Positions 1-64,000 of a DNA stretch of 64,000 nucleotides are shown here, piece by piece. A model generated the notes under the pieces. That model was not told where the DNA came from, made no database searches, and saw nothing but the letters and a program-made list of their open reading frames with translations. Position 1 is the stretch's first letter, and each line of letters opens with the position of its first letter. Both the position numbers and the translations under genes were made by a program. Source of the DNA: Chloroflexota bacterium (lineage in GTDB: Bacteria; Chloroflexota; Limnocylindria; Limnocylindrales; CSP1-4); assembly GCA_034430475.1 (NCBI GenBank), contig DAOUEA010000071.1, positions 25,098 to 89,097 of the forward strand. The letters are read 5' to 3'.

Positions 1-994
1 GCGGATCGGTCGAGCTTCCCACCGTGCACACGGCGCCCCCCGTGTTCCCGTTCGCATTCGGATCGTGGAACTGCATGTTCGTGAACAGGGGGCCCGAACT
101 TGCCAGCAGGGTGTGCGCGTCCGGGTTGTAGGGCTGGTTGTTGGTGTCGTAGAGCCGGAAGAAGGCGCTGACCGGGTTCGTGCCTGACAGCCAGTAGTCG
201 CCGGTGCCGTCCCGGCCGTCCGTGCCGACGAACACCGGATCGAAGATGTGGACGTGGCCGTTGCTGGAGCCGGGCGGCATCCAGATTCCGTAGTCGTAGT
301 AGCGCTGTGTGTCCCTTTGCGGGTTGGTGCCGCTCGCGGGGTACTTGAGATGCTTGGGCAGGAAGGCGTCCCCGCTCGACGTGGCGGCGCCCTGCGTCAG
401 CATGGTGGCCCAGAAGCCCCGCGGCGCCATGTACTCGCCGTGGGGCCCCGAGAGGGTGATGGGGTCAGACGAGTCCTCCATTTCATAGTCGCCTCGGGCT
501 CCGTAGTAGGCATCCGGGCTGCCCATCGGCACCGGCAGGATGTAGACCGCATGCGCATGGCGGCTGACGTCGAAGTGGTCCCAGCCCAGAGCCCGCAGGA
601 AGAAGGTGGGGACCCTCGCGCTCACGGTGACGTCCATCTGGCGCGAGTCGCCGGCGTTCTGGCTGGCGCTGACGGTGGTGAAGCCGTTCTTGCCGCCCTC
701 CGCCTGGGCCGCGGAGACGCCGCCCGCGACGTTACCCGGCAAGTAGACCACGCCCGCCAGGGCGGCCGCGTCGGCGGCGCGCTGGACGCGCAGCTCCTCG
801 CGCCAGGCATAGGTGACGTCGATGGCGATGCCGACCAGGCCCAGGAGGACAACCAGCATCAGAGCGAAGATCGCGATGATCTGGCCGGCCTCTTTGAGCA
901 ACTCGGCCCCGGCCTTCTCCTCCCTGGTCGGGGCCGAGCTGGCGGAGGTCTCGTCCGAGGTGGCTCGCCGTAGGCGCAGCCGATGGATAGTCAT
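1..994 (-). CDS. TadG-like Flp/Tad pilus assembly (minor pilin-like) protein; C-terminal part cut off by the window edge
   Basis: Not in the ORF track because no stop lies inside the window. Reverse-strand ATG at 994-992 with AAGGAG 9 nt upstream. Translation MTIHRLRLRRATSDETSASSAPTREEKAGAELLKEAGQIIAIFALMLVVLLGLVGIAIDVTYAWREELRVQRAADAAALAG shows a charged N-terminus, one hydrophobic helix and an AxDxxxxA region, as in TadE/G-like proteins. It directly follows two TadE-like genes. Confidence 0.7.
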   Translation of the reverse strand, partial: MTIHRLRLRRATSDETSASSAPTREEKAGAELLKEAGQIIAIFALMLVVLLGLVGIAIDVTYAWREELRVQRAADAAALAGVVYLPGNVAGGVSAAQAEGGKNGFTTVSASQNAGDSRQMDVTVSARVPTFFLRALGWDHFDVSRHAHAVYILPVPMGSPDAYYGARGDYEMEDSSDPITLSGPHGEYMAPRGFWATMLTQGAATSSGDAFLPKHLKYPASGTNPQRDTQRYYDYGIWMPPGSSNGHVHIFDPVFVGTDGRDGTGDYWLSGTNPVSAFFRLYDTNNQPYNPDAHTLLASSGPLFTNMQFHDPNANGNTGGAVCTVGSSTDP

Positions 995-1006
995 GGTGGC
1001 GGCTCC

Positions 1007-1615
1007 TTAGTTGCCTGGCTCGAGGGCCATGACCGTTCGGTCTGTCATGACGATTTCTGTCAGACCCAGGGCGCCCGTGAATGCGCTCAGGGGCGTGAAC
1101 AGTTGGTGTCTGTAGCTGATCGAGACGCCCAGCGAGTCCGCCGGCAGGGTGTGCGCTCGGGAACAGGCGGGCCAGCTCACGCCGCCCGGTGAGAAGACGA
1201 GGGTCAGCCCGTCCACAACGGGGCCGGGCCCTGGAGTCCATTCGTTCACCAGGGACTCGCCGCCGCTCGCGGTGGCCTTGTAGATGTGTATCCAGTCCAC
1301 CTTGCTGATGTCGATGCCCGAGCCCTCGGAAGTCAGGGCCCGCTGGACGGAGGCGACGATCATCGGGTCCACCACGGCCTCATTGGGCGACTGGCCCGAG
1401 CCGCAGCCGTACGCGCCACCGCCGTTGACCAGGGCCGCCCCGACGCGCGCCCCCTCGCGGGTGGCCAGCACGAGGCTCATGTTGGTGCCGATGGCGACTC
1501 CGACTTCCGCGACGGACAGGACCAGGGTGAGGATGATCGGCAGGACCAGGCAGAACTCGACGAGCGCCTGGCCGGCTCCGCGCCGGCGCCGGGAGCGACG
1601 GATGGGCATTGTCAT
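1007..1615 (-). CDS. TadE-like pilus assembly protein (pseudopilin-like)
   Basis: 202 aa. N-terminus RRRRGAGQALVEFCLVLPIILTLVLSVAEVG carries the G-Q-x-LVEFALVLP type TadE motif followed by a hydrophobic helix. Its start overlaps the upstream gene's stop (ATGA, 1612-1615). Confidence 0.75.
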   Translation of the reverse strand: MTMPIRRSRRRRGAGQALVEFCLVLPIILTLVLSVAEVGVAIGTNMSLVLATREGARVGAALVNGGGAYGCGSGQSPNEAVVDPMIVASVQRALTSEGSGIDISKVDWIHIYKATASGGESLVNEWTPGPGPVVDGLTLVFSPGGVSWPACSRAHTLPADSLGVSISYRHQLFTPLSAFTGALGLTEIVMTDRTVMALEPGN

Positions 1616-2226
1616 TTGACCGGCTCCATGCGCATGACGTTGGTCTGGGTGATCGTCATGCCGGTACCGGACATCCCGATCAGCGCGGGCAGGGGCGTGA
1701 CCCAGCCGTACTGGTAGCTGATCGTGATGCCGATCGTGTCAAGCGTCGTGTGCCCGGACTCGCAATCCGTGGCCAGCAGGATGTTGCAACGGTCGTAGGG
1801 GGGATAGCCGGAGGTGGTCAGCGTGTAGGGCACCGTTATGACCGTAGCGTCGGGGAGCGTGACGGAGGTGGAGCCCGTGCGGGTCCAACGGTTCACCGCT
1901 CCGCCCTTGACGTTGCCCGCGCTGTCCGACCAGAAGATGTCGACGTGCTGGATGTTGTTGGAGTTGGCCGGGCCGGCCAGGTCCATCTCGACTCGGGCCA
2001 GGATGACCACGTCCGAGTAGTAGGCGTCGCCCATCTCCGCCGCGACCTGGACCGCGTCACGGCTGGTGAACGAGGCCGAGAGGTACGTGGTGAAGAGGAA
2101 CGCGAACTCGCAGACGGCGACCACGAGGGTGATGAAGATCGGGATGACCAGGGCGAACTCGACGAGCGATTGGCCGCGAGACGGGCGGCGGGCGGGCGCG
2201 TCGGTCCTGCGCCGGTGGATGCGCAT
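1612..2226 (-). CDS. TadE-like pilus assembly protein (paralog)
   Basis: 204 aa. N-terminus SRGQSLVEFALVIPIFITLVVAVCEF is a canonical TadE N-terminal motif. GAGGG lies upstream of the ATG. Confidence 0.75.
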   Translation of the reverse strand: MRIHRRRTDAPARRPSRGQSLVEFALVIPIFITLVVAVCEFAFLFTTYLSASFTSRDAVQVAAEMGDAYYSDVVILARVEMDLAGPANSNNIQHVDIFWSDSAGNVKGGAVNRWTRTGSTSVTLPDATVITVPYTLTTSGYPPYDRCNILLATDCESGHTTLDTIGITISYQYGWVTPLPALIGMSGTGMTITQTNVMRMEPVK

Positions 2227-2436
2227 GAGCAGTACCCTCAGACGGCTTGCATGTGGGGTAGCAAGGAAGCCGAAGGTTACGGGGCCGGCCTTGCACCTGC
2301 CATAACTACGAGGCCCTCCGATGCGTGTAATGCGCGCAAGATGGTGCGTCCGCGCACACAGGTACGAATGCCCGGCCGGCCGGGGCTGGAACGTCCTGGG
2401 CGTGCGTGGGAGCTTCGGCGGGCACCTTACCCAGGG

Positions 2437-3132
2437 TCACTGCCCTGCGTTTGCCGCGGCCAGGCGGTAGCCGCCCGACCGGTCTGTCAGCAGGTGGACG
2501 GGGTGGTCCGGGTCGCGCTCCAGCTTCTGGCGCAGCCGGCGCACGGTCACCCAGACGTAGGCCGGGTCCGCGGCGTCGGCGTCGGACCAGACCTTGTGCA
2601 GGAGCTGCTCGGTTCCGACGGCGGAGGGCATGCTGGCGGCCAGGGTGGCCAGGAAGCGCGACTCGACGGGCGACAGCCGAACCGTCTGCCCTCGAGCCAG
2701 GGCCTCTCTCTTGCGGGGGATCAGGACCAGGTCGCCCAGATCGACCTCGGCCAGCGGGATCTGGTCGGCCAGGCGCCGCAGCACCCGCCTTATGCGCGCC
2801 AGCAGCTCGGCGTAGTCGTAGGGCTTGGTGACATAGTCCTCGGCGAAGCGGGCGATGAGGTCCGCCTTGCTGTCAGCCTCGGCGATCGCGGACAGCACCA
2901 GGATCGGCAGGTCCGCTCGATTCTTGATGCGGGCCGCCACCGCCTGGCCGTCCATCTCCGGCATCAGCAGGTCAAGGATGACCAGGTCCGGCCAGGCGGC
3001 TTCCAGCTGGTCCAGGGCTTCGCGGCCGCTGCTGGCGCGGGCCACCTCGAAGCCGTCGTCGGTCAGCCTCTCGGCCAGCGCCGCCAGGTGGGTGAGGTCG
3101 TCGTCGACGAGCAGCAGTCGAGCCTCGCTCAT
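2437..3132 (-). CDS. OmpR/PhoB-family response regulator (receiver plus winged-helix), no adjacent histidine kinase
   Basis: 231 aa. Receiver motifs LLLVDDD, DLVILDLLMPEMDG and YVTKP, with a C-terminal winged-helix (VWVTVRRLRQKLE...GGYRL). Confidence 0.9.
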   Translation of the reverse strand: MSEARLLLVDDDLTHLAALAERLTDDGFEVARASSGREALDQLEAAWPDLVILDLLMPEMDGQAVAARIKNRADLPILVLSAIAEADSKADLIARFAEDYVTKPYDYAELLARIRRVLRRLADQIPLAEVDLGDLVLIPRKREALARGQTVRLSPVESRFLATLAASMPSAVGTEQLLHKVWSDADAADPAYVWVTVRRLRQKLERDPDHPVHLLTDRSGGYRLAAANAGQ

Positions 3133-3138
3133 GGCGCC

Positions 3139-3144
3139 AGTTTA
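3139..3144 (-). promoter_or_regulatory. -10-like hexamer TAAACT 6 nt upstream of the response-regulator ATG (leaderless-type promoter)
   Basis: The reverse strand reads TAAACT-ggcgcc-ATG, with no Shine-Dalgarno sequence possible. Confidence 0.45.
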
Positions 3145-3282
3145 CGGCGCTGCGCGGGCCCGGGAGATGCCTGTGCGGCGTTCCGTGTCGGCTGACCCGC
3201 CCGACCGCCCGCTGGCTGGACAGGATCGCAGGGCGGGAGCCGCCAGGACTGAAGTGGGGTGCTCGAGCCGAACGCGTGTCGC

Positions 3283-3288
3283 TAGACT
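3283..3288 (+). promoter_or_regulatory. -10-like hexamer TAGACT 7 nt upstream of the M23 peptidase GTG (leaderless-type promoter)
   Basis: The sequence reads TAGACT-cggccgc-GTG. Confidence 0.45.
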
Positions 3289-3295
3289 CGGCCGC

Positions 3296-4114
3296 GTGAT
3301 CAAGCCGACCGCTCGAACAGCGTGGCCGGCGGCCGTCGTCCTTTTCGGATTGGCGGCCTGCACGGTCCCGGCTGCTTCGGCTCCGGCGACGCCGACCGCG
3401 ATCGCGGCCGATCCGTCGCTCTCGCCCGAGGCTTCCCCCTCGGCGCCGGCGACCTACCCGCCGATGCCGGCCGACGGCGCGGTCACGTTCGCGCCCACTC
3501 CTCAGCCGACGCCCACCCCCGCCCCAACTCCCACGCCGGCCCCGGCGGCACCGGCCAACAACCGGTTCACCCCGAGCGGCATCATCGTCGGCGACCACAT
3601 CTTCCCGGTGCAGGGCTGCCGCGTCTCACACTCGCACTATCACAAGTACTACCCCGCCACCGACATCTACGTCGTGGCCGGCTGCAAGTTCGTGGCGACC
3701 ACCAGCGGGGTAGTTGACGAGGTCAGCTACACGGACAAGTGGGACCCCAAGGTCAACGACGGCGCGACCCGGGGCGGCATCTCGATCTCCATCATCGGCG
3801 ACGACGGAGTCCGCTACTACGGCTCGCACATGTCGGGCATCGCCTCCGGCATCGCCCCCGGCGTTCGCGTCTCGGCGGGCCAGACGATCGCCTACACCGG
3901 TCAGACGGGCGACGCTCGCCGTTCGACCGCCCACGTCCACTACGGCATCTCCTGGCCGACCCGGGCCGGGATCTGGTGGGTGCGCCGGGGGATGGTCTAC
4001 CCCTGGCCCTACCTGGAGGCCTGGCAGGCCGGCAAGGAGGCCTACCCGGCCGGCTCAGTGTCGGCCCTCCACGCCGCGATGGGCGACGAGCCGCCCTGCA
4101 CGGCCGCCTGCTAG
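3296..4114 (+). CDS. Secreted M23 (LytM-type) metallopeptidase with Pro/Thr-rich linker
   Basis: In-frame GTG inside track ORF 2855..4114. Signal/anchor sequence AAVVLFGLAACTVP and linker PTPQPTPTPAPTPTPAP. M23 metal-ligand pattern HYHKYYPATD ... YYGSHM ... AHVHYG. Confidence 0.8.
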   Translation: MIKPTARTAWPAAVVLFGLAACTVPAASAPATPTAIAADPSLSPEASPSAPATYPPMPADGAVTFAPTPQPTPTPAPTPTPAPAAPANNRFTPSGIIVGDHIFPVQGCRVSHSHYHKYYPATDIYVVAGCKFVATTSGVVDEVSYTDKWDPKVNDGATRGGISISIIGDDGVRYYGSHMSGIASGIAPGVRVSAGQTIAYTGQTGDARRSTAHVHYGISWPTRAGIWWVRRGMVYPWPYLEAWQAGKEAYPAGSVSALHAAMGDEPPCTAAC

Positions 4115-4806
4115 CGGGAGGCCGCCAGTTCGCGCGCCCGGGCGATCACCGCGTCCAGCATCTCGGGGGTCAGGCGCCCGGTGAAGGTGTTCTGCTGGCT
4201 GGGGTGATAGGCGCCCAGCAGGGTGAGGCGCCCGACCGGGACCTCGGCGCCGTGGCCGAACCGCGGCTTCGGGCCCCCCGTCCGCCTCCGCGCGCCGAGC
4301 GCGCGCAGCGCCCGGAGCGCACCGTCCCAGGCATACGTGCCCAGGGCGACCACGACTCGCAGCTCCGTCAGCAGAACCATCTCCCGGGCCAGGAAGGGCA
4401 GGCAGGCGTCCCGCTCCCCGGGGAGTGGCTTGTTGGCCGGCGGCGCGCAGCGGACCACCGGGGCGATGTAGACGTCCATCGCCGCCAGCCCGTCGCCGCG
4501 GTGGCTGGAGGTGGGCTGATTCACCAGTCCCGCCCGGTACAGGGCCGCGAACAGGAAGTCGCCCGAGCGGTCGCCGGTGAAGAGCCGGCCGGTGCGGTTG
4601 CCGCCGTGGGCGGCGGGCGCCAGGCCCACCAGCAGGAGTCGAGCGGCGGGATCGCCCCAGCCGGGCAGCGGCCGGCCCCAGTACTCCTGGCCGCGGTAGC
4701 GAGCCGGCGGGCTCGCGGCCGTTTCCTCGCGCCACTCCACGAGACGGGGGCAGCGGCGGCAGGCCGTCACCTCGGCCGAGAGAGCGGCGATCGAATCGCG
4801 TGGCAT
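4111..4806 (-). CDS. Uracil-DNA glycosylase, Fe-S containing, family 4/5 (UDGb-like motif)
   Basis: 231 aa. Motifs CRRCPRL, VGLAPAAHGGNRTGRLFTGD (GLAPA-type motif A, as I recall for family 5) and AYHPS (motif B). Confidence 0.85.
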   Translation of the reverse strand: MPRDSIAALSAEVTACRRCPRLVEWREETAASPPARYRGQEYWGRPLPGWGDPAARLLLVGLAPAAHGGNRTGRLFTGDRSGDFLFAALYRAGLVNQPTSSHRGDGLAAMDVYIAPVVRCAPPANKPLPGERDACLPFLAREMVLLTELRVVVALGTYAWDGALRALRALGARRRTGGPKPRFGHGAEVPVGRLTLLGAYHPSQQNTFTGRLTPEMLDAVIARARELAASR

Positions 4807-4812
4807 GGGTCG

Positions 4813-4818
4813 AGTCTA
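4813..4818 (-). promoter_or_regulatory. -10-like hexamer TAGACT 6 nt upstream of the UDG ATG (leaderless-type promoter)
   Basis: The reverse strand reads TAGACT-cgaccc-ATG. Confidence 0.45.
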
Positions 4819-4870
4819 GCGGGCGCGCATCCGCGCCCTGCCGCCATCCGGGCACGGCGCATCTCGCGGG

Positions 4871-4876
4871 TATAAT
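4871..4876 (+). promoter_or_regulatory. Perfect TATAAT hexamer 71 nt upstream of pdxS
   Basis: gcgggTATAATcgg stands out in GC-rich intergenic DNA. No convincing -35 element. GAAGGA lies just upstream of the ATG at 4948. Confidence 0.35.
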
Positions 4877-4947
4877 CGGAGCGCGAGGGCGGTCAGCGTG
4901 CTGCTGAGGCCAACGCCCCGCTCCCCGCCGTAGAAGGACAGGATCGA

Positions 4948-5835
4948 ATGACCGCCCAAACCTCCACCTGGGCCACCAAGGTCGGCCTCGCCCAGATGCT
5001 CAAAGGCGGCGTCATCATGGACGTCGTCACGCCCGAGCACGCCAAGATCGCCGAGGACGCAGGCGCCTGCGCGGTGATGGCCCTGGAGCGCGTACCGTCC
5101 GACATTCGCGCTGCCGGCGGCGTGGCCCGCATGAGCGACCCGGCAATGATCGAGGGGATCATGAAGGCGGTCAGCATCCCGGTCATGGCCAAGGCCAGGA
5201 TCGGGCATTTCGTCGAGGCCCAGGTGCTCGAGGCGCTGGGCGTGGACTACATCGACGAGTCGGAGGTGCTGACCCCGGCCGACGAGACCAACCACATCGA
5301 CAAACACGCCTTCAAGGTGCCGTTCGTGTGCGGCTGCCGCGACCTTGGAGAGGCGCTGCGGCGCATCAACGAGGGAGCGGCCATGATCCGGACCAAGGGC
5401 GAGGCCGGCACCGGCGACATCGTCGAGGCGGTCCGCCACATTCGCACCCTGATGGCCGAGATACACCGCCTGCAGTCCATGCGCGAGGACGAGCTGTTCG
5501 TCGCCGCCAAGGAAATGGAGGCTCCCTACGACCTGGTGAAGAAGGTCCACGACGACGGCAAGCTGCCGGTCGTGAACTTCGTGGCCGGCGGCATCGCCAT
5601 CCCGGCGGACGCGGCCCTGGCCATGCAGCTGGGCGCCGAGGGCGTCTTCGTCGGCTCGGGCGTATTCAAGAGCGAGAACCCGGCCAAGACGGCCAGTGCC
5701 ATCGTCCAGGCCACTCTCCACTTCGAGGATCCCAAGATCATCGCCGAGGTTTCCAAGGGCCTGGGCGCCCCGATGCGCGGCATCGCTGCGGCCGGGGTGC
5801 CCGAAGAGGAACGGCTGGCGGTTCGGGGCTGGTAG
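4948..5835 (+). CDS. pdxS: Pyridoxal 5'-phosphate synthase, lyase subunit PdxS
   Basis: 295 aa. Near-textbook PdxS sequence ([20 protein letters not shown]-like, [33 protein letters not shown]). Confidence 0.97.
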
Positions 5836-5890
5836 CCCCGCGTAGCGGGACGCACGGCGATTGGCTGCCGAGGCGAACCCGGAGCGCGTG

Positions 5891-6529
5891 ATGAAGATAG
5901 GTGTCCTGGCGCTGCACGGCGCCTTCATCGAGCATATGAAGGTCCTGGAGGGGATCGGCGTCGAGCCGGTCGCGATCCGGCTGCCCCAGCACCTGGACGG
6001 CGTCGCCGGCCTGATCGTCCCCGGCGGCGAGAGCACGACGATACGGATCCTTTCCGCGCGCTGGGGCCTGCGCGAGCCCGTCATGGAGCTGGCCCGGTCC
6101 GGGGCTCCGATCCTGGGCACCTGCGCCGGGATGATCGTCCTGGCGACCGAGATCGCCGGTGGTGAAGAGCCGGTTTTCCCGCTGCTGGACGTCACCGTCC
6201 GCCGCAACGCCTTCGGCCGGCAGCTCGATTCGTTCGAGACGGACGTGGCCGTGCCCGTCCTGGGCGACACGCCGGTCCATGCCATCTTCATCCGGGCCCC
6301 GATCATCGAGCGCACGGGCCCGGACGTGGAGGTGCTGGCCACCCTCCCGGACGGGCGCATCGTCGCCGTCCGGCAGCGCAACGTGGTCGCCGTGGCCTTC
6401 CACCCCGAGCTGGCCGGCGAGGCCCGCATCCACCGTCTGATGGTCACCATGGCTGCCGAGCACGCCGAGCCGGGCGAGGGAGCGGAGGCACAGGGGATTG
6501 AGCCATGGCAGCTCGAGGAGACCTCGTGA
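5891..6529 (+). CDS. pdxT: Pyridoxal 5'-phosphate synthase, glutaminase subunit PdxT
   Basis: MKIGVLALHGAFIEH..., catalytic GTCAGMI and FHPEL. The ATG at 5891 is preferred over the track start at 5861. Short C-terminal extension. Confidence 0.92.
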   Translation: MKIGVLALHGAFIEHMKVLEGIGVEPVAIRLPQHLDGVAGLIVPGGESTTIRILSARWGLREPVMELARSGAPILGTCAGMIVLATEIAGGEEPVFPLLDVTVRRNAFGRQLDSFETDVAVPVLGDTPVHAIFIRAPIIERTGPDVEVLATLPDGRIVAVRQRNVVAVAFHPELAGEARIHRLMVTMAAEHAEPGEGAEAQGIEPWQLEETS

Positions 6530-7548
6530 AGGGCCGCGTCCGCCTGGCCCGAATCACGGACCTGGCCGCGCTGGGAGAGTTGTCGCGGCTGTCGCAGCAG
6601 GAGCACGTGGACGCCCGGTCGCTCGGGCTGCCGGTCAGCGGTCCGCGGATCGGCGTCTTCAGCCTGTTCCGCCTGCCGCTGGGCGCCTTCCGGCCCAACG
6701 ACCTGCTGTTCGTCTACGAGGACGAAGGCCGTCTGTCGGGTCTGCTGAGGGTCGAGCGCGACGCCTCACGCGACGAGATGACGATCGTGGAGCTGGACGC
6801 CATCGGCTCGGGCGAGAGCGGCGACATCCGTTTCCGCCTGGTGCAGCACCTGTTGCGGGACGCGCCCAGGCGCGGCGCCTTCCGGATCCACGTCGCCTGC
6901 GCCGAAGTGCGGGGCAACGTCGAGCTGTTCATGCAGGTCGGCTTCGCCCGCTACGGCCAGGAGAGCCTGCTGTTCCGCAATCCTCGCTCGCCGCTGCCCC
7001 AGGCCTGGTCCGAGAAGGACACTCGCGAGGCCGCGATCCGGCTTTGCCAGCCGCAGGACGCCCTGTCGCTGGCCCGGTTGTACGCGGCCGTGACCCCTCA
7101 GCCGGTCGTCCGCCTGGAGGCCTACCGCCTTTCGGACTGGGAGCGCCAGGGCTCGAGCGCGCGCGTCCCGCGGTCCAGCCTGGCGCCGATCCTTCGCTTC
7201 GCAGACGTCGAGGCCTACGTCCAGGACGACGAGGCCGGCGAGCTGCTCGCCCTGCTGCAGGTGGGCGTCGCCGTCGAGGACCAGCCCCATTACCTGCGAG
7301 TCGTGGCCCGGCCGGGGGCGGATGTCGCGCCCATCGTGAGCTTCGGTCTGGGCCTCATTGGATCGCATGTCGAGAAGAGCGGTAGCTGCCCCAACAACGG
7401 CGTGCTGGCGCCCGTTCGAACCTACGAATCGCCGATCGACCGCCGCCTCGAGGAGGCCGGCTTCGAGAATCTGGCGACGGTGACGCTGCTGATGAAGGAG
7501 GCGCTGGTGCGCGCCGAGGAACCGGCCCTGGTCCCGGCTGTACGCTAA
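6505..7548 (+). CDS. Tandem GNAT-fold (acetyltransferase-like) protein, function unknown
   Basis: 347 aa. Both halves end in GNAT-like segments (NVELFMQVGFARYG; IDRRLEEAGFENLATV). An alternative GTG start at 6526 overlaps the pdxT stop (GTGA). Confidence 0.55.
   Translation: MAARGDLVKGRVRLARITDLAALGELSRLSQQEHVDARSLGLPVSGPRIGVFSLFRLPLGAFRPNDLLFVYEDEGRLSGLLRVERDASRDEMTIVELDAIGSGESGDIRFRLVQHLLRDAPRRGAFRIHVACAEVRGNVELFMQVGFARYGQESLLFRNPRSPLPQAWSEKDTREAAIRLCQPQDALSLARLYAAVTPQPVVRLEAYRLSDWERQGSSARVPRSSLAPILRFADVEAYVQDDEAGELLALLQVGVAVEDQPHYLRVVARPGADVAPIVSFGLGLIGSHVEKSGSCPNNGVLAPVRTYESPIDRRLEEAGFENLATVTLLMKEALVRAEEPALVPAVR
7541..7546 (+). promoter_or_regulatory. -10-like hexamer TACGCT 6 nt upstream of the ATPase ATG (leaderless-type promoter)
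   Basis: The sequence reads TACGCT-aacccc-ATG and overlaps the stop of the preceding gene. Confidence 0.35.
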
Positions 7549-7552
7549 CCCC

Positions 7553-9736
7553 ATGCAGGAGGAAAGCAGCTTGACCGAACAGGGAGCAAAGGGCCGCCGT
7601 GAGTCGATCGACGACCTGGGCCTGCTCCTGTCCGCTCTGCCGCCCGACATCGTGGCCGCCGTTCGCGAGCTCACCGACCCGGCCGAGCTGATCGAGGTCG
7701 TCATGGACCTGGGCCGGCGGCCGGAAGGGCGCTCGGCCAACAACGAGATCGAGCTCCTCGAGCGGGAGGTGGGCGAGGCGGACATCCGATACGTCGTGGA
7801 CCATATCGGTGCCTTCGGCGACGACAATCGGGCCGGCATCGAGCGGACGCTGCACCGCATCAGCGCCATCCGCAATCGGACGGGCAAGATCGTGGGCCTG
7901 ACCTGCCGCATCGGCCGGGCGGTCTACGGCACGATCGAGATCATCAACGACTTCGTCGAGACGGGGAAGTCGATCCTGATCATGGGCCGCCCCGGCATCG
8001 GCAAGACGACGATGCTGCGCGAGGCGGCGCGCGTCCTGGCCGACGACCAGGGCAAGCGCGTCGTCGTCGTGGACACCAGCAACGAGATCGCCGGCGACGG
8101 CGACATCCCCCATCCGGCCATCGGCCGGGCGCGGCGGATGCAGGTCAAGACTCCGTCGCTGCAGCACGAGGTGATGATCGAGGCGGTGGAGAACCACATG
8201 CCCGAGGTCATCGTCATCGACGAGATCGGCACCGAGCTGGAAGCCCAGGCCGCCCGGACCATCGCCGAGCGCGGCGTGCAGCTGATCGGCACCGCTCACG
8301 GCAACAACCTCGACAACCTGATGCTCAACCCGACGCTCACGGACCTGATCGGAGGCATCCAGACCGTCACCCTGGGCGACGAGGAAGCGCGGCGCCGCCG
8401 CTCGCAGAAGAGCGTCCTGGAGCGCAAGGCCCCGCCCACCTTCGACGTCATCGTCGAGATCCTCGACCGCGAAAGGGTCGTCGTCCACTCCGACGTGGCG
8501 GACACGGTGGACGCGTTGCTGCGCGGCGATCCGATATCCGCCGAGCTGCGCTGGCGCGACGAGGGGGGCGTGCACCGTTCCCAGTCGCGCCCCAGGCCCT
8601 CGCCGCGTGAAGCGCTGGGCAGCGACCGGTTCGCCGGCCTGGTGGGCTCGTTCTCAGGCTGGCGCCAGGATCCAGGGTGGCGCGGACCGGGCTCGTACCG
8701 GCCGCCCGCCGACTTCCGGGACGTGGACCGCGGGCCTCGCTCGAGCTACCGTCCCGGCGCCGGGGGAGGCTGGCGAACGCCCGCTCGCGGCGCGTCCGGG
8801 GCCGCCCGCCGTCCGCGCGCAGGGGCCAGCGGCGGCGAGGGGCCCGGCCAGGGCTGGCCCGAACCTGGCGGCCGGCCGTCCGCCGGCGGCCCGACTGCCC
8901 TGCCCGGCGAGAGGCTGGCCGCGGCACCCTCGACCGAGGACGCCCCCGAGGGCGCCGCTCTGGCCCCGGAGCCCCGTGCCCGGGACCTGCGCGAGCTGGA
9001 GCGGCAACGCTCGTGGGCGGTCCAGGCGAACCGGGCCTTGAACGAGTACCGCGCCGAGGGCGTGGAGGAGGAAGCGGCGCCGGCCGCGGAGGGCTCGCCG
9101 AAGGCCGTGGCCGCGGGCGGCGCGCCGAAGGCCGGGGCAGCCGCGCCCAAGACCGCAGCTGCCGCGGCCCGGGCCTGGGTCGAGGACGACGAGGCCATCG
9201 CCGACGAGGTGCGCGAGCGAGCCGCCGAAGAAGCCGAGGACGAGGGAGGCGGCCCGGTGCTGCGCGTCCGCGACGACGGCGCCATCCTGCCCACGCTGCG
9301 CGTCCTGCCTCACGGCATCAGCCGCAAGCGCCTGGAGCAGGCGGTCAAGGAGTTGCAGCTGCCGGTTATCGTGGCCCGCGACCCGGACGAGGCGGACGTG
9401 GTCATGACCCTCAAGAGCGAGTACCGCCAGAAGTCTGGGGCACTGCGCGAGGCGGAAGACCGGGGCCTGCCGATCTACGTCCTCAAGAGCAACACCATCG
9501 TCCAGATGGAAGCCAGCCTGACCTCGATCTTCTCGCTGGAGGTGGACCCGCGCGAGGCGGCGCTGCACGAGGCTGAGGAGGCGATCGGGCTGGTCATGCA
9601 GCAGGCCGAGCCGGTCGAGCTATCGCCGCAGAACGCCTACATCCGGCGCCTGCAACACCAGATGGCGGAGCGAGCCAACCTGGTCTCGCGCTCCCGCGGC
9701 CGCGAGCCCTACCGCCGGGTGAGGCTCTACCCGTAG
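7553..9736 (+). CDS. Ycf45/SpoIIIAA-like AAA ATPase with C-terminal R3H nucleic-acid-binding domain and a long low-complexity linker
   Basis: 727 aa. Walker A GRPGIGKTT and Walker B VIVIDEIG, then GTAHG. C-terminal end PQNAYIRRLQHQMAERANLVSRSRGREPYRRVRLYP is R3H-like. About 8575-9250 encodes an Arg/Gly/Pro/Ala-rich linker in one uninterrupted frame. Confidence 0.8.
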   Translation: MQEESSLTEQGAKGRRESIDDLGLLLSALPPDIVAAVRELTDPAELIEVVMDLGRRPEGRSANNEIELLEREVGEADIRYVVDHIGAFGDDNRAGIERTLHRISAIRNRTGKIVGLTCRIGRAVYGTIEIINDFVETGKSILIMGRPGIGKTTMLREAARVLADDQGKRVVVVDTSNEIAGDGDIPHPAIGRARRMQVKTPSLQHEVMIEAVENHMPEVIVIDEIGTELEAQAARTIAERGVQLIGTAHGNNLDNLMLNPTLTDLIGGIQTVTLGDEEARRRRSQKSVLERKAPPTFDVIVEILDRERVVVHSDVADTVDALLRGDPISAELRWRDEGGVHRSQSRPRPSPREALGSDRFAGLVGSFSGWRQDPGWRGPGSYRPPADFRDVDRGPRSSYRPGAGGGWRTPARGASGAARRPRAGASGGEGPGQGWPEPGGRPSAGGPTALPGERLAAAPSTEDAPEGAALAPEPRARDLRELERQRSWAVQANRALNEYRAEGVEEEAAPAAEGSPKAVAAGGAPKAGAAAPKTAAAAARAWVEDDEAIADEVRERAAEEAEDEGGGPVLRVRDDGAILPTLRVLPHGISRKRLEQAVKELQLPVIVARDPDEADVVMTLKSEYRQKSGALREAEDRGLPIYVLKSNTIVQMEASLTSIFSLEVDPREAALHEAEEAIGLVMQQAEPVELSPQNAYIRRLQHQMAERANLVSRSRGREPYRRVRLYP

Positions 9737-9790
9737 GCCTCGGGCGGCGGAGCACCGCGCTGGCGCCTGCCCGGGCGGCCGCGGCTGGGC

Positions 9791-9796
9791 TAGACT
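9791..9796 (+). promoter_or_regulatory. -10-like hexamer TAGACT 6 nt upstream of the tmk ATG (leaderless-type promoter)
   Basis: The sequence reads TAGACT-cgtcga-ATG. Confidence 0.45.
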
Positions 9797-9802
9797 CGTC
9801 GA

Positions 9803-10543
9803 ATGCACCCCGAAGGCGATCGCCCTCGCGGCTTCCTCCTGACCCTCGAGGGCCCTGAAGGCTCCGGCAAGTCGACCCAGGCCCAGCGCCTGGCGGATCG
9901 GCTGACGGCTGCCGGGCGGAGCTGCGTGGTGACCCGCGAGCCGGGCGGGACCGCCGTGGGCGAGGAGATACGGCGCATCCTGCTCCACCCCGCCCAGCTC
10001 GAGCCGGTGCCGGCCGCGGACGCCTTGCTGTTCAATGCCGCCCGGGCCCAGCTGGTGGCGGAGGTCATCAAGCCGGCCCTGGAGCGGGGCGACGTGGTGA
10101 TCTGCGATCGCTTCACCGATTCGACCCTGGCCTACCAGGGCCACGGCGCCGGCCTGCCCCTGGCCACCCTGCGGGAGCTGGCCGCTGTCGCGACGGATGG
10201 CGTCGTGCCCGATCTGACGATCCTCATCGACCTGCCCGAGGAGGAGGGCCTGGGGCGAAAAGGGCAGGGCGAGACGACGCGTTTCGAAGAGCGCGAGAGC
10301 CTGGAGTTCCACCGCCGCGTGCGCCGGGGCTTCCTCGACCTGGCGGCTGCCGAGCCCCATCGGTTCGTCGTCGTGGACGGGCGTCTGCCGGCCGAGGCCA
10401 TCGAAGAGGCCATCGCGCGGGCCCTGGAGCCACGCCTGGCGGCTGCCGCGGGGTTGACAGAGGGCACCGCAGACAAGGCCGTGGCCGCCGCCGCAGCGCC
10501 TGTCAGTGAACCGCACGGCGGTTCGTTGCGAATGGACAGGTGA
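9803..10543 (+). CDS. tmk: Thymidylate (dTMP) kinase with C-terminal extension
   Basis: 246 aa. P-loop LEGPEGSGKST, plus TREPGGT and DRF..S..AYQG. Confidence 0.93.
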   Translation: MHPEGDRPRGFLLTLEGPEGSGKSTQAQRLADRLTAAGRSCVVTREPGGTAVGEEIRRILLHPAQLEPVPAADALLFNAARAQLVAEVIKPALERGDVVICDRFTDSTLAYQGHGAGLPLATLRELAAVATDGVVPDLTILIDLPEEEGLGRKGQGETTRFEERESLEFHRRVRRGFLDLAAAEPHRFVVVDGRLPAEAIEEAIARALEPRLAAAAGLTEGTADKAVAAAAAPVSEPHGGSLRMDR

Positions 10544-11172
10544 GGGACAGAGTGGCCAGGCCTCAGCCGGTTCCAATGTCCCGTTCCGCCCGGGAGGGCG
10601 TGTCGGAGGCTGAGTTGATGCAGCAGGTCTCCGCCGGACAGATCGGCGGGCTGGAGACGCTGTACGACCGCTACCATGCGGTCGCGTACGCGCTTGCCCT
10701 GCGCATTACGGCCGAGACGGGCATGGCGGAGGACGTCGTCCAGGATTCGTTCCTGGGCCTGTGGCGGAACGCCGGGCGCTACGCCGAGGAGAAGGGGAGC
10801 GTCAAGGGCTGGCTGCTGGCCATCGTCCGCCACCGCGCCATAGATGCCATGAGGCGCCGCCGCAACGGAGTGGCCCTCGCCGACGAGACGCAGGAGCTGC
10901 TGCCGGCGGCCCTGACTCTGCCGGACGTCTGGCCCGAAGTGGCCGGCCGCCTGGACGCGGAGGGGATCAGGCACGCCCTGGGCCACCTGCCGGGCGCGCA
11001 GCGTGAAGTCATCGAGATGGCCTACTTCGAGGGATTGACGCAGACGGAGATCGCGGCCAGGACGCAGGCGCCGCTGGGAACGGTCAAGAGCCGGATGCGG
11101 CTTGGCCTCGTCGCCCTGCGCCGTGAGCTGGAGGGCTACGACGGCCGGGGTGCCGGAGGGAGGGCCCAATGA
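10540..11172 (+). CDS. ECF-type RNA polymerase sigma-70 factor
   Basis: 210 aa. Region 2 DVVQDSFLGLW and region 4 YFEGLTQTEIAARTQAPLGTVKSRMRLGL. The GTG start overlaps the tmk stop (GTGA); the true start may be an internal Met. Confidence 0.88.
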   Translation: MRDRVARPQPVPMSRSAREGVSEAELMQQVSAGQIGGLETLYDRYHAVAYALALRITAETGMAEDVVQDSFLGLWRNAGRYAEEKGSVKGWLLAIVRHRAIDAMRRRRNGVALADETQELLPAALTLPDVWPEVAGRLDAEGIRHALGHLPGAQREVIEMAYFEGLTQTEIAARTQAPLGTVKSRMRLGLVALRRELEGYDGRGAGGRAQ

Positions 11173-12008
11173 AGACGCTTACCTGCGGCATCGTCCGCGA
11201 CATGGCCCCTGGCTACGTTCTGGGGGCCCTCGATCACACCGAGATGGCGGCCGTGCGGGAGCACCTGCGCACCTGCCCTCGGCGTCATCCTGAAGTCCGC
11301 GAGTTCGGCGGAGTGGTTCCCTACCTGGGCGAGTCGGTATCTCCGATCGAGCCCGCGGTCGGCCTCAAGGCCGCGGTCATGGCCGCCGTCCAGGACGATC
11401 TGACCGCCCGCGAGAAATCGGTGCCGCGACCCGATCGCGCTCCGCAGCTGACGGTCGTAGGCTCGGGGGGCGACGAGGCCGCCAGGCCCGGAATGCTGGC
11501 CGCGCTGCGCAGCAGGAGGGCCGCATCCTGGGCTACCCGGGCCGCGGCCGCGATCCTGATCGTGGGGCTGCTCGGGACGGTGGTCAGCCTGCGGGGGGCC
11601 CTGGACGAGGCCCAGAACAACCCCGACATCTGGGGCTACATCGGAGAGGCGGGCTCGCGCTCGGCTGTGCTGGCGCCGGTCGTCGGCGCTGAGGGCGCCG
11701 GGGCCGCGGCGCTCCTGCCGAGCCACAACCTCAAGGTCTACGTGAGCGGCCTGACCGCCACGCACGGCGACGAGGTGTACGTGGTGTGGATCAGCGTGGA
11801 CGGCGGCGCCGCCCGGTCGGCCGGCTGGTTCACCGTCGACGAGAGCGGCAAGGGCCAGGCCACGATGAGCGATCTCAGCCCCTCGTCCAGCATCGTCATC
11901 TACGTCTGCCGTGAGGCGAGCAGGTACGTCACCCGGCCCACGGGCCCGGTCGTGCTGACCGGCACGATCGTCATGTGGGCCAGCCCGGCTTCCACGCCCA
12001 CCTTCTGA
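11169..12008 (+). CDS. Anti-sigma factor (N-terminal anti-sigma domain, one TM, RskA-like extracytoplasmic domain)
   Basis: 279 aa. ATGA overlap with the sigma gene. N-terminus CGIVRDMAPGYVLGALD..VREHLRTCP, central TM helix AAAILIVGLLGTVV, and C-terminal motif YVVWISVDG as in RskA-type proteins. Confidence 0.75.
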   Translation: MKTLTCGIVRDMAPGYVLGALDHTEMAAVREHLRTCPRRHPEVREFGGVVPYLGESVSPIEPAVGLKAAVMAAVQDDLTAREKSVPRPDRAPQLTVVGSGGDEAARPGMLAALRSRRAASWATRAAAAILIVGLLGTVVSLRGALDEAQNNPDIWGYIGEAGSRSAVLAPVVGAEGAGAAALLPSHNLKVYVSGLTATHGDEVYVVWISVDGGAARSAGWFTVDESGKGQATMSDLSPSSSIVIYVCREASRYVTRPTGPVVLTGTIVMWASPASTPTF

Positions 12009-12104
12009 CGGCCTCCCGGCCCTGGCTCGCCGTCGGCGCGCGGCTGCGACGCGCCTGGTCCCGGCGTCTGCCTGCCGGACGTGGCCGGCCCTTCGGGCCT
12101 CTTC

Positions 12105-13166
12105 CTATTCGTTCGCCGCGGCGCTGACTACCGCTCTTCCGCCGCCAGCCTGCCGGGCCGCTGCCGTGGCCAGCTCCGCCGCCGCGAGCAGCTCTTCGGG
12201 GGTGCGACCGTCCAGCGGGAAGGCCGCCACTCCGGCTGAGACCGACACGGTCTTGCTCCCTACCGCCGGCAAGGAGCTGATGGCCTTGACCAGCCGCTCG
12301 ACCACGATCTCGCCGTCCGGTCCTGGTGCCAGCAGGGCGAAACGGTTCGGCTCGTAGCGGGCGATCGAGTCGACCAGCCTGACCGAGCCGGCCAGGACCT
12401 GGGCTACGCGGCGCATGAGGGCGTCGCCGGCCGCGTTGCCTCCGGCCCGTTGGATCTCATCCAGTCCGTCGACCTCGAACAGGGCCACCGACATCGGCAC
12501 GCCCTGGCGGCCGGCCCGGGCCACCTCCAGCTCCAGCATCCTGTCGAGAACACGGCGGTTGGCCAGCCCGGTCAGCGGGTCGGTGTGGGCCAGCCGGTCA
12601 TACCATTCGGCCCGCTCCGATCCCAGCGACAGCGACAACGATCGCTCCACGGCCAGCGCCGCCAGATCGGCCAGTGGCTCGGCGCCGGCCAGCTTCGTCC
12701 TGGCCGGCCGCTCGCCCGCGAAACCGAGGGCCATCGCGCCCAGGCAGACTTCGGCTCCCTCGCGGCGCACGACCAGCGGCAGGAGCTGGGCCCTCTTGGC
12801 GCCCTGCAGCACCGCCACCTGCCCGGGCTCGTCGACGGGGATCGGCATTCGGGACCGCACCGCGGACGAGAGCGGGCCCTGGCCTTCGCCGACGGAGGCA
12901 ACGGAAGCCACTTCCTGCTCCACGTCGCCCTTGAGGCCGAGACTGACGGCCAGCTCGAGGCGGTCCGCGTCCGCGTCGAGGATGTAGACGGCCCCGGTCC
13001 TGGCCCCGGTCACCTCGGCCGCCAGGCCGAGCATCTGTGCCAGGGCGTCGTCAAGATCGTCGCCCCGGGCGACCGTCGCCGCCGCGATGGCGAAGGTTTC
13101 GCCGATGGTTCGTTTCTGCCTCGCCCCGCCCGCCACGGCTCCTCCTTGTGCGCAACCCGATCGCAT
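12105..13166 (-). CDS. GAF domain plus degenerate GGDEF domain protein (A-site EPNRF, I-site RLVD retained)
   Basis: 353 aa. DPLTGLANRR opens a GGDEF domain. The position of RxxD-x5-GG(D/E)EF reads RLVDSIARYEPNRF. Confidence 0.8.
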   Translation of the reverse strand: MRSGCAQGGAVAGGARQKRTIGETFAIAAATVARGDDLDDALAQMLGLAAEVTGARTGAVYILDADADRLELAVSLGLKGDVEQEVASVASVGEGQGPLSSAVRSRMPIPVDEPGQVAVLQGAKRAQLLPLVVRREGAEVCLGAMALGFAGERPARTKLAGAEPLADLAALAVERSLSLSLGSERAEWYDRLAHTDPLTGLANRRVLDRMLELEVARAGRQGVPMSVALFEVDGLDEIQRAGGNAAGDALMRRVAQVLAGSVRLVDSIARYEPNRFALLAPGPDGEIVVERLVKAISSLPAVGSKTVSVSAGVAAFPLDGRTPEELLAAAELATAAARQAGGGRAVVSAAANE

Positions 13167-13180
13167 CGCCGGTCGCGGCG

Positions 13181-13186
13181 ATTGTA
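13181..13186 (-). promoter_or_regulatory. -10-like hexamer TACAAT 14 nt upstream of the GAF-GGDEF ATG
   Basis: The reverse strand reads TACAAT-cgccgcgaccggcg-ATG. Lies in the 74-bp divergent region shared with darA. Confidence 0.35.
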
Positions 13187-13228
13187 GGTCGTGTCCCGTG
13201 CGCCGCGATAGGTCTGTTGCGCCGACCC

Positions 13229-13234
13229 TATACT
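13229..13234 (+). promoter_or_regulatory. -10-like hexamer TATACT 6 nt upstream of the darA GTG (leaderless-type promoter)
   Basis: The sequence reads TATACT-cgcgct-GTG. Confidence 0.45.
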
Positions 13235-13240
13235 CGCGCT

Positions 13241-13570
13241 GTGAAGCTCATCGTCGCCGTCGTCCACAACGAGGACGCCAAGGCCTTCATCGACGCCCTT
13301 CTGGCGCACGAGTTCCGGGCTACCTGGCTGCACTCGTCCGGCGGCTTCCTCAAGCAGTCGAACGCGACCATCCTGATAGGGGTCGAAGAGGCCAAGATCG
13401 ACGAGGTCGTCGGGCTGATCCGCGAGCACTGCCATGCCCGGACCCAGACCTGCAGCCCCATCCCGCCGATCATGGAGCCCGGCGAGTTCTTCCTGCCCTA
13501 TCCGCTGGAAGTCGAGGTCGGCGGGGCGGTCATCTTCATCCTGCCGGTCGAACGCTTCGAACGTCTGTAG
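13241..13570 (+). CDS. darA: Cyclic-di-AMP receptor, PII-like (DarA/YaaQ family)
   Basis: In-frame GTG inside track ORF 13037..13570; 109 aa. VKLIVAVVHNEDAKAFIDALLAHEFRATWLHSSGGFLKQSNATILIGVEE...YPLEVEVGGAVIFILPVERF aligns end to end with my recollection of B. subtilis DarA (MKLIVAIVQDQD...[23 protein letters not shown]...VEVGGATVFVLPVDEF). Confidence 0.85.
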   Translation: MKLIVAVVHNEDAKAFIDALLAHEFRATWLHSSGGFLKQSNATILIGVEEAKIDEVVGLIREHCHARTQTCSPIPPIMEPGEFFLPYPLEVEVGGAVIFILPVERFERL

Positions 13571-13596
13571 GCGGCGGCGCTGATGCCGGTTCGGCC

Positions 13597-14103
13597 GTGA
13601 GCCCGTTCCGCCCGGACCTGGTCGACGTCTGGGTCTTCCGCAGCGCAGGCAGCTCCGGCCCTGGGTCGGGCATCGAGATCCTGCTGCTGCGCCGCTCGCC
13701 AGGCCGGATCCTGCCCGGGCTGTGGCAGCCGGTTTCGGGCTCGCTCGAGGCAGGCGAGCCGGTGGTTGCCGGGGCGCTGCGCGAGCTGGGCGAGGAGACG
13801 GGCCTGGAGGCGTCGGGGATCGAGGCTCTGTTCGACCTCGATCAGGTCAACCAGTTCCACGAGCCTTCCGTGGGCGCGATAGTCAGCAGCGCCGTCTTCG
13901 CCGTCCGGGCCGCCGCCGGCTGGGAACCGCGCCTCTCGCCCGAGCATGACGCCCTGCGCTGGGTCGACCCGGCCGGGGCCCTCGAGCTCGCGATCTGGCC
14001 CGCCTACCGCGAGTCGATCCGGCGCATCGACGACAACCTGCTCGACCCCGAACGCGCCATCTGGTTCGAGCTGACGCTGGCAGGCGAGCGCGCCCGGCGG
14101 TAG
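13597..14103 (+). CDS. NUDIX hydrolase
   Basis: In-frame GTG inside track ORF 13087..14103. Nudix box GSLEAGEPVVAGALRELGEETGL. Confidence 0.85.
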   Translation: MSPFRPDLVDVWVFRSAGSSGPGSGIEILLLRRSPGRILPGLWQPVSGSLEAGEPVVAGALRELGEETGLEASGIEALFDLDQVNQFHEPSVGAIVSSAVFAVRAAAGWEPRLSPEHDALRWVDPAGALELAIWPAYRESIRRIDDNLLDPERAIWFELTLAGERARR

Positions 14104-14191
14104 CCGGGTTGGCCGTTCGGGGCCGCATGCCCGATGATGGACGCGACGGTCTGGTGAGCTGCCGCCGTTCCGGACCGGGCAGGAGGAAACG

Positions 14192-14503
14192 ATGTACGTG
14201 ACCCTCGTCCACGTCTACGTCAAGCCGGAGCGCGTGGCGGAGTTCATCGAGCTCATGCGCGCCAACCACGCGGGTTCGGTCCGCGAGCCCGGGAACCTTC
14301 GCTTCGACGTGCTGCAGTCCGTGGAGGATCCGACCCGCTTCGTCATCTACGAGGCCTACCGCGACGAGGCGGGCGCGAAGGCCCACAAGGAGACCCCTCA
14401 CTACGCGGCCTTCAGGGCGGCAGCCGAGGACATGATGGCCGAGCCGCGGCAGGGCGTCCGCTACGACGGCCTGCTCCCGGCCCAGCCCGAATCCGGGCTC
14501 TAG
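14192..14503 (+). CDS. ABM-domain (antibiotic biosynthesis monooxygenase / YgiN-like) protein
   Basis: 103 aa. Ferredoxin-like ABM pattern (VTLVHVYVKPE...NLRFDVLQ...FVIYEAYRDEAG.KAHKETPHY). AGGAGG lies upstream. Confidence 0.8.
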   Translation: MYVTLVHVYVKPERVAEFIELMRANHAGSVREPGNLRFDVLQSVEDPTRFVIYEAYRDEAGAKAHKETPHYAAFRAAAEDMMAEPRQGVRYDGLLPAQPESGL

Positions 14504-14508
14504 CTCCG

Positions 14509-15771
14509 ATGGCCCCGGGCGCGGAGTTCACCTCGACCCTCCGGCTGCCGGAGATCGTCTTCGGCCGGGGCAAGATCGCAGAGCTGCCCTCGGTCGTGGG
14601 CCGCTTCGGGCGGCGGGCGGTGCTCATCGTCCGCGGCCCGGGCCTGACCGAGAGCGACGACTGGGTCCGGATCAAGACCGCCCTGCATGACGCGGGCATC
14701 TCCTTCGAGGTTCAGAGCGTGCGCGGCGAGCCCTCGCCGGAGCTGGTCGATTCGCTGGTCGCCCGTTTCCGCCGGCATGGGCCGCCGGACGTCGTGGCCG
14801 GCATCGGCGGGGGCAGCGTCCTGGACACGGCCAAGGCCGTCGCCGGCCTGCTGATCCCGGGCAACTCGGTCATGGAGCACCTGGAGGGCGTGGGCGCCGG
14901 CCTGCCCTACAACGGGCCGGCCCTGCCGCTGATCGCCGTGCCCACCACCGCCGGCACCGGCAGCGAGGCGACGCGCAACTCGGTCTTGAGCGTGCGCGGC
15001 CCGGGCGGCTTCAAGCGCTCTTTCCGCGACGAGCAGCTGATTGCCCGGGTGGCCATCGTGGACCCCGACCTGCTCCGGACCTGCCCGCCCGACCTGGTCG
15101 CCGCCGACGGCATGGACGCCGTGACCCAGCTCCTGGAGTCGTATCTGTCGCTGCGCGCCAACCCGACCTCCGACGGTATGGCGATCGAAGGCCTCCGGGC
15201 CGCGGCCGGTTCGCTGCTGCCCTGGTATGAGGAAGCGGCCGAGGGCTACGGCGGGACGTCCGTCACCGACGGCGCACGGTCGAACATGGCGATGGCGGCG
15301 CTGTGCTCCGGCATCTGCCTGGCCCAGACGGGCCTGGGGGCGGTACACGGGGTGGCCTCGCCGCTGGGCGCCACGTTCGAGATTCCGCACGGCGAGGCCT
15401 GCGGGGCCACGCTGGTGGCCGCGACCCGGGTCAACGTGGCGGCCCTGGAGGAGCGCGAACCGGAGAACCCGGCGCTGGGCCGCTACGCCGAGCTGGGGCG
15501 GCTGCTGACGGGCGCGGCGGGGGCGGCCGGCGGCGCGGCGGCCGAGGCGGCGGGCGGCGATCTGACAGACGACGTCGAGGCCCGCTCGGCCCTGGTCGCG
15601 CTGCTGGACGGCTGGCGAGCCCGCCTCGCCATCCCGGGCCTCTCCGCCTACGGCATCTCCGATTCCGACATCCCGGCCATCGTGGCCGACTCCCGCGGCT
15701 CCAGCATGCAGACCAACCCTATCGTCCTCACCGACGATGAGATCGCCACGATCCTGCGGGAGTCTCTCTAG
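14509..15771 (+). CDS. Iron-containing (group III) alcohol dehydrogenase family protein
   Basis: 420 aa. Motifs GIGGGSVLDTAKAV, VPTTAGTGSE and a His-rich metal site region (GAVHGVASPLG...HGEACG). Confidence 0.88.
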   Translation: MAPGAEFTSTLRLPEIVFGRGKIAELPSVVGRFGRRAVLIVRGPGLTESDDWVRIKTALHDAGISFEVQSVRGEPSPELVDSLVARFRRHGPPDVVAGIGGGSVLDTAKAVAGLLIPGNSVMEHLEGVGAGLPYNGPALPLIAVPTTAGTGSEATRNSVLSVRGPGGFKRSFRDEQLIARVAIVDPDLLRTCPPDLVAADGMDAVTQLLESYLSLRANPTSDGMAIEGLRAAAGSLLPWYEEAAEGYGGTSVTDGARSNMAMAALCSGICLAQTGLGAVHGVASPLGATFEIPHGEACGATLVAATRVNVAALEEREPENPALGRYAELGRLLTGAAGAAGGAAAEAAGGDLTDDVEARSALVALLDGWRARLAIPGLSAYGISDSDIPAIVADSRGSSMQTNPIVLTDDEIATILRESL

Positions 15772-15819
15772 GTCCTCTGCGGGCGTGGCGGGCCGGCAGC
15801 GCCTCTCGCGGCGCGCTAA

Positions 15820-16012
15820 CCTTGGCGGGTCAACTGAAGAGGGCCGCTCGTATCAGGGAAGCCGGTGCGAAACCGGCGCTGTCGCGCAACTGTGAGCGAG
15901 GAGCGGCTGGCCAGAGGTGACCGCGAAGGCGGCACCGAGCCACGGGGCCGAGAGCCCGGGAAGGCGGCCAGCGGCGACGATCCGCAAGCCAGGAGACCTG
16001 ACCGAACGGCGC
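15820..16012 (+). promoter_or_regulatory. Cobalamin (B12) riboswitch aptamer
   Basis: Conserved core elements read directly: AGGGAAGCCGGTGCGAAACCGGCGCTGTCGCGCAACTGTGA (15854-15894), GAGCCACGGGGCCGAGAGCCCGGGAAGGCGG, and B12-box AAGCCAGGAGACCTGACC (15986-16003). Confidence 0.85.
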
Positions 16013-16040
16013 ACGTCACCCACCTGCGCGCAACGGTTGG

Positions 16041-16096
16041 GCGGCCTCCGGCGGCGAGGTCACCTCCGGCAGGCGGGTCCAGGCCGCCGGAGGAAC
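16041..16096 (+). promoter_or_regulatory. Riboswitch expression platform: helix sequestering the Shine-Dalgarno sequence
   Basis: CCTCCGGCGG (16045-16054) is the exact complement of CCGCCGGAGG (16084-16093). The latter contains the GGAGGA SD (16089-16094) four nt before the ATG at 16098. A second CCTCCGG at 16063-16069 offers an alternative pairing. Confidence 0.5.
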
Positions 16097-16097
16097 A

Positions 16098-17495
16098 ATG
16101 CGAAGACGCCTCGTCGCCAGCGCGCTACTGGCGACACTCCTCTCCCTGCCGCTTGGTCTCGCGGCGCTACCCCTGTCCGTCGCTCGTCCGGTCGATGCTG
16201 CCGGGCCGGCCGATACTGAGCGCGCCACCTCGGCACTCCACTATCTCTGGGCTGCCCAGGCGGCCGACGGCTCGATCGACGGATCGATCGGCGAGACGGC
16301 CGACTTCGTCTTCGGGACGGCGGCCGCGGGCTTCGACCCCGCCACTCTCCAGACCTGCGACGGCTCCGCCGGGGCGCTCGGCTTCCTGGCCACGGCCTCC
16401 GACGCTGCCACGGCCGATGCCGCCAGGACGGGCAAGGCCGTGCTGGCGGTCGTGGCCGCCGGCCTCGATCCCTCCGACTTCGAGGGCCGCGACCTGCCGG
16501 CCCGCCTCGACGCCCTCTATCACTCCGACACCGGCTCCTACGGCGACGGCTCGACCTTCGCCCAGTCGTTCGCCATCCTGGGGGTCGAGGCTGGCGGGGG
16601 CTCCACGCCTGCAGCGGCGATCGATCGCCTGAAGGCGTCACAGGGCTCCGACGGCAGCTGGAGCTATGGAACCGCCGCCCCCGCCCCGGGCGAAGGCGAC
16701 AGCAACTCCACCGCCATCGCCCTGATGGCCCTGGCCGCCGCGGGCGACCACTCGGCCGATACCGCGGCCCTCGCCTATCTCCATACCCAGCAGATGCCGG
16801 ACGGCGGCTTCGCCTACCAGAATCCCTCGCCCTGGGCACCGGCTGTGAGCGACCCGGATTCGGACGCGATGGTCCTCCAGGCACTTGTGGCGGCGGGTGA
16901 GGACCCCGAATCGGCCGCCTGGCTGCAGGGCGGGAGCTCGGTCCTGACGCATCTGCGCTCCACCCAGGGCGCCGACGGCGGTTACGCCTACCCGAGCATG
17001 GGCGAGAGCGCCTTCACGACGAGCCAGGTCCCGGCCGCGCTGGTGGGGATTCCCTACGGCGCGGCGGTCACCTTCGTCGCCGGCCGAAGCCTGCCGGCGA
17101 TCGCATGCCCGACGCCCACGCCGACGGCGAGCCCGACGCCTTCGCCGACCGCCAGCCCGACTCCGACCGCCAGTCGGACGCCCAAAGCGGCCCCGAAGCC
17201 GACCGTTCGGACGACCCCCAAGCCGACCCTTCAGCCTTCGGCGACCGACGAGCCGGCAGCCCAAACGAGCCCGACTGAGCCCGCTCCCACCGCCCAGCCG
17301 AGCCCCTCGGCCGTGCCGGCTCAGACCGACCTGCCGAGCCCGACCGGCCTGCAGACGCCTCTGCCCGCTCCCGAGGGGAGTGGCTCCGGGGATCCCGGCG
17401 ACCCGACCCTCGCCTACCTGGCAGCCGCCGCGCTGGGGCTGCTGGTCGTGGTGGGCGGCGGCTGGGCCCTGATGGCCGGCCCGGGGAGGCGATGA
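16098..17495 (+). CDS. Secreted alpha/alpha-toroid (prenyltransferase/terpene-cyclase-repeat-like) protein with PT-rich linker and C-terminal TM anchor; candidate corrinoid-binding surface protein
   Basis: 465 aa. Signal peptide, then repeated QxxDG(S/G)(W/F/Y) motifs (AQAADGSIDG, SQGSDGSWSY, QQMPDGGFAY, TQGADGGYAY). Linker PTPTPTASPTPSPTASPTPT... and terminal LAAAALGLLVVVGGGWALMAGPGRR. First gene after the B12 riboswitch. Confidence 0.6.
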   Translation: MRRRLVASALLATLLSLPLGLAALPLSVARPVDAAGPADTERATSALHYLWAAQAADGSIDGSIGETADFVFGTAAAGFDPATLQTCDGSAGALGFLATASDAATADAARTGKAVLAVVAAGLDPSDFEGRDLPARLDALYHSDTGSYGDGSTFAQSFAILGVEAGGGSTPAAAIDRLKASQGSDGSWSYGTAAPAPGEGDSNSTAIALMALAAAGDHSADTAALAYLHTQQMPDGGFAYQNPSPWAPAVSDPDSDAMVLQALVAAGEDPESAAWLQGGSSVLTHLRSTQGADGGYAYPSMGESAFTTSQVPAALVGIPYGAAVTFVAGRSLPAIACPTPTPTASPTPSPTASPTPTASRTPKAAPKPTVRTTPKPTLQPSATDEPAAQTSPTEPAPTAQPSPSAVPAQTDLPSPTGLQTPLPAPEGSGSGDPGDPTLAYLAAAALGLLVVVGGGWALMAGPGRR

Positions 17496-18349
17496 CGATG
17501 CGCGCCCCGTGCCGCCTGGCGGCGACCCTGATCGTGGCCCTGGCCGCGGCGACGCCAGTGGCGGCGCTCGCTGCGCTCGCGCCGCCGTCGCCCCTCATCT
17601 CATCCTGTGCCGCGGCCGGAACGCATCGGGCCGGGATCGTGGTCCAGCACGGCGACGGCACTCTCGTGACCGGCTGCGTCGCCTTCGACGGCGAAACGAT
17701 CACCGGCGAGGAGGCGCTGGCCCAGTCGGGGATCGCCTGGTACGGCCAGACCTTCGGCGGGTTCGGAGTGGCCGTCTGCGCCCTGGACGGCGAGCCGGAC
17801 CGCTACCTCGAATGCCCCGGCAAGGACGACTACTGGGCCGTCTTCGTCTCCCGCGGAGGAGCGGCCTGGCAGCTCTCGTCCGTGGGCATCTCCGCCCTGT
17901 CGCTCGGCGACGGCGACCTTGTCGGGTTCCGCTACGTGCCGGTCGCCGGGACGCCCGCGCCGCCGGCACTCCCGGGCGGGGCCTGCGCGGCGGCCACTCC
18001 GTCTCCGAGCGGGGCGGCCCCGGCCACCGCGTCGGCTTCGGCAGAGGCCACGGCCCCGGCCACCGCGTCGGCTTCGGCAGAGGCCACGGTCACGGCCGCG
18101 GCGACGGCTTCGGCAGGGGCCACGGTCACGGCCGCGGCGACGGCTTCGGCCACGTCGATCCCGTCTGCCACGCCGGCGGTTTCGGCGCCCGCCGACACGT
18201 TCGCCCCGGCCGGCCCCGATGGCTCGCCGGCACCGCCCGCCCCGCCTTCGGGCCCCGACCCCGGCCTGCTGGTCGCCTTCGCGGCCGGCGGCGGCCTGGC
18301 CGGCCTGGCCGTCCTGCGGCTCGTTTCGGCCGGACGGGCCGGCAGATGA
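17492..18349 (+). CDS. Secreted DUF4430-like (transcobalamin beta-domain-like) protein with repeat linker and C-terminal TM anchor
   Basis: 285 aa. ATGA overlap with the upstream gene. After the signal peptide: GIVVQHGDGTLVTGCVAFDGETITGEEALAQSGIAWYGQTFGGFGVAVCALDGE...YWAVFVSRGGAAWQLSSVGISALSLGDGDLVGFRY, matching my recollection of the DUF4430 pattern (...YW.y.vNg.....G...y.l.dGD.i.f.y). C-terminal LLVAFAAGGGLAGLAVLRLV. Confidence 0.6.
   Translation: MTMRAPCRLAATLIVALAAATPVAALAALAPPSPLISSCAAAGTHRAGIVVQHGDGTLVTGCVAFDGETITGEEALAQSGIAWYGQTFGGFGVAVCALDGEPDRYLECPGKDDYWAVFVSRGGAAWQLSSVGISALSLGDGDLVGFRYVPVAGTPAPPALPGGACAAATPSPSGAAPATASASAEATAPATASASAEATVTAAATASAGATVTAAATASATSIPSATPAVSAPADTFAPAGPDGSPAPPAPPSGPDPGLLVAFAAGGGLAGLAVLRLVSAGRAGR
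18018..18154 (+). repeat. Four tandem 36-bp (12-codon) repeats, pattern A-A-B-B', inside the linker of the DUF4430-like gene
   Basis: 18018-18053 and 18054-18089 are identical (ccccggccaccgcgtcggcttcggcagaggccacgg). 18090-18125 and 18126-18154 are a second near-identical pair. Together they encode the ATASASAEATAP/VTAAATASAGAT repeats. Confidence 0.9.
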
Positions 18350-19233
18350 CGGCCGTGGCCAGAGGGGCGCTCGCCTCTCGCGGCTCAGCCCGTCTCGCGC
18401 CTCGGGCCTGGCTGGCCTGGTCTCTGGCGGCCGTCACCGTAGCGCTCATCTCCAGCAACCCGGTCTACCGCGGCCTGGTGGCGCTGGTGGCCCTGAACGT
18501 GGTCCTGGCCTGGAGGCCGCCGGGCCGCCGTCTGCGACCGCTGGCCGTGGCCCTGGTCCTGGCCGCGGCCCTGGCGGCGCTCATCAACCTCCTCTTCAGC
18601 CACACCGGGGCGGGAGTGATCGCCCGGCTCCCAGACTGGCTGCCCCTCGTCGGCGGCCCGATCACGGTCGAGTCGGCTGCCTACGGCGCCACCGTCGGGC
18701 TCGGGCTCGTCGCCGCCCTGCTGGCCGTGGCTCCGCTCTCGACGGTCCTCCACGCCCACGAGGTCGTGGACGCGCTCCCGGCTCCGCTCGAGCGCACCGG
18801 CATCGCCGTGGCCACGTCCCTGAACCTGGTCTCCGGGTTTGGGCGGACCTTCACCGAAGTGAGCGACGCCCAGCGGATGCGCGGCTGGAAGCCGCGTGGC
18901 ATTCGGTCCTGGAACGAGGTCCTGGTGCCGGTCGTGCTGACGGCCATCGAGGATTCGGTCCGCCTGGCCGAGGCGATGGAGGCCCGGGCCTTCGGCGCCG
19001 GCCGCCGATCGAGCTTCGCCTCGTCGCCCTGGGACGTCCGGTCGGTGGCCGTCACGCTCGGGGCCCTGGCCTCTGCCGGGATCTTCGTCGCCGTCCGATT
19101 GGCCGGTCTCGAGATGGATTGGTACCCGTACCCGACGCTGGCCCTGCCCGAGGTGAACGCCGTCCTGGTGGCGGCCTGCCTGCCGCTGGCCCTGCCCGCC
19201 TTCGGCGGATCGGGCCGGGAGCCGGTTCGATGA
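18346..19233 (+). CDS. ECF transporter transmembrane (T) component, CbiQ/EcfT family
   Basis: In-frame ATG inside track ORF 17509..19233, with ATGA overlap. About 295 aa polytopic protein with CbiQ-like C-terminal region (AQRMRGW...LVPVVLTAIEDSVRLAEAMEARAF). Confidence 0.85.
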   Translation: MTAVARGALASRGSARLAPRAWLAWSLAAVTVALISSNPVYRGLVALVALNVVLAWRPPGRRLRPLAVALVLAAALAALINLLFSHTGAGVIARLPDWLPLVGGPITVESAAYGATVGLGLVAALLAVAPLSTVLHAHEVVDALPAPLERTGIAVATSLNLVSGFGRTFTEVSDAQRMRGWKPRGIRSWNEVLVPVVLTAIEDSVRLAEAMEARAFGAGRRSSFASSPWDVRSVAVTLGALASAGIFVAVRLAGLEMDWYPYPTLALPEVNAVLVAACLPLALPAFGGSGREPVR

Positions 19234-20666
19234 GCGCCCTTTCGGCCGTGCCCTCCTCTTCGGCCGTGCCCGCCCCTCCGGCCGCCGCCTCTCCTGCCGC
19301 CGCTCGTTTCGAGCGCGTCACCTACCGCTATCCGAACCAGGACCAGCCCGCCCTGAGCCGGGTCGAGCTGGAGATCCGGCCCGGGCTGACGCTGGTGGCC
19401 GGCGATTCGGGCGGCGGCAAGTCCACCCTGCTGCGCCTCCTGAACGGCCTCGTGCCGCAGTTCCACGGCGGCCGCATCTCCGGCCGGGCCCGGGTGGCGG
19501 GGCTCGACCCGTTCCGCGACCCGGTGCCACGCCTGGCCCAGCGAGCGGGGCTGGTGTTCCAGGACGTTGAGACGCAGTCGGTCTACGGGACAGTGGAACG
19601 GGAGATCGCCTTCGGCCTGGAGAACCTGGGCCTCTCCAGGGCGGCGATGGCGGACCGTATCGACGAAGCGGTCGCCTCTCTGGGGATCGAGCACCTGCGC
19701 GGGCGGAGCCTCGCCACACTCTCCGGCGGGGAGCGGCAGCGAGTGGCGCTGGCAGCGGTCCTGGTCCTGCGGCCGGAGATCGTGGCCCTGGACGAGCCCA
19801 CGTCGCAGCTCGACCCCGACGGCGCCGCTGCCGTCCTGGTCTCCTGCCGTACCCTGGCTGCGGCCGGGCACGCCGTTGTGGTGGCCGAGCATCGATTGGA
19901 GACGGTCGGGCCGGCTTCCGATCGGGCGGTTCGAATCGAGGCCGGGCGCGCCGCGACGTCGGACGGCCCGTTGCCGGCGCCTGTCGCCCGGCCTGCAGCG
20001 CGCCGACCGAGCCGTCACTCGCGTCCCGGGGAGCCCGCCTGGGCGCTGCACGATGTCTCCGCCGGTCCCGCCGGGGAGCCTGTACTGGCGGGGGTCAACC
20101 TGTCCGGCTCCCGGGGCGAGGTCATGGCCCTGGCCGGCCCCAACGGCTCGGGCAAGACGACCCTGCTGCGCACGATCGCCGGATTGCTGGCGCCGCTCTC
20201 GGGCTCCGTCTCCCGGCCGGACGGCCGCACCGCCTATCTGCCCCAGAACCCCGGGGCGCTGCTGCATTTGCCGAGCGTGAGGGCGGAGGTGGAGCTGACC
20301 CTGCGCCGCACCGGCAGCGAGGGCGCGCCGGAGCCGCTCCTGGCGGCGATGGGCCTGACGGACCTGGCCGATCGCTACCCGCGCGACCTCAGCTCCGGGC
20401 AGAGGCAACGGGCCGCCCTGGCCGCCGTCCTGGCTGGCTCGCCGGACCTGGCCCTGCTCGACGAGCCGACCCGCGGCATGGACGCCGCCGCTCGCCGCTC
20501 GCTGGCAGCTGCCGTCGGCGAGCTGACGGCCCACGGCTCGGCCGTGGTCCTGGCCACCCACGATTCGGAGTTGATAGCCGCGCTTGCCGACCGCGTGGTG
20601 GAGCTAGGCAACGGCCGCGCCGTCGCCCGCGGGCCCGCGCCTGCTCACCGGGGGGCTGTCCGATGA
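19230..20666 (+). CDS. Fused double ABC ATPase (EcfA-A'/CbiO-like)
   Basis: In-frame ATG inside track ORF 17919..20666, with ATGA overlap. Two cassettes: Walker A GDSGGGKST and GPNGSGKTT; signatures LSGGERQRVALA and LSSGQRQRAALA; Walker B IVALDEPT and LALLDEPT. Confidence 0.9.
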   Translation: MSALSAVPSSSAVPAPPAAASPAAARFERVTYRYPNQDQPALSRVELEIRPGLTLVAGDSGGGKSTLLRLLNGLVPQFHGGRISGRARVAGLDPFRDPVPRLAQRAGLVFQDVETQSVYGTVEREIAFGLENLGLSRAAMADRIDEAVASLGIEHLRGRSLATLSGGERQRVALAAVLVLRPEIVALDEPTSQLDPDGAAAVLVSCRTLAAAGHAVVVAEHRLETVGPASDRAVRIEAGRAATSDGPLPAPVARPAARRPSRHSRPGEPAWALHDVSAGPAGEPVLAGVNLSGSRGEVMALAGPNGSGKTTLLRTIAGLLAPLSGSVSRPDGRTAYLPQNPGALLHLPSVRAEVELTLRRTGSEGAPEPLLAAMGLTDLADRYPRDLSSGQRQRAALAAVLAGSPDLALLDEPTRGMDAAARRSLAAAVGELTAHGSAVVLATHDSELIAALADRVVELGNGRAVARGPAPAHRGAVR

Positions 20667-21481
20667 GCCGCCTCGGCCTCGTTCTGGCCTCGCTCGCCGG
20701 CCTGCTCCTCTTCCTCTGGCCGTTCCTGGGGCTGGGCCTGCCGGCCGAGACACCGGCCCTGGCCCTGACCCTGAGTGTCGTGGTCATGCTCACCGTCCTT
20801 GAGGCCGGAGCCCGCCGTCTCGATTCGGGCCGCCTGGCCCTGCTGGCAGCGCTGGCCGCGATCGACGCCGCGCTCCGTCTGGCGATGGTCAACGGCGTGG
20901 GCGGGTTCAGCCCGATCTTCTTCCTGGTGCTGGTGGCCGGCTACGAGTTCGGGGCCTCCTATGGCTTCCTGGTCGGTTCCTTCTCGTTGCTGGTCTCGGC
21001 CCTGGTGACCGGCGGCGTGGGGCCGTGGCTACCGTACGAGACCTTCGGCGTGGGCTGGACTGGAGCGGCCGCCGGCCTGACCGGTTCGGCCGTTCGGCGT
21101 CTCCGACCTGCCCGGCGAGGCTGGCTGCCGAGCCGCCTCGACATAGGCGTGCTTGTCGGCGTGGCGATTGTCACCGGCTTCGCCTACGGCGCCCTGACCG
21201 ACGTCTGGGGCTGGGTGGCTTTCTATCGCGGCGTCGAGAACATCGGCTGGACGCCCGGTCTGCCGGCGCTGGACACGCTCACCCAGTTCGGCCGCTACTA
21301 CGTCCTGACCTCGCTGGTCTGGGATTCGTTCCGGGCCTTCGGCGACGCCGTGGCGGTCCTGGCCTTCGGCCCACCGGTGCTGGCCGCCCTCGGCCGTCTC
21401 CGAGCCAGGCTGGGCTACGTGATCGAGGAGGACGAGGCGGCGACAACGCAAGGTTCGGCCCCGGACGCCCCAACGGCCTGA
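20663..21481 (+). CDS. Polytopic membrane protein, candidate ECF substrate-capture (S) component
   Basis: 272 aa. ATGA overlap with the ATPase gene. About 6-7 hydrophobic segments. Its position as the last gene of a T-AA' module suggests an S-component role, but I recognise no S-component motif with certainty. Confidence 0.5.
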   Translation: MSRLGLVLASLAGLLLFLWPFLGLGLPAETPALALTLSVVVMLTVLEAGARRLDSGRLALLAALAAIDAALRLAMVNGVGGFSPIFFLVLVAGYEFGASYGFLVGSFSLLVSALVTGGVGPWLPYETFGVGWTGAAAGLTGSAVRRLRPARRGWLPSRLDIGVLVGVAIVTGFAYGALTDVWGWVAFYRGVENIGWTPGLPALDTLTQFGRYYVLTSLVWDSFRAFGDAVAVLAFGPPVLAALGRLRARLGYVIEEDEAATTQGSAPDAPTA

Positions 21482-21495
21482 GCCGAGCCCGCTGG

Positions 21496-22824
21496 TCAGG
21501 CCCGCTGTCCGGACGGTGCCGGGTGCGCTACGGCCTCCGCCGGTGCCGTCGCGAGCTTGCGGGCCAGCAGCGCCCACAGGGCCAGGAGCGAGCACAGGGA
21601 CGACGACCAGAGGAGGGTGGTTGCCCAGGCGAGTGGGCCCGCGGCGCGAAGCTCGAGAGCCCAGACCGCGGCCCACACGACCGCGCCGCCGAACCAGGTC
21701 GCCAGCAGGGCACGATCCAGCCTGTCGAAGCGGCGCAGGGTCAGGTCGGGGGCGTCGGCCGCCAGGAGCAGCCCGACCGCTGTCAGCACCAGCGACTCGT
21801 TCCAGAAGCTGGTCTTGGGCGCCCCGATGGTGGCCGCGACGAGGGCGAAGCCCAGGCCCAGCAGGGCGCCGCGCCTGCCGCGGAGTGAAGCGCGGCGCCA
21901 CCAGATGACCGCCAGAGTGGCCAGGGCGAAGATCGTCGTAAGGACCAGCATCGCCGGCTGCGGATCGAAAGCCTCCCGCCAGATGGGCAGCGTCCGGTTG
22001 CCTTCCCAGACGAGCCGGGTTACGAAACCGTTGATCGACTGATTCGTGTGGAACGTGTCCGGCTCCAGGAGCGAGCCCAGGCTGGTGCTCCCGGCCGCTG
22101 CCCATGGCGCCGCCGCGACCGCCAGAGTGAAGACAACGGCGCCCCCCACCGCCAGCCCGACCGCCGCGCCCCAGCGCCGGCCTGCCGCCAGCGGCACGAC
22201 CAGCGCCCCGGGTACCAGCTTGACGATCGCCGCCAGCCCCAGCAGCGCCCCTCCCGCCCCCCGGCGGGCGGTCGTGGCTCCGCTCACCGCCAGAAGAGCC
22301 CCGGCCGCCAGCAGCGGGAAGAGTACGAGATTGGCCTGGCCCATGGCCACCGTGCCGTAGATGGGCGGATAGGCCCCGGCGGCCAGGGCTGCCAGCAGGC
22401 GCCGCCGCGCCAGATGGGGGCCGCCGTGAACTGCCACTAGCCACAGGCCCACCGTCAGCCCGAAGGCCGCCAGCGAGACGGCGTTGAAGGCCACGACGCC
22501 CCATTCGAAGGGCAGGATGGCGAAGGGCACCATGGCCAGGGCGAAGGGCAGCGGGTAGGAGTAGCCCCCGCCGAGCATGAAGCTCAGGTGCTCGCGCGCG
22601 GCCAGCTCGGCCAGCGCCTGAGAGTCGTAGGGGGAATGCCCCTCCAGCAGCAGCCGGCCGGCCAGCCAGTAGTCGTGGAAGTCGTTGGGGCCCAGGCGCA
22701 GGACCGATGCCCAGAACAGCCAGCCAGCCAGCGGCAGGATCGAGGCCGCGACGGCCAGGCCGGCGACCTCGGCCGGGCGCGCCCGCCACCCGGCGTGGGT
22801 CGGTCCCGCGCTGCTGCCGGTCAT
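21496..22824 (-). CDS. Polytopic glycosyltransferase, GT87/DUF2029-like (mannosyltransferase-like)
   Basis: ATG at 22824 with GGGAGG 5 nt upstream (the track ORF extends to 23085). About 442 aa with many TM helices. The early motif LGPNDFHDYWLAG fits the conserved acidic loop of DUF2029-type enzymes. Confidence 0.6.
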   Translation of the reverse strand: MTGSSAGPTHAGWRARPAEVAGLAVAASILPLAGWLFWASVLRLGPNDFHDYWLAGRLLLEGHSPYDSQALAELAAREHLSFMLGGGYSYPLPFALAMVPFAILPFEWGVVAFNAVSLAAFGLTVGLWLVAVHGGPHLARRRLLAALAAGAYPPIYGTVAMGQANLVLFPLLAAGALLAVSGATTARRGAGGALLGLAAIVKLVPGALVVPLAAGRRWGAAVGLAVGGAVVFTLAVAAAPWAAAGSTSLGSLLEPDTFHTNQSINGFVTRLVWEGNRTLPIWREAFDPQPAMLVLTTIFALATLAVIWWRRASLRGRRGALLGLGFALVAATIGAPKTSFWNESLVLTAVGLLLAADAPDLTLRRFDRLDRALLATWFGGAVVWAAVWALELRAAGPLAWATTLLWSSSLCSLLALWALLARKLATAPAEAVAHPAPSGQRA

Positions 22825-22921
22825 CGATCCTCCCTTCACCTTCGGGCCCCATGCTGCCATCATCGGGGATGGACTGCGCGGGCGTTCGGAGGCCTGCGAT
22901 CGACGAAGGGAGCGGCGAGCG

Positions 22922-23296
22922 ATGGCCCTGCGAGAGCTTGTGGGTTCGGCGACCGAGGCTGCGAACGTGAAGCGTGTCTTCGGCCAGCCGATCGAGCGAG
23001 AGGGGATGACGGTCATACCGGTGGCCTCGGTTCGAGGCGGCTTCGGTGGCGGCGAAGCGGGGGCAATGGCCCCCCGACCGGCCAAGGGCGGCGAAGCGGA
23101 GGCGAAGCCCGCCGGCTGGGGCGGCGGCGGGGCCTGGTCCGCGACCCCGGTCGGGGTCTACGTCATCAAGGACGGCGAGCTGGGCTGGCAACCCGCGGTC
23201 GACAGCAACCGCGCCATCCTCGTCGGCTGCCTGACGGGGATCGTCGCCTTGCTGGTCCTCCGCAGCATCGCTCGCTCGGCAGTGAAGCGGGGCTGA
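22922..23296 (+). CDS. GerW/YtfJ-family (sporulation protein YtfJ-like) protein
   Basis: ATG at 22922 (AAGGGAG upstream) inside track ORF 22685..23296; 124 aa. VFGQPIEREGMTVIPVASVRGGFGGGEG... then PVGVYVIKDGE; C-terminal hydrophobic helix. Confidence 0.75.
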   Translation: MALRELVGSATEAANVKRVFGQPIEREGMTVIPVASVRGGFGGGEAGAMAPRPAKGGEAEAKPAGWGGGGAWSATPVGVYVIKDGELGWQPAVDSNRAILVGCLTGIVALLVLRSIARSAVKRG

Positions 23297-23419
23297 GCGC
23301 CGGGCGCCTGGCGCCGCGAGGCAGCGATTCCCGGCCCGCCTGAGGCATTCGGCCAGCGGCAGCCGGCCGGTTCCCTGTATCGTTACGGGGTCACTTGCCC
23401 GAACCTGAGGAGCCTGCCC

Positions 23420-24625
23420 GTGGCTCTGCCGCTCCGCTCCCTAACGCCCGCCCCCCCGGACCCGATCCTGGGACTGACGGAGGCCTTCAAGGCCGACTCG
23501 CGCCCGAACAAGGTGAACCTCGCGGTCGGCGTGTACGTCGGCGACAACGGCGTGACGCCCGTGCTGTCGTGCGTCCTGGAAGCCGAGCGGAGGCTGCTCG
23601 AGGGGGCCGGCCCCAAGGGTTACCTGCCGATCGACGGCCGCCCCGCCTACCGCAATGCGGTGCGCCACCTGATCTTCGGCCCGGACCACGAGATCGTGAC
23701 CAGCGGCCGGGCCTCGACCGCCCAGACGCCGGGCGGCACCGGCGCCCTGCGCGTGGCGGCGGACTTCCTGGTCCAGGCCGGCGCCTCGAAGAACGTCTGG
23801 ATGAGCGAGCCCACCTGGCCGAACCATCCTCAGTTGTTCACCCTGGCCGGGTTCCAGACTCGCGTCTACCCGTACCTGGACGAGTCGGGCCGGAGCGTCG
23901 ACGTCGGCAAGATGCTGGGCGCGCTTCGCTCCGCCGCGCGAGGCGACGCCGTCATCCTGCACGGCTCATGCCACAACCCGAGCGGCGTCGATCCGGATGC
24001 CGACACGTGGGCCGCCATCGCTGAGGTCGCGGTCGAGAACGAGCTCATCCCGGTCATCGACTTCGCCTACCAGGGCTTCGGCTTCGGGCTCCGCGAGGAT
24101 GCCGACTGGCTGACCGGCCTGGCCCGCCCCGGCCTGGAGTTTCTGGTCTGCTCGAGCTACTCGAAAAACTTCTCGCTGTACAACGAGAGGGTCGGAGCGC
24201 TGACCATCGTGGCGGCCGACGCCGAGCGGGCCGCCTCCGCCCTGAGCCACGTCAAGATCGCCATCCGCTCCAACTACTCCAACCCGCCGGCCCACGGCGC
24301 GGATGTCGTGGCCACCATCCTGGCCGACCCGGATCTGCGGGCTCGCTGGGAGGTGGAGCTGGCGGAGATGCGCAATCGCATCCTCGGCAACCGCAACAGG
24401 CTGGTGAGGGCCCTCGAGGAAGCAGGCGTCCCGGGCAACTGGGAGCCGATCGGGCAGCAGCGTGGCATGTTCGCCCTGCTCGGGCTCTCGGCCGAGCAGG
24501 TGGCCAGGCTGCGCGACGAGTTCGCGGTCTACGTCGTGAGCAAGGGTCGCATCAACGTCGCCGGCATCACCCCCACCAACCTGGAGACCGTCGTCGCGGC
24601 GGTCAAGGCTGTCATCGAAGGCTGA
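23420..24625 (+). CDS. Class-I aspartate/aromatic amino acid aminotransferase (AspC/TyrB type)
   Basis: 401 aa, GTG start with GAGGAG upstream. Motifs DPILGL..AF..D....KVNL.VGVY, GGTGALR and PLP-lysine motif SYSKNFSLYNERVG. Confidence 0.9.
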   Translation: MALPLRSLTPAPPDPILGLTEAFKADSRPNKVNLAVGVYVGDNGVTPVLSCVLEAERRLLEGAGPKGYLPIDGRPAYRNAVRHLIFGPDHEIVTSGRASTAQTPGGTGALRVAADFLVQAGASKNVWMSEPTWPNHPQLFTLAGFQTRVYPYLDESGRSVDVGKMLGALRSAARGDAVILHGSCHNPSGVDPDADTWAAIAEVAVENELIPVIDFAYQGFGFGLREDADWLTGLARPGLEFLVCSSYSKNFSLYNERVGALTIVAADAERAASALSHVKIAIRSNYSNPPAHGADVVATILADPDLRARWEVELAEMRNRILGNRNRLVRALEEAGVPGNWEPIGQQRGMFALLGLSAEQVARLRDEFAVYVVSKGRINVAGITPTNLETVVAAVKAVIEG

Positions 24626-24731
24626 CCCCGCCCGCCCCACCGACCGGCGCCCCGCGCGACCCTTCGGAACCGCTCCGGCCCTGACTGCGTCTGAGGCTCG
24701 ACAAGCGATCGTTCGAGCAGAGGTACGACAG

Positions 24732-25607
24732 ATGGCTTCATTGGCCGCTCACCTGCCGGGCACGCGCCTGGCCGGCGCCCTGGCGGTCGCGCTCCTCGTT
24801 GCCGGCTGCACCGCAGGCCAGGCCAGCCCCACGCCGCAGCCGTCGCCCTCGCCGTCGCCGAGCGACTCGATGCCCGGCTCCTTCTACCTGCGGGCCTGGC
24901 GTACCCAGGCGCTGGAGCGCCAGTACACCTTCGGCTGGCTGCCCGTGGCGACCGTGGCCGACGGCTCGTTCATCGACGGTCTGGTCGCCGTTCCGGCCAT
25001 CTATCCCGGCCCTCTCTGGATCGGGCCGTCCGCGTCGCCCATCTCGGAGGAGGGAATCGCCACCATCGTGGCCGAGGCCGCCCGGCTGGGCCTGCTCGAC
25101 GAAACGGGCGACTTCACCGCCGACATGGTGCCGGGCTCCGTCGCGGGCCACATCCTGATGGTCATCAACGGCCGGAGCTACGAGCTGGCCGGAGATCCCG
25201 AGAAGCTGCTCCGTTGCCGCTGCATCCCCGAGCCGGGCACCGCGCCGGCCTTCGCCGCCTTCTGGCAGCAGGTGAGCAACATGAGGGAGTGGCTGGCCGA
25301 GTACCTTGGCCCGTCCCAGCCGTACCAGCCCGAACGGCTGGCGGTCCTGGTGACGCCGCCCGTCGAGGGTGAGTCGGGGATCACACCCGGCCGGATGGAC
25401 TGGCCGCTGGCCACGCCGTTCGCCAGCTTCGGCTCGGACTTCGGCGGCGGGCTGCGCTGTGGAGTGGCCGCCGGAGCGGACCCGGATCTGCTCCTGCCCG
25501 CTCTCAAGCGGGCCAACCAGCTGACCGGCTTCGAGGATACCGAGGGGGCCGTCCGTTCCCTGCAGGCGAGAGCCCTGGTTCCCAGCGAGCCGAGCCCCTG
25601 CGGCTAG
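24732..25607 (+). CDS. Lipoprotein of unknown function
   Basis: 291 aa. Lipobox LLVAGC followed by an SPTPQPSPSPSPS linker. No family recognised. Confidence 0.6.
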   Translation: MASLAAHLPGTRLAGALAVALLVAGCTAGQASPTPQPSPSPSPSDSMPGSFYLRAWRTQALERQYTFGWLPVATVADGSFIDGLVAVPAIYPGPLWIGPSASPISEEGIATIVAEAARLGLLDETGDFTADMVPGSVAGHILMVINGRSYELAGDPEKLLRCRCIPEPGTAPAFAAFWQQVSNMREWLAEYLGPSQPYQPERLAVLVTPPVEGESGITPGRMDWPLATPFASFGSDFGGGLRCGVAAGADPDLLLPALKRANQLTGFEDTEGAVRSLQARALVPSEPSPCG

Positions 25608-25712
25608 GCAGCGATCCGGCGGCCGGGGTCCGCAAGCGGGGGTGCCGGGGCGACCCGCGAGTCCTTTACGTTTCGGGCCGAACGAACGTTGCGCCCGCTC
25701 ACGCGGCGGCCG

Positions 25713-27482
25713 ATGCTGAGCCTCATGAAGCACGTCAGCCGCCCGCTCCGGCCGCTGCGCCCCACCGGCCCGCAGCACATTCCTCACTTCGGGGCCGGCC
25801 TGTTGGAGAGGTCGCTCCTCAACAAGGACACCGGCTTCGACGACCGTGAGCGCGACGCCTTCGGCCTGCGCGGCCTGCTGCCGCCGCGGGTCGAGGCGAT
25901 CGAGCAGCAGGTTCTCCTCGAGCTTGAGCACCTGCGCCACAAGCACGACGACCTGGAGCGGTACATCGGGCTGTCGTCGCTGCAGGACCGCAACGAGACG
26001 CTCTTCTACCGGGTTCTCCTGGAGAACCTCGAGGAGCTGATGCCGATCGTCTACACGCCCACCGTGGGGCGTGCCTGCCAGACATTCAGCCACATCATGC
26101 GGCGGCCGCGTGGGCTGTGGATCACACCGGCCGACAAGGACCGGATCCCCACCCTGCTCCGCAACGCCCGGCCGGAGGCCTCCTCGACGGGGGTCGGCAA
26201 GGAGGACGTGCGGCTCGTCGTGGCCACCGACAACGAGCGGATCCTGGGCCTGGGCGACCAGGGGGCCGGGGGCATGGGCATCCCGATCGGCAAGCTGGCG
26301 CTGTACACGGCCGGCGCAGGAATCTACCCCGCCTGCACGCTGCCGATATCGCTGGACGTGGGCACGGACAACGAGGAGCTGCTGGCCGATCCTCTGTACG
26401 TCGGCTTCCGTCAGCGCCGCCTTCGCGGCACGGACTACGATGAGTTCCTGGAGGCCTTCATCGACGCCATTCTGGCTGTCTTCCCGCGGGCCGTCCTGCA
26501 GTGGGAGGACTTCAAGCAGCACAACGCCATACGCATCCTGGACCGCTACCGTCGGCGCGTGACCAGCTTCAACGACGACATCCAGGGGACGGGGGCGGTG
26601 GTGCTGGCAGGGGTCCTGGCCGCCAATCGGGTGCTCGGCTGTCCGATGCGCGAGCAGCGTTTCGTCTTCGTAGGGTCTGGGGCGGCCGGGATCGGCATCG
26701 CCCGGCTGGTTCGGGCTCAGCTGCTGGCCGAAGGGGTAAGCCCCGAGGATGCCAAGCGGGCCATCGTCATGGTCGACAGCAAGGGCCTGGTGTTCGAGAG
26801 TCGGGCCAGGCTCGACGCGGACAAGCTCGAGTTCGCCCTGACGCCGGCCGAGGCGTCCTCCTACGGCCTGGGCAGTATCGCGCCGTCCCGGCGCCTGGAC
26901 CTGGAGTCGGTCATCGGGGCCGTGAAGCCGACGGTGCTCATCGGGACCAGCGGGGCCCCGGGTGCCTTCACCGAGAAAGCGGTCCGCACCATGGCCGAGC
27001 ACGTCGAGAGGCCGGTCATCTTTCCCCTTTCCAACCCCACGGCCAAGTCCGAGGCCGTGCCGGCGGACATCCTGGCCTGGACCGGCGGTCGGGCCCTGGT
27101 AGCGACCGGGAGCCCGTTCCCGCCCCTGCGGCACGACGGCCGGGAGTACCTCGTCGGCCAGGCGAACAACGTCTTCATCTTCCCCGGCATGGGCCTGGGC
27201 GCGATCGTGGCCGAAGCTCGCGAGATCACCGACGAGATGTTCCTTCTGGCGGCGCGAACCCTGGCCGGGATGGTATCGACCGAGCGTCTGGCGGCCGGTG
27301 CGCTGTACCCGGCCGTCTCGGATCTGCGGCGCGTCTCACGCGAGATCGCGGCCAAGGTCGTCTGCCAGAGCCGTGACTGCGGAGTTGGCCGGCTCTTCCA
27401 CGACGACGAGGTTTACCAGGCCGTGGACGACGCTATGTGGGAGCCCGACTACCTGCCCTACGAGCTGGCCGAACGCGACTAG
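25713..27482 (+). CDS. NAD(P)-dependent malic enzyme (large, SfcA/MaeA-like)
   Basis: LLNKDTGF..ERD.FGLRGLLPP, NETLFYR, PIVYTPTVG.AC, dinucleotide fold FVGSGAAGIG and LSNPT. Start uncertain: TTG 25689, ATG 25713 or ATG 25725. Confidence 0.92.
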   Translation: MLSLMKHVSRPLRPLRPTGPQHIPHFGAGLLERSLLNKDTGFDDRERDAFGLRGLLPPRVEAIEQQVLLELEHLRHKHDDLERYIGLSSLQDRNETLFYRVLLENLEELMPIVYTPTVGRACQTFSHIMRRPRGLWITPADKDRIPTLLRNARPEASSTGVGKEDVRLVVATDNERILGLGDQGAGGMGIPIGKLALYTAGAGIYPACTLPISLDVGTDNEELLADPLYVGFRQRRLRGTDYDEFLEAFIDAILAVFPRAVLQWEDFKQHNAIRILDRYRRRVTSFNDDIQGTGAVVLAGVLAANRVLGCPMREQRFVFVGSGAAGIGIARLVRAQLLAEGVSPEDAKRAIVMVDSKGLVFESRARLDADKLEFALTPAEASSYGLGSIAPSRRLDLESVIGAVKPTVLIGTSGAPGAFTEKAVRTMAEHVERPVIFPLSNPTAKSEAVPADILAWTGGRALVATGSPFPPLRHDGREYLVGQANNVFIFPGMGLGAIVAEAREITDEMFLLAARTLAGMVSTERLAAGALYPAVSDLRRVSREIAAKVVCQSRDCGVGRLFHDDEVYQAVDDAMWEPDYLPYELAERD

Positions 27483-27773
27483 GCCCGGCCGCGGCCCCGT
27501 CGGCGCCGCAACCAGCCCTATCCGCCCCCAACGCCCCCACACCGTCACGCCGGGGAGGGCCGGGCGGCGCTGTACGTAGTCCTCAGGGACCAGAGAGGGC
27601 TACCCCGGACAGGACCTATTGCGGATGGGATTCCGGGCTCCAATACGTCAGTGTACCTATTAGAAGCCGAACCCCAAGGCGGGGCCCGGAAGGCCCAGAA
27701 GAAGGCCCACTCCGCCCACCGTCTCAGGCCGTATTCGTGAGACGCATCCCGGCGGGCTCGAAGGAGACAGAAG

Positions 27774-28328
27774 ATGGCCGTTGGAGCACTGAATCCGGCA
27801 ATGCCGGTTCAAGGAAACGTCCCCACCAAGAAGCGCCCCGGCCATTTCGTGGCTCTCACCGAGGATGGCCGCATCGACGCCATGCTGGCGCAGAGCGGCA
27901 TGCTTGCCGCGCTGCTCGAAAAGCGCGCTCCCATCAACATCAACACGATCTTCCGCGGGCCCAATGACGGCACCAACATGGCGGCCATCTCGGGGTCCAA
28001 GAGCGTCGATCCGTACGACATCTCCATCGTCATGCCGGCCGCCGACGGCGACCCGCTGGTCAGCGACGCTGACAAGGACGCCTGGCAGCGGTTCCGGGTG
28101 GCCTACGACGTGACCCTCGAGGCCACTCCCTTCCGCGTGACCGGGGTGCTGTACCTCCTGCCCTCGCAGGATGCGATGGCTCTGACCGAGCGCGGCAGCG
28201 AGCTCTTCCTGCCGGTGTTCACACCCATGGTTCACTGCGGTGCCATGACGCTCGTGGACGTGCCCCACGACGCGATCCTGGTCAACCGCTCCCACATCCG
28301 CAAGGTCACTGCCTCGATGCGGCGCTAG
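27774..28328 (+). CDS. Hypothetical cytoplasmic protein, no family recognised
   Basis: 184 aa. AAGGAG 7 nt upstream of the ATG. GC-rich third positions consistent with neighbouring genes. No TM helix or signal peptide. Confidence 0.6.
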   Translation: MAVGALNPAMPVQGNVPTKKRPGHFVALTEDGRIDAMLAQSGMLAALLEKRAPININTIFRGPNDGTNMAAISGSKSVDPYDISIVMPAADGDPLVSDADKDAWQRFRVAYDVTLEATPFRVTGVLYLLPSQDAMALTERGSELFLPVFTPMVHCGAMTLVDVPHDAILVNRSHIRKVTASMRR

Positions 28329-28531
28329 CCGCCCGTGACCCGACTCGGCCCGGCGACCCGGGCCGGCCAGAGAACAGATCCTTCACGCGCAGAACGGTGC
28401 GGCTCTGGGCCAGTCGTGCCGCTTCTGCGCGTCTTCTTTGCGGTGCGAGAATGCGGGCAACGGGCCCGGGCGGGCAGACGTCGCGCCGACAGGGTCCCCC
28501 AGTAGCGGCCGATTGCCCCGGGGAGGTCGAG

Positions 28532-29650
<1,119 letters not shown>

Positions 29651-29780
29651 GCCAGGCCGGGCGTCGAACAACTCTCCGGCGCCGGTCGTCAGGATCTAGA
29701 GGCCCCGGCGGAGCCTGTGCCTGCGCCGCGGTTCCATTCAGGCGACAATCGCTTCAACAAACCGCAGCAGGGAGAAGCGA

Positions 29781-31787
29781 ATGAGCTACTCAACGACGCG
29801 TCGGCGCGGTCCCGCGCCGACCTCCCGGCGTGGCCGCACGCTGCGCCACCTGGCGATCCTGGCCACGGCCTTCGTCGTCGCCGCCTGCGGCAGCTCCTCG
29901 CCCAGCGCTACCGAGCCGGGCACGGCCCAGCCCTCCGCCACGGGCGCGGCCAGCTTGGCCGCCGAGGCCTGGCTCGACACGTCGCTGCCCATCAAGGACC
30001 GCGTCGCGGCGCTCCTGGCAGAGATGACGCTGGACGAGAAGATCGGCCAGATGTCGGCCGTCATCAACCAGGACCCGAGCAGGGGCTGGCAGCCGCGCGA
30101 CCCCGGCGACGTCATCACGGGCTGGTTCGGGGCCATGCTCTCCGGCGGTGACGGCAACCCCTCCGGCGCCAACACGGCCCAGAACTGGTACGCGATGATC
30201 GAGGTCTACCAGCAAGCGGCTCTCAAGACGCGCCTGGCCATTCCCATGCTGTACGGCGTCGACGCCGTCCACGGCGACGCCCACGTGGGCGGCACCACCG
30301 TGTTCCCCCACAACATCGGCATGGGCGCCACCCGCGATCCGGCTCTCGTCGAGAAGGCCTGCCAGGTGACGGCCGTCGAGACGGCGGCTACGGGCGCCCG
30401 CTGGGACTTCGGGCCGGTCGTGGCGGTCGTGCTGGACGTCCGCTGGGGCCGCACCTACGAGAGCTACGGCGAGAGCACCGACCTGGTGAGCCAGCTGGGC
30501 ACCGCCTGCCTGCAGGGCCTCCAGGGCGACAGCCTGACCGACCAGCAAACCGTCGTGGCCGACCCCAAGCACTACCTCGGTGACGGCGGGACGGCCTGGG
30601 GCAGCTCCACGGCCAGCGCCGGGAGTTCGCAGTACATGCTCGACCAGGGCGTGACCCAATTCGACAACGACACCATCGCCGACCTGTTCCTGCCGCCCTA
30701 TCGCGAGGCCGTCGATTCCGGCGCGCGGGTGATCATGGCGTCGTACACCAGCACCCAGAGCGGCGGCAAGGTGCACGGCGACCCGTACTGGCTGACCGAC
30801 AAGCTCAAGGGCGAGCTGGGCTTCACCGGCTTCGTCGTCTCCGACTGGGGCGGCATCGGCCAGCTCAACGCGGACTACCGGGAGGCCGTCAAGCAGGGCA
30901 TCAACGCCGGCATCGACATGGCCATGCTCCCCGGCAACTGGCGCGAGTTCGCCAATGCCATGAAGAGCCTGGTCGCGAGCGGCGAGATCTCGCAGGCCCG
31001 GGTCGACGACGCCGTCAGTCGCATCCTGACCGTCAAGTTCGAGATGGGCCTCTTCGAGAACCCGCTGCCCCCCTCCGGCGAATGGGCCAACGTGGGCTCG
31101 GCGGCCAACCGGGCCGTTGCCCGCCAGGCCGTCGCCGAGTCGGCGGTCCTGCTCAAGACCGGCAGCGGCGTCCTGCCCGTCGCCAAATCGGGCAAGACCG
31201 TGCTGCTGGCCGGCCCGGCCGCAGACGACATTGGGCTCGCCTCCGGCGGCTGGACCCTCACCTGGCAGGGACAGGCCGGCAACCTGACCGAGGGCACGAC
31301 CCTGAAGGAGGCGCTCGAGGCGCAGCTCGGGTCGAGCCTGACCTACAGCGCCGACGCCATGTTCTCCGGCTCGGGCAAGGCCGACGTGGGCATCGTGGTT
31401 GTCAGCGAGAGGCCCTATGCCGAAGGCGTGGGCGACTCCGCCACCCTGGCCCTCCCGGCCGAGGACGTGGCCCTCATCGCCAGGATGAGGCCGCTGGTGG
31501 ACAAGCTGATCGTGATCGTCTACTCGGGTCGGCCGGTCGTGCTGGACGGCATCGCCGGCCAGGCCGACGCGCTGATCGCGGCCTGGCTGCCCGGCACGGA
31601 AGCCGGCTCCGGGCTGGCAGACGTGCTCTTCGGCGACGTGCCCTTCACCGGGCAGACGCCGTTCACCTGGCCCAAGACTGCGGACGACTCCCCTCGCTAC
31701 GGCAAGAGCGCTTGCGAGGGGGCGGTCTACCCCTACGACTACGGTCTGGATGCCACGGGAAAGCTGCTTGGACCGGCTGCCTGCTGA
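29781..31787 (+). CDS. Exported (lipoprotein-type) glycoside hydrolase family 3 beta-glucosidase-like enzyme
   Basis: 668 aa. Lipobox FVVAACGS, then LDEKIGQM and the GH3 nucleophile region GFTGFVVSDWGG. Confidence 0.9.
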   Translation: MSYSTTRRRGPAPTSRRGRTLRHLAILATAFVVAACGSSSPSATEPGTAQPSATGAASLAAEAWLDTSLPIKDRVAALLAEMTLDEKIGQMSAVINQDPSRGWQPRDPGDVITGWFGAMLSGGDGNPSGANTAQNWYAMIEVYQQAALKTRLAIPMLYGVDAVHGDAHVGGTTVFPHNIGMGATRDPALVEKACQVTAVETAATGARWDFGPVVAVVLDVRWGRTYESYGESTDLVSQLGTACLQGLQGDSLTDQQTVVADPKHYLGDGGTAWGSSTASAGSSQYMLDQGVTQFDNDTIADLFLPPYREAVDSGARVIMASYTSTQSGGKVHGDPYWLTDKLKGELGFTGFVVSDWGGIGQLNADYREAVKQGINAGIDMAMLPGNWREFANAMKSLVASGEISQARVDDAVSRILTVKFEMGLFENPLPPSGEWANVGSAANRAVARQAVAESAVLLKTGSGVLPVAKSGKTVLLAGPAADDIGLASGGWTLTWQGQAGNLTEGTTLKEALEAQLGSSLTYSADAMFSGSGKADVGIVVVSERPYAEGVGDSATLALPAEDVALIARMRPLVDKLIVIVYSGRPVVLDGIAGQADALIAAWLPGTEAGSGLADVLFGDVPFTGQTPFTWPKTADDSPRYGKSACEGAVYPYDYGLDATGKLLGPAAC

Positions 31788-31817
31788 GGCGCGCCGATTC
31801 CTCGCCCTAACAAACAC

Positions 31818-31844
31818 GAAGCCGGCGCCTCTGGCGCCGGCTTC
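31818..31844. terminator. Hairpin between convergent genes (likely bidirectional terminator)
   Basis: GAAGCCGGCGCC-tct-GGCGCCGGCTTC is a perfect 12-bp stem, followed by a modestly T-containing tract (tcctatct). Confidence 0.6.
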
Positions 31845-31868
31845 TCCTATCTGGCGGGTCGGGCGGGG

Positions 31869-32369
31869 CTAGCCGCCCAGCACGACCAGAGCGATCTCCG
31901 GGTCAACCTGTTCGGTCAGCAGGACCGCCAGCCGGTTTGCCGCCTCCTGGGCATCAGGGTTGCCCCAGGTGAAGCGCGTCGAGTTCGCGGACATGTCCCA
32001 ATCCTCGATGCGCGACTGGCTGAAGCGGGCCCGATGGCGCTCGCAGCAATTGACAGTCAGGTCGTCTTCCACCTGGATGCCGTGGCCGCTGATGAAGTAG
32101 CTGCCCACCTTGGCCACGATCTCGACAGGTCCGGTCCCGTTGGCGAAGAAGCCGACGGCCGAGACCGACTCGCGGCCCAGCCAGCCGGCGATGGCGTCCA
32201 CCAGAACGGCGGACGACTTCGCTTCGAGCCAGCCGTCGCCGCGCACGATCTGCGCGACCTGGCGGCCGATGCCGGCGGCCTCTTCCGTGACCAGCGCGGC
32301 CATGAACTCGCGATTGAGCGAGGCAACCGCCTGGCTGAGGCTCTTGGAACGTTGAGTGACCTGATCCAC
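31869..32369 (-). CDS. Hypothetical protein, no family recognised
   Basis: 166 aa, GTG start. Soluble composition. Motif GCTACATAG lies 15 nt upstream on the same strand. Confidence 0.5.
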   Translation of the reverse strand: MDQVTQRSKSLSQAVASLNREFMAALVTEEAAGIGRQVAQIVRGDGWLEAKSSAVLVDAIAGWLGRESVSAVGFFANGTGPVEIVAKVGSYFISGHGIQVEDDLTVNCCERHRARFSQSRIEDWDMSANSTRFTWGNPDAQEAANRLAVLLTEQVDPEIALVVLGG

Positions 32370-32605
32370 CTGAGATGCCCTGCGCTATGTAGCCGTGTGC
32401 GAGTCCACGTTAGATGAGCCCGTCAGCGCGTCAAGTGCGGCCTTACGGCCACGCCGGCGGTACTTTTGGAGTCGACACCGGTAATCCTCCGGTCCGGTGC
32501 CGGCGTTGCCCCGCCGCACCTCGGTCCGCATGGCGGCTGCCAGGGAGGTTGCATCCTCCTTTTGGCTCGCGGTGTCGAGGCGCAACACCCCCCGGACCAT
32601 CAATC

Positions 32606-34261
32606 CTACCGCGACTGGCGAGAAAGGGAAGCCCCCAAAGCGCCCGAAACGACCGATTTGGCCTCGTCGATGATGCATTCCAGGTGCTCGACGCCCCGAA
32701 AGCTCTCTGCGTAGACCTTGTAGACGTCCTCCGTGCCCGACGGACGGGCGGCGAACCAGCCGCTCTCGGTCAGGACCTTGACGCCGCCGATGGGCGCGCC
32801 GTTGCCGGGGGCCCGGGTCAGGACAGCCGTGATCGGCTCGCCGGCAATCTCGGTGGCGGGTATCTGCTCCGGGGAGAGCCCGGCCAGCACCGCCTTCTGC
32901 TCGCGCGTGGCCGGGGCGTCGATACGGCGGTAGGCGGGCGCCCCGAAACGGGCCGTCAGCTCAGCGTAGGCCCCGGCAGGTGTTTGCCCCAGCCGGGCCG
33001 TCAGCTCGGCCGCCAGCAGGCAGGCTATCAGGCCGTCCTTGTCCGTCGTCCAGACGGTGCCGTCCCGCCGCAGGAACGAGGCCCCCGCGCTCTCCTCGCC
33101 GCCGAAGCCGAGCGAGCCCTCGACGAGACCGGGAACGAACCACTTGAAGCCGACGGGGACCTCCAGGAGCCGCCTTCCCAGCTCGGCCGTGACGCGGTCG
33201 ATCATGGCCGTCGAGACGAGCGTCTTGCCCACCGCCACTTCCGGACGCCAGTCCCGGTTGCGGTACAGGTAGGCCACCGCCGCCGAGAGGAAGTGGTTGG
33301 GATTCATCAAGCCAGCCTTGCCAGAGACGATGCCGTGGCGATCGGCGTCGGTGTCGTTGGCGAAGGCGACATCGAACCGGTCGCTCAGCGAGACCAGGCT
33401 GGCCATGGCGTAGGGCGAGGAGGGATCCATCCTGATGCGCCCGTCCCAGTCGACGGTCATGAAGCCGAAGGTCGGGTCGACGGTCTCGTTGGTGACGGTC
33501 AAGTCCAGGCCGTAGCGGTCGCGGATGGCGCCCCAGTAGCCGACGCTTGCGCCGCCCAGCGGATCCACGCCGAGCTTCAAGCCGGAGGCGCCGATGGCTT
33601 CCATGTCCACCACTCCGGCCAGGTCGTCGACATAGGCGCCGGTGTAGTCGTGCGACCGAACCTCGGCCCGGGCCCGCTCGTAGCTGAGACGCGGGATGGA
33701 ATCGAGGCTCGACCGAAGCAGCTCGTTGGCCTGGTCCTGGATGGCCGTGGTGACATCCGTGTCGGCCGGGCCGCCATTGGGCGGGTTGTACTTGAAGCCG
33801 CCGTCCTCGGGCGGGTTGTGCGAGGGCGTGACGACGATGCCGTCCGCCAGGCCGCCGGTCCGGCCGCGGTTGTAGGTGAGGATGGCGTGCGAGATGGCGG
33901 GCGTGGGCGTGAGCCCGTCCGCCTGATCGGTCATCACCGTCACGCCGTTGGCCGCCAGGACCTCGATCGCCGTCCGGGTGGCCGGCGTCGACAGGGCGTG
34001 GCTGTCCTTGCCGATGAAGAGGGGCCCGTCGATGCCCCTGCCGGCGCGGTAGCGGCAGATCGCCTCTGTCGTGGCCAGGATGTGGGTCTCGTTGAAGGAC
34101 CCGTCGAGCGACGAGCCACGGTGGCCGGAGGTGCCGAAGGAGACCAGTTGCGAAGCCTGGCTCGGATCGGGCCGGACGTCGTAGTAGGCGGCGACGAGCC
34201 GATCGACATCCACCAGCATCGACTTCTCCGCGGGCTTGCCCGCTCGCTCGCTGATTGACAC
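32606..34261 (-). CDS. pgm: Phosphoglucomutase, alpha-D-glucose-phosphate specific
   Basis: GTG at 34261 with AGGAGG 9 nt upstream (the track ORF runs on to 35005). [19 protein letters not shown] parallels E. coli Pgm MAIHNRAGQPAQQSDLINV. Motifs FGTSGHRG and [22 protein letters not shown]. Confidence 0.93.
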
Positions 34262-34377
34262 CCGATCTCGCCTCCTCTGCGCTGGCCTCTTGCAGGGCGA
34301 ATGATGACGTGCCCGGGGGCCGCTCGCAGCGGCGAAGGCCGGTCTCTGTCGAGGCCGGCCTTCGGGATGAGCGGCTG

Positions 34378-36027
34378 CTAGTCGGTTGCGGCTGCCGGGC
34401 CCGGCATCTGCGGCGACAGGTGGTGGTCCAGATGGTCCGCCTGCTCGGCGTGGAAGTGGGCCCGCAGAGGCTTCTCCTCGAGGGCCAGCAGAGTCACGCA
34501 GCCCAGGACGGCGGCGACGATGCCGAGCAGCATCGAGTCGGCGATGGCGATCGAGAAGGCTTCGTTGAACCCTCGGGCCGCGACCTCGCGGAACTGCGGC
34601 GGGATCACCGAGAAGACGTCGCCCGCGGAGCCGCCGATCTTGGTCAGGTTGCCCATGTCGAGACCGGGCGGCGGCGAGGCCGGCAGGCCGGACCAACCGG
34701 CGTCGGCGATCGAGCTGCGCAGCAGGTCCCATGACAGGTTGTTGCGGAAGGCCGTGAAGGCGATCGTCAGGCCGATGGACGAGCCGATCTGGCGGATGAG
34801 GATCAGGTCGCTGGTGGCCGCGCCGAGGCGGGCGAACGACACGTCGTTCTGGACGATCAGCGGCAGCAGCGGCATGGTCGGTCCGATCCCAACGCCGGCG
34901 ATGGCCATCCACAGCCACAACTGTGGAGCGGGCGTATTCGGCCGCAGGTTCGTGAACAGAGCCAGGCCCACGGCCAGCGAGGCCATCGACATGACCATAA
35001 GCCACTTGTAGCGGCCGGTCCGGCTGGCGATCTGGCCCGATGCGATCGAACTGGCGATCAGACCGGCCAGGAAGGGGAAGAGCAGGTAGCCTGACTCAGT
35101 GGTGCTGGCCTGCTGCACGACCTGGAACCAGAGTGGCAGGAAGATGATGATCGTGGCGAAGCCGAACATGGCCAGGAAGGCCGCTCCGGCGGAGACGGCG
35201 AAGGTTCGGTTGCGGAGGAGATCGAGAGGGATCACCGGGTCCTCGGCCCTAGTCTCGGCGATCAGGAACGCCACCAGGCCGGCGAGGCCGAGGGCGAACC
35301 AGGCCACGACTGGCGTGTCGGTCCAATCGCCGTTCTGGGCCAGGGTCAATGCGACCAGAGACGCGACGACGGCGACGCTCAGGGTCACCACGCCCAGGAT
35401 GTCGAGGTTGAAGCGGACGTTCTCCTTACGCACGTTGGGCAGCAGCCGAACGATCAGGAAGAGCGAGACGAACCCGATCGGCACGTTCACGAAGAAGATC
35501 CAGTGCCAGGACAGGTTGTCCGTCAGGAAGCCGCCCAGGAACGGGCCGATCAGGAAAGCGACGCCGAAGACCGCCCCGAACAGGCCCTGGTACTTGCCGC
35601 GCTCGGCCGGGGTGAAGAGATCGCCCACGATGGCCAGCGCGATGGGGAACAGAGCTCCCGCGCCCAGACCCTGGAGGCCGCGGAACGCGACCAGCTGCCA
35701 CATCGTCTGGCTCAGGCCGGACAGCACCGAGCCGACCAGAAAGAGGCTGATCCCGAGCAACAGCATCGGCCGCCGGCCGTAGTAGTCGGACAGCTTGCCG
35801 TAGACGGGGATCGCGGCGGTGCTCGTGACCAGGTAGGAGGACACGGCCCAGACGTACAGGTCCACGCCGTCCAGGGAGGTGACGATGCGCGGCAGCACGG
35901 GCCCGACGATCGTCTGGTCGAGAGCGCTGAGGAAGAGGGCCAGCAGCACTGCCCCGACGATCTCGAGTCGGGCGCGGTTGCTGATCTGGATGGCGACCGG
36001 CCGGGCGGCGGTCTCGATGGTCGACAC
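34378..36027 (-). CDS. MFS transporter, DHA2 (14-TMS, EmrB/QacA-like) drug:H+ antiporter family
   Basis: 549 aa, GTG start with AAGGAG upstream. Motifs [22 protein letters not shown] and [11 protein letters not shown]. Confidence 0.9.
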
Positions 36028-36299
36028 GGGTTGCTCCTTGCTTATGCGGCTGCTCCGCCGGGCCCATTGGGGCCGGCGCCTGCTCGCTTGTGTGCGCCCA
36101 TCCTCCGGCGGGGTTGTGAAGGACTTGTGAGCGCCGGCCGGATTCCTGGTGACGGTTCCGGCTGCGCCGCCGCGCGCCCCCGCACGCGCGGGCGCGGTCC
36201 ACTTCGAGCTCTCACGCTAGCGTCGGGCAACGGATCCGGTTTGCCGCCGGCGGGCTCTTCCGCGGGCCGCAACAGGGCCGGCCGATCAGTCCAGCGGGC

Positions 36300-37178
36300 T
36301 CAGGCGAAGGCCACCGCGGCGTAGCCCACCGTCCGCCCGGGGTCGCCGCCCGCGTCGGCGGAGGTCGCTTTGCCGAGCAGGATCCCCCGCTTCGCCCCCA
36401 TCTCACCCAAGGCGGTCAGCGTGAACCGGGTTGCGTCGATGCCGCACATGCCGCACACCAGTCCGGGCAGCCCGGCCAGAGTCAGGGCGGCTTCCAGATC
36501 GCCCAGGGTGTCCGCGTCGAGGCGCAGAAGTGGGGCCAGGAGGCGGTCGTCGGCTTCCTCGCACACGGCTGCGGGCGGGTAGTGGGCGAAGTCGGAGCTG
36601 GCCACGATGAGGATCCGCTCTCCCGCCGCGCGCCTGGCCGCCAGCAGCCGGCCAACGGCGGCGCCTGCTTCGGTGTGGGCCCTGAGGCGAGGGCTGACCG
36701 CCAGCGGCACGATTTGCGCCTGGGGGCAGGTCCGGGCCAGCAGAGGCAGCTGGATCTCGATCGAATGCTCGCTGCCGTGACAGTCGTCGTCGGCTGCGAA
36801 GGGCTTGCCGAGCCCGGCTATCTCCGCCGTCAGATCACGGTCGATGGCGACCTCGCCCAACGGCGTCAGCCACGGGCCACCGGTCCAGACTCCGACGCCG
36901 TCAGCCCAGGCTCCATGGTCAGTGCCGGCAATGACGATCGTGGTTGGGGCGATCTCGCCCGCGAGGCGCCAGGCCAGGGCGGCGATCGCGCCCGAGAAGA
37001 CCAGGCCGGCATGAGGGACGAGCAGCCCGCAGACGAGGCCGGCCTCCAGGCCTTCGGGTCGCGCGACAGACCCCGCTTCCGCGAGGAGCGAGTCGACGAG
37101 GCCCTTCAGCCGGTCGGGCTGGGCGGGGTAGAAGCTGCCGGCTACGGCCGGGCGGCGGGGAGCGGCGCCGGGGCTCAT
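36300..37178 (-). CDS. AmmeMemoRadiSam system protein B (MEMO1-like)
   Basis: ATG at 37178 (the track ORF extends to 37508) overlaps the radical SAM stop (ATGA). AGSFYPAQPDRL, VPHAG..FSG and SEHSIEIQLP. Confidence 0.85.
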   Translation of the reverse strand: MSPGAAPRRPAVAGSFYPAQPDRLKGLVDSLLAEAGSVARPEGLEAGLVCGLLVPHAGLVFSGAIAALAWRLAGEIAPTTIVIAGTDHGAWADGVGVWTGGPWLTPLGEVAIDRDLTAEIAGLGKPFAADDDCHGSEHSIEIQLPLLARTCPQAQIVPLAVSPRLRAHTEAGAAVGRLLAARRAAGERILIVASSDFAHYPPAAVCEEADDRLLAPLLRLDADTLGDLEAALTLAGLPGLVCGMCGIDATRFTLTALGEMGAKRGILLGKATSADAGGDPGRTVGYAAVAFA

Positions 37179-38272
37179 GGCGTTCCGTCCCGGCGGCCCC
37201 ACTCGTCCAGCCCGACGCCCGCCAGAGAGTGACCGCACATCGCACAGAGGCCATCCTCGAGGGCCGCCCGGACGGCGACGTAGCCTCGCCGCCGGATCAG
37301 CGTCTCGCCACAGCTCGCGCAGTGGGTGTCTTCGTCGCCGTCGTGGAGGTTGCCCGAGTAGACGTGGCGCAGGCCGGCCGCCCGCCCCGCCTCCACTGCC
37401 CGGCGGATGGTCTCCACCGGGGTCGGCTCCAGGTCCGACAGCTTGTAGGCCGGGAAGAAGCGGCTGACGTGCCAGGGCGTCTCCGGGCCGAGGTTGGAGA
37501 CGAGCCATCGGGTCAACTCGTCCAGGCCGGCGGGGTCGTCGTTGAGGCCTGGGATCAGGAGCGTCGTGACCTCGAGCCAGATCCCGCGCGCTTTCATGCC
37601 GGCCAGGGTCTCCAGGACCGGCGCCAGGCGGGCGCCCACAACGTGCCGGTAGAAGCTGTCGTCGAAGGCCTTGAGGTCGACGTTGGCGGCCTGGACGAGC
37701 GGCGCCAGGGCGTCCAGGGCCTCCGGGGTCTGGTAGCCGTTAGTGACCAGGACGTTGGCCAGCCCCGCCTCCGCGGCCAGGCGCGCCGTCTCCACGACGT
37801 ACTCGATGAAGACCGTGGGCTCGGTGTAGGTGTAGGCGATGCTGCGCGAACCGGCGGCCAGGGCCGCCGAAACGACGGAGGCCGGCGGCAGCGGGAAGTC
37901 GGGGATCCCAAGGTCCTCGCTTTCGGCCTGCGAGATCGACCAGTTCTGGCAGTGCAGGCAGTGGAAGTTGCAGCCCCTGGTGGCGATCGAGAAGGCGATG
38001 CTGCCGGGATGGAAGTGGAAGAGCGGCTTCTTCTCGATCGGGTCCGCGCCGGCTGAGACGGCCCGGCCGAAGACGGCCGTCAGCAACTTGCCGTCCACGT
38101 TGAGGCGGACATGGCAGATGCCGGCTCGGCCGGGGCGGACCAGGCAGCGGTGGGCACAGGCCAGGCAGCGCACGGCGTCGGCGGCCTCGGGCTGCCACAG
38201 GATCGCCGGGTGTGCGGCAGGAGGCGGGGCCTTGCGGTCGGGGCGTACGGGCGGGCGGTTGGTCGATTGCAC
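37175..38272 (-). CDS. AmmeMemoRadiSam system radical SAM enzyme
   Basis: 365 aa. N-terminal Cys cluster CLACAHRC...GICHVR, then DPIEKKPLFHF and the radical SAM motif GCNFHCLHCQN (CxxxCxxC). Confidence 0.88.
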   Translation of the reverse strand: MQSTNRPPVRPDRKAPPPAAHPAILWQPEAADAVRCLACAHRCLVRPGRAGICHVRLNVDGKLLTAVFGRAVSAGADPIEKKPLFHFHPGSIAFSIATRGCNFHCLHCQNWSISQAESEDLGIPDFPLPPASVVSAALAAGSRSIAYTYTEPTVFIEYVVETARLAAEAGLANVLVTNGYQTPEALDALAPLVQAANVDLKAFDDSFYRHVVGARLAPVLETLAGMKARGIWLEVTTLLIPGLNDDPAGLDELTRWLVSNLGPETPWHVSRFFPAYKLSDLEPTPVETIRRAVEAGRAAGLRHVYSGNLHDGDEDTHCASCGETLIRRRGYVAVRAALEDGLCAMCGHSLAGVGLDEWGRRDGTP

Positions 38273-38436
38273 AGCTGTTCAGGGCCATGCTGGATTCGAT
38301 CGGGCTCGAAGGCAAGAGCCGAACTGCCCCGGCCGGGCTGCCTCAGCGCGTGATCGGCCTGCGGTGTTGGGCCGCTCCGGCACGGAGCGGGGCCATGTTC
38401 GTGCCAGGCAGCCGGTCCGGTCTGCGCAGCCGGAGA

Positions 38437-39885
38437 TCAGCTCCGACTCTGCGAACCGGAGATCGCCTCGAGGGCCAGGCGGCGCGTGTGGCGGTGGCGC
38501 TCGATGGTCTCTGTGTCACGCTCAATCGCCGGCAGCAGCGTGCCTCGGTCGGTCTTCCAGCGGGCGGCGACATCGCCGGGCGCCTCGCCCAGCAGTACGG
38601 ACGCGGCCTGGACCGCGCCACCCATGGCCACAAGCTCGGTAGCCTCGGGGATCGAGACCGGGCGGCCGGAGAGGCGTCGCACCACGTCCTGCCAGGTCTT
38701 GCCACGCGCCCCGCCACCGATCAGGACCAGCGGCGCATCGGCGTTCACGCCGGACGAGCAGCGGTCGATCGTGTCGATGGCCTCGAGCAGGCTGACCGCC
38801 ACGCCTTCGTAGGTGGCCATCAGGATGGCCCCCGGATCCGTGTCGTGGCGCAGGCCGAAGAAGGCGGCTGCCGCCTCGGGCAGGTTGGGCGTCCGCTCGC
38901 CGTCGAAGTAGGGCAGGGCCACTACCTCGCCGCTCGCCGTGACGTCGTCACGCTCGAGCTTGAGCATGGCCGCGACCCTGTCCACGGCCAGGGTGCAGTT
39001 GAGGGTGCAGGCCAGCGGCAGGAAGAGGCCGGACGCATCGGCGAAGCCCGCCACGTCGCCGCTCGGATCCGCGATCCGAGTCTTGGACACCATGTAGGCC
39101 GTGCCCGACGTGCCCAGGCTGACGACCGGTACTCCCGACCGGAGGCCCAGCCCCAGGGCCGCGCCCATGTTGTCGCCGGTGCCGGGCCCAACCACGGTAC
39201 CGGCCCGCAAGCCCGTGGCCTCGGCGGCCGCCGCTGTGACGGTGCCGGCCGCCTCGGCGGGGCCGAGTACCTTCGGCAGAAGGGCCGGGTCCAGGCCCAG
39301 CTCCGGTAGGGCCAGGACCTCGGCCGAGTAGGCGCCATCCGCAGTTGACCACCAGGCCGTCCCGGAGGCGTCGCCGCGATCGGTGACGCCCACGCCGGTG
39401 AGTCGCTCCGTCAGGTAGTCGTGGGGCAGGCGGATAGCGGCCGTCCGGGACGCCGTCTTGGGCTCCACGCGGCGCAGCCAGGCCCACTTGGAGGCGGTGA
39501 AGGAGGCCACCGGGACGACGCCCACGCGTTCCGCCCAGGCGGCGGCGCCGAGCGCCTCGACCAGGCGGGCAGCGTCCGGTCCGGAGCGGGTGTCGTTCCA
39601 GAGCGTCGCCGGGCGCAGCGGCTGGCCTGCCTCGTCGAGGCAGACCAGGCCATGCTGCTGCCCGGCCACGGAGACGGCATCAATCTCATTCGCCAGCTCG
39701 GTCTGGCCCAGGGCGGTCCGCAGGGCCTCCCACCAGACCTGGGGGTGAGTCTCGCGGGCGCCGTCGCTGCCCTCCACGGTGTGGGGGGCCTGACCGCGAG
39801 CTACCTCGCGGCCGGTCTCGACATCAACCACCACGACCTTGGTTGACTGCGTCGAGCAATCGACACCGGCCGCCAGCCTCTTCAT
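38437..39885 (-). CDS. xylB: Xylulokinase (FGGY family)
   Basis: 482 aa. GGAGGAG upstream. FGGY N-terminus GVDCSTQSTKVVVVD. Sits immediately downstream of xylA. Confidence 0.85.
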   Translation of the reverse strand: MKRLAAGVDCSTQSTKVVVVDVETGREVARGQAPHTVEGSDGARETHPQVWWEALRTALGQTELANEIDAVSVAGQQHGLVCLDEAGQPLRPATLWNDTRSGPDAARLVEALGAAAWAERVGVVPVASFTASKWAWLRRVEPKTASRTAAIRLPHDYLTERLTGVGVTDRGDASGTAWWSTADGAYSAEVLALPELGLDPALLPKVLGPAEAAGTVTAAAAEATGLRAGTVVGPGTGDNMGAALGLGLRSGVPVVSLGTSGTAYMVSKTRIADPSGDVAGFADASGLFLPLACTLNCTLAVDRVAAMLKLERDDVTASGEVVALPYFDGERTPNLPEAAAAFFGLRHDTDPGAILMATYEGVAVSLLEAIDTIDRCSSGVNADAPLVLIGGGARGKTWQDVVRRLSGRPVSIPEATELVAMGGAVQAASVLLGEAPGDVAARWKTDRGTLLPAIERDTETIERHRHTRRLALEAISGSQSRS

Positions 39886-39920
39886 TGTCTCCTCCCCCCG
39901 CTCAATCGCGGGCGGCCTGC

Positions 39921-41111
39921 CTAGCGGGCGCCCAGGATGAGCTCCACAACCAGCTGGTCAAGGCGCTCGTTGTAGTAGCCGCGATTGGCGAGCGCGGCGG
40001 GATCGCCCGGGTTGTCGTGGAGCTCCTTGGCCGCCGCGGCGGAGTAGGCGCCCACTGTCGGCTTGCCCAGCTCGGCGACCGAGGCGGCCTCCATGGCGGC
40101 CTTGATCTCCGGATCGGCGGCGAAGCGCTTGGCCTTCTCCTTGAGGAGCAGGTAGGTCCGCATGCACCCCGCGGCAAAGTCCCAGACGCCTTCGGGGTTC
40201 TCTCCGCGATAGGCATGGGCGTCGAAGTGGCGCGGCCCTTCGTAGCCCGACTCCTCGAGCAGCTTGACCAGGAAGAAGGCGTCCTTGAGGTCCTCGGAGC
40301 CGAACCGGAGATCCTGGTCGTAGCGCCCGATCTTCTGGCCGTTGAGGTCGATGTGGAACAGCTTGCCGTGCCACAGGGTCTGAGAGACGGCGTGGTAGAA
40401 GCTCAGGCCGGACATGGTCTCGTGGGCAGTCTCCGGGTTGAGTCCGACCATCTCCGGATGCGCCAGGGTGCTGATGAAGGCCAGGGCGTGACCGACTGTG
40501 GGCAGGAAGATGTCGCCCCGCGGCTCGTTCGGCTTGGGCTCCATGGCGAAGCGAAGCCCGTAGCCCTGGTCGATGACGTACTCGCACAGGAAGTCCATGG
40601 CCTCGCGGTAGCGGTCCAGGGCGTCGGACGGCTTCTTGGCCGCCATCGACTCGACGCCTTCCCGGCCGCCCCAGAAGACGTAGGTCTTGGCCCCCAGCTC
40701 GGCGCCCAGGTCGATGGCCCGCATTGTCTTGGCCAGGGCGAAGCGACGCACGGCGCGGTCGTTGGAGGTGAAGGCCCCGTCTTTGAACACGGGGTTCTTG
40801 AAGAGGTTGGTGGTCGCCATCGCGACGACCATGCCCGTCTCGTCGAGCGTCTTCTTGAACCTCTTCACGATCTCGTCCCGCTCGGGAGAAGGGGATCCGA
40901 ACGGGACGAGATCGTCGTCGTGGAGCGAGACGCCGTAGGCTCCCAGCTCCGCCAGCTTGCGCACGCTGTCATTGGGGTCGAGACGTGGGCGCGTGTCCTC
41001 GCCAAAGGGGTCGCCGCCGGGGTTGCCGACGGTCCAGAGGCCGAAGGTGAACTTGTGGGCGCGATTCGGCTTGTACGCCTCGCTGTGCGCCTCGACTGCC
41101 TGCTGGGCCAT
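39921..41111 (-). CDS. xylA: Xylose isomerase, class I (short, actinobacterial/Thermus type)
   Basis: [28 protein letters not shown] and [11 protein letters not shown]. The ATG at 41111 has GGAGG 8 nt upstream and is preferred over the track start at 41126. Confidence 0.95.
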
Positions 41112-41225
41112 GACCCTGACCTCCATCGCTTATGCGTTCTGCGCCGGCTGGGCTGCCGGCGTCCCGGTGCGGGCTCCGGGGTCCTTACTCGCGGGGTCTC
41201 CCGGGCTCGGCTTCACTTGCGAGTT

Positions 41226-41244
41226 GCAATCGTATGCCGCATAT
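41226..41244. promoter_or_regulatory. Candidate operator/promoter motif, site 1 (GCAATCGTATG-CCG-CATAT)
   Basis: Shares the exact 11-mer GCAATCGTATG and the GTATG-N3-CATA inverted-arm layout with 55522-55540. Lies in the xylA/ABC divergent region. Confidence 0.45.
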
Positions 41245-41279
41245 CCTTCGACAGCAAGCCCTTGACTGCGGCAGCATGC

Positions 41280-41291
41280 GTATGCTACATA
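41280..41291 (+). promoter_or_regulatory. Candidate operator/promoter motif, site 2 (GTATGCTACATA)
   Basis: Exact reverse complement of TATGTAGCATAC at 55529-55540. TTGACT at 41262-41267 lies 18 nt upstream of the TACATA part. Confidence 0.45.
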
Positions 41292-41518
41292 GGTATGCGC
41301 CCGGCGCCAATGCCCGCCGGCTGAGGCTGGTGTGGTTGCGTCCGGCATCAAGGAGGACCGGCAAGTTGAGCCGGCAATGCGGAAGCCAGGGCAGCGGAGG
41401 AGGCGTCGATAGGCGAACTGACACTCGGAGTGTCGGTGAACGAGGCGGTACAGAAGGGTACGCCCGTGGAGAGACCGCCTGGAGAACCGTCGTATTGGAA
41501 CTGTAAGGAGGATCGATA

Positions 41519-42841
41519 GTGAACCTGGTCCCGAAGCGGCTACTCGGTGTGGTTGCGGTCGTCGCGCTGGTCGCGGCGTGCTCGTCCACCGAGGCGACGC
41601 CCACAAGCGCGCCGGCAAGCGGGGAGCCGACCCCGGAAGCCAGCGCGACCCCCGCGCCTGTGACCATCAACTGGTGGCACATCACTACCGGCGAGCCCGG
41701 CAAGACCATCTTCCAGGGCATCGCGGACGCCTACACGGCCGAGCATCCCTGGGTGACTATCAACATCACCGTCCTCGAGAACGAGGCCTTCAAGACCAAG
41801 CTGAACACCAGCCTGCAGTCGGGCGAGGCGCCCGACCTGTTCCAGTCCTGGGGTGGCGGCACGATGGCCCAGCAGGCCGAGGCCGGCTATCTCCAGGACA
41901 TCACGTCGTCCATTGCCGATTGGTCGGACACCCTCGGCGGTGCCCTGAGCATCTACAGCTACAACGGCAAGGTCTACGGCGTGCCGTGGGACATGGGCAT
42001 GATCGGCTTCTGGTACAACAAGGCCGCGTTCACGAAGGCCGGTATCAGCGCCCCGCCCACGACCTGGTCCGAGTTCCTGACTGACGTCCAGATGCTCAAG
42101 GACAGCGGCATCGCTCCTCTCGCCATCGCCGGCAAGGACATGTGGCCGTCGATGCACCTCTGGACGTACCTGATCCTCCGCCAGGCGGGCTACGAAGCCC
42201 TCCAGCAGATGATCCAGACCGGCGACTGGAACACCGACGCCTGCAAGGCCGCCGGTGACGAGGTCGTCAAGCTCAACGCCTTGAGCCCGTATCAGGACGG
42301 CTACAAGAGCGCTACCTACGACAACGAAGCGGCTGCGGTCGGCAACGGCAAGGCGGCCATGGAACTGATGGGCCAGTGGGCTCCTGGCGTTGAGGCCAAC
42401 AACAGCGCTGACGGCAAGGGCCTCGGCGACGATCTCGGTTGGTTCGCGTTCCCCGGCGTTGAAGGCGGGAAGGGCGATCCGACCGACGGCGTCGGCGGCG
42501 GCAACGGCATCGCGGTTGGCAAGGACGCTCCGGCCGAGGCCATCGATTTCCTGAAGTTCTTCTCGAGCGTGCCGAACGCCCAGAAGATCATGGATCCGGA
42601 CGAGACCGGCAACAGCATGGGCCTCTCCCCGGTCAAGGGCACTGACGGCTCGGTCCTGCCGGCTACCCTGCAGATGGTTCTCGCCGGCGTGAACAACGCC
42701 AAGCACATCCAGCTCTACCTGGACCAGGCCACCGACTCGGCCATGGGCACCGCGATCAACAAGGCGACTGTCGCCCTGTTCCTCGGCGCCTCGACCCCCG
42801 AGAAGGTCTGCCAGGAGATCACCACGGCGGCTTCCCTGTAG
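41519..42841 (+). CDS. ABC sugar transporter substrate-binding lipoprotein (solute-binding family 1)
   Basis: 440 aa, GTG start with AAGGAGG upstream. Lipobox LVAACSS. Typical SBP_bac_1 composition (WWH...GK...FQSWGGG...GVPWDMG.IGFWYNK). Confidence 0.9.
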   Translation: MNLVPKRLLGVVAVVALVAACSSTEATPTSAPASGEPTPEASATPAPVTINWWHITTGEPGKTIFQGIADAYTAEHPWVTINITVLENEAFKTKLNTSLQSGEAPDLFQSWGGGTMAQQAEAGYLQDITSSIADWSDTLGGALSIYSYNGKVYGVPWDMGMIGFWYNKAAFTKAGISAPPTTWSEFLTDVQMLKDSGIAPLAIAGKDMWPSMHLWTYLILRQAGYEALQQMIQTGDWNTDACKAAGDEVVKLNALSPYQDGYKSATYDNEAAAVGNGKAAMELMGQWAPGVEANNSADGKGLGDDLGWFAFPGVEGGKGDPTDGVGGGNGIAVGKDAPAEAIDFLKFFSSVPNAQKIMDPDETGNSMGLSPVKGTDGSVLPATLQMVLAGVNNAKHIQLYLDQATDSAMGTAINKATVALFLGASTPEKVCQEITTAASL

Positions 42842-42883
42842 CAGCCGATCGTGGTTTGGCCAACCTGAGTAGTTAGTTATGGT

Positions 42884-42912
42884 GAGCGGGCCGGCGGCAA
42901 GCCGGCCCGCTC
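42884..42912 (+). promoter_or_regulatory. Strong intra-operon stem-loop after the binding-protein gene
   Basis: GAGCGGGCCGGC-ggcaa-GCCGGCCCGCTC is a perfect 12-bp stem with no T-tract. Located between the SBP stop (42841) and the permease start (42939). Confidence 0.55.
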
Positions 42913-42938
42913 AACTCCCGGGTACGTGAGGACGGCAT

Positions 42939-43886
42939 ATGAGCTTGAGCGCAGTGAGAGTCTCGGCGCGGAGCGGAGAGAGCCAGCGCGCGAAGTGGCT
43001 GACAATCGGCGTGTTCCTGCTGCCGGCGCTGGCTCTCTTCTTGACGTTTGTGGTGTACCCGGTCATATCGGCGGCCCGCTATAGCCTGTACAAGTGGGAC
43101 GGGCTGCAGCCGCTCACCGACTTCGTCGGCACCAAGAACTACGAGACGGCATTCGCCAGCGACCTGTTCATACACTCCATCCAGAACAACTTCCTGATAA
43201 TCGCGCTCTCGCTGACGATCCAGATCCCGTTCTCCTTGATGCTGGCCACTCTCCTGAACCGGCGCTTCCCGGGCCGGGCCGTCTTCCGGCTGCTCTTCTT
43301 CCTCCCGTACGTCCTCTCGGAGGCGATCACGGGCATCATCTTCTTGCTCATGCTCCAGCCCAGCGGTTCCGATGATTACTTCACGGCTTTGATGAAGAAC
43401 TTCGGCCTGGGCGGGTTCGTCCAGGACTGGCTGGGCGATACGACATTCGTGATGGTGACGCTGTTCGTCGTCATCTCGTGGAAGTACTTCGGCTTCCACA
43501 TGATCATCCTGCTGGCCGGCCTGCAGGGCATCCCGCGGGAGATCGAGGAGGCGGCCTTCATCGATGGCGCAGGGCGCTGGCAAGCGTTCCGCCATGTCAC
43601 TCTGCCGCTTCTCGGCCCTACCCTGCGCGTCTCCGTATTCCTGTCGATGATCGGCGCGGTGCAGCTCTTCGACATGGTCTGGGTCATGACCAGGGGCGGC
43701 CCGCTCGACGCTACCGACACGATGGCTGTCTCGTTGTTCTACGCGGGCTACATCGATCACCACGTGGGCTACGGAAGCGCTATGGCCGTAATCCTGTTCC
43801 TCTTCGGGCTCGTCCTCTCCCTTGCCTACCTGCGCTTCGTGCTGAGGCGGGACGTCGAGGGCGCCGTCACGGCTTTCAATGCCTAG
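42939..43886 (+). CDS. ABC sugar transporter permease (MalF/LacF-like)
   Basis: 315 aa, six TM segments. EAA-loop region EEAAFIDGAGRWQAFRHVTLPLL. Confidence 0.9.
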   Translation: MSLSAVRVSARSGESQRAKWLTIGVFLLPALALFLTFVVYPVISAARYSLYKWDGLQPLTDFVGTKNYETAFASDLFIHSIQNNFLIIALSLTIQIPFSLMLATLLNRRFPGRAVFRLLFFLPYVLSEAITGIIFLLMLQPSGSDDYFTALMKNFGLGGFVQDWLGDTTFVMVTLFVVISWKYFGFHMIILLAGLQGIPREIEEAAFIDGAGRWQAFRHVTLPLLGPTLRVSVFLSMIGAVQLFDMVWVMTRGGPLDATDTMAVSLFYAGYIDHHVGYGSAMAVILFLFGLVLSLAYLRFVLRRDVEGAVTAFNA

Positions 43887-44835
43887 CGAGATGGGAGCGA
43901 CAATGGATACGACAGCCGAAGACAGGACGGTCGAGACGCCGGTCGGGCCGGCGGTGGGCCGCCGGGTCAGGATCGGGCGCCCCCGCGTTAGCTGGCCGAC
44001 CGGGATAGACATCCCCTACATCCTCCGCTACATCATCTTGCTGGCGGTTGCCGCGGCCATACTGCTGCCGCTGGTCTACGGGGTCCTCGGTGGCGCCAAG
44101 ACCAACCAGCAGCTCGTGGGCGACCCCGTCTCGTTGATTCCGGCCCCCTGGACCGTGTCGAACTACACAGACGTGTTGTTCGGACCCAGCTCGCCGGACT
44201 TCTGGCAGCAACTCCTCAACAGCCTCATGGTGGCCGCCGTCGCGGTCTCGTTCACGGTCATCGCGGCCTCGCTGGCGGCATTCACTTTCGCGAGGATGGT
44301 CTTCCGCGGACGCGAGGCCATCTACACGTTCTTCGTCATGGGTCTGCTCTTCCCGGCGGCCGTTGCCATCCTGCCGCTCTTCATTCTCCTGCGGCAACTG
44401 GACCTGAACGGAAGCCTTCTCGGAGTGGCCCTCCCGGAAGCCGCGTTCGGCCTTCCCCTGAGCATCATCATTCTTCGCCCGTTCTTCAAGAGCATTCCGG
44501 TCGAGCTCGAGGACGCGGCCAAGATCGACGGCTGTTCGAACTTCGGCTTCTTGTGGCGGGTTCTGCTGCCCCTGTCGCGCCCGGCGCTCGCCACGGTCAG
44601 CGTTCTGGCCTTCGTCGGCAGCTGGAACGCGTTCATGCTCCCTCTGATCATCCTGGACAACGCGAACACGTGGACGCTGCCGCTCGGGGTCATGAACTTC
44701 CAGGGCCAGTACACGTCCGACAAGGCGCTGGTCCTGGCGTACACGGTGACCGCGGCGATCCCGGCGGTGGTCTTCTACTTCTTCGCCGAGCGCCAGCTGG
44801 TCGGCGGCCTAACCGGCGGAGCGGTCAAGGGCTGA
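43879..44835 (+). CDS. ABC sugar transporter permease (MalG/LacG-like)
   Basis: 318 aa. EAA loop LEDAAKIDGCSNFGFLWRVLLPL. The start may instead be the ATG at 43903, which has GGGAG upstream. Confidence 0.9.
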   Translation: MPSEMGATMDTTAEDRTVETPVGPAVGRRVRIGRPRVSWPTGIDIPYILRYIILLAVAAAILLPLVYGVLGGAKTNQQLVGDPVSLIPAPWTVSNYTDVLFGPSSPDFWQQLLNSLMVAAVAVSFTVIAASLAAFTFARMVFRGREAIYTFFVMGLLFPAAVAILPLFILLRQLDLNGSLLGVALPEAAFGLPLSIIILRPFFKSIPVELEDAAKIDGCSNFGFLWRVLLPLSRPALATVSVLAFVGSWNAFMLPLIILDNANTWTLPLGVMNFQGQYTSDKALVLAYTVTAAIPAVVFYFFAERQLVGGLTGGAVKG

Positions 44836-44836
44836 C

Positions 44837-47167
44837 ATGTCGGAGCCCTACCGAGATGCTGGGCTCTCCATAGAGGAACGGGTAGCGGACCTGCTGGCGC
44901 GCATGACGCCAGAGGAGAAGCTGGCTCAGCTTGGTTCCAGGTGGGCGCACGAGATCCTGGTGCGTGAGGTCTTCGACGAGGCGCTGGCAGCGGAGAAGAT
45001 CGGTCAGGGCATCGGCCACATGACGAGGATCTCGGGCGCCACGAACCTCGATCGACGCGGGGCGGCAGCCCTGGCCAACAGGATCCAGCGCTTCCTGGTC
45101 GAGCGGACACGCCTGGGCATCCCGGCCATCGTCCACGAGGAGAGCCTGCACGGCGTGCTGGCGCGCGAATCGGTCTGCTTCCCGCAGTCGATCGGGCTGG
45201 CCGCCACCTGGGACCCGGAGCTCGTCCGGGTCATGGCCGACCGTCTGCGCCAGGAGCTGCGGGCCATCGGCGCCCACCAATCCCTGGCGCCCCTCTTCGA
45301 CGTCTCCCGAGACCCTCGCTGGGGGCGCGTCGAGGAGACCTACGGCGAGGACCCGTATCTGGTAGCCGAGCTCGGTGCCGCCTACGTGCGCGGCATGCAG
45401 GGTGACGGCGGGCCGGGCGAACGGGTTCTGGCAACGGGCAAGCATTTCGTGGCCCACGGCGTGCCGGAAGGCGGGCTCAACCACGCCCCCTCGCACATCG
45501 GCCCGCGCGAGCTCCAGGATGTCTTCCTGTTCCCGTTCGAGGCGGGCGTCCGCGGCGCGGGTCTGCGTTCCGTGATGCACGCCTACGACGACATCGACGG
45601 CGTGCCCTGCGTCGCGTCTCACTACCTCTTGACCGAGGTGTTGCGCGAGAGGTGGGGCTTCGACGGCACCGTGGTCTCCGACTACGTCGGCGTGGACGAG
45701 CTGATCGGCGCCCATGCCGTAACTGCCGACGAGACGGAGGCCGCCGCCATGGCCCTTGAGGCCGGGCTGGACCTGGAGCTGCCGTCGGCCCGTTTCTACG
45801 CAGCCCCACTGGCACGTGCCATCGCCGCCGGCCGCGTCTCGCAAGCAGCGGTCGATACTGCCGTGGCCCGAGTTCTCCACGCCAAGTTCGAGCTGGGCCT
45901 GTTCGAGCAGCCGTACGTGGACCCCGAAGCGGCCGCTCTGCCGTATGAGGCCGACCGCAACCTGGCCCGAGAGCTGGCCCGGCGGTCCATCGTCCTGCTG
46001 GCCAACGACGGCACGCTGCCGCTCGATCCGAGCATCCGGAGCGTGGCCGTGGTCGGGCCCAACGCCGACAGCTCCCGGAACCTGCTTGGCGACTACGCCC
46101 ACCAGGCCCACATTGAGGCCCTCGTCGAGGGCGAGCTGGGCATCGAGGTGCCGGAGTGGCTGGCCGCGATGGACGAGTCGGCCGGCCACCGCACGATCCT
46201 GGACGCGGTCAGAGACCGCGTCGGTGCCGGGACGGAGATCCGCTTCGCTCCCGGCTGCGGCATCCTCGATCGCAGCGCCGACGGGATCCGGGCCGCCGCC
46301 AACGCCGCTCGCGGGGCCGACGTGGCGCTGGTCGTGGTGGGCGAGCGATCCGGCCTGACCAGGGATTGCACCTGTGGCGAGGCTCGTGACCGGATGGACG
46401 TCGGCCTGCCCGGCCGACAGAGCGAGCTCGTGGCCGCCGTGGCCGCCACGGGCACGCCGGTGGTGCTGGTCCTGGTATCGGGGCGGCCGCTGGCAATCGA
46501 GGCCGAGGCGGCGAGCGTCGCTGCCGTGGTCCATGCCTGGGTCCCCGGCGAAGAAGGGCCGGGGGCGCTGGCCGACGTTCTGTTCGGCGACGCCAATCCG
46601 GGCGGCAAGCTGCCGATCACCGTCCCGCGGCATTCCGGCCAGATTCCCATCTACTACGCCCACAAGCCGTCCGGCGGCCGATCGCAGTGGCACGGCTCGT
46701 ACGTCGACGGCTCCAACCTGCCCCTCTGGCCCTTCGGCTTCGGGATGTCGTACACGCAGTTCGAGATCGCGAACCTGAAGCTGGATCGCAGCCAGCTGGC
46801 CACCGACGGCGAGTTCACCGCCCGCGTCGAGGTCCACAACGTCGGCCAGCGCGCCGGGGACGAGGTCGTCGGGCTGTACGTTCGCGACGTGGAGGCCAGC
46901 GTGACGCGGCCGATCCTGCAGCTATGCGGTTTCAGGCGCGTCACGCTCGAGCCGGGCGAGAGGCGCCAGGTCTCCTTCCGGGTCGGCGCGGAGCAGCTTG
47001 CGTTTACAGGCATCGACGGCCGCCTGCGCCTGGAACCCGGCCGTATCATCGTCATGGCCGGCAACTCCTCGAACGACCTGCCCTGCAGCGCGGAGTTGGA
47101 GATCGTGGGCGAGGCTGTCGTCATCGAGCGGCGGACCCGCTACTTCACCGAAACCACGGTCGAGTAG
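44837..47167 (+). CDS. Cytoplasmic glycoside hydrolase family 3 (beta-glucosidase/beta-xylosidase type, with C-terminal Fn3-like domain)
   Basis: 776 aa with no signal peptide. EEKLAQL, KHF.AHG and nucleophile region FDGTVVSDY. Fn3-like C-terminal end (FTARVEVHNVGQRAGDEVVGLYV). Confidence 0.9.
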   Translation: MSEPYRDAGLSIEERVADLLARMTPEEKLAQLGSRWAHEILVREVFDEALAAEKIGQGIGHMTRISGATNLDRRGAAALANRIQRFLVERTRLGIPAIVHEESLHGVLARESVCFPQSIGLAATWDPELVRVMADRLRQELRAIGAHQSLAPLFDVSRDPRWGRVEETYGEDPYLVAELGAAYVRGMQGDGGPGERVLATGKHFVAHGVPEGGLNHAPSHIGPRELQDVFLFPFEAGVRGAGLRSVMHAYDDIDGVPCVASHYLLTEVLRERWGFDGTVVSDYVGVDELIGAHAVTADETEAAAMALEAGLDLELPSARFYAAPLARAIAAGRVSQAAVDTAVARVLHAKFELGLFEQPYVDPEAAALPYEADRNLARELARRSIVLLANDGTLPLDPSIRSVAVVGPNADSSRNLLGDYAHQAHIEALVEGELGIEVPEWLAAMDESAGHRTILDAVRDRVGAGTEIRFAPGCGILDRSADGIRAAANAARGADVALVVVGERSGLTRDCTCGEARDRMDVGLPGRQSELVAAVAATGTPVVLVLVSGRPLAIEAEAASVAAVVHAWVPGEEGPGALADVLFGDANPGGKLPITVPRHSGQIPIYYAHKPSGGRSQWHGSYVDGSNLPLWPFGFGMSYTQFEIANLKLDRSQLATDGEFTARVEVHNVGQRAGDEVVGLYVRDVEASVTRPILQLCGFRRVTLEPGERRQVSFRVGAEQLAFTGIDGRLRLEPGRIIVMAGNSSNDLPCSAELEIVGEAVVIERRTRYFTETTVE

Positions 47168-47196
47168 CCCGCGTCGCCGGACCGCTCACGGAAGAC

Positions 47197-47259
47197 TGCC
47201 CTTGCGCGGTCAGGGCCGCGCTTCGCGCGGTCGGTCAGCCTGCGCTTCGCGCGGTCAGG
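47197..47259. repeat. Three tandem copies (about 24-bp period) of a hairpin-forming unit in a convergent intergenic region
   Basis: GCGCTTCGCGCGGTC occurs exactly at 47218-47232 and 47242-47256, with a partial copy TTGCGCGGTCAGG at 47202-47214. Each full unit contains CCGCGC-ttc-GCGCGG or GCGC-ttc-GCGC stems. The last copy overlaps the PfkB stop codon. Confidence 0.7.
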
Positions 47260-48178
47260 AGTGGGCTTCCTGCAGCCGCAGGGCGACGTCTTCCAGGGTC
47301 CCCTTGAACGGCCCGGGCGTCTCCATCTTGATCGAAACCAAGGCGGCCGCGAACCTCAGCGATGCCGCCGGGTCGTGGTCCAGACGGTGGGAGAGGTACG
47401 CGGCGAAGGTGGTGTCGCCGCGGCCGGTCCGGCCCGCCGAGCTCTTGTTCGAGAACTTCTCGTAGAGGGTCTGGCCGTTCACGCGCGCCAGCACGCCGGG
47501 AGAGTGAGTGATCACGACCTCCGGGCAACCCCAGCTTTCGACGATGACGGCCGCCTTCTCCAGGTCGTCGGTTCCGGTGAGGATGCGGGCTTCGACGACG
47601 TCCAGCTTCACCTTGTCCATCATCGAGACGATCTCACGCTTGTCGGCGACGTCGCTGAACTCGATCTCGCGGCTGGGCGTCACGTGCCGGACGAAGCTCT
47701 GCAGGTCGACCGAGAGGCTGTAGCCCCTGGCTTTGAGGCCCTGCATGAGCGGCATGTCGAACTCCGTGTCCGAGATGCCTGCCAGGTGAGCGCATCGGGT
47801 CTGGAGGGGCGGCACGTCCGAGGCTGAGATCAGGCCCGCGGACTTGACCAGGATCAGCCGCCGCTCGTCGACGTTCTCCGACTCGTGCACAACCCGGGAG
47901 TAGGTCGTCTCGGCGCTCGGAACGAGATACGTGTCGACGCCCACCTCGCGCATCGGCTCGAGGATGTGCTCGTCCTGGGGGGACATCTTGACCACGGCCG
48001 CGACGCGTTTTCCCACTCTCGCGGCGACCATGGCGCCGCACAGGACGGCGCTTCCCGGAGCGACGTGAGGCTCTCCCCCGAAGGGCGTGATCTCGTCGTA
48101 GCACATGTGGCCGACGAACGTGATGTCGTAGGTGATTGGCATCTCAGTCGACTTCCCGGTCATATCCATGCGGTCCAA
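47255..48178 (-). CDS. PfkB/ribokinase-family carbohydrate kinase, substrate unknown
   Basis: 307 aa. Overall ribokinase-like layout with the C-terminal anion-hole region TGRGDTTFAAYL, a variant of the DTxGAGD signature. The start may be the ATG at 48142, one nt after the GH116 stop. Confidence 0.65.
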   Translation of the reverse strand: MDRMDMTGKSTEMPITYDITFVGHMCYDEITPFGGEPHVAPGSAVLCGAMVAARVGKRVAAVVKMSPQDEHILEPMREVGVDTYLVPSAETTYSRVVHESENVDERRLILVKSAGLISASDVPPLQTRCAHLAGISDTEFDMPLMQGLKARGYSLSVDLQSFVRHVTPSREIEFSDVADKREIVSMMDKVKLDVVEARILTGTDDLEKAAVIVESWGCPEVVITHSPGVLARVNGQTLYEKFSNKSSAGRTGRGDTTFAAYLSHRLDHDPAASLRFAAALVSIKMETPGPFKGTLEDVALRLQEAHS

Positions 48179-50765
48179 TGGGTGTCGCGGCGCCGCCTGG
48201 CCGTCGCTTGTCCGAGCCCTTGAGCAGCTCGGAGAAGAACGGCATCAGGTCGGACGGCTCCAGGGTCTTGGTCCCCCGCTTCGCCTGCAGGTCCTTGACG
48301 TGGTTCAGGACCAGGTGCGTCCACACCGCGCCGGGGCGAGGATAGGCGGCGACGATGTAGTGAGGTCCGGGGGCGGGCTCTCCGGCTTCCTGCTCCAGCT
48401 CCGCCCGGAGGTTGTCCGGGGTGATCATGGAGTTGGAGTAGTCGAAGACGACTCGGTCCATGTGCTTGTAGACCTTCTTGCTCTCCCTGGTCATGCCGTA
48501 GTAGTCGAGCAGCTGGGCAAGGACGTAGTTGGACGTGGTGTAGACGTCCTTCCCCTGGTCCGACTCCACCGGCTGTCCGTCCTCGGTCTTGCACATGGCC
48601 CAGCCCATGAAGGAGTGGTTGTTGCGGTAGATGGTCTTGAGGATCTTCCTGGCGTGATCGTCCGAGATGAAGGGCTCCTCGCCGATGGAGATCAGGTACC
48701 AGAGAGCATCGAGCTGGTTGGTCCAGACGTCGGTGTTGGCGACCTCGGTCTCGGGATCGAAGCAGGTGACGTAGTACTGGAGCCGCTCGCCCTTCGCGTT
48801 CTTCGTGTCCCGCCACAGCCTCTCTAGACTGGCCCAGCCCTTGTCGAAAACCGCCCTGATCCGCGCCTCGCCCTCGGCGTCCCCGAGCATCTGGGCCATC
48901 TTGAGCATGGCCTGGCAGCCGCCCAGGAACTGCGTGGCGTCGTACGCGTCGGCGCCGAACAGGACCAGGTTGTCGAAGGTGTTCTTGACTTCGTCGGGGT
49001 AGCCCTCGGGTAGGCCGTCCTCGTCGAAGTCGAGCTTGAGCAGGGTCTCCAGGCCGAACTTGAGGGTCTCCCAGTTCTGCCGCAGGAAGTCGACATCGCC
49101 CGTGAACTTGACGTTGCGCAGGACGCGCATCGCCAGCTTGGGAAACAGGTCCACCCAGTAGTTGCTGTTGTACCAGGCGTAGTCGTTGACGTTGCGCAGG
49201 GGATGACCCTTGGGCATGGCCCCAAGATCGTGGGCCACGCTGCCCAGCGTCTTGTAGGCGGCCCGGATCTGGGTCATCGACTCGTCTTCGTACTCCTCCG
49301 GGTGCTCTTCGAAGTGCTGCCTGGCCTCGACGAAGGAGGCGTGGTAGTGGTACCAGTGCGGGCTGGGATCCTCGGCCCGGATCGAATCGATGAAGCCCTG
49401 GCAGAGGTCCTTCTCCACGCGCGGGGCGAGCATCAGCAGCACCATCGAGTACCAGTCCACGTCCGAGGGATCGATGTAGGCGTAGTCGAAGCACTCCAGG
49501 AAACGGGCGCGCTCGCGGCCCTGCTCGTCCTCGATCCAGACGATGGCGTTGGAGAGCGGGAAGTGCAGCTCGTTGAGGATGAGCCGGGTCAGGCGCAGGG
49601 CGCCGGCGCGGTCGGTCCGGTATGAAGGGCTGGAGTGGATCCCTTCAAAGACCCGCCGCTGGATTGCCGCGGTCCGGTCCTGCCAGAGCGTGTAGCTCTC
49701 CAGGGCGAGCCTGGCCATCTCTGCAGGCCGAGCGCCGGCATCCTCGAAGCTCTTGACGTACTTGCGGTCGAACGTCGTGCCGTCGATGTAGGACTGCACC
49801 GGGAAGTCGAGGACCACGGCCACCGGGATCTTCCGCGACGCCTTCGGCCCCAGGCTGAATGTCAGGCCGACGGCGGCCCCATAGTCGCTCCGGAGGACCG
49901 GCTGGCGCTTCTCGTAGAAGCTGCCGTCGGCGGCCAGGAGGAGGTCCTCCTTGTAGCGGTTCAAGCAGAAGTACGGCTGCACGTCCACGCTGACGCCCGG
50001 CATCTCGGGGACGGCCAGTGCCATGCGGTTCTGCGTCTCCGTGCTGCCCATGACCACGCCCCGCATGCCCGCCGAACGGAGCTCCTGGTGCTCGTGGCCG
50101 TGGACGGCCGCGGTGCTGACGTAGACGCTGTCCTGGTCGGTGGGCTTGAGCTCCTTCTCCTGGAGGTTGACCAGAGATGGCCGTGGAACGACGAGCGTGA
50201 TCTCCCGGGCCTCGTCGGAGGCGTTCTCGACCTCGAACTCCTCGACGCCCAGGGGCATCAGGGCCTGCTCGTTGCCGGAGAGCAGCGGCGAGATGAGCCT
50301 GCGGGTGACCTTGACCTTGCCGAGCTTGAAGGCCATCTCCAGGGAGGGCGTGGCCACACTGAGAGAGACGTTCCGGACGCCGGCCGGGGCGTGGTAGTAG
50401 TTCCTGGTCATGGGGATGTCGTCGGGCAGCTCCGACTCTCCCGGCTGTTTCTGAGTCAGCAGCGTGCACTTGCCGCCGAGGCGGATGAAGGGAGCGGAGC
50501 CGAGCTGGACAGCATTCTGGTTCAGCATGATCAGCCGGCCCGCGTCGTTCAGGCGGTTGTAGAGGCCGTACGGCGAGATGCCGATCGAGCAGGTGGGCGC
50601 TCCCTGGAGGGCCACCGTCTGCGGGAACTGGAGAGTCTTGGACATGCCCTGGAAGTGGACCGTCATCCTGTTCTGCTCGTAGATGGCGGCGATCCTGGGC
50701 CCGGAGATGGTGTAGATCTCGCGGACGTCGAAGGCGGCGGGTTCGGGAGTCCTGGTCTTGCTCAT
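48144..50765 (-). CDS. Glycoside hydrolase family 116-like (GBA2-type beta-glucosidase/xylosidase; N-terminal GH116N plus DUF608-type catalytic domain)
   Basis: 873 aa. FLECFDYAYIDPSDVDWYSMVLLMLAPRVEKDL parallels the GBA2 segment EG.Y..YNTYDVHFYASFAL..LWP.LE. HDLGAMP...NDYAWYNSNYWVDLFPKLAMRVLRNVKFTGDVDFL and FDEDGLPEG parallel GBA2 HDIG..., WKDLN.KFVLQ and FD.D.DGLIEN. Confidence 0.72.
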   Translation of the reverse strand: MSKTRTPEPAAFDVREIYTISGPRIAAIYEQNRMTVHFQGMSKTLQFPQTVALQGAPTCSIGISPYGLYNRLNDAGRLIMLNQNAVQLGSAPFIRLGGKCTLLTQKQPGESELPDDIPMTRNYYHAPAGVRNVSLSVATPSLEMAFKLGKVKVTRRLISPLLSGNEQALMPLGVEEFEVENASDEAREITLVVPRPSLVNLQEKELKPTDQDSVYVSTAAVHGHEHQELRSAGMRGVVMGSTETQNRMALAVPEMPGVSVDVQPYFCLNRYKEDLLLAADGSFYEKRQPVLRSDYGAAVGLTFSLGPKASRKIPVAVVLDFPVQSYIDGTTFDRKYVKSFEDAGARPAEMARLALESYTLWQDRTAAIQRRVFEGIHSSPSYRTDRAGALRLTRLILNELHFPLSNAIVWIEDEQGRERARFLECFDYAYIDPSDVDWYSMVLLMLAPRVEKDLCQGFIDSIRAEDPSPHWYHYHASFVEARQHFEEHPEEYEDESMTQIRAAYKTLGSVAHDLGAMPKGHPLRNVNDYAWYNSNYWVDLFPKLAMRVLRNVKFTGDVDFLRQNWETLKFGLETLLKLDFDEDGLPEGYPDEVKNTFDNLVLFGADAYDATQFLGGCQAMLKMAQMLGDAEGEARIRAVFDKGWASLERLWRDTKNAKGERLQYYVTCFDPETEVANTDVWTNQLDALWYLISIGEEPFISDDHARKILKTIYRNNHSFMGWAMCKTEDGQPVESDQGKDVYTTSNYVLAQLLDYYGMTRESKKVYKHMDRVVFDYSNSMITPDNLRAELEQEAGEPAPGPHYIVAAYPRPGAVWTHLVLNHVKDLQAKRGTKTLEPSDLMPFFSELLKGSDKRRPGGAATPIGPHGYDREVD

Positions 50766-50878
50766 CGGTCGCTCATGGTTCGTCCCGGGCAGTCGGCGGA
50801 TGGAAGGATGGAAGCGACGCGTTTCCGGGGATCCGGGCCGGACGCGGACCGCGCCCGGCCGGCGGAAGGCGCGTCAGC

Positions 50879-52723
50879 CTAGCACTTGCCTCCCCACGGG
50901 TTGGGCTGCCTGCCGGCCGGCTTCCTGGCCGGCTTCTTCGGGGCAGCCGGCGCCCGGGCCGGGAGGTCCTTCTCGGCGCTAAGGTCGATCGGCATCTTCG
51001 TCGTAGGATACGGCTTGACCGCCCCGAAGAGCAGATCCGCGGCAATCCGGATCGAATCGGGCGAGCCCGAGAAGTTGCAGACCACGGCGTCGGCTTCGCT
51101 GGTCGTACCCCGGAGATAGGGGAAGTTGGTGACGACGACGACGGTATGGCCGGCGTCCTTCAGAGCCTTGACCAGGTGCTGATTGTTGCCTCGCTTCTCG
51201 ATGCGAGCGTAGTAGTTGGTCATGACGACCAGGTCGGCCTCTTTGGCCAGCCGCAGCGCCTCCTCCACGTCTTCGTCGGCCGCATGGAAGGCGGTGTCGT
51301 CCAGGATGAGGTTGATGGAGTGCTTGGCCATCTGCTCACAGAACATGTGCGGATGACTGTACAGGTCCTTCCCCAGGAAGGAGTAGGGGATGCACTGCTC
51401 GATGACCAGGATCTTCTTGTCCTTGCTCAGCGGCAGCAGCTTCTTGCCGTCGCGGACGACCAGGAGGGCCTTCTGCGCTACCTCCCTGGAGAAGCCCTGG
51501 ACCTCCGTGCTCCAGACGTGAGCCCGAGTCCTGGCCGGATCCATCTTGCCGGCCTTCTCGAACAGGCCCTGGTCGTACTTCATGCAAAGCAGCCGGCGGC
51601 AGGCGTCGGTGAGCCTCTCTTCGGACAGCTCGCCGCGCTCGACGGCGCTCTTGATTCCGAAGAAGCACTGGGCGCGTGACTCGTCGTCCGCCTTGAGAAG
51701 GATCGTGTCCACGCCCGCCTTGATCGCCATGGCGCAGGCCTGGGGGAGCGGCCACTTCTTGAGAATGGCGGCCATGCCGATGGCGTCCGAGACGATGACG
51801 CCGTCGAACCCCATCTCGCCGCGCAGCAGGTCGGCCAGGATCTTGCGCGAGAGAGTGGCCGGATACTCCTTGTCGAAGGCGGGGAAGATGGTGTGGGCCG
51901 TCATCAGGGCCCGGGCGCCGGCGTCGATGCCGGCCTGGAAGGTGACCAGCTCGACCTCGCGCATTCGCTTCTCGTCGCCCCGGCAGACATCCAGCACGTC
52001 GTGGGCGTCGGTCGCCGAGTCGCCGCGGCCGGCGAAGTGCTTCACGGTGGCCGTGATCCCGGCGTCCTGGTAGCCGCGCACCGTCGCCGCCACGAACCTG
52101 GCGCATACCTGCGGGTCGTCGCCGAAGGAGCGCACCCCGATCTCGGGGTTGAGGGGGTTGATGTTGACGTCGCAGACCGGGTGGTAGAACTGCGTCACCC
52201 CCATGGCGGCCATCTGCTGGCCGAGCGTGTTCGCCACCTTGTAGGCCAGGTCGACGTCGCCGATGGCGGTCATGCCCATGGGCGGAGGGAACTGGACGAC
52301 GTGGCCGGAGGTGAAGTCGTTCTTGAAGTCGCCCTCCATGTCGATGGTGACGTGCAGGGGGATGCCCGACGGCCGGGACAGGGCGATCTCCTGCAGCCGG
52401 TTGAGGGCGACAGTGAGCTCCTCCGGGGTGACGCTCACGCCGAAGCTGCGATCGTCGAAGTAGGTGTGCGCGATGTCGAAGTAGTCCTTCGGCTTCTTGA
52501 AGTCGGGGTCGACCTGCGAGCGCCCCCAGTAGAGGTTCTTGCAGGTCTCAAGCGCATACGGCTCCAGGCAAACGCCGCCGGCGTGGAGCCGGGTGATCTG
52601 CTCGACCCCCGAAGGCGTCAGATACGCCCCACGCCAGGTAAACGTGAGCACCTGGCCGCACTTCTCGGCCAGGGTCATGCTCGCCAGCTTCTCTGAGACA
52701 AAGGCGTCTCGGTCCTTCGACAT
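50879..52723 (-). CDS. Cytoplasmic glycoside hydrolase family 3 (NagZ/BglX-like two-domain enzyme)
   Basis: 614 aa. GGAGGAG upstream. LAEKCGQ, KHFAGRGDSATDAH and nucleophile region FDGVIVSDAIGM. Confidence 0.85.
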   Translation of the reverse strand: MSKDRDAFVSEKLASMTLAEKCGQVLTFTWRGAYLTPSGVEQITRLHAGGVCLEPYALETCKNLYWGRSQVDPDFKKPKDYFDIAHTYFDDRSFGVSVTPEELTVALNRLQEIALSRPSGIPLHVTIDMEGDFKNDFTSGHVVQFPPPMGMTAIGDVDLAYKVANTLGQQMAAMGVTQFYHPVCDVNINPLNPEIGVRSFGDDPQVCARFVAATVRGYQDAGITATVKHFAGRGDSATDAHDVLDVCRGDEKRMREVELVTFQAGIDAGARALMTAHTIFPAFDKEYPATLSRKILADLLRGEMGFDGVIVSDAIGMAAILKKWPLPQACAMAIKAGVDTILLKADDESRAQCFFGIKSAVERGELSEERLTDACRRLLCMKYDQGLFEKAGKMDPARTRAHVWSTEVQGFSREVAQKALLVVRDGKKLLPLSKDKKILVIEQCIPYSFLGKDLYSHPHMFCEQMAKHSINLILDDTAFHAADEDVEEALRLAKEADLVVMTNYYARIEKRGNNQHLVKALKDAGHTVVVVTNFPYLRGTTSEADAVVCNFSGSPDSIRIAADLLFGAVKPYPTTKMPIDLSAEKDLPARAPAAPKKPARKPAGRQPNPWGGKC

Positions 52724-52768
52724 CTAGGGTCTCCTCCGGGGGTCTTGGTTCAGTTGCTGGATGGGTGC

Positions 52769-53938
52769 CTACGGCCCGTCGTGGGCAGCCACGGCTACCG
52801 GTCCGGACGAATCGCGGATCACGAGGTCAGGCTTGAGGATGCGGAGCGTGACCGCGTCGGGACCGCTTTGCTCTTCGACGGCCGCCTTGACGGCCGCGGC
52901 CGCCATTTGAGCGATCGGCATGTGCACGGTCGTCAGGGCCGGGGTCGTGTACTCGGCCATCGGCAGGTCGTCGAAGCCGACGATGGAGATCTCGCCGGGG
53001 ACGTCGATATCGGCTCCGCAGGCCGCATGGAGCGCGCCGATGGCCAGCACGTCGGTGGAGGCCATGATCGCCGTGGGCCGTTCCGGGAGCTCCATCAGCT
53101 CCCTGAGGGCCTGGGCGCCGCCGGGCAGGGTGTTGTGAGCGTCCCGCACGTACGACTCGGGTATGGCCAGCCCTTCGGCCCCCGCCCGCTCCAGGAACGC
53201 TGCTCGCCGCTCGCCGATGTCGCCGATCAGCTGGCCCTCCGAAAAGGCGCCGCCCACGAAGGCGATGCGCCGGTGTCCCAGCCCGAGCAGATGGGTCATC
53301 AGGCCCTCGATGCCGGCCCGGTTGTCCACACCGACGACGGAGGTGCCGGGCATGGGCCGGGTGCCCTGCCACAGGCCCACGACGGGGAAGTTGGAATCGC
53401 GCAGTTCCTGCATGATGCGGGGCTGCTCGCTGGTATCACCGACGAGCAGGATGGCGTCGCAGTGCCGCGTCTCCAGCACGGCGCGCAGGGCGATGGCTTC
53501 TTCCGTTCGACCGTGGGCATGGCCGAGCACCACGTTGTAGCCGCGGCGGCTGGCTTCGGTGGAGATGGCGTCGATGGCGCCGGAGAAGAACGGGTCGGTG
53601 ATCTCGCGAACGATCACGCCCAGGAGCATCGTTCGCGCGCCGCGCAGGCCGCGAGCCAGGGGGTTGGGCCGATAGCGCATCTGGTGCGCGACCTCGAGGA
53701 TCCGCTCCCGCGTGGCAGGGTTGATGGGAATGGCGTTGGGCGCCCCGGTCAGGACGCGCGAGACCGTGCTCTGCGAGACGCCCGCGGCGCGGGCAATGTC
53801 CTGCATCGTGGGTGGGCGGCCTTGCCTTGCGGCCAGCAGCGCCACGTGATCGCCGGTCCGTGGTTCGGCCGGTTGCGATTCCCGCCGGGTCCTTTCGCGT
53901 CGAGCGCCCGATACGCTCTTTCGGGGTGGGATTGCCAT
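52769..53938 (-). CDS. LacI-family transcriptional regulator
   Basis: HTH TMQDIARAAGVSQSTVSRVL followed by a periplasmic-binding-protein-like sugar domain. The ATG at 53938 overlaps the abfA stop (TGATG) and gives a 44-aa basic N-terminal extension; an alternative GTG lies near 53845. Confidence 0.9.
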   Translation of the reverse strand: MAIPPRKSVSGARRERTRRESQPAEPRTGDHVALLAARQGRPPTMQDIARAAGVSQSTVSRVLTGAPNAIPINPATRERILEVAHQMRYRPNPLARGLRGARTMLLGVIVREITDPFFSGAIDAISTEASRRGYNVVLGHAHGRTEEAIALRAVLETRHCDAILLVGDTSEQPRIMQELRDSNFPVVGLWQGTRPMPGTSVVGVDNRAGIEGLMTHLLGLGHRRIAFVGGAFSEGQLIGDIGERRAAFLERAGAEGLAIPESYVRDAHNTLPGGAQALRELMELPERPTAIMASTDVLAIGALHAACGADIDVPGEISIVGFDDLPMAEYTTPALTTVHMPIAQMAAAAVKAAVEEQSGPDAVTLRILKPDLVIRDSSGPVAVAAHDGP

Positions 53939-55458
53939 CAGCGACCTTCTGATGTTGTGCCGGCCAGCTCGATCGTAGCGATCGAGCAGGGCGGCAAGGT
54001 GACCGTGAACGATCCGGGACCGTTCTCGGCTGCCGCCAGCGGCCGCGTCGAGACCCGATCCGGTTGGACAGGTGTGTTCGAGGCGTCGGGTGTGTCGGCC
54101 GCGAGAACCCCGCCGGACACGACCTTGCCTGCAGCTCTCACGGTAACGGGGAGCTGGCGCCCGAAATCGCGGTTCAGGACCGTGACGGCCAGCGATTCGC
54201 CGCGGCTGGAAGCCGTGGCGCTGATTGCCGGGCGACCCGACGGCCCGGCAGGGCCGCTCGAAACCTCGACCTGGAGTGCCTCGGCGCCCATGTGCGGCCG
54301 GTGGAGGGCGAAAGCATGGTAGGTGGGGGTGCGCACGCAGGCAGCCCCGTCGATCAGCAGCACGGTATGGAGCACGTTGGCCACCTGCGCCAGATTGGCC
54401 ATTGTGAGGACGCGGCACTGGCGGTGGAAGCCCTCGAGGGCGATCGCCGCGGCCAGGGCGTCGCGCATGGTGGAGGCCTGCTCAAAGGTGAGAGGCGTGC
54501 GACGGGCCACGTCGCCGGGGCCCCAATCGCGAGCCTCCGGGTGCCAGACGCCCCATTCGTCCAGGGCGACACCGATCTTCCGTTGCGGCGAAACCTCGGC
54601 CAGGAGCCGGCCGGCGCGCTCGACCATACCCTCGGTCTCGGACGCCTCGTCAAGGAGGGTGTAGTAGTCGGCCTCGGAGAACCCGGTTTCCGGGCCGCCC
54701 TGAACCCAGTAGCGGTGGACCGAGAGGTGGTCGAGCAGGGGCACTCCCTCGCCCATCGCCGCCAGGAGCTTGGCGTTCCACTGCGGGTCAACGCCGGGGC
54801 CCGCCAGGCCGGCGTCTTCCATGCCGACCGCGACCAGCTCCACCGCCGGATCCACGTGGCGAATCATCGTCGCGTAGCGCAGGTACTCGTGGGCGTACGA
54901 GGCCGGGTCGTAGCGGCCGCCGCAGTCCCAGGTCTCGTTGCCGACTCCCCACAGCCGAACGCCCCACGGCTCGCGCCTGCCGTTGGCGATTCGCTCCTGC
55001 GCCAGATCGGTGGGCGCCGTTCCGTTGACGTACTCGACCCAGTCGCAGGCCTCCTGCACCGAGCCGGAGCCGACGTTGAGGGCGAGATAGGGCTCGGCGC
55101 CGAGGTCCTCGCACAGGCCCAGGAACTCGTGAGTCCCAATGGCGTGGCTATCTGCCACCCGGGTGCCGCACGACGTGCCGAGCGTCCGCGGCCGACGGTC
55201 GGGCGCGCCCACCCCGTTTCGCCAGTGATAGTGATCGGCGTAGCAGCCGCCGGGCCAGCGGATCAGGGGGGCGCCGAGTTCACGCAGAGCCTCGACCGCG
55301 TCCGCGCGGAAGCCCGCCTTGGACCGGCCGTCTTCGCCGCCATCGGCCCACAGCCCACCGTAGCAACAGCGGCCCAGGTGCTCGGCGAAATGCCCGTACA
55401 GGCGCGGAGAGATAGTCCCAATCGGCTGGTCAAGGACGACCACCGACGCTTCTGCCAC
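53938..55458 (-). CDS. abfA: Alpha-L-arabinofuranosidase, glycoside hydrolase family 51
   Basis: GTG at 55458 (the track ORF extends to 56160); about 506 aa. ISPRLYGHFAEHLGRC.YGG.W, IRWPGGC.AD.YHW..G.G, acid/base region WGVGNETWDCGG, and LDEWGVW. Confidence 0.88.
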   Translation of the reverse strand: MAEASVVVLDQPIGTISPRLYGHFAEHLGRCCYGGLWADGGEDGRSKAGFRADAVEALRELGAPLIRWPGGCYADHYHWRNGVGAPDRRPRTLGTSCGTRVADSHAIGTHEFLGLCEDLGAEPYLALNVGSGSVQEACDWVEYVNGTAPTDLAQERIANGRREPWGVRLWGVGNETWDCGGRYDPASYAHEYLRYATMIRHVDPAVELVAVGMEDAGLAGPGVDPQWNAKLLAAMGEGVPLLDHLSVHRYWVQGGPETGFSEADYYTLLDEASETEGMVERAGRLLAEVSPQRKIGVALDEWGVWHPEARDWGPGDVARRTPLTFEQASTMRDALAAAIALEGFHRQCRVLTMANLAQVANVLHTVLLIDGAACVRTPTYHAFALHRPHMGAEALQVEVSSGPAGPSGRPAISATASSRGESLAVTVLNRDFGRQLPVTVRAAGKVVSGGVLAADTPDASNTPVQPDRVSTRPLAAAENGPGSFTVTLPPCSIATIELAGTTSEGR

Positions 55459-55521
55459 TTGGCTGCCCCCTGCGGTCACGCTGCATCTGGAAGGACCTAC
55501 CGGGCCGCCCAGAGAGGCCCG

Positions 55522-55540
55522 GCAATCGTATGTAGCATAC
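55522..55540. promoter_or_regulatory. Candidate operator/promoter motif, site 3 (GCAATCGTATG-TAG-CATAC)
   Basis: Contains both shared words (11-mer with site 1; 12-mer reverse complement of site 2). Inverted arms GTATG/CATAC. Lies 64-82 nt upstream of the abfA start in the abfA/AMMECR1 divergent region. Confidence 0.5.
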
Positions 55541-55689
55541 CATACCCGGCATTCACCACCAGCGCATACCCCGGCAATCGGATGCTGCCAGGATCCACTG
55601 GCGACGCGCGTGAAACATCCGCTGGCGACGCGTTCAGAACCTTCCGTTCGACTCTGGCGCCGGCGGCCGCGACGGTTCAGCCTGCCCCC

Positions 55690-56274
55690 ATGCACCCTCT
55701 TGCGAAGCCCGAGCGCACGCTGCTGCTGGACCTGGCCCGGGCCACCGTGGAGGCCACGGCCCGCGGCGAGGCGCGCCCGGAGCCGGAGCCGGCCAGCCTG
55801 ACCCCGGGCCTGCTCGCCCCGGGCGCTGCCTTCGTTACCCTCCACGAGCATGGGCAGCTGCGCGGCTGCATCGGCATGATGGCTTACGAGCGGCCGCTGT
55901 GGGCCAACGTCAGGGACTCGGCCGTGGCCGCCAGCCGGGACGACCCCCGCTTCCGACCGGTTGGCGCGGCCGAGCTTCGGGACATCGAGATCGAGGTCTC
56001 CGTCCTGGAGCCGCCGCGGCCCATCGCCGACCCTGGCGAGTTCGTGGCCGGCCGCCACGGGATCGTCATCGAGCGCGGCCTGAACCGCGGCCTCTTGCTG
56101 CCTCAGGTGGCCACCGAACAAGGCTGGGGCGAGGCGGAGATGCTGGAGGCGGTGTGCCATAAGGCCGGGCTGGGCGCCGATGCCTGGCGCGACCCCGGGA
56201 CGCAGCTGTACGTCTTCGAGTCGTTCTGTTTCGGAGGGGCAGACGACGAGGAGCCTGAATCGCCGCCCGGCTGA
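55690..56274 (+). CDS. AmmeMemoRadiSam system protein A (AMMECR1 domain)
   Basis: ATG at 55690 inside track ORF 54064..56274; 194 aa. GAAFVTLHEHGQLRGCIG, DPRFRPV and HGIVIERG.NRGLLLPQVA. Confidence 0.88.
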   Translation: MHPLAKPERTLLLDLARATVEATARGEARPEPEPASLTPGLLAPGAAFVTLHEHGQLRGCIGMMAYERPLWANVRDSAVAASRDDPRFRPVGAAELRDIEIEVSVLEPPRPIADPGEFVAGRHGIVIERGLNRGLLLPQVATEQGWGEAEMLEAVCHKAGLGADAWRDPGTQLYVFESFCFGGADDEEPESPPG

Positions 56275-56420
56275 GAGCGGAGCGTCGGGCTCGCGGGGGC
56301 CGGTGGCACCTGCCGGGCGGGTCCGCGGGAATCAGCCGATCCTCAGGTTGGCTTCAGGTTTCGAGTCGAGGATGAACCTCAACAGGCCCCCCAGAGGGCA
56401 TCTATTGGAGGTTCACCGCT

Positions 56421-57524
56421 GTGATTGCCAGACTTCGTGAACTCACGCGCCTTCGGGCCGCACCAGGCGCTCTGCTCCTGGCCACCCTGCTCGTCGTGGC
56501 CTCATGCGGCTCCGCCGCGACTTCGCCCGGCGCGCAGCCGACCGGAAGCGCCGCCGCGCCGGCCAGCGCGGGCACCGTCCTCACCGGTGTCGCTGCCACT
56601 CCGGCTGCGACCGCGCCGGCGCAGGTCGCGTCCGGGGCGGAGGCCCTCCAGGCCCAGATGGTCGCCGTCGTCAAGCTGGTCACCCCCTCGGTCGTCCAGA
56701 TCGAGACGAGCAACGGGCTCGGCTCCGGTGTCATCTACGATTCCGCCGGCGACATAGTGACCAACGCCCACGTGGCCGGCACAGACACGACGTTCAAGGT
56801 GGCGCTGTCGAACGGCAAGGTCTACGCCGGAACGCTCGTCGGCTCATACACTCCCGACGACATCGCCGTCATCAGGATCTCGGCCGCCGACCTGACGCCC
56901 GCCGTCTTCGGCGATTCGGGCGCCCTCTCCGTGGGCGACTTCGTGCTGGCGATGGGCAATCCCCTGGGACTGCAGTCGAGCGTCACCGAGGGCATCGTCA
57001 GCGCCCTGAGCAGGTCCCTGACCGAGCCGAACGGGAACGCTCTCCCCGACGTCATCCAGACCAGCGCCGCGATCAACCCCGGCAACAGCGGCGGCGCGCT
57101 GGTGAGCCTTGACGGCCAGGTCGTCGGCATCCCGACGCTGGGCGCGGTGGACCAGCAGGTCGGCGGCAGCGCCCCGGGCATCGGCTTCGCCATCTCCAGC
57201 AATCGCGCCCGGTTCATTGCCGACCAGCTGATCGCCAGCGGGCGAGTCACCAACTCGAGTCGCGGCTATCTCGGCATCCGCCTGACCGACTATGGACATG
57301 GCGTCGCGGTGACGTCTGTCGAGGCCGGCGGGCCGGCCCAGGAGGCAGGCATCGTCGCCGGCGACACGATCACGTCGGTGGCCGGCCAGCCGACGCCCGA
57401 CGCGTCGGCCCTGGCCGAGGTCGTGGTGGCGCTTGAGCCCGGCACGGTCGTCAACGTCGGCCTGCGGCACCAGGACGGCACGACGGCGACCGTCGATCTC
57501 ACGATCGGACAGTACCCAGGCTGA
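56421..57524 (+). CDS. HtrA/DegP-family (S1C) serine protease with one PDZ domain, lipoprotein-type signal
   Basis: 367 aa, GTG start with GGAGG upstream. Lipobox VVASCGS. Catalytic triad contexts TNAHV, DIAVIR and GNSGGAL. PDZ domain GYLGIRL... Confidence 0.9.
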   Translation: MIARLRELTRLRAAPGALLLATLLVVASCGSAATSPGAQPTGSAAAPASAGTVLTGVAATPAATAPAQVASGAEALQAQMVAVVKLVTPSVVQIETSNGLGSGVIYDSAGDIVTNAHVAGTDTTFKVALSNGKVYAGTLVGSYTPDDIAVIRISAADLTPAVFGDSGALSVGDFVLAMGNPLGLQSSVTEGIVSALSRSLTEPNGNALPDVIQTSAAINPGNSGGALVSLDGQVVGIPTLGAVDQQVGGSAPGIGFAISSNRARFIADQLIASGRVTNSSRGYLGIRLTDYGHGVAVTSVEAGGPAQEAGIVAGDTITSVAGQPTPDASALAEVVVALEPGTVVNVGLRHQDGTTATVDLTIGQYPG

Positions 57525-57525
57525 A

Positions 57526-57543
57526 AGGGAGGGCGCCCTCCCT
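57526..57543. terminator. Palindromic hairpin between convergent htrA and ABC-2 permease genes
   Basis: AGGGAGGGCGCCCTCCCT is a perfect 18-nt palindrome starting 2 nt after the htrA stop. There is no U-tract, so terminator function is uncertain. Confidence 0.4.
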
Positions 57544-57573
57544 ATCGGCGGCGCGTCCGCGCTGAACGGGCGC

Positions 57574-59259
57574 CTAGTCCACGTCTCGGCGGCGGATGGC
57601 CCAGGCGCCCAACAGCAGCCCACCGGCCGCGATTGCCAGACAGGCCGCCACGCCGGCCCAGCCCCAGCTGCCGGTTACCGGCTGGCCCAGGTGCGCCGCA
57701 ATGGCGAGCTGGTGGATCCAGTCCGGCAGCCTGAGAGCCGGCGCGATCAGGTCGATCAGGAACTCGACGACGACGACCAGGGCGACCACCTCGGCGGCCA
57801 CGGATGACCGGAAGCCTCCCACCGCGAAGCCGACCCCGGCAGCGGCGGCTGCCACGAGACCGAGGCTCAGCGTGCCTGCGGCCGGCGTCCACGGCTCCAT
57901 GCCGCCCAGCAGGGCGCCGATGCCGACGCCCGCGCAGGCCATGACGGCCATGACCGCGATCGCTGCGAAGGTGCCCAGGCCGCTCAGGAGAGCCCACCGG
58001 GCGCGGCCCAGCGGCCCGGTAAGCAGCATCTCCAGCCGGCCGGACCGTTCGTCCGAGGCCCAGCCGGCGATCATGGTCGCCGCAGCCAGGCCGGCCACGA
58101 CGTACATCAGCTGGATCAGCAGCTGCAGGAAGCTCGCGGCGCTGCCGATGTCGGTGTCCGGGAAGATGCCGGCCAGGGCGTCCTGGACGTCGCGCGACTC
58201 CGCGAACTGGTCGGCCAGGAGGGCGCTGATCGAAGCCAGGGCCAGACCGAAGACGCCGATGCCGAAGCCCCAGGCCAGGGCGAAGGGCAGCCGCTCGCCG
58301 AAGGCGCGCGAGGCCGGCCCCCGCAGGCCGAGAGAGATGGACGGCAGGCGCGGCATCCAGATCGCGGTGGTCGCGCCCACGTCACGCCGGGCGAACACCT
58401 CGATCCCGAGCGTCAGAAAGACGACGACGACCGCGACGACGGGCGCCACCCAGAACCAGTTGTACTGGCCGGCCAGCGGGATGTGGTCCGCTGTCCAGGC
58501 CCACGGTGTCAGGTCGCCCAGGGCCGCGAACGGCAGCCACAGCGCTCCATAGCCGTTCAGAGCCCAGCCGCCAAGCAGCGCCGCGCCGGCGATGCCCGCC
58601 CCCGCCGAGCGGCCGAAGAGCTGGGCCAGGGCGAACGCCAGCGCCCCGAAGGCCAGGGCCGAGAGGCCCAGGCAGACGACGTAGGCCAGGGCTGCCTGGG
58701 GAGGGATGGCGTCGGCGGGTATCCTGCCGAAGGCTGCCGTGGCCAGCCAGGCGGCCGCGGCCATGAGGGCCAGGACCGCGATCATGCCGGTCACGTGGGC
58801 GGCGAGCTTCTCCAGCGCCATGCGACGCTTGGTAAGCGGAGAGGCCGCGACGAACTCCAGGCTGCCGTCTCGGGCCTCCGTTGCGAGCGTGCCCGAGAGT
58901 GCGAGAACGGACCACAGCGAGGCGATGACGAAGAAGACGGGGCCGTACTTCCAGGATATGTACCCGCCGATGGTCCCGACGTTGACCGCCTTGCCGGAGG
59001 TGCCCTGCGCCGTGGCGGCCAGGTCGGCCGCCATCCTCACGATCTCGTCGCGGGCGGCCTGGGTGCTGTAGATGACGCTCGGAAGGGCCGTGCCGAGATA
59101 GAAGATCAGCCCCGCCAGGAGCAGCGCGGCGAACAGCAGGGCTCGCCGCGAATCCCTGAGCGTCTTGCCGTACACGCTGCCCAGGCCGATGAGACGGCTC
59201 CGCAGCGAGATGCCTCCAGTCCCGGGCGGCGGGACTGCTCCGGCGCGAGCGGCCATCAC
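57574..59259 (-). CDS. ABC-2-type transporter permease, internally duplicated (about 12 TM)
   Basis: 561 aa. Two ABC-2-like half-motifs (TEARDGSLEFVAASPLTKRR and SDERSGRLEMLLTGPLGRAR), each followed by hydrophobic helices. Confidence 0.75.
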   Translation of the reverse strand: MMAARAGAVPPPGTGGISLRSRLIGLGSVYGKTLRDSRRALLFAALLLAGLIFYLGTALPSVIYSTQAARDEIVRMAADLAATAQGTSGKAVNVGTIGGYISWKYGPVFFVIASLWSVLALSGTLATEARDGSLEFVAASPLTKRRMALEKLAAHVTGMIAVLALMAAAAWLATAAFGRIPADAIPPQAALAYVVCLGLSALAFGALAFALAQLFGRSAGAGIAGAALLGGWALNGYGALWLPFAALGDLTPWAWTADHIPLAGQYNWFWVAPVVAVVVVFLTLGIEVFARRDVGATTAIWMPRLPSISLGLRGPASRAFGERLPFALAWGFGIGVFGLALASISALLADQFAESRDVQDALAGIFPDTDIGSAASFLQLLIQLMYVVAGLAAATMIAGWASDERSGRLEMLLTGPLGRARWALLSGLGTFAAIAVMAVMACAGVGIGALLGGMEPWTPAAGTLSLGLVAAAAAGVGFAVGGFRSSVAAEVVALVVVVEFLIDLIAPALRLPDWIHQLAIAAHLGQPVTGSWGWAGVAACLAIAAGGLLLGAWAIRRRDVD

Positions 59260-59286
59260 TTCACCTCCGTCGCGGGCGGGCTCGTT

Positions 59287-60969
59287 TCAGGCATTGATGT
59301 CGCGACGGCGAATACCCCAGGCGCCGACGATGACTCCGCCGATCGCCAGCGCGATACAGGCCACCATGCCGACGGCGTTCCACTCGCCGATCATCGGCCG
59401 GCCCATGTGCGTGGTCAGCGCCAGCTGGTGGACCCAATCGGGCAGCTTGAGCGCCGGCGCAAGGAGGTCGACCAGGAACGTCGCGGTGACGAGAACCGCC
59501 GCGATCTCCGCGGCCAGCGACGTCCGCCACAAACCGCCTATGGCCATGCCCACGCCCACAACCGCCGCGGCGTACAGGCCCAGCATGGTCACGCCGGTTA
59601 TCGCCCCGCCGGTGTCGATGCCGGCGGACGCCGCACCGAGCCCGATCCCGGCGGCGAAGCCCACGGTCATGACGGCCACCGCCACGAAGGCGCCGATGCC
59701 GCCGCCGAGGACCCAGCGGCTGCGGGCCAGCGGCGTGCCGAGCAGCATCTCGAGCCGCCCTTCGGTCTCGTCGGAAGCCCACTTGGCCACAAGGGTTGCG
59801 CCGGCGTACCCGGCGATGATGAACAGCATGTTGATGTACAGCTGCAGGAAACCGCCGGCGGTGGTGACGTCGTAGTCGGGGAACAGCATCTCGAAGAGCT
59901 TCTTGTAGTCTGGTGCCTCGGCGATCTGGCCGGCCAGCGCGCCGACTAGCGACGCCAGCATGGCGCCGAACAGCCCCAGGCCGATGCCCCAGGCCAGCGC
60001 CCGCGGCAGCTGGTCGCCGAAGGAGCGATCGGATGGACCGCGTACGCCGAGCGTCGCCGCCGGCAGACCGGGGACCGAGAGCCCGGCCGTGACGCCGAGG
60101 TCCCGCCGCGCGAAGATCTCGATGCCCACGCCGAGGAGGACCACGGCGCACAGGCCGACCAGGGCCAGGGCCGGCCAGTCGTACTGGCCTACCAGGGCGG
60201 CATGATCAGCCGTCCACTTCCACGGGCTGAAGAAGGCGATGGGAGCCAGGGCTTCGTAGCCGTTGGAGATCCAGGCCACGACCATCGCCGCGCCGGCGAC
60301 GCCTGCCGAACCCGACTTGCCCAGCAGCGGCGCCAGGGCGAAAGCCAGGCCGCCGAAGAAAAGGGCGATGAAGCCCACCCACAGCGCGAAGCCGATCGCC
60401 GACAGGGGCGCGATGGCGTCGCCCAGCGAGGCGTCGCCCCACACGGCGGCACCGCCCCAGGCGAGCATGGCCATGATCGCCATCGTCAGCCAGAGCATGG
60501 TGAGATGCGCGGTCAGCTTCTCCAGCGCCACGCGGCGTTTGCCCAGCGGCGCCGAGGCAACTATGTCCAGGCTGCCCCGGGTGGCCTCGCCGGCGAGGGT
60601 GCCCGACAGGGCCAGGATCGACCACATGCCGGTGCCGAGGGCAAAGAAGGGCCCGTACTTCCAGTTCATCATCCCGCCCAGGGTGCCCACCTCGATCGGG
60701 TTGCCGAACAGGCCGGACATCGACGAGGGGATGGTCGCGATCAGCGTGTCCACCTCCAGGCGCGACGACGGTGTGGGGAAGAAGCTCGACACGGCCGAGG
60801 CGGCCGCCAGCATCATCCCGCCCAGTACGCCGGCGGCGATGATGAAGGCCAGCCGGGAGTCGCGGATCGTCTTGCCGTAGATGCTGCCAAAGCCGTACAG
60901 GCGGCGATGAAGCGGGATCGGGGGAAGGGCCGCCGCCGCGGGCGGCGCGCCCGCCTTGACGGTCATCAC
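59287..60969 (-). CDS. ABC-2-type transporter permease, paralog of the downstream gene (about 12 TM)
   Basis: 560 aa. Collinear with the 57574..59259 product (GFGSIYGKTIRDSRLAF vs GLGSVYGKTLRDSRRAL; GEATRGSLDIVASAPLGKRR; SDETEGRLEMLLGTPLARSR; shared C-terminal GAWxIRRRD). Confidence 0.75.
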   Translation of the reverse strand: MMTVKAGAPPAAAALPPIPLHRRLYGFGSIYGKTIRDSRLAFIIAAGVLGGMMLAAASAVSSFFPTPSSRLEVDTLIATIPSSMSGLFGNPIEVGTLGGMMNWKYGPFFALGTGMWSILALSGTLAGEATRGSLDIVASAPLGKRRVALEKLTAHLTMLWLTMAIMAMLAWGGAAVWGDASLGDAIAPLSAIGFALWVGFIALFFGGLAFALAPLLGKSGSAGVAGAAMVVAWISNGYEALAPIAFFSPWKWTADHAALVGQYDWPALALVGLCAVVLLGVGIEIFARRDLGVTAGLSVPGLPAATLGVRGPSDRSFGDQLPRALAWGIGLGLFGAMLASLVGALAGQIAEAPDYKKLFEMLFPDYDVTTAGGFLQLYINMLFIIAGYAGATLVAKWASDETEGRLEMLLGTPLARSRWVLGGGIGAFVAVAVMTVGFAAGIGLGAASAGIDTGGAITGVTMLGLYAAAVVGVGMAIGGLWRTSLAAEIAAVLVTATFLVDLLAPALKLPDWVHQLALTTHMGRPMIGEWNAVGMVACIALAIGGVIVGAWGIRRRDINA

Positions 60970-61868
60970 TTCACCTCGGCCGACTCGCGGCCGTACTGCG
61001 CCAGGAACGTCTCCTCCAGGCTGGGCTCACGGCTCAGGAAATCGATGACGCCCAGCTTGGCCGCGGCCTGGACCACGGGCGTGATGGAGCCCAGGACCCG
61101 CATCCGCAGGATGTGGTCTTCGACGGTGACGTCGCTGACGCCCTTCAGCTTCTTGAACTCGGCCGCGGGCGGCGCGCCCTCGAACCGCAGCTCCACCTGG
61201 TGGTGGGCCAGGTCGCGCAGGGCGTCGACCCGATCCACGCGCACCAGGCGGCCCTCGCGGATGATGGCCACGCGGTCGCAACTCCGCTCCACCTCGGACA
61301 GGATGTGGCTGGACAGGAAGACCGTGGCCCCGTCCTTGACGTGATCCCGCAGCAGGCTGAAGAAGGTCTGCTGGACCAACGGGTCGAGACCGGCAGTCGG
61401 CTCGTCGAGCATCAGCAGCTCCGGCCGGTGCTGGAGAGCCGCCACCAGGCCGACCTTCTGCTTGTTGCCCTTGGAGTACTCGCGATAGCGCCGGCTCGGG
61501 TCGAGGTCGAAGCGCTCGACGAGCTGGGCCCGGTAGGCCTTGTCCACGCCGCCGCGGAGGTTGCCGAAGTACTCCAGCGTCTGGCCGCCAGTCAGGCGGT
61601 CGTACAGGGCGAACTCGCCCGGCAGGTAGCCGATGCGGCGGTGGATCGCCACCGGGTCGACCGACGATTCGATGCCGAAGACGTAGGCCTTGCCGGAAGT
61701 CGGACGGATGAGGTCCAGCAGGACTCGGATGGTCGTCGTCTTGCCTGCGCCGTTGGGACCGAGGAAGCCGAAGACCTCGCCCTGGTGCACATCGAGGTCG
61801 ACCTCGATGATGCCCCGGTGCGAGCCGTAGTACTTGGTAAGCTTCTCGGTCTTGATGATCTCGGCCAT
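60966..61868 (-). CDS. ABC transporter ATP-binding protein (ABC-2/DrrA-like)
   Basis: 300 aa. GGAGGA upstream. Walker A GPNGAGKTTT, signature YSKGNKQKVGLV, Walker B LLMLDEPT. 4-nt overlap with the permease gene. Confidence 0.92.
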   Translation of the reverse strand: MAEIIKTEKLTKYYGSHRGIIEVDLDVHQGEVFGFLGPNGAGKTTTIRVLLDLIRPTSGKAYVFGIESSVDPVAIHRRIGYLPGEFALYDRLTGGQTLEYFGNLRGGVDKAYRAQLVERFDLDPSRRYREYSKGNKQKVGLVAALQHRPELLMLDEPTAGLDPLVQQTFFSLLRDHVKDGATVFLSSHILSEVERSCDRVAIIREGRLVRVDRVDALRDLAHHQVELRFEGAPPAAEFKKLKGVSDVTVEDHILRMRVLGSITPVVQAAAKLGVIDFLSREPSLEETFLAQYGRESAEVK

Positions 61869-61957
61869 GCTGTCCTCCGGTCGTCTGCGCCCGGTGAGGT
61901 GGGTGGGCTACGATTCTCCCCCAACGAGTGGCCGGTGCCAACAAGAATCGGAGGCGA

Positions 61958-62308
61958 ATGGACAGGGCCAGACGGAAGGAACTGACAGCTGAGTACCTGC
62001 GGGCGCGACGGCCGGCCGGCGTCTACGCCATCCGTTGCGCGGGCAGCGGCAAAGCCCTCCTCGGCTGCTCGCCGAATCTCGACAGCGCCCGCAACAGGGT
62101 CGAGTTCGCGCGGGCGACGAACACGCCGGGCGCCCTGGACGGGCGGCTGCGGGCCGACTTCGAGCGGTTCGGCGCCGAGGCCTTCTCGTTCGAGGTCCTG
62201 GACGCCCTGGACGTTGCGCCCGAAGCTACCGAGGCGGACCTGCAGGCCGACCTGGACGCGCTCCTGCAGCTCTGGCGCGAGAAGCTCGATCCGGCCGGCC
62301 TGTACTAG
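61958..62308 (+). CDS. Small stand-alone GIY-YIG domain protein
   Basis: MDRARRKELTAEYLRARRPAGVYAIRC.GSGKALLGCSPNL...RNRVEF......ALD.RLRADFERFGAEAFSFEVLD resembles the roughly 110-aa GIY-YIG family (GVY.I.N..NGK.L.G.S.NL....NR..F). The track start is GTG 61928; the ATG at 61958 has GGAGG upstream. Confidence 0.6.
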   Translation: MDRARRKELTAEYLRARRPAGVYAIRCAGSGKALLGCSPNLDSARNRVEFARATNTPGALDGRLRADFERFGAEAFSFEVLDALDVAPEATEADLQADLDALLQLWREKLDPAGLY

Positions 62309-62462
62309 CTGCGGTGGGCGGCGGAGCTCCCGGCCTCTCCCGCCCCGAGGGCCCGTCGTGACAGCGAACCTACTTCGCCCCGGCCCGGTCATAGGAGTGA
62401 AAGTCGTCGCCTGCTCTCGCTACACTGATGGCGGGGCAGTGCGACGAGCACGGAGGAGGGTC

Positions 62463-63506
62463 GTGTACGCGTTCAGAGTTCACCCCGCGGCAATCAGCGT
62501 CACCGATGGCGTTCAGCACGCCTGGGACTACCTGACCCGATCCTGGAGGCTGTGGGGCTGGGTCGTGCTGGGACTCGTCGTCGCGAACTGCCTGTTCATG
62601 CTGCTCGTCGCCGACGTTGTGAGGGAAGGGCTGTACTCCGTCGACGAGCGAACGAACCAGATCGTCTGGGCCGCCGACGCCGGTCAGAGGATCGCCCAGT
62701 TGCTGCTCGTTTCGCTTGTGCTGGCCGCCGTTTCCGCGGTCGCCAGCTGGGCCTTCACCGGGGTCGCCATCGCCGGCCTGCGGGGCTGGAAGCTCACGCC
62801 CGGCGTCGTCCTGAGCCGCGGCGTCCTCGTCTTCGCCTCGCAGCTGCTCGTCGCCTTTGTCGCCTTCGTCGCCATCTTGGTGCTGGCCGTTCTCATCGTG
62901 GCCGCTCCCGCGCTCGGCATCCTGGCCATGCTCCCTGCGGGCGTCCTCGGCATCTACGCCCTGGTGCGTGTCGCTTTCGCCGCCCTGGCCATCTTCGACG
63001 GCTCCGGCCCAATCTCGGGCTTGCAGGAGAGCTGGCGGCTGTCCGAGGGTGCCGTCCTGCGCATGATCGGCTGGGCCCTCATGGCCATGCTGATTTCCAT
63101 GGCCTTCGGGCTTGTCTCCGGGATGGCAACCGTCCCGCTGGCGGGCTCGGACTCCATCAGCCTGGTGCTGTCCCAGGGCATCTCCGCCGCCGTCAGCGGC
63201 GTGGGGCAGGCCTTCGGCGTCTTCATGCTGGCTGCCCTCTACGAGAGCCAGCGTGCCCGCCACGATCCCAGTCTCTTCCCGTCGCCGCCCTACCCGCCCC
63301 CGCCGGCGCGCGCCTGGCTCGGTGCCTATCCGCCTGCCTGGCCCGGCGCCTACCCGCCCCCCGGCGCCTACCCGCCCCCCGGCGCCTACCCGCCCCCCGC
63401 GAATGCCGGCCCAGCCTGGGTCGAGGGTGGCGGCGAGGGCACCGGCCAGACCGAAGCCGGCCGGCCGCCGCAGCCTCCCCCGGGCTGGCCGCCCCAGTCG
63501 AGCTAG
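62463..63506 (+). CDS. Polytopic membrane protein with proline-rich repeat C-terminal tail, unknown function
   Basis: GTG at 62463 with GGAGGAGGG upstream (the track ORF starts at 62214). About 6 hydrophobic segments, then the tail PSPPYPPPPARAWLGAYPPAWPGAYPPPGAYPPPGAYPPPANAGP...PQPPPGWPPQSS. Confidence 0.6.
   Translation: MYAFRVHPAAISVTDGVQHAWDYLTRSWRLWGWVVLGLVVANCLFMLLVADVVREGLYSVDERTNQIVWAADAGQRIAQLLLVSLVLAAVSAVASWAFTGVAIAGLRGWKLTPGVVLSRGVLVFASQLLVAFVAFVAILVLAVLIVAAPALGILAMLPAGVLGIYALVRVAFAALAIFDGSGPISGLQESWRLSEGAVLRMIGWALMAMLISMAFGLVSGMATVPLAGSDSISLVLSQGISAAVSGVGQAFGVFMLAALYESQRARHDPSLFPSPPYPPPPARAWLGAYPPAWPGAYPPPGAYPPPGAYPPPANAGPAWVEGGGEGTGQTEAGRPPQPPPGWPPQSS
63345..63398 (+). repeat. 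Three perfect tandem 18-bp repeats (ggcgcctacccgcccccc) encoding GAYPPP x3
   Basis: Copies at 63345-63362, 63363-63380 and 63381-63398, read directly from the sequence. Confidence 0.9.
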
Positions 63507-64000
63507 CCGGCGGCCCGCTCCAGCAACGGGGCGATGTGGCGGGCGTAGACCGTCGGCCACGAGTAGAACTCGCGGACCCGCGCGGCCAGCTCGGCCGACG
63601 GCCCGCGGGCGATGGCCGCCAGTACCGCCTGGGCCAAGGCCTCGGGCCCGCCGTCGGGCTGGACGCACTGTGCCGCGTCGCCGGCCGGCTCGTGGAGGCT
63701 CGGCAGGTCGGAGCAGACGATGGGCGGGTCCCTGATCGCCGCTTCCAGGATGGGCAGGCCGAATCCTTCCTCCCAGCTCGGCTGCAGCAGCACGTCCGCG
63801 GCGTGGCATAGCCGGGCCAGCTGATGGTCGGCCGGAGGCCCGGCTTCAGCCTCCGCCAGGAAGATCACCGCCTGGTCTAGCGCCAGCGCGTTCTCGACGA
63901 TCAGTAGGTCCAGGTCGAACGCCACGGCGAAGGCATTGAGCTCGTCCAGCAGGTGAGCCCGCAGCTCATCGAGCGGCGCGTCAGCTGGGGCGGCCGAACG
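63503..64000 (-). CDS. GT4/GT1-type glycosyltransferase, C-terminal part only (N-terminus beyond the window edge)
   Basis: The frame stays open from the stop at 63503 to the window end (the track lists only 63503..63925). Motif LLQPSWEEGFGLPILEAA is the E-x7-E type GT4 signature. Confidence 0.75.
   Translation of the reverse strand, partial: RSAAPADAPLDELRAHLLDELNAFAVAFDLDLLIVENALALDQAVIFLAEAEAGPPADHQLARLCHAADVLLQPSWEEGFGLPILEAAIRDPPIVCSDLPSLHEPAGDAAQCVQPDGGPEALAQAVLAAIARGPSAELAARVREFYSWPTVYARHIAPLLERAAG

Follow-up and report, generated by a model that had tools for sequence, protein, structure and literature searches.

A sugar utilization cluster lies between the halves of a divergent AmmeMemoRadiSam locus in an uncultured Chloroflexota bacterium

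The window analyzed here is a stretch of 64,000 nucleotides from the metagenome-assembled genome (MAG, 2.38 Mb) of an uncultured soil or peat Chloroflexota (Limnocylindrales). It carries the genes of AmmeMemoRadiSam, a widely conserved three-gene enzyme system whose function is unsolved. Profile searches revealed that the trio consists of the Memo-like protein B (36300..37178, minus strand; TIGR04336, 201 bits vs a cut-off of 26, profile positions 1-270 of 270; Pfam Memo, 150 bits), the radical SAM enzyme rS (37175..38272, minus strand; TIGR04337, 340 bits vs 220) and the AMMECR1 protein A (55690..56274, plus strand; TIGR04335, 167-171 bits vs 99; Pfam AMMECR1, 173 bits). All three exceeded the curated NCBIfam cut-offs, confirming the MEMO1-like, radical SAM and AMMECR1 identities of the original prediction. 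The trio resembles the known system in its three full-length proteins, in the radical SAM motif of rS (CNFHCLHC, CX3CX2C), which is accompanied by extra N- and C-terminal cysteine clusters, and in the conserved cysteine of LRGCIG in the AMMECR1 translation. The B translation contains HAG, DHG, SEHSIE, SSDFAHY and CG, which we take to be the Memo metal site. The start codon of rS is uncertain, the GTG at 38272 being the first start of the open frame. The ATG start of B overlaps the rS stop as ATGA, and translational coupling of rS and B, which had been predicted, is therefore plausible. A and B occur in one copy each in the assembled genome (approximately 8% of the genome is unassembled) and across the genus, and the single rS adjoining B completes the set; neither a second AMMECR1 nor a second Memo/rSAM pair was found. 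An additional rS-like paralog fragment is located on another contig, alone beside hypFCD, without A or B. Judged from its sequence, the trio of the window is complete and apparently functional.

In the usual form of the system A lies beside rS-B, an adjacency that is common but not universal, whereas in the window genome A is 17.4 kb away. The units rS-B (minus strand) and A (plus strand) are divergent and separated by 17,417 bp, as originally predicted. The locus is flanked on the left by a DHA2-family MFS efflux transporter (34378..36027, minus strand; TIGR00711, 229 bits vs a cut-off of 230.2) and on the right by an HtrA/Do-type serine protease (56421..57524, plus strand; TIGR02037, 228 bits vs 416), both assigned at family level only. 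The region between the halves of the trio (38437-55458) contains 11 genes, all of them sugar genes, in line with its earlier description as sugar catabolism throughout.

Next to rS lie xylB, encoding a xylulokinase (38437..39885, minus strand; TIGR01312, 432 bits vs 380), and xylA, encoding an actinobacterial-type xylose isomerase (39921..41126, minus strand; TIGR02631, 599.5 bits vs 447); both equivalog matches exceed their cut-offs, as expected of a xylose utilization locus. The divergent region between xylA and the binding protein gene contains two operator-like 18-mers (41226..41291; family D6 of the repeat search). A CUT1-type sugar ABC importer follows on the plus strand (41519..44835), composed of a binding protein (41519-42841; Pfam SBP_bac_1, 140 bits) and two permeases (42939-43886 and 43879-44835; Pfam BPD_transp_1, 64 and 60 bits), and then a GH3 glycosidase of the beta-xylosidase/glucosidase type (44837..47167, plus strand; Pfam Glyco_hydro_3, Glyco_hydro_3_C and Fn3-like, 263, 179 and 74 bits). 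The remaining genes are on the minus strand. Pfam matches identified a sub-block (47255..52723) formed by a PfkB-family kinase (47255-48178; weak match, 31.6 bits), a GH116 enzyme (48144-50765) and a second GH3 enzyme, GH3b (50879-52723). It is followed by a LacI-family regulator (52769..53938), whose CytR/RbsR/GalS-type NCBIfam matches (approximately 172-176 bits) all fall under the equivalog cut-offs, so that it is a family member only, with an uncertain start and a domain match from near 53818. A GH51 alpha-L-arabinofuranosidase (53938..55458; Pfam Alpha-L-AF_C, 115 bits, and ASD1_dom, 26 bits; GC3 frame plot) closes the block. The palindromic 18-mer, GCAATCGTATGTAGCATA, is a predicted operator known from its positions and conservation; in the window genome it occurs only within the block, and together with ACCATnnCCGGCAT it is conserved at every site that the block occupies. 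The cluster is predicted to serve the use of xylose, xylosides and arabinosides under LacI control.

At the left junction, the 164-bp spacer between xylB and rS (38273..38436, minus strand) contains a GC hairpin after xylB and also a degenerate copy of a genus-wide hairpin upstream of rS; the fold of this spacer is unremarkable (z = -1.84), and neither the terminator scan nor the fold revealed a U-tract terminator in it. The right junction (231 bp, 55459..55689) holds the block operator 18-mer (55522-55539), a putative LacI-type site 150 bp upstream of A, and then a genus-wide motif upstream of A (55637-55659). The promoter/terminator scan detected no sigma-70-like promoter and no terminator at either junction. 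Both AAGGGCCGAACGGCCC (plus strand), before rS, and GAAnnnnCCnTTnGACTCTGGCG, before A, are conserved in contiguous and split genomes, and the proximal motifs ahead of rS and ahead of A are kept in all genomes compared. An assembly artefact was rejected as the origin of the split layout, since the junctions recur in independent MAGs: in G010 a 12-kb block is contained in a single contig, the right junction is found in L022 and L028, and the left one in G018.

Comparison with other genera of the class revealed a contiguous divergent trio, with 200-380 bp between B-rS and A, in 10 of 14 genomes (nine of the same family and one of family f4), and no sugar genes between the halves in any of these outgroup genera. 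Within the genus, the gap measures 129-400 bp between the same outer flanks in approximately 9 members. Contiguous relatives thus exist, and the earlier statement that the trio is usually contiguous holds for the outgroup genomes and for about nine congeners; in many other phyla B or rS was not detected within 10 kb of A, and the sampled Bacteroidales loci show the order B-A, with rS convergent. Across 27 genus loci the gap measures anything between 129 bp and 27 kb, while few loci depart from the flanks g32606-MFS-B-rS and A-HtrA-ABC2: MFS adjoins B in every locus reaching that far, HtrA adjoins A in all loci but L022, which is without HtrA, and L033 is without rS. Sugar genes were present in the gap of approximately 17 of the 27 loci. 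The gap contents are nested, from nothing through the epimerase only, xylB only and xylBA-LacI to the 12-kb block and the 17-kb block of the window; other contents, differing by genome, include xylFGH, GH31, an aldehyde dehydrogenase, a transketolase and a giant PQQ/fn3 protein. In an outgroup-rooted tree, split and unsplit genomes fall within one genus.

The synteny comparison also showed that the sugar block is present elsewhere in congeners, in the same gene order, in G016, G027, G063, G030, G015, G032 and G003; a contiguous trio was shown in five of these (G016, G030, G015, G032 and G003). The block thus occupies at least four positions in the genus, namely rS|A, pyrG|xylGHF and at least two more. 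The pyrG|xylG site is empty in the window genome, where pyrG and xylG are 371 bp apart; a 10-mer that this empty spacer shares with the sequence ahead of A was at chance level (approximately 0.8 expected, a rough estimate) and was dropped.

Taken together, these results point, with a probability that we put at roughly 0.8, to a native cluster that came to lie in the short spacer of an ancestral divergent trio within the genus lineage. The ancestral layout in the family would have been a divergent pair with about 0.2-0.4 kb between B-rS and A. In one lineage of the genus, the cluster of xylB-xylA, importer, GH3, PfkB-GH116-GH3, LacI and GH51 would have entered the rS|A spacer as a unit; this unit occupies different places in different species and brings its own operator and promoter ends. 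The break fell between two gene-proximal control elements, so that rS-B and A each retained its own conserved upstream motif. The move itself was presumably made by ordinary recombination, either by relocation within a genome or by exchange of a locus variant between congeners via the conserved flanks, and the involvement of a mobile element is improbable. As the three proteins probably act in trans, the system should tolerate their separation by 17 kb. The layout is ordinary genome plasticity. The presence of the same block elsewhere in congeners and the retention of both proximal motifs agree with the part of the original prediction in which a divergent locus of A and rSAM-B took up a catabolic block.

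It is less probable, although a serious possibility, that the split goes back to a single event in the common ancestor of the genus and that the contiguous trios of congeners are secondary, through clean deletion or relocation of the block; the window would then preserve the older condition of the genus and not a recent invasion. All rS|A-site genomes with the block LacI gene, as well as L026 and L028, share one operator-to-A junction, which is also common to distant members of the genus; this suggests a single old insertion with subsequent losses or lateral spread and not repeated insertions. Block proteins of congeners are approximately 55-90% identical (most 62-85%; PfkB, GH116 and GH3b 81-91%), overlapping the 56-87% of the flanking proteins, and the insertion therefore appears to be old. 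The loci with only the epimerase or only xylB prove that erosion occurs, and in one large clade all members except L032 have sugar genes in the gap. On the other hand, given the contiguous outgroups, one gain followed by approximately 7 losses is less parsimonious than approximately 5 mixed events, the number of changes obtained on the rooted tree. Searches of the contiguous spacers by tblastn with all block proteins and with the operator pattern found no relics of block genes or operator. Furthermore, the split genome G010 is nested among G016, G030 and G015, which have contiguous trios and the block at the pyrG site. In gene trees of xylAB and of importer, GH3, LacI and GH51, whose support is weak, the blocks of the rS|A site did not form one clade.

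The arrangement would have a different meaning if the trio, or at least rS-B, had been recruited into the xylose regulon of the genus, with co-transcription from the xylA promoter and with a sugar-related enzyme, cofactor or metabolite as target. We consider this improbable. It is favored by the frequency of sugar genes in the gap, by the putative LacI-type operator upstream of A, and by the position of xylB or the aldose 1-epimerase gene, which immediately precedes rS, in the same orientation, in the split genomes with the rS side recovered (at least 13 genomes), including those without the rest of the block. As no clear terminator separates rS from these genes, co-transcription, and hence a regulatory link, is conceivable. 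Against recruitment, the trio is intact and the gap empty or nearly so in about ten congeners, five of them with the block elsewhere; sugar genes are missing between the halves in outgroup genera and within 10 kb of A in all of 19 loci from other phyla. The upstream motifs of rS and A are kept whatever lies beyond them, the gap genes of G008 and L026 include non-sugar genes, and the trio also occurs in control genomes of archaea and anaerobes.

Taken jointly, it is similarly doubtful that either the trio was drawn into a xylose/xylan regulon or the block is a self-contained relocating cassette. Under the former, transcription might run on from xylAB or the epimerase gene into rS-B, with A beside a LacI operator, and the spacer might do more than tolerate insertions; the trio would then be tied to a pentose-related substrate or to the maturation of a sugar enzyme. 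Under the latter, a 12-17-kb block could possibly move among at least four sites by a mechanism without a recognizable mobility gene.

The trio is unlikely to be functionally linked to sugar metabolism, because sugar neighbors were seen only in the genus of the window and about ten congeners have the trio with little or nothing in the gap. The suggestion that the association with pentose and glycoside metabolism is meaningful found no support outside this genus. We infer that the sugar neighborhood is positional and says nothing of the function of the trio. A literature search, which did not extend to the comparative paper of Burroughs et al. (2019, JBC), found no experimental function for the trio. 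The 'Memo-AMMECR1 system' of that paper is cited in PMC7159879, and AMMECR1 has been predicted to join in an RNA base modification (PMC4075521); the function predicted in the literature is a radical-SAM-dependent modification, possibly of RNA. With the function still unsolved, a stable genomic partner of the trio would be a useful functional clue, and recognizing the sugar neighborhood as a lineage-specific accident of gene order averts a false functional lead.

That the block is a foreign genomic island acquired horizontally and integrated at the rS|A spot is very improbable: its interior has among the lowest GC of 5-kb genome windows (lowest 0.2-2%) with a tetranucleotide deviation at about the 98th percentile, and its presence at this spot varies among close relatives, as it would for an island, but in 10 of the 11 block genes GC3 and synonymous codon usage are ordinary for the genome (codon distance no higher than the 60th percentile; GC3 of the block genes, 13th-92nd percentile), and most congeners carry this block as well, diverged like the core flanking genes. 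The GC and k-mer deviation arises at codon positions 1 and 2 and not at position 3, which points to amino-acid composition. No tRNA genes flank the block, the repeat search found no terminal repeats at its borders beyond the operator 18-mers, and no integrase or transposase was present among the annotated ORFs. The idea of a foreign island was rejected on codon usage, and the compositional evidence indicates that this gene cluster is native to the genus. Of the 'catabolic island' invasion originally proposed, the insertion of the block stands, as an old event, but its foreign origin does not; in the compositional comparison suggested with it, k-mers deviated, as did GC, but codon usage did not.

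Genome plasticity zones, variable regions between conserved core genes, are an established concept, and the locus resembles them in its conserved flanks and in a gap content that is variable among congeners, nested and eroded. It differs in that integrase genes, tRNA genes and IS elements were not encountered and in that the zone is the divergent-pair spacer of one functional system, a spacer that acts as a variable zone without either partner losing its proximal control sequence. The reciprocal filled and empty sites offer a natural example of how a regulated catabolic cluster changes address within one Chloroflexota genus whose uncultured members come from peat and soil. The block itself resembles the LacI/XylR clusters for xylose and xylo-oligosaccharides of Gram-positive and actinobacterial type, which combine xylAB with a CUT1 ABC importer and GH3/GH51 enzymes: it has an actinobacterial-type xylA, xylB, an importer, exo-glycosidases, a predicted LacI-family repressor and palindromic operator-like sites in its divergent promoter regions. 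Unlike those clusters, it occupies several positions within one genus and includes GH116 and the PfkB kinase in an optional sub-block. The block copies of G010, G030, G032 and G003 lack this sub-block (PfkB-GH116-GH3b); PfkB-GH116 is present at 81-88% identity in G016, G027 and G063, whose loci end inside GH116, before GH3b, and GH3b is present in L022 at 91% identity.

The window has a G+C content of about 70% and, with it, many spurious open frames; genes were called by third-position G+C and then confirmed with profile libraries. Profile searches revealed that all three genes of the AmmeMemoRadiSam trio exceed the curated cut-offs: the Memo-like gene B (36300-37178, minus strand; TIGR04336, 201 bits against a cut-off of 26, with Pfam Memo in agreement), the radical SAM gene rS (37175-38272, minus strand; TIGR04337, 340 bits against 220) and the AMMECR1-like gene A (55690-56274, plus strand; TIGR04335, 167 bits against 99, with Pfam AMMECR1 in agreement). 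The rS stop overlaps the B start (ATGA), rS contains the radical SAM motif CNFHCLHC, and A has the cysteine of LRGCIG, and B has motifs that match the Memo metal site. All genes between rS and A are sugar-related and form a block (38437-55458) of xylB (38437-39885, minus), xylA (39921-41126, minus), a CUT1 binding protein (SBP) with two permeases (41519-44835, plus), a GH3 (44837-47167, plus), a PfkB kinase, GH116 and second GH3, GH3b (47255-52723, minus), a LacI-family regulator (52769 to about 53938, minus) and a GH51 arabinofuranosidase (53938-55458, minus). These matches bear out in every particular the layout first read from the sequence, namely B and rS on the minus strand, A on the plus strand and only sugar genes between them.

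Outgroup genomes, drawn from further genera of the family plus one genome from another family of the class, showed a contiguous divergent arrangement, with 200-380 bp between B-rS and A, in 10 of 14 cases. A tree of B, rS and A rooted on nine contiguous outgroups placed all split and unsplit genomes in one monophyletic genus. Taken together, the contiguous outgroups and the rooted tree indicate that the locus was ancestrally a contiguous divergent pair and that its spacer was filled later, in agreement with the original prediction of a divergent A and rS-B locus whose control region had been filled. The remaining four outgroup genomes had no rS within 14 kb of A: G186 and G084 (both genus g6), G134 (g12) and G095 (g8). 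On one contig of G084 (C2), A (52985-53491, plus) and rS (116232-117206, minus) lie 63 kb apart. These layouts suggest that the trio may have come apart repeatedly within the family.

Close relatives come from fens, peat and soils and are Chloroflexota MAGs with the label Candidatus Limnocylindrales. The trio locus was extracted from 27 genomes of the genus (numbered G for genomes and L for loci), and the window proteins were mapped onto each. The outer flanks were near-constant, with g32606-MFS-B-rS leading up to the spacer and A-HtrA-ABC-2 exporter following it, the exceptions being L022 without HtrA and L033 without rS. In L033 (2328-4373), B and A are separated by 690 bp with no rS detected between them; the trio of this congener seems to have lost its radical SAM gene. 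The distance from rS to A ranged from 129 bp to 27 kb, and the gap held a nested series of contents. It was empty in G016, G015, G003, G019, G024, G030, G011 and L032; held a lone aldose 1-epimerase gene directly upstream of rS in G006, G012, G021, L025 and L031; xylB alone, or xylB with a Zn-dehydrogenase, in G005 and G028; xylB-xylA-LacI in G001; epimerase-xylBA-xylFGH-LacI in G029; and, in G010, a 12-kb block with the gene order of the window minus PfkB-GH116-GH3. The window has a 17-kb form, whose right end is common to L022, and G009 a 27-kb form that adds GH31, aldehyde dehydrogenase, transketolase and more. Non-sugar genes were found in the gaps of two genomes: only a 1484-aa PQQ/fn3 protein in G008, and FG-GAP and VCPO-like proteins, besides xylA and xylFH, in L026.

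The block also occurs away from the trio. The xylA gene was present in 30 of 41 genomes of the genus, frequently on another contig than the trio, and seven genomes (G016, G027, G063, G030, G015, G032, and G003) carried at other sites a block of the same order, xylB-xylA, SBP-permease-permease-GH3, [PfkB-GH116], LacI-GH51; a contiguous trio was shown for five of these (G016, G030, G015, G032, and G003). The xylFHG transporter adjoins the block in G016, G027, G063, G030, and G015, and pyrG adjoins its GH51 end in G030 and G015. In the source genome, only 371 bp separate the orthologous pyrG (CTP synthase, 839 bits) from xylG, so that this site is empty and the spacer between rS and A is filled; the empty spacer (contig C101, 5545-5917), which precedes xylG-xylH-xylF, holds a tandem CATCCTGGCGCTCG repeat. 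In G032, the two genes that flank the block have orthologues next to each other on source-genome contig C105, and in G003 the block is at yet another place. Judged from these positions, the block appears to be a relocating native cluster of the genus. The PfkB-GH116-GH3 sub-block is optional and is missing from four block copies (G010, G030, G032, and G003). Its PfkB and GH116 are 81-88% identical in G016, G027, and G063, and GH3b is 91% identical in L022, clearly above the adjoining block genes (62-78%), which suggests either greater constraint or more recent exchange. The pyrG-site copy of G015 (L064; contig C10, 101001-121000) is broken into many short frames, with xylA 58-61% identical, and is either decaying or affected by assembly indel errors.

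Palindromic 18-mers, GCAATCG[AT]ATG[CT]NGCATA, were found at 41226-41243, 41274-41291 and 55522-55539, in the divergent xylA/SBP and GH51/A regions. Among congeners the block carries the 18-mer, followed by ACCATnnCCGGCAT, at its GH51 end whatever site it occupies, and in the source genome the 18-mer is confined to the block; it is most simply read as a putative, and likely, operator of the block's LacI regulator. When the short spacers of contiguous genomes were aligned with both junctions of split genomes, two motifs were kept throughout: a hairpin-containing motif just upstream of rS (about 38305-38326, minus strand, with hairpin GGGCCGTTCGGCCCTTT, degenerate in the window, then CCAGCATG; its ATG is out of frame with rS in the window) and GAAnnnnCCnTTnGACTCTGGCG (55637-55659), some 30 nt before the start of A. 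The block lies between them, and we infer that each half of the trio has retained its promoter-proximal control region. The 17-kb distance would not be expected to matter to the trio products, since these are three separate proteins. The 164-bp spacer between xylB and rS contains a strong GC hairpin and, by terminator scan and folding, no U-tract terminator; xylAB transcripts may read through into rS-B.

Regarding the number of events, about five changes were needed on the rooted tree, blocks at the rS-A site did not form one clade in the block trees (with weak support), and the operator-to-A junction was identical in all genomes having the block's LacI at this site, as well as in L026 and L028. 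These results are compatible with one ancient insertion with later erosion, loss and exchange via the conserved flanks, and also with several relocations. Erosion itself is proven by the relic classes (epimerase only, xylB only); the contiguous spacers yielded no block relics.

Regarding the origin of the block, its interior ranks at only the 0.2-2nd percentile of the 5-kb windows in G+C and at about the 98th in tetranucleotide deviation, while third-position G+C (0.84-0.92) and synonymous codon usage were genome-typical for 10 of 11 block genes. The G+C deficit sits in codon positions 1 and 2 and therefore reflects amino-acid composition. Among congeners, most of the block proteins share 62-85% identity (PfkB, GH116, and GH3b 81-91%; the decayed G015 copy 56-58%), compared to 56-87% for flanking proteins, and this divergence points to an old resident of the genus and not to a recent import. 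No mobility genes were found among the annotated ORFs, and tRNA and repeat searches found neither tRNA nor terminal repeats.

The source MAG (2.38 Mb, 127 contigs, 91.7% complete; window on contig C71, 25098-89097) has one A and one B, together with the window rS and a fragment of a second rS at a contig end (C11, 3-554) that is 58% identical to it. Nearly every genome of the genus carries a single A, a single B, and two copies of rS, and B invariably adjoins whichever rS faces A. The second rS (L066, 6544-7893; G016, contig C10) scored 335 bits on the AmmeMemoSam_rS model (cut-off 220). In three congeners (G016, G001, and G021) it neighbors hypF-hypC-hypD, divergent from a VorB-type 2-oxoacid:ferredoxin oxidoreductase, with neither A nor B nearby. 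The model evidently also picks up a paralog of different, possibly hydrogenase-related, context. With A and B single and the extra rS standing apart from both, the genome offers no second A with its own Memo/rSAM pair, of which the window A might have been an unrelated paralog.

That the trio is meaningfully linked to pentose and glycoside metabolism, as alternatively proposed, is quite improbable, given that the spacer is empty or nearly so in about ten congeners that retain the trio (five of them with the block elsewhere), that outgroup genera have nothing in the spacer, and that 0 of 19 loci from other phyla have sugar genes within 10 kb of A. The literature search found no experimental function of the trio; AMMECR1 has been predicted to act in RNA base modification via its conserved cysteine (PMC4075521), and a passage of PMC7159879 cites a "Memo-Ammecr1 system" with a radical SAM enzyme. 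The trio is a known but still unsolved system, here in a lineage new to it, and its split layout is unusual but has an ordinary cause. The main value of the result is negative, as the sugar genes give no clue to what the trio does; secondarily, the locus neatly illustrates a regulated catabolic cluster that has changed its chromosomal position within one genus. Elsewhere in the window, positions 15001-22500 had the highest G+C among the 5-kb windows of the genome (100th percentile) and a strong tetranucleotide deviation (98th percentile).
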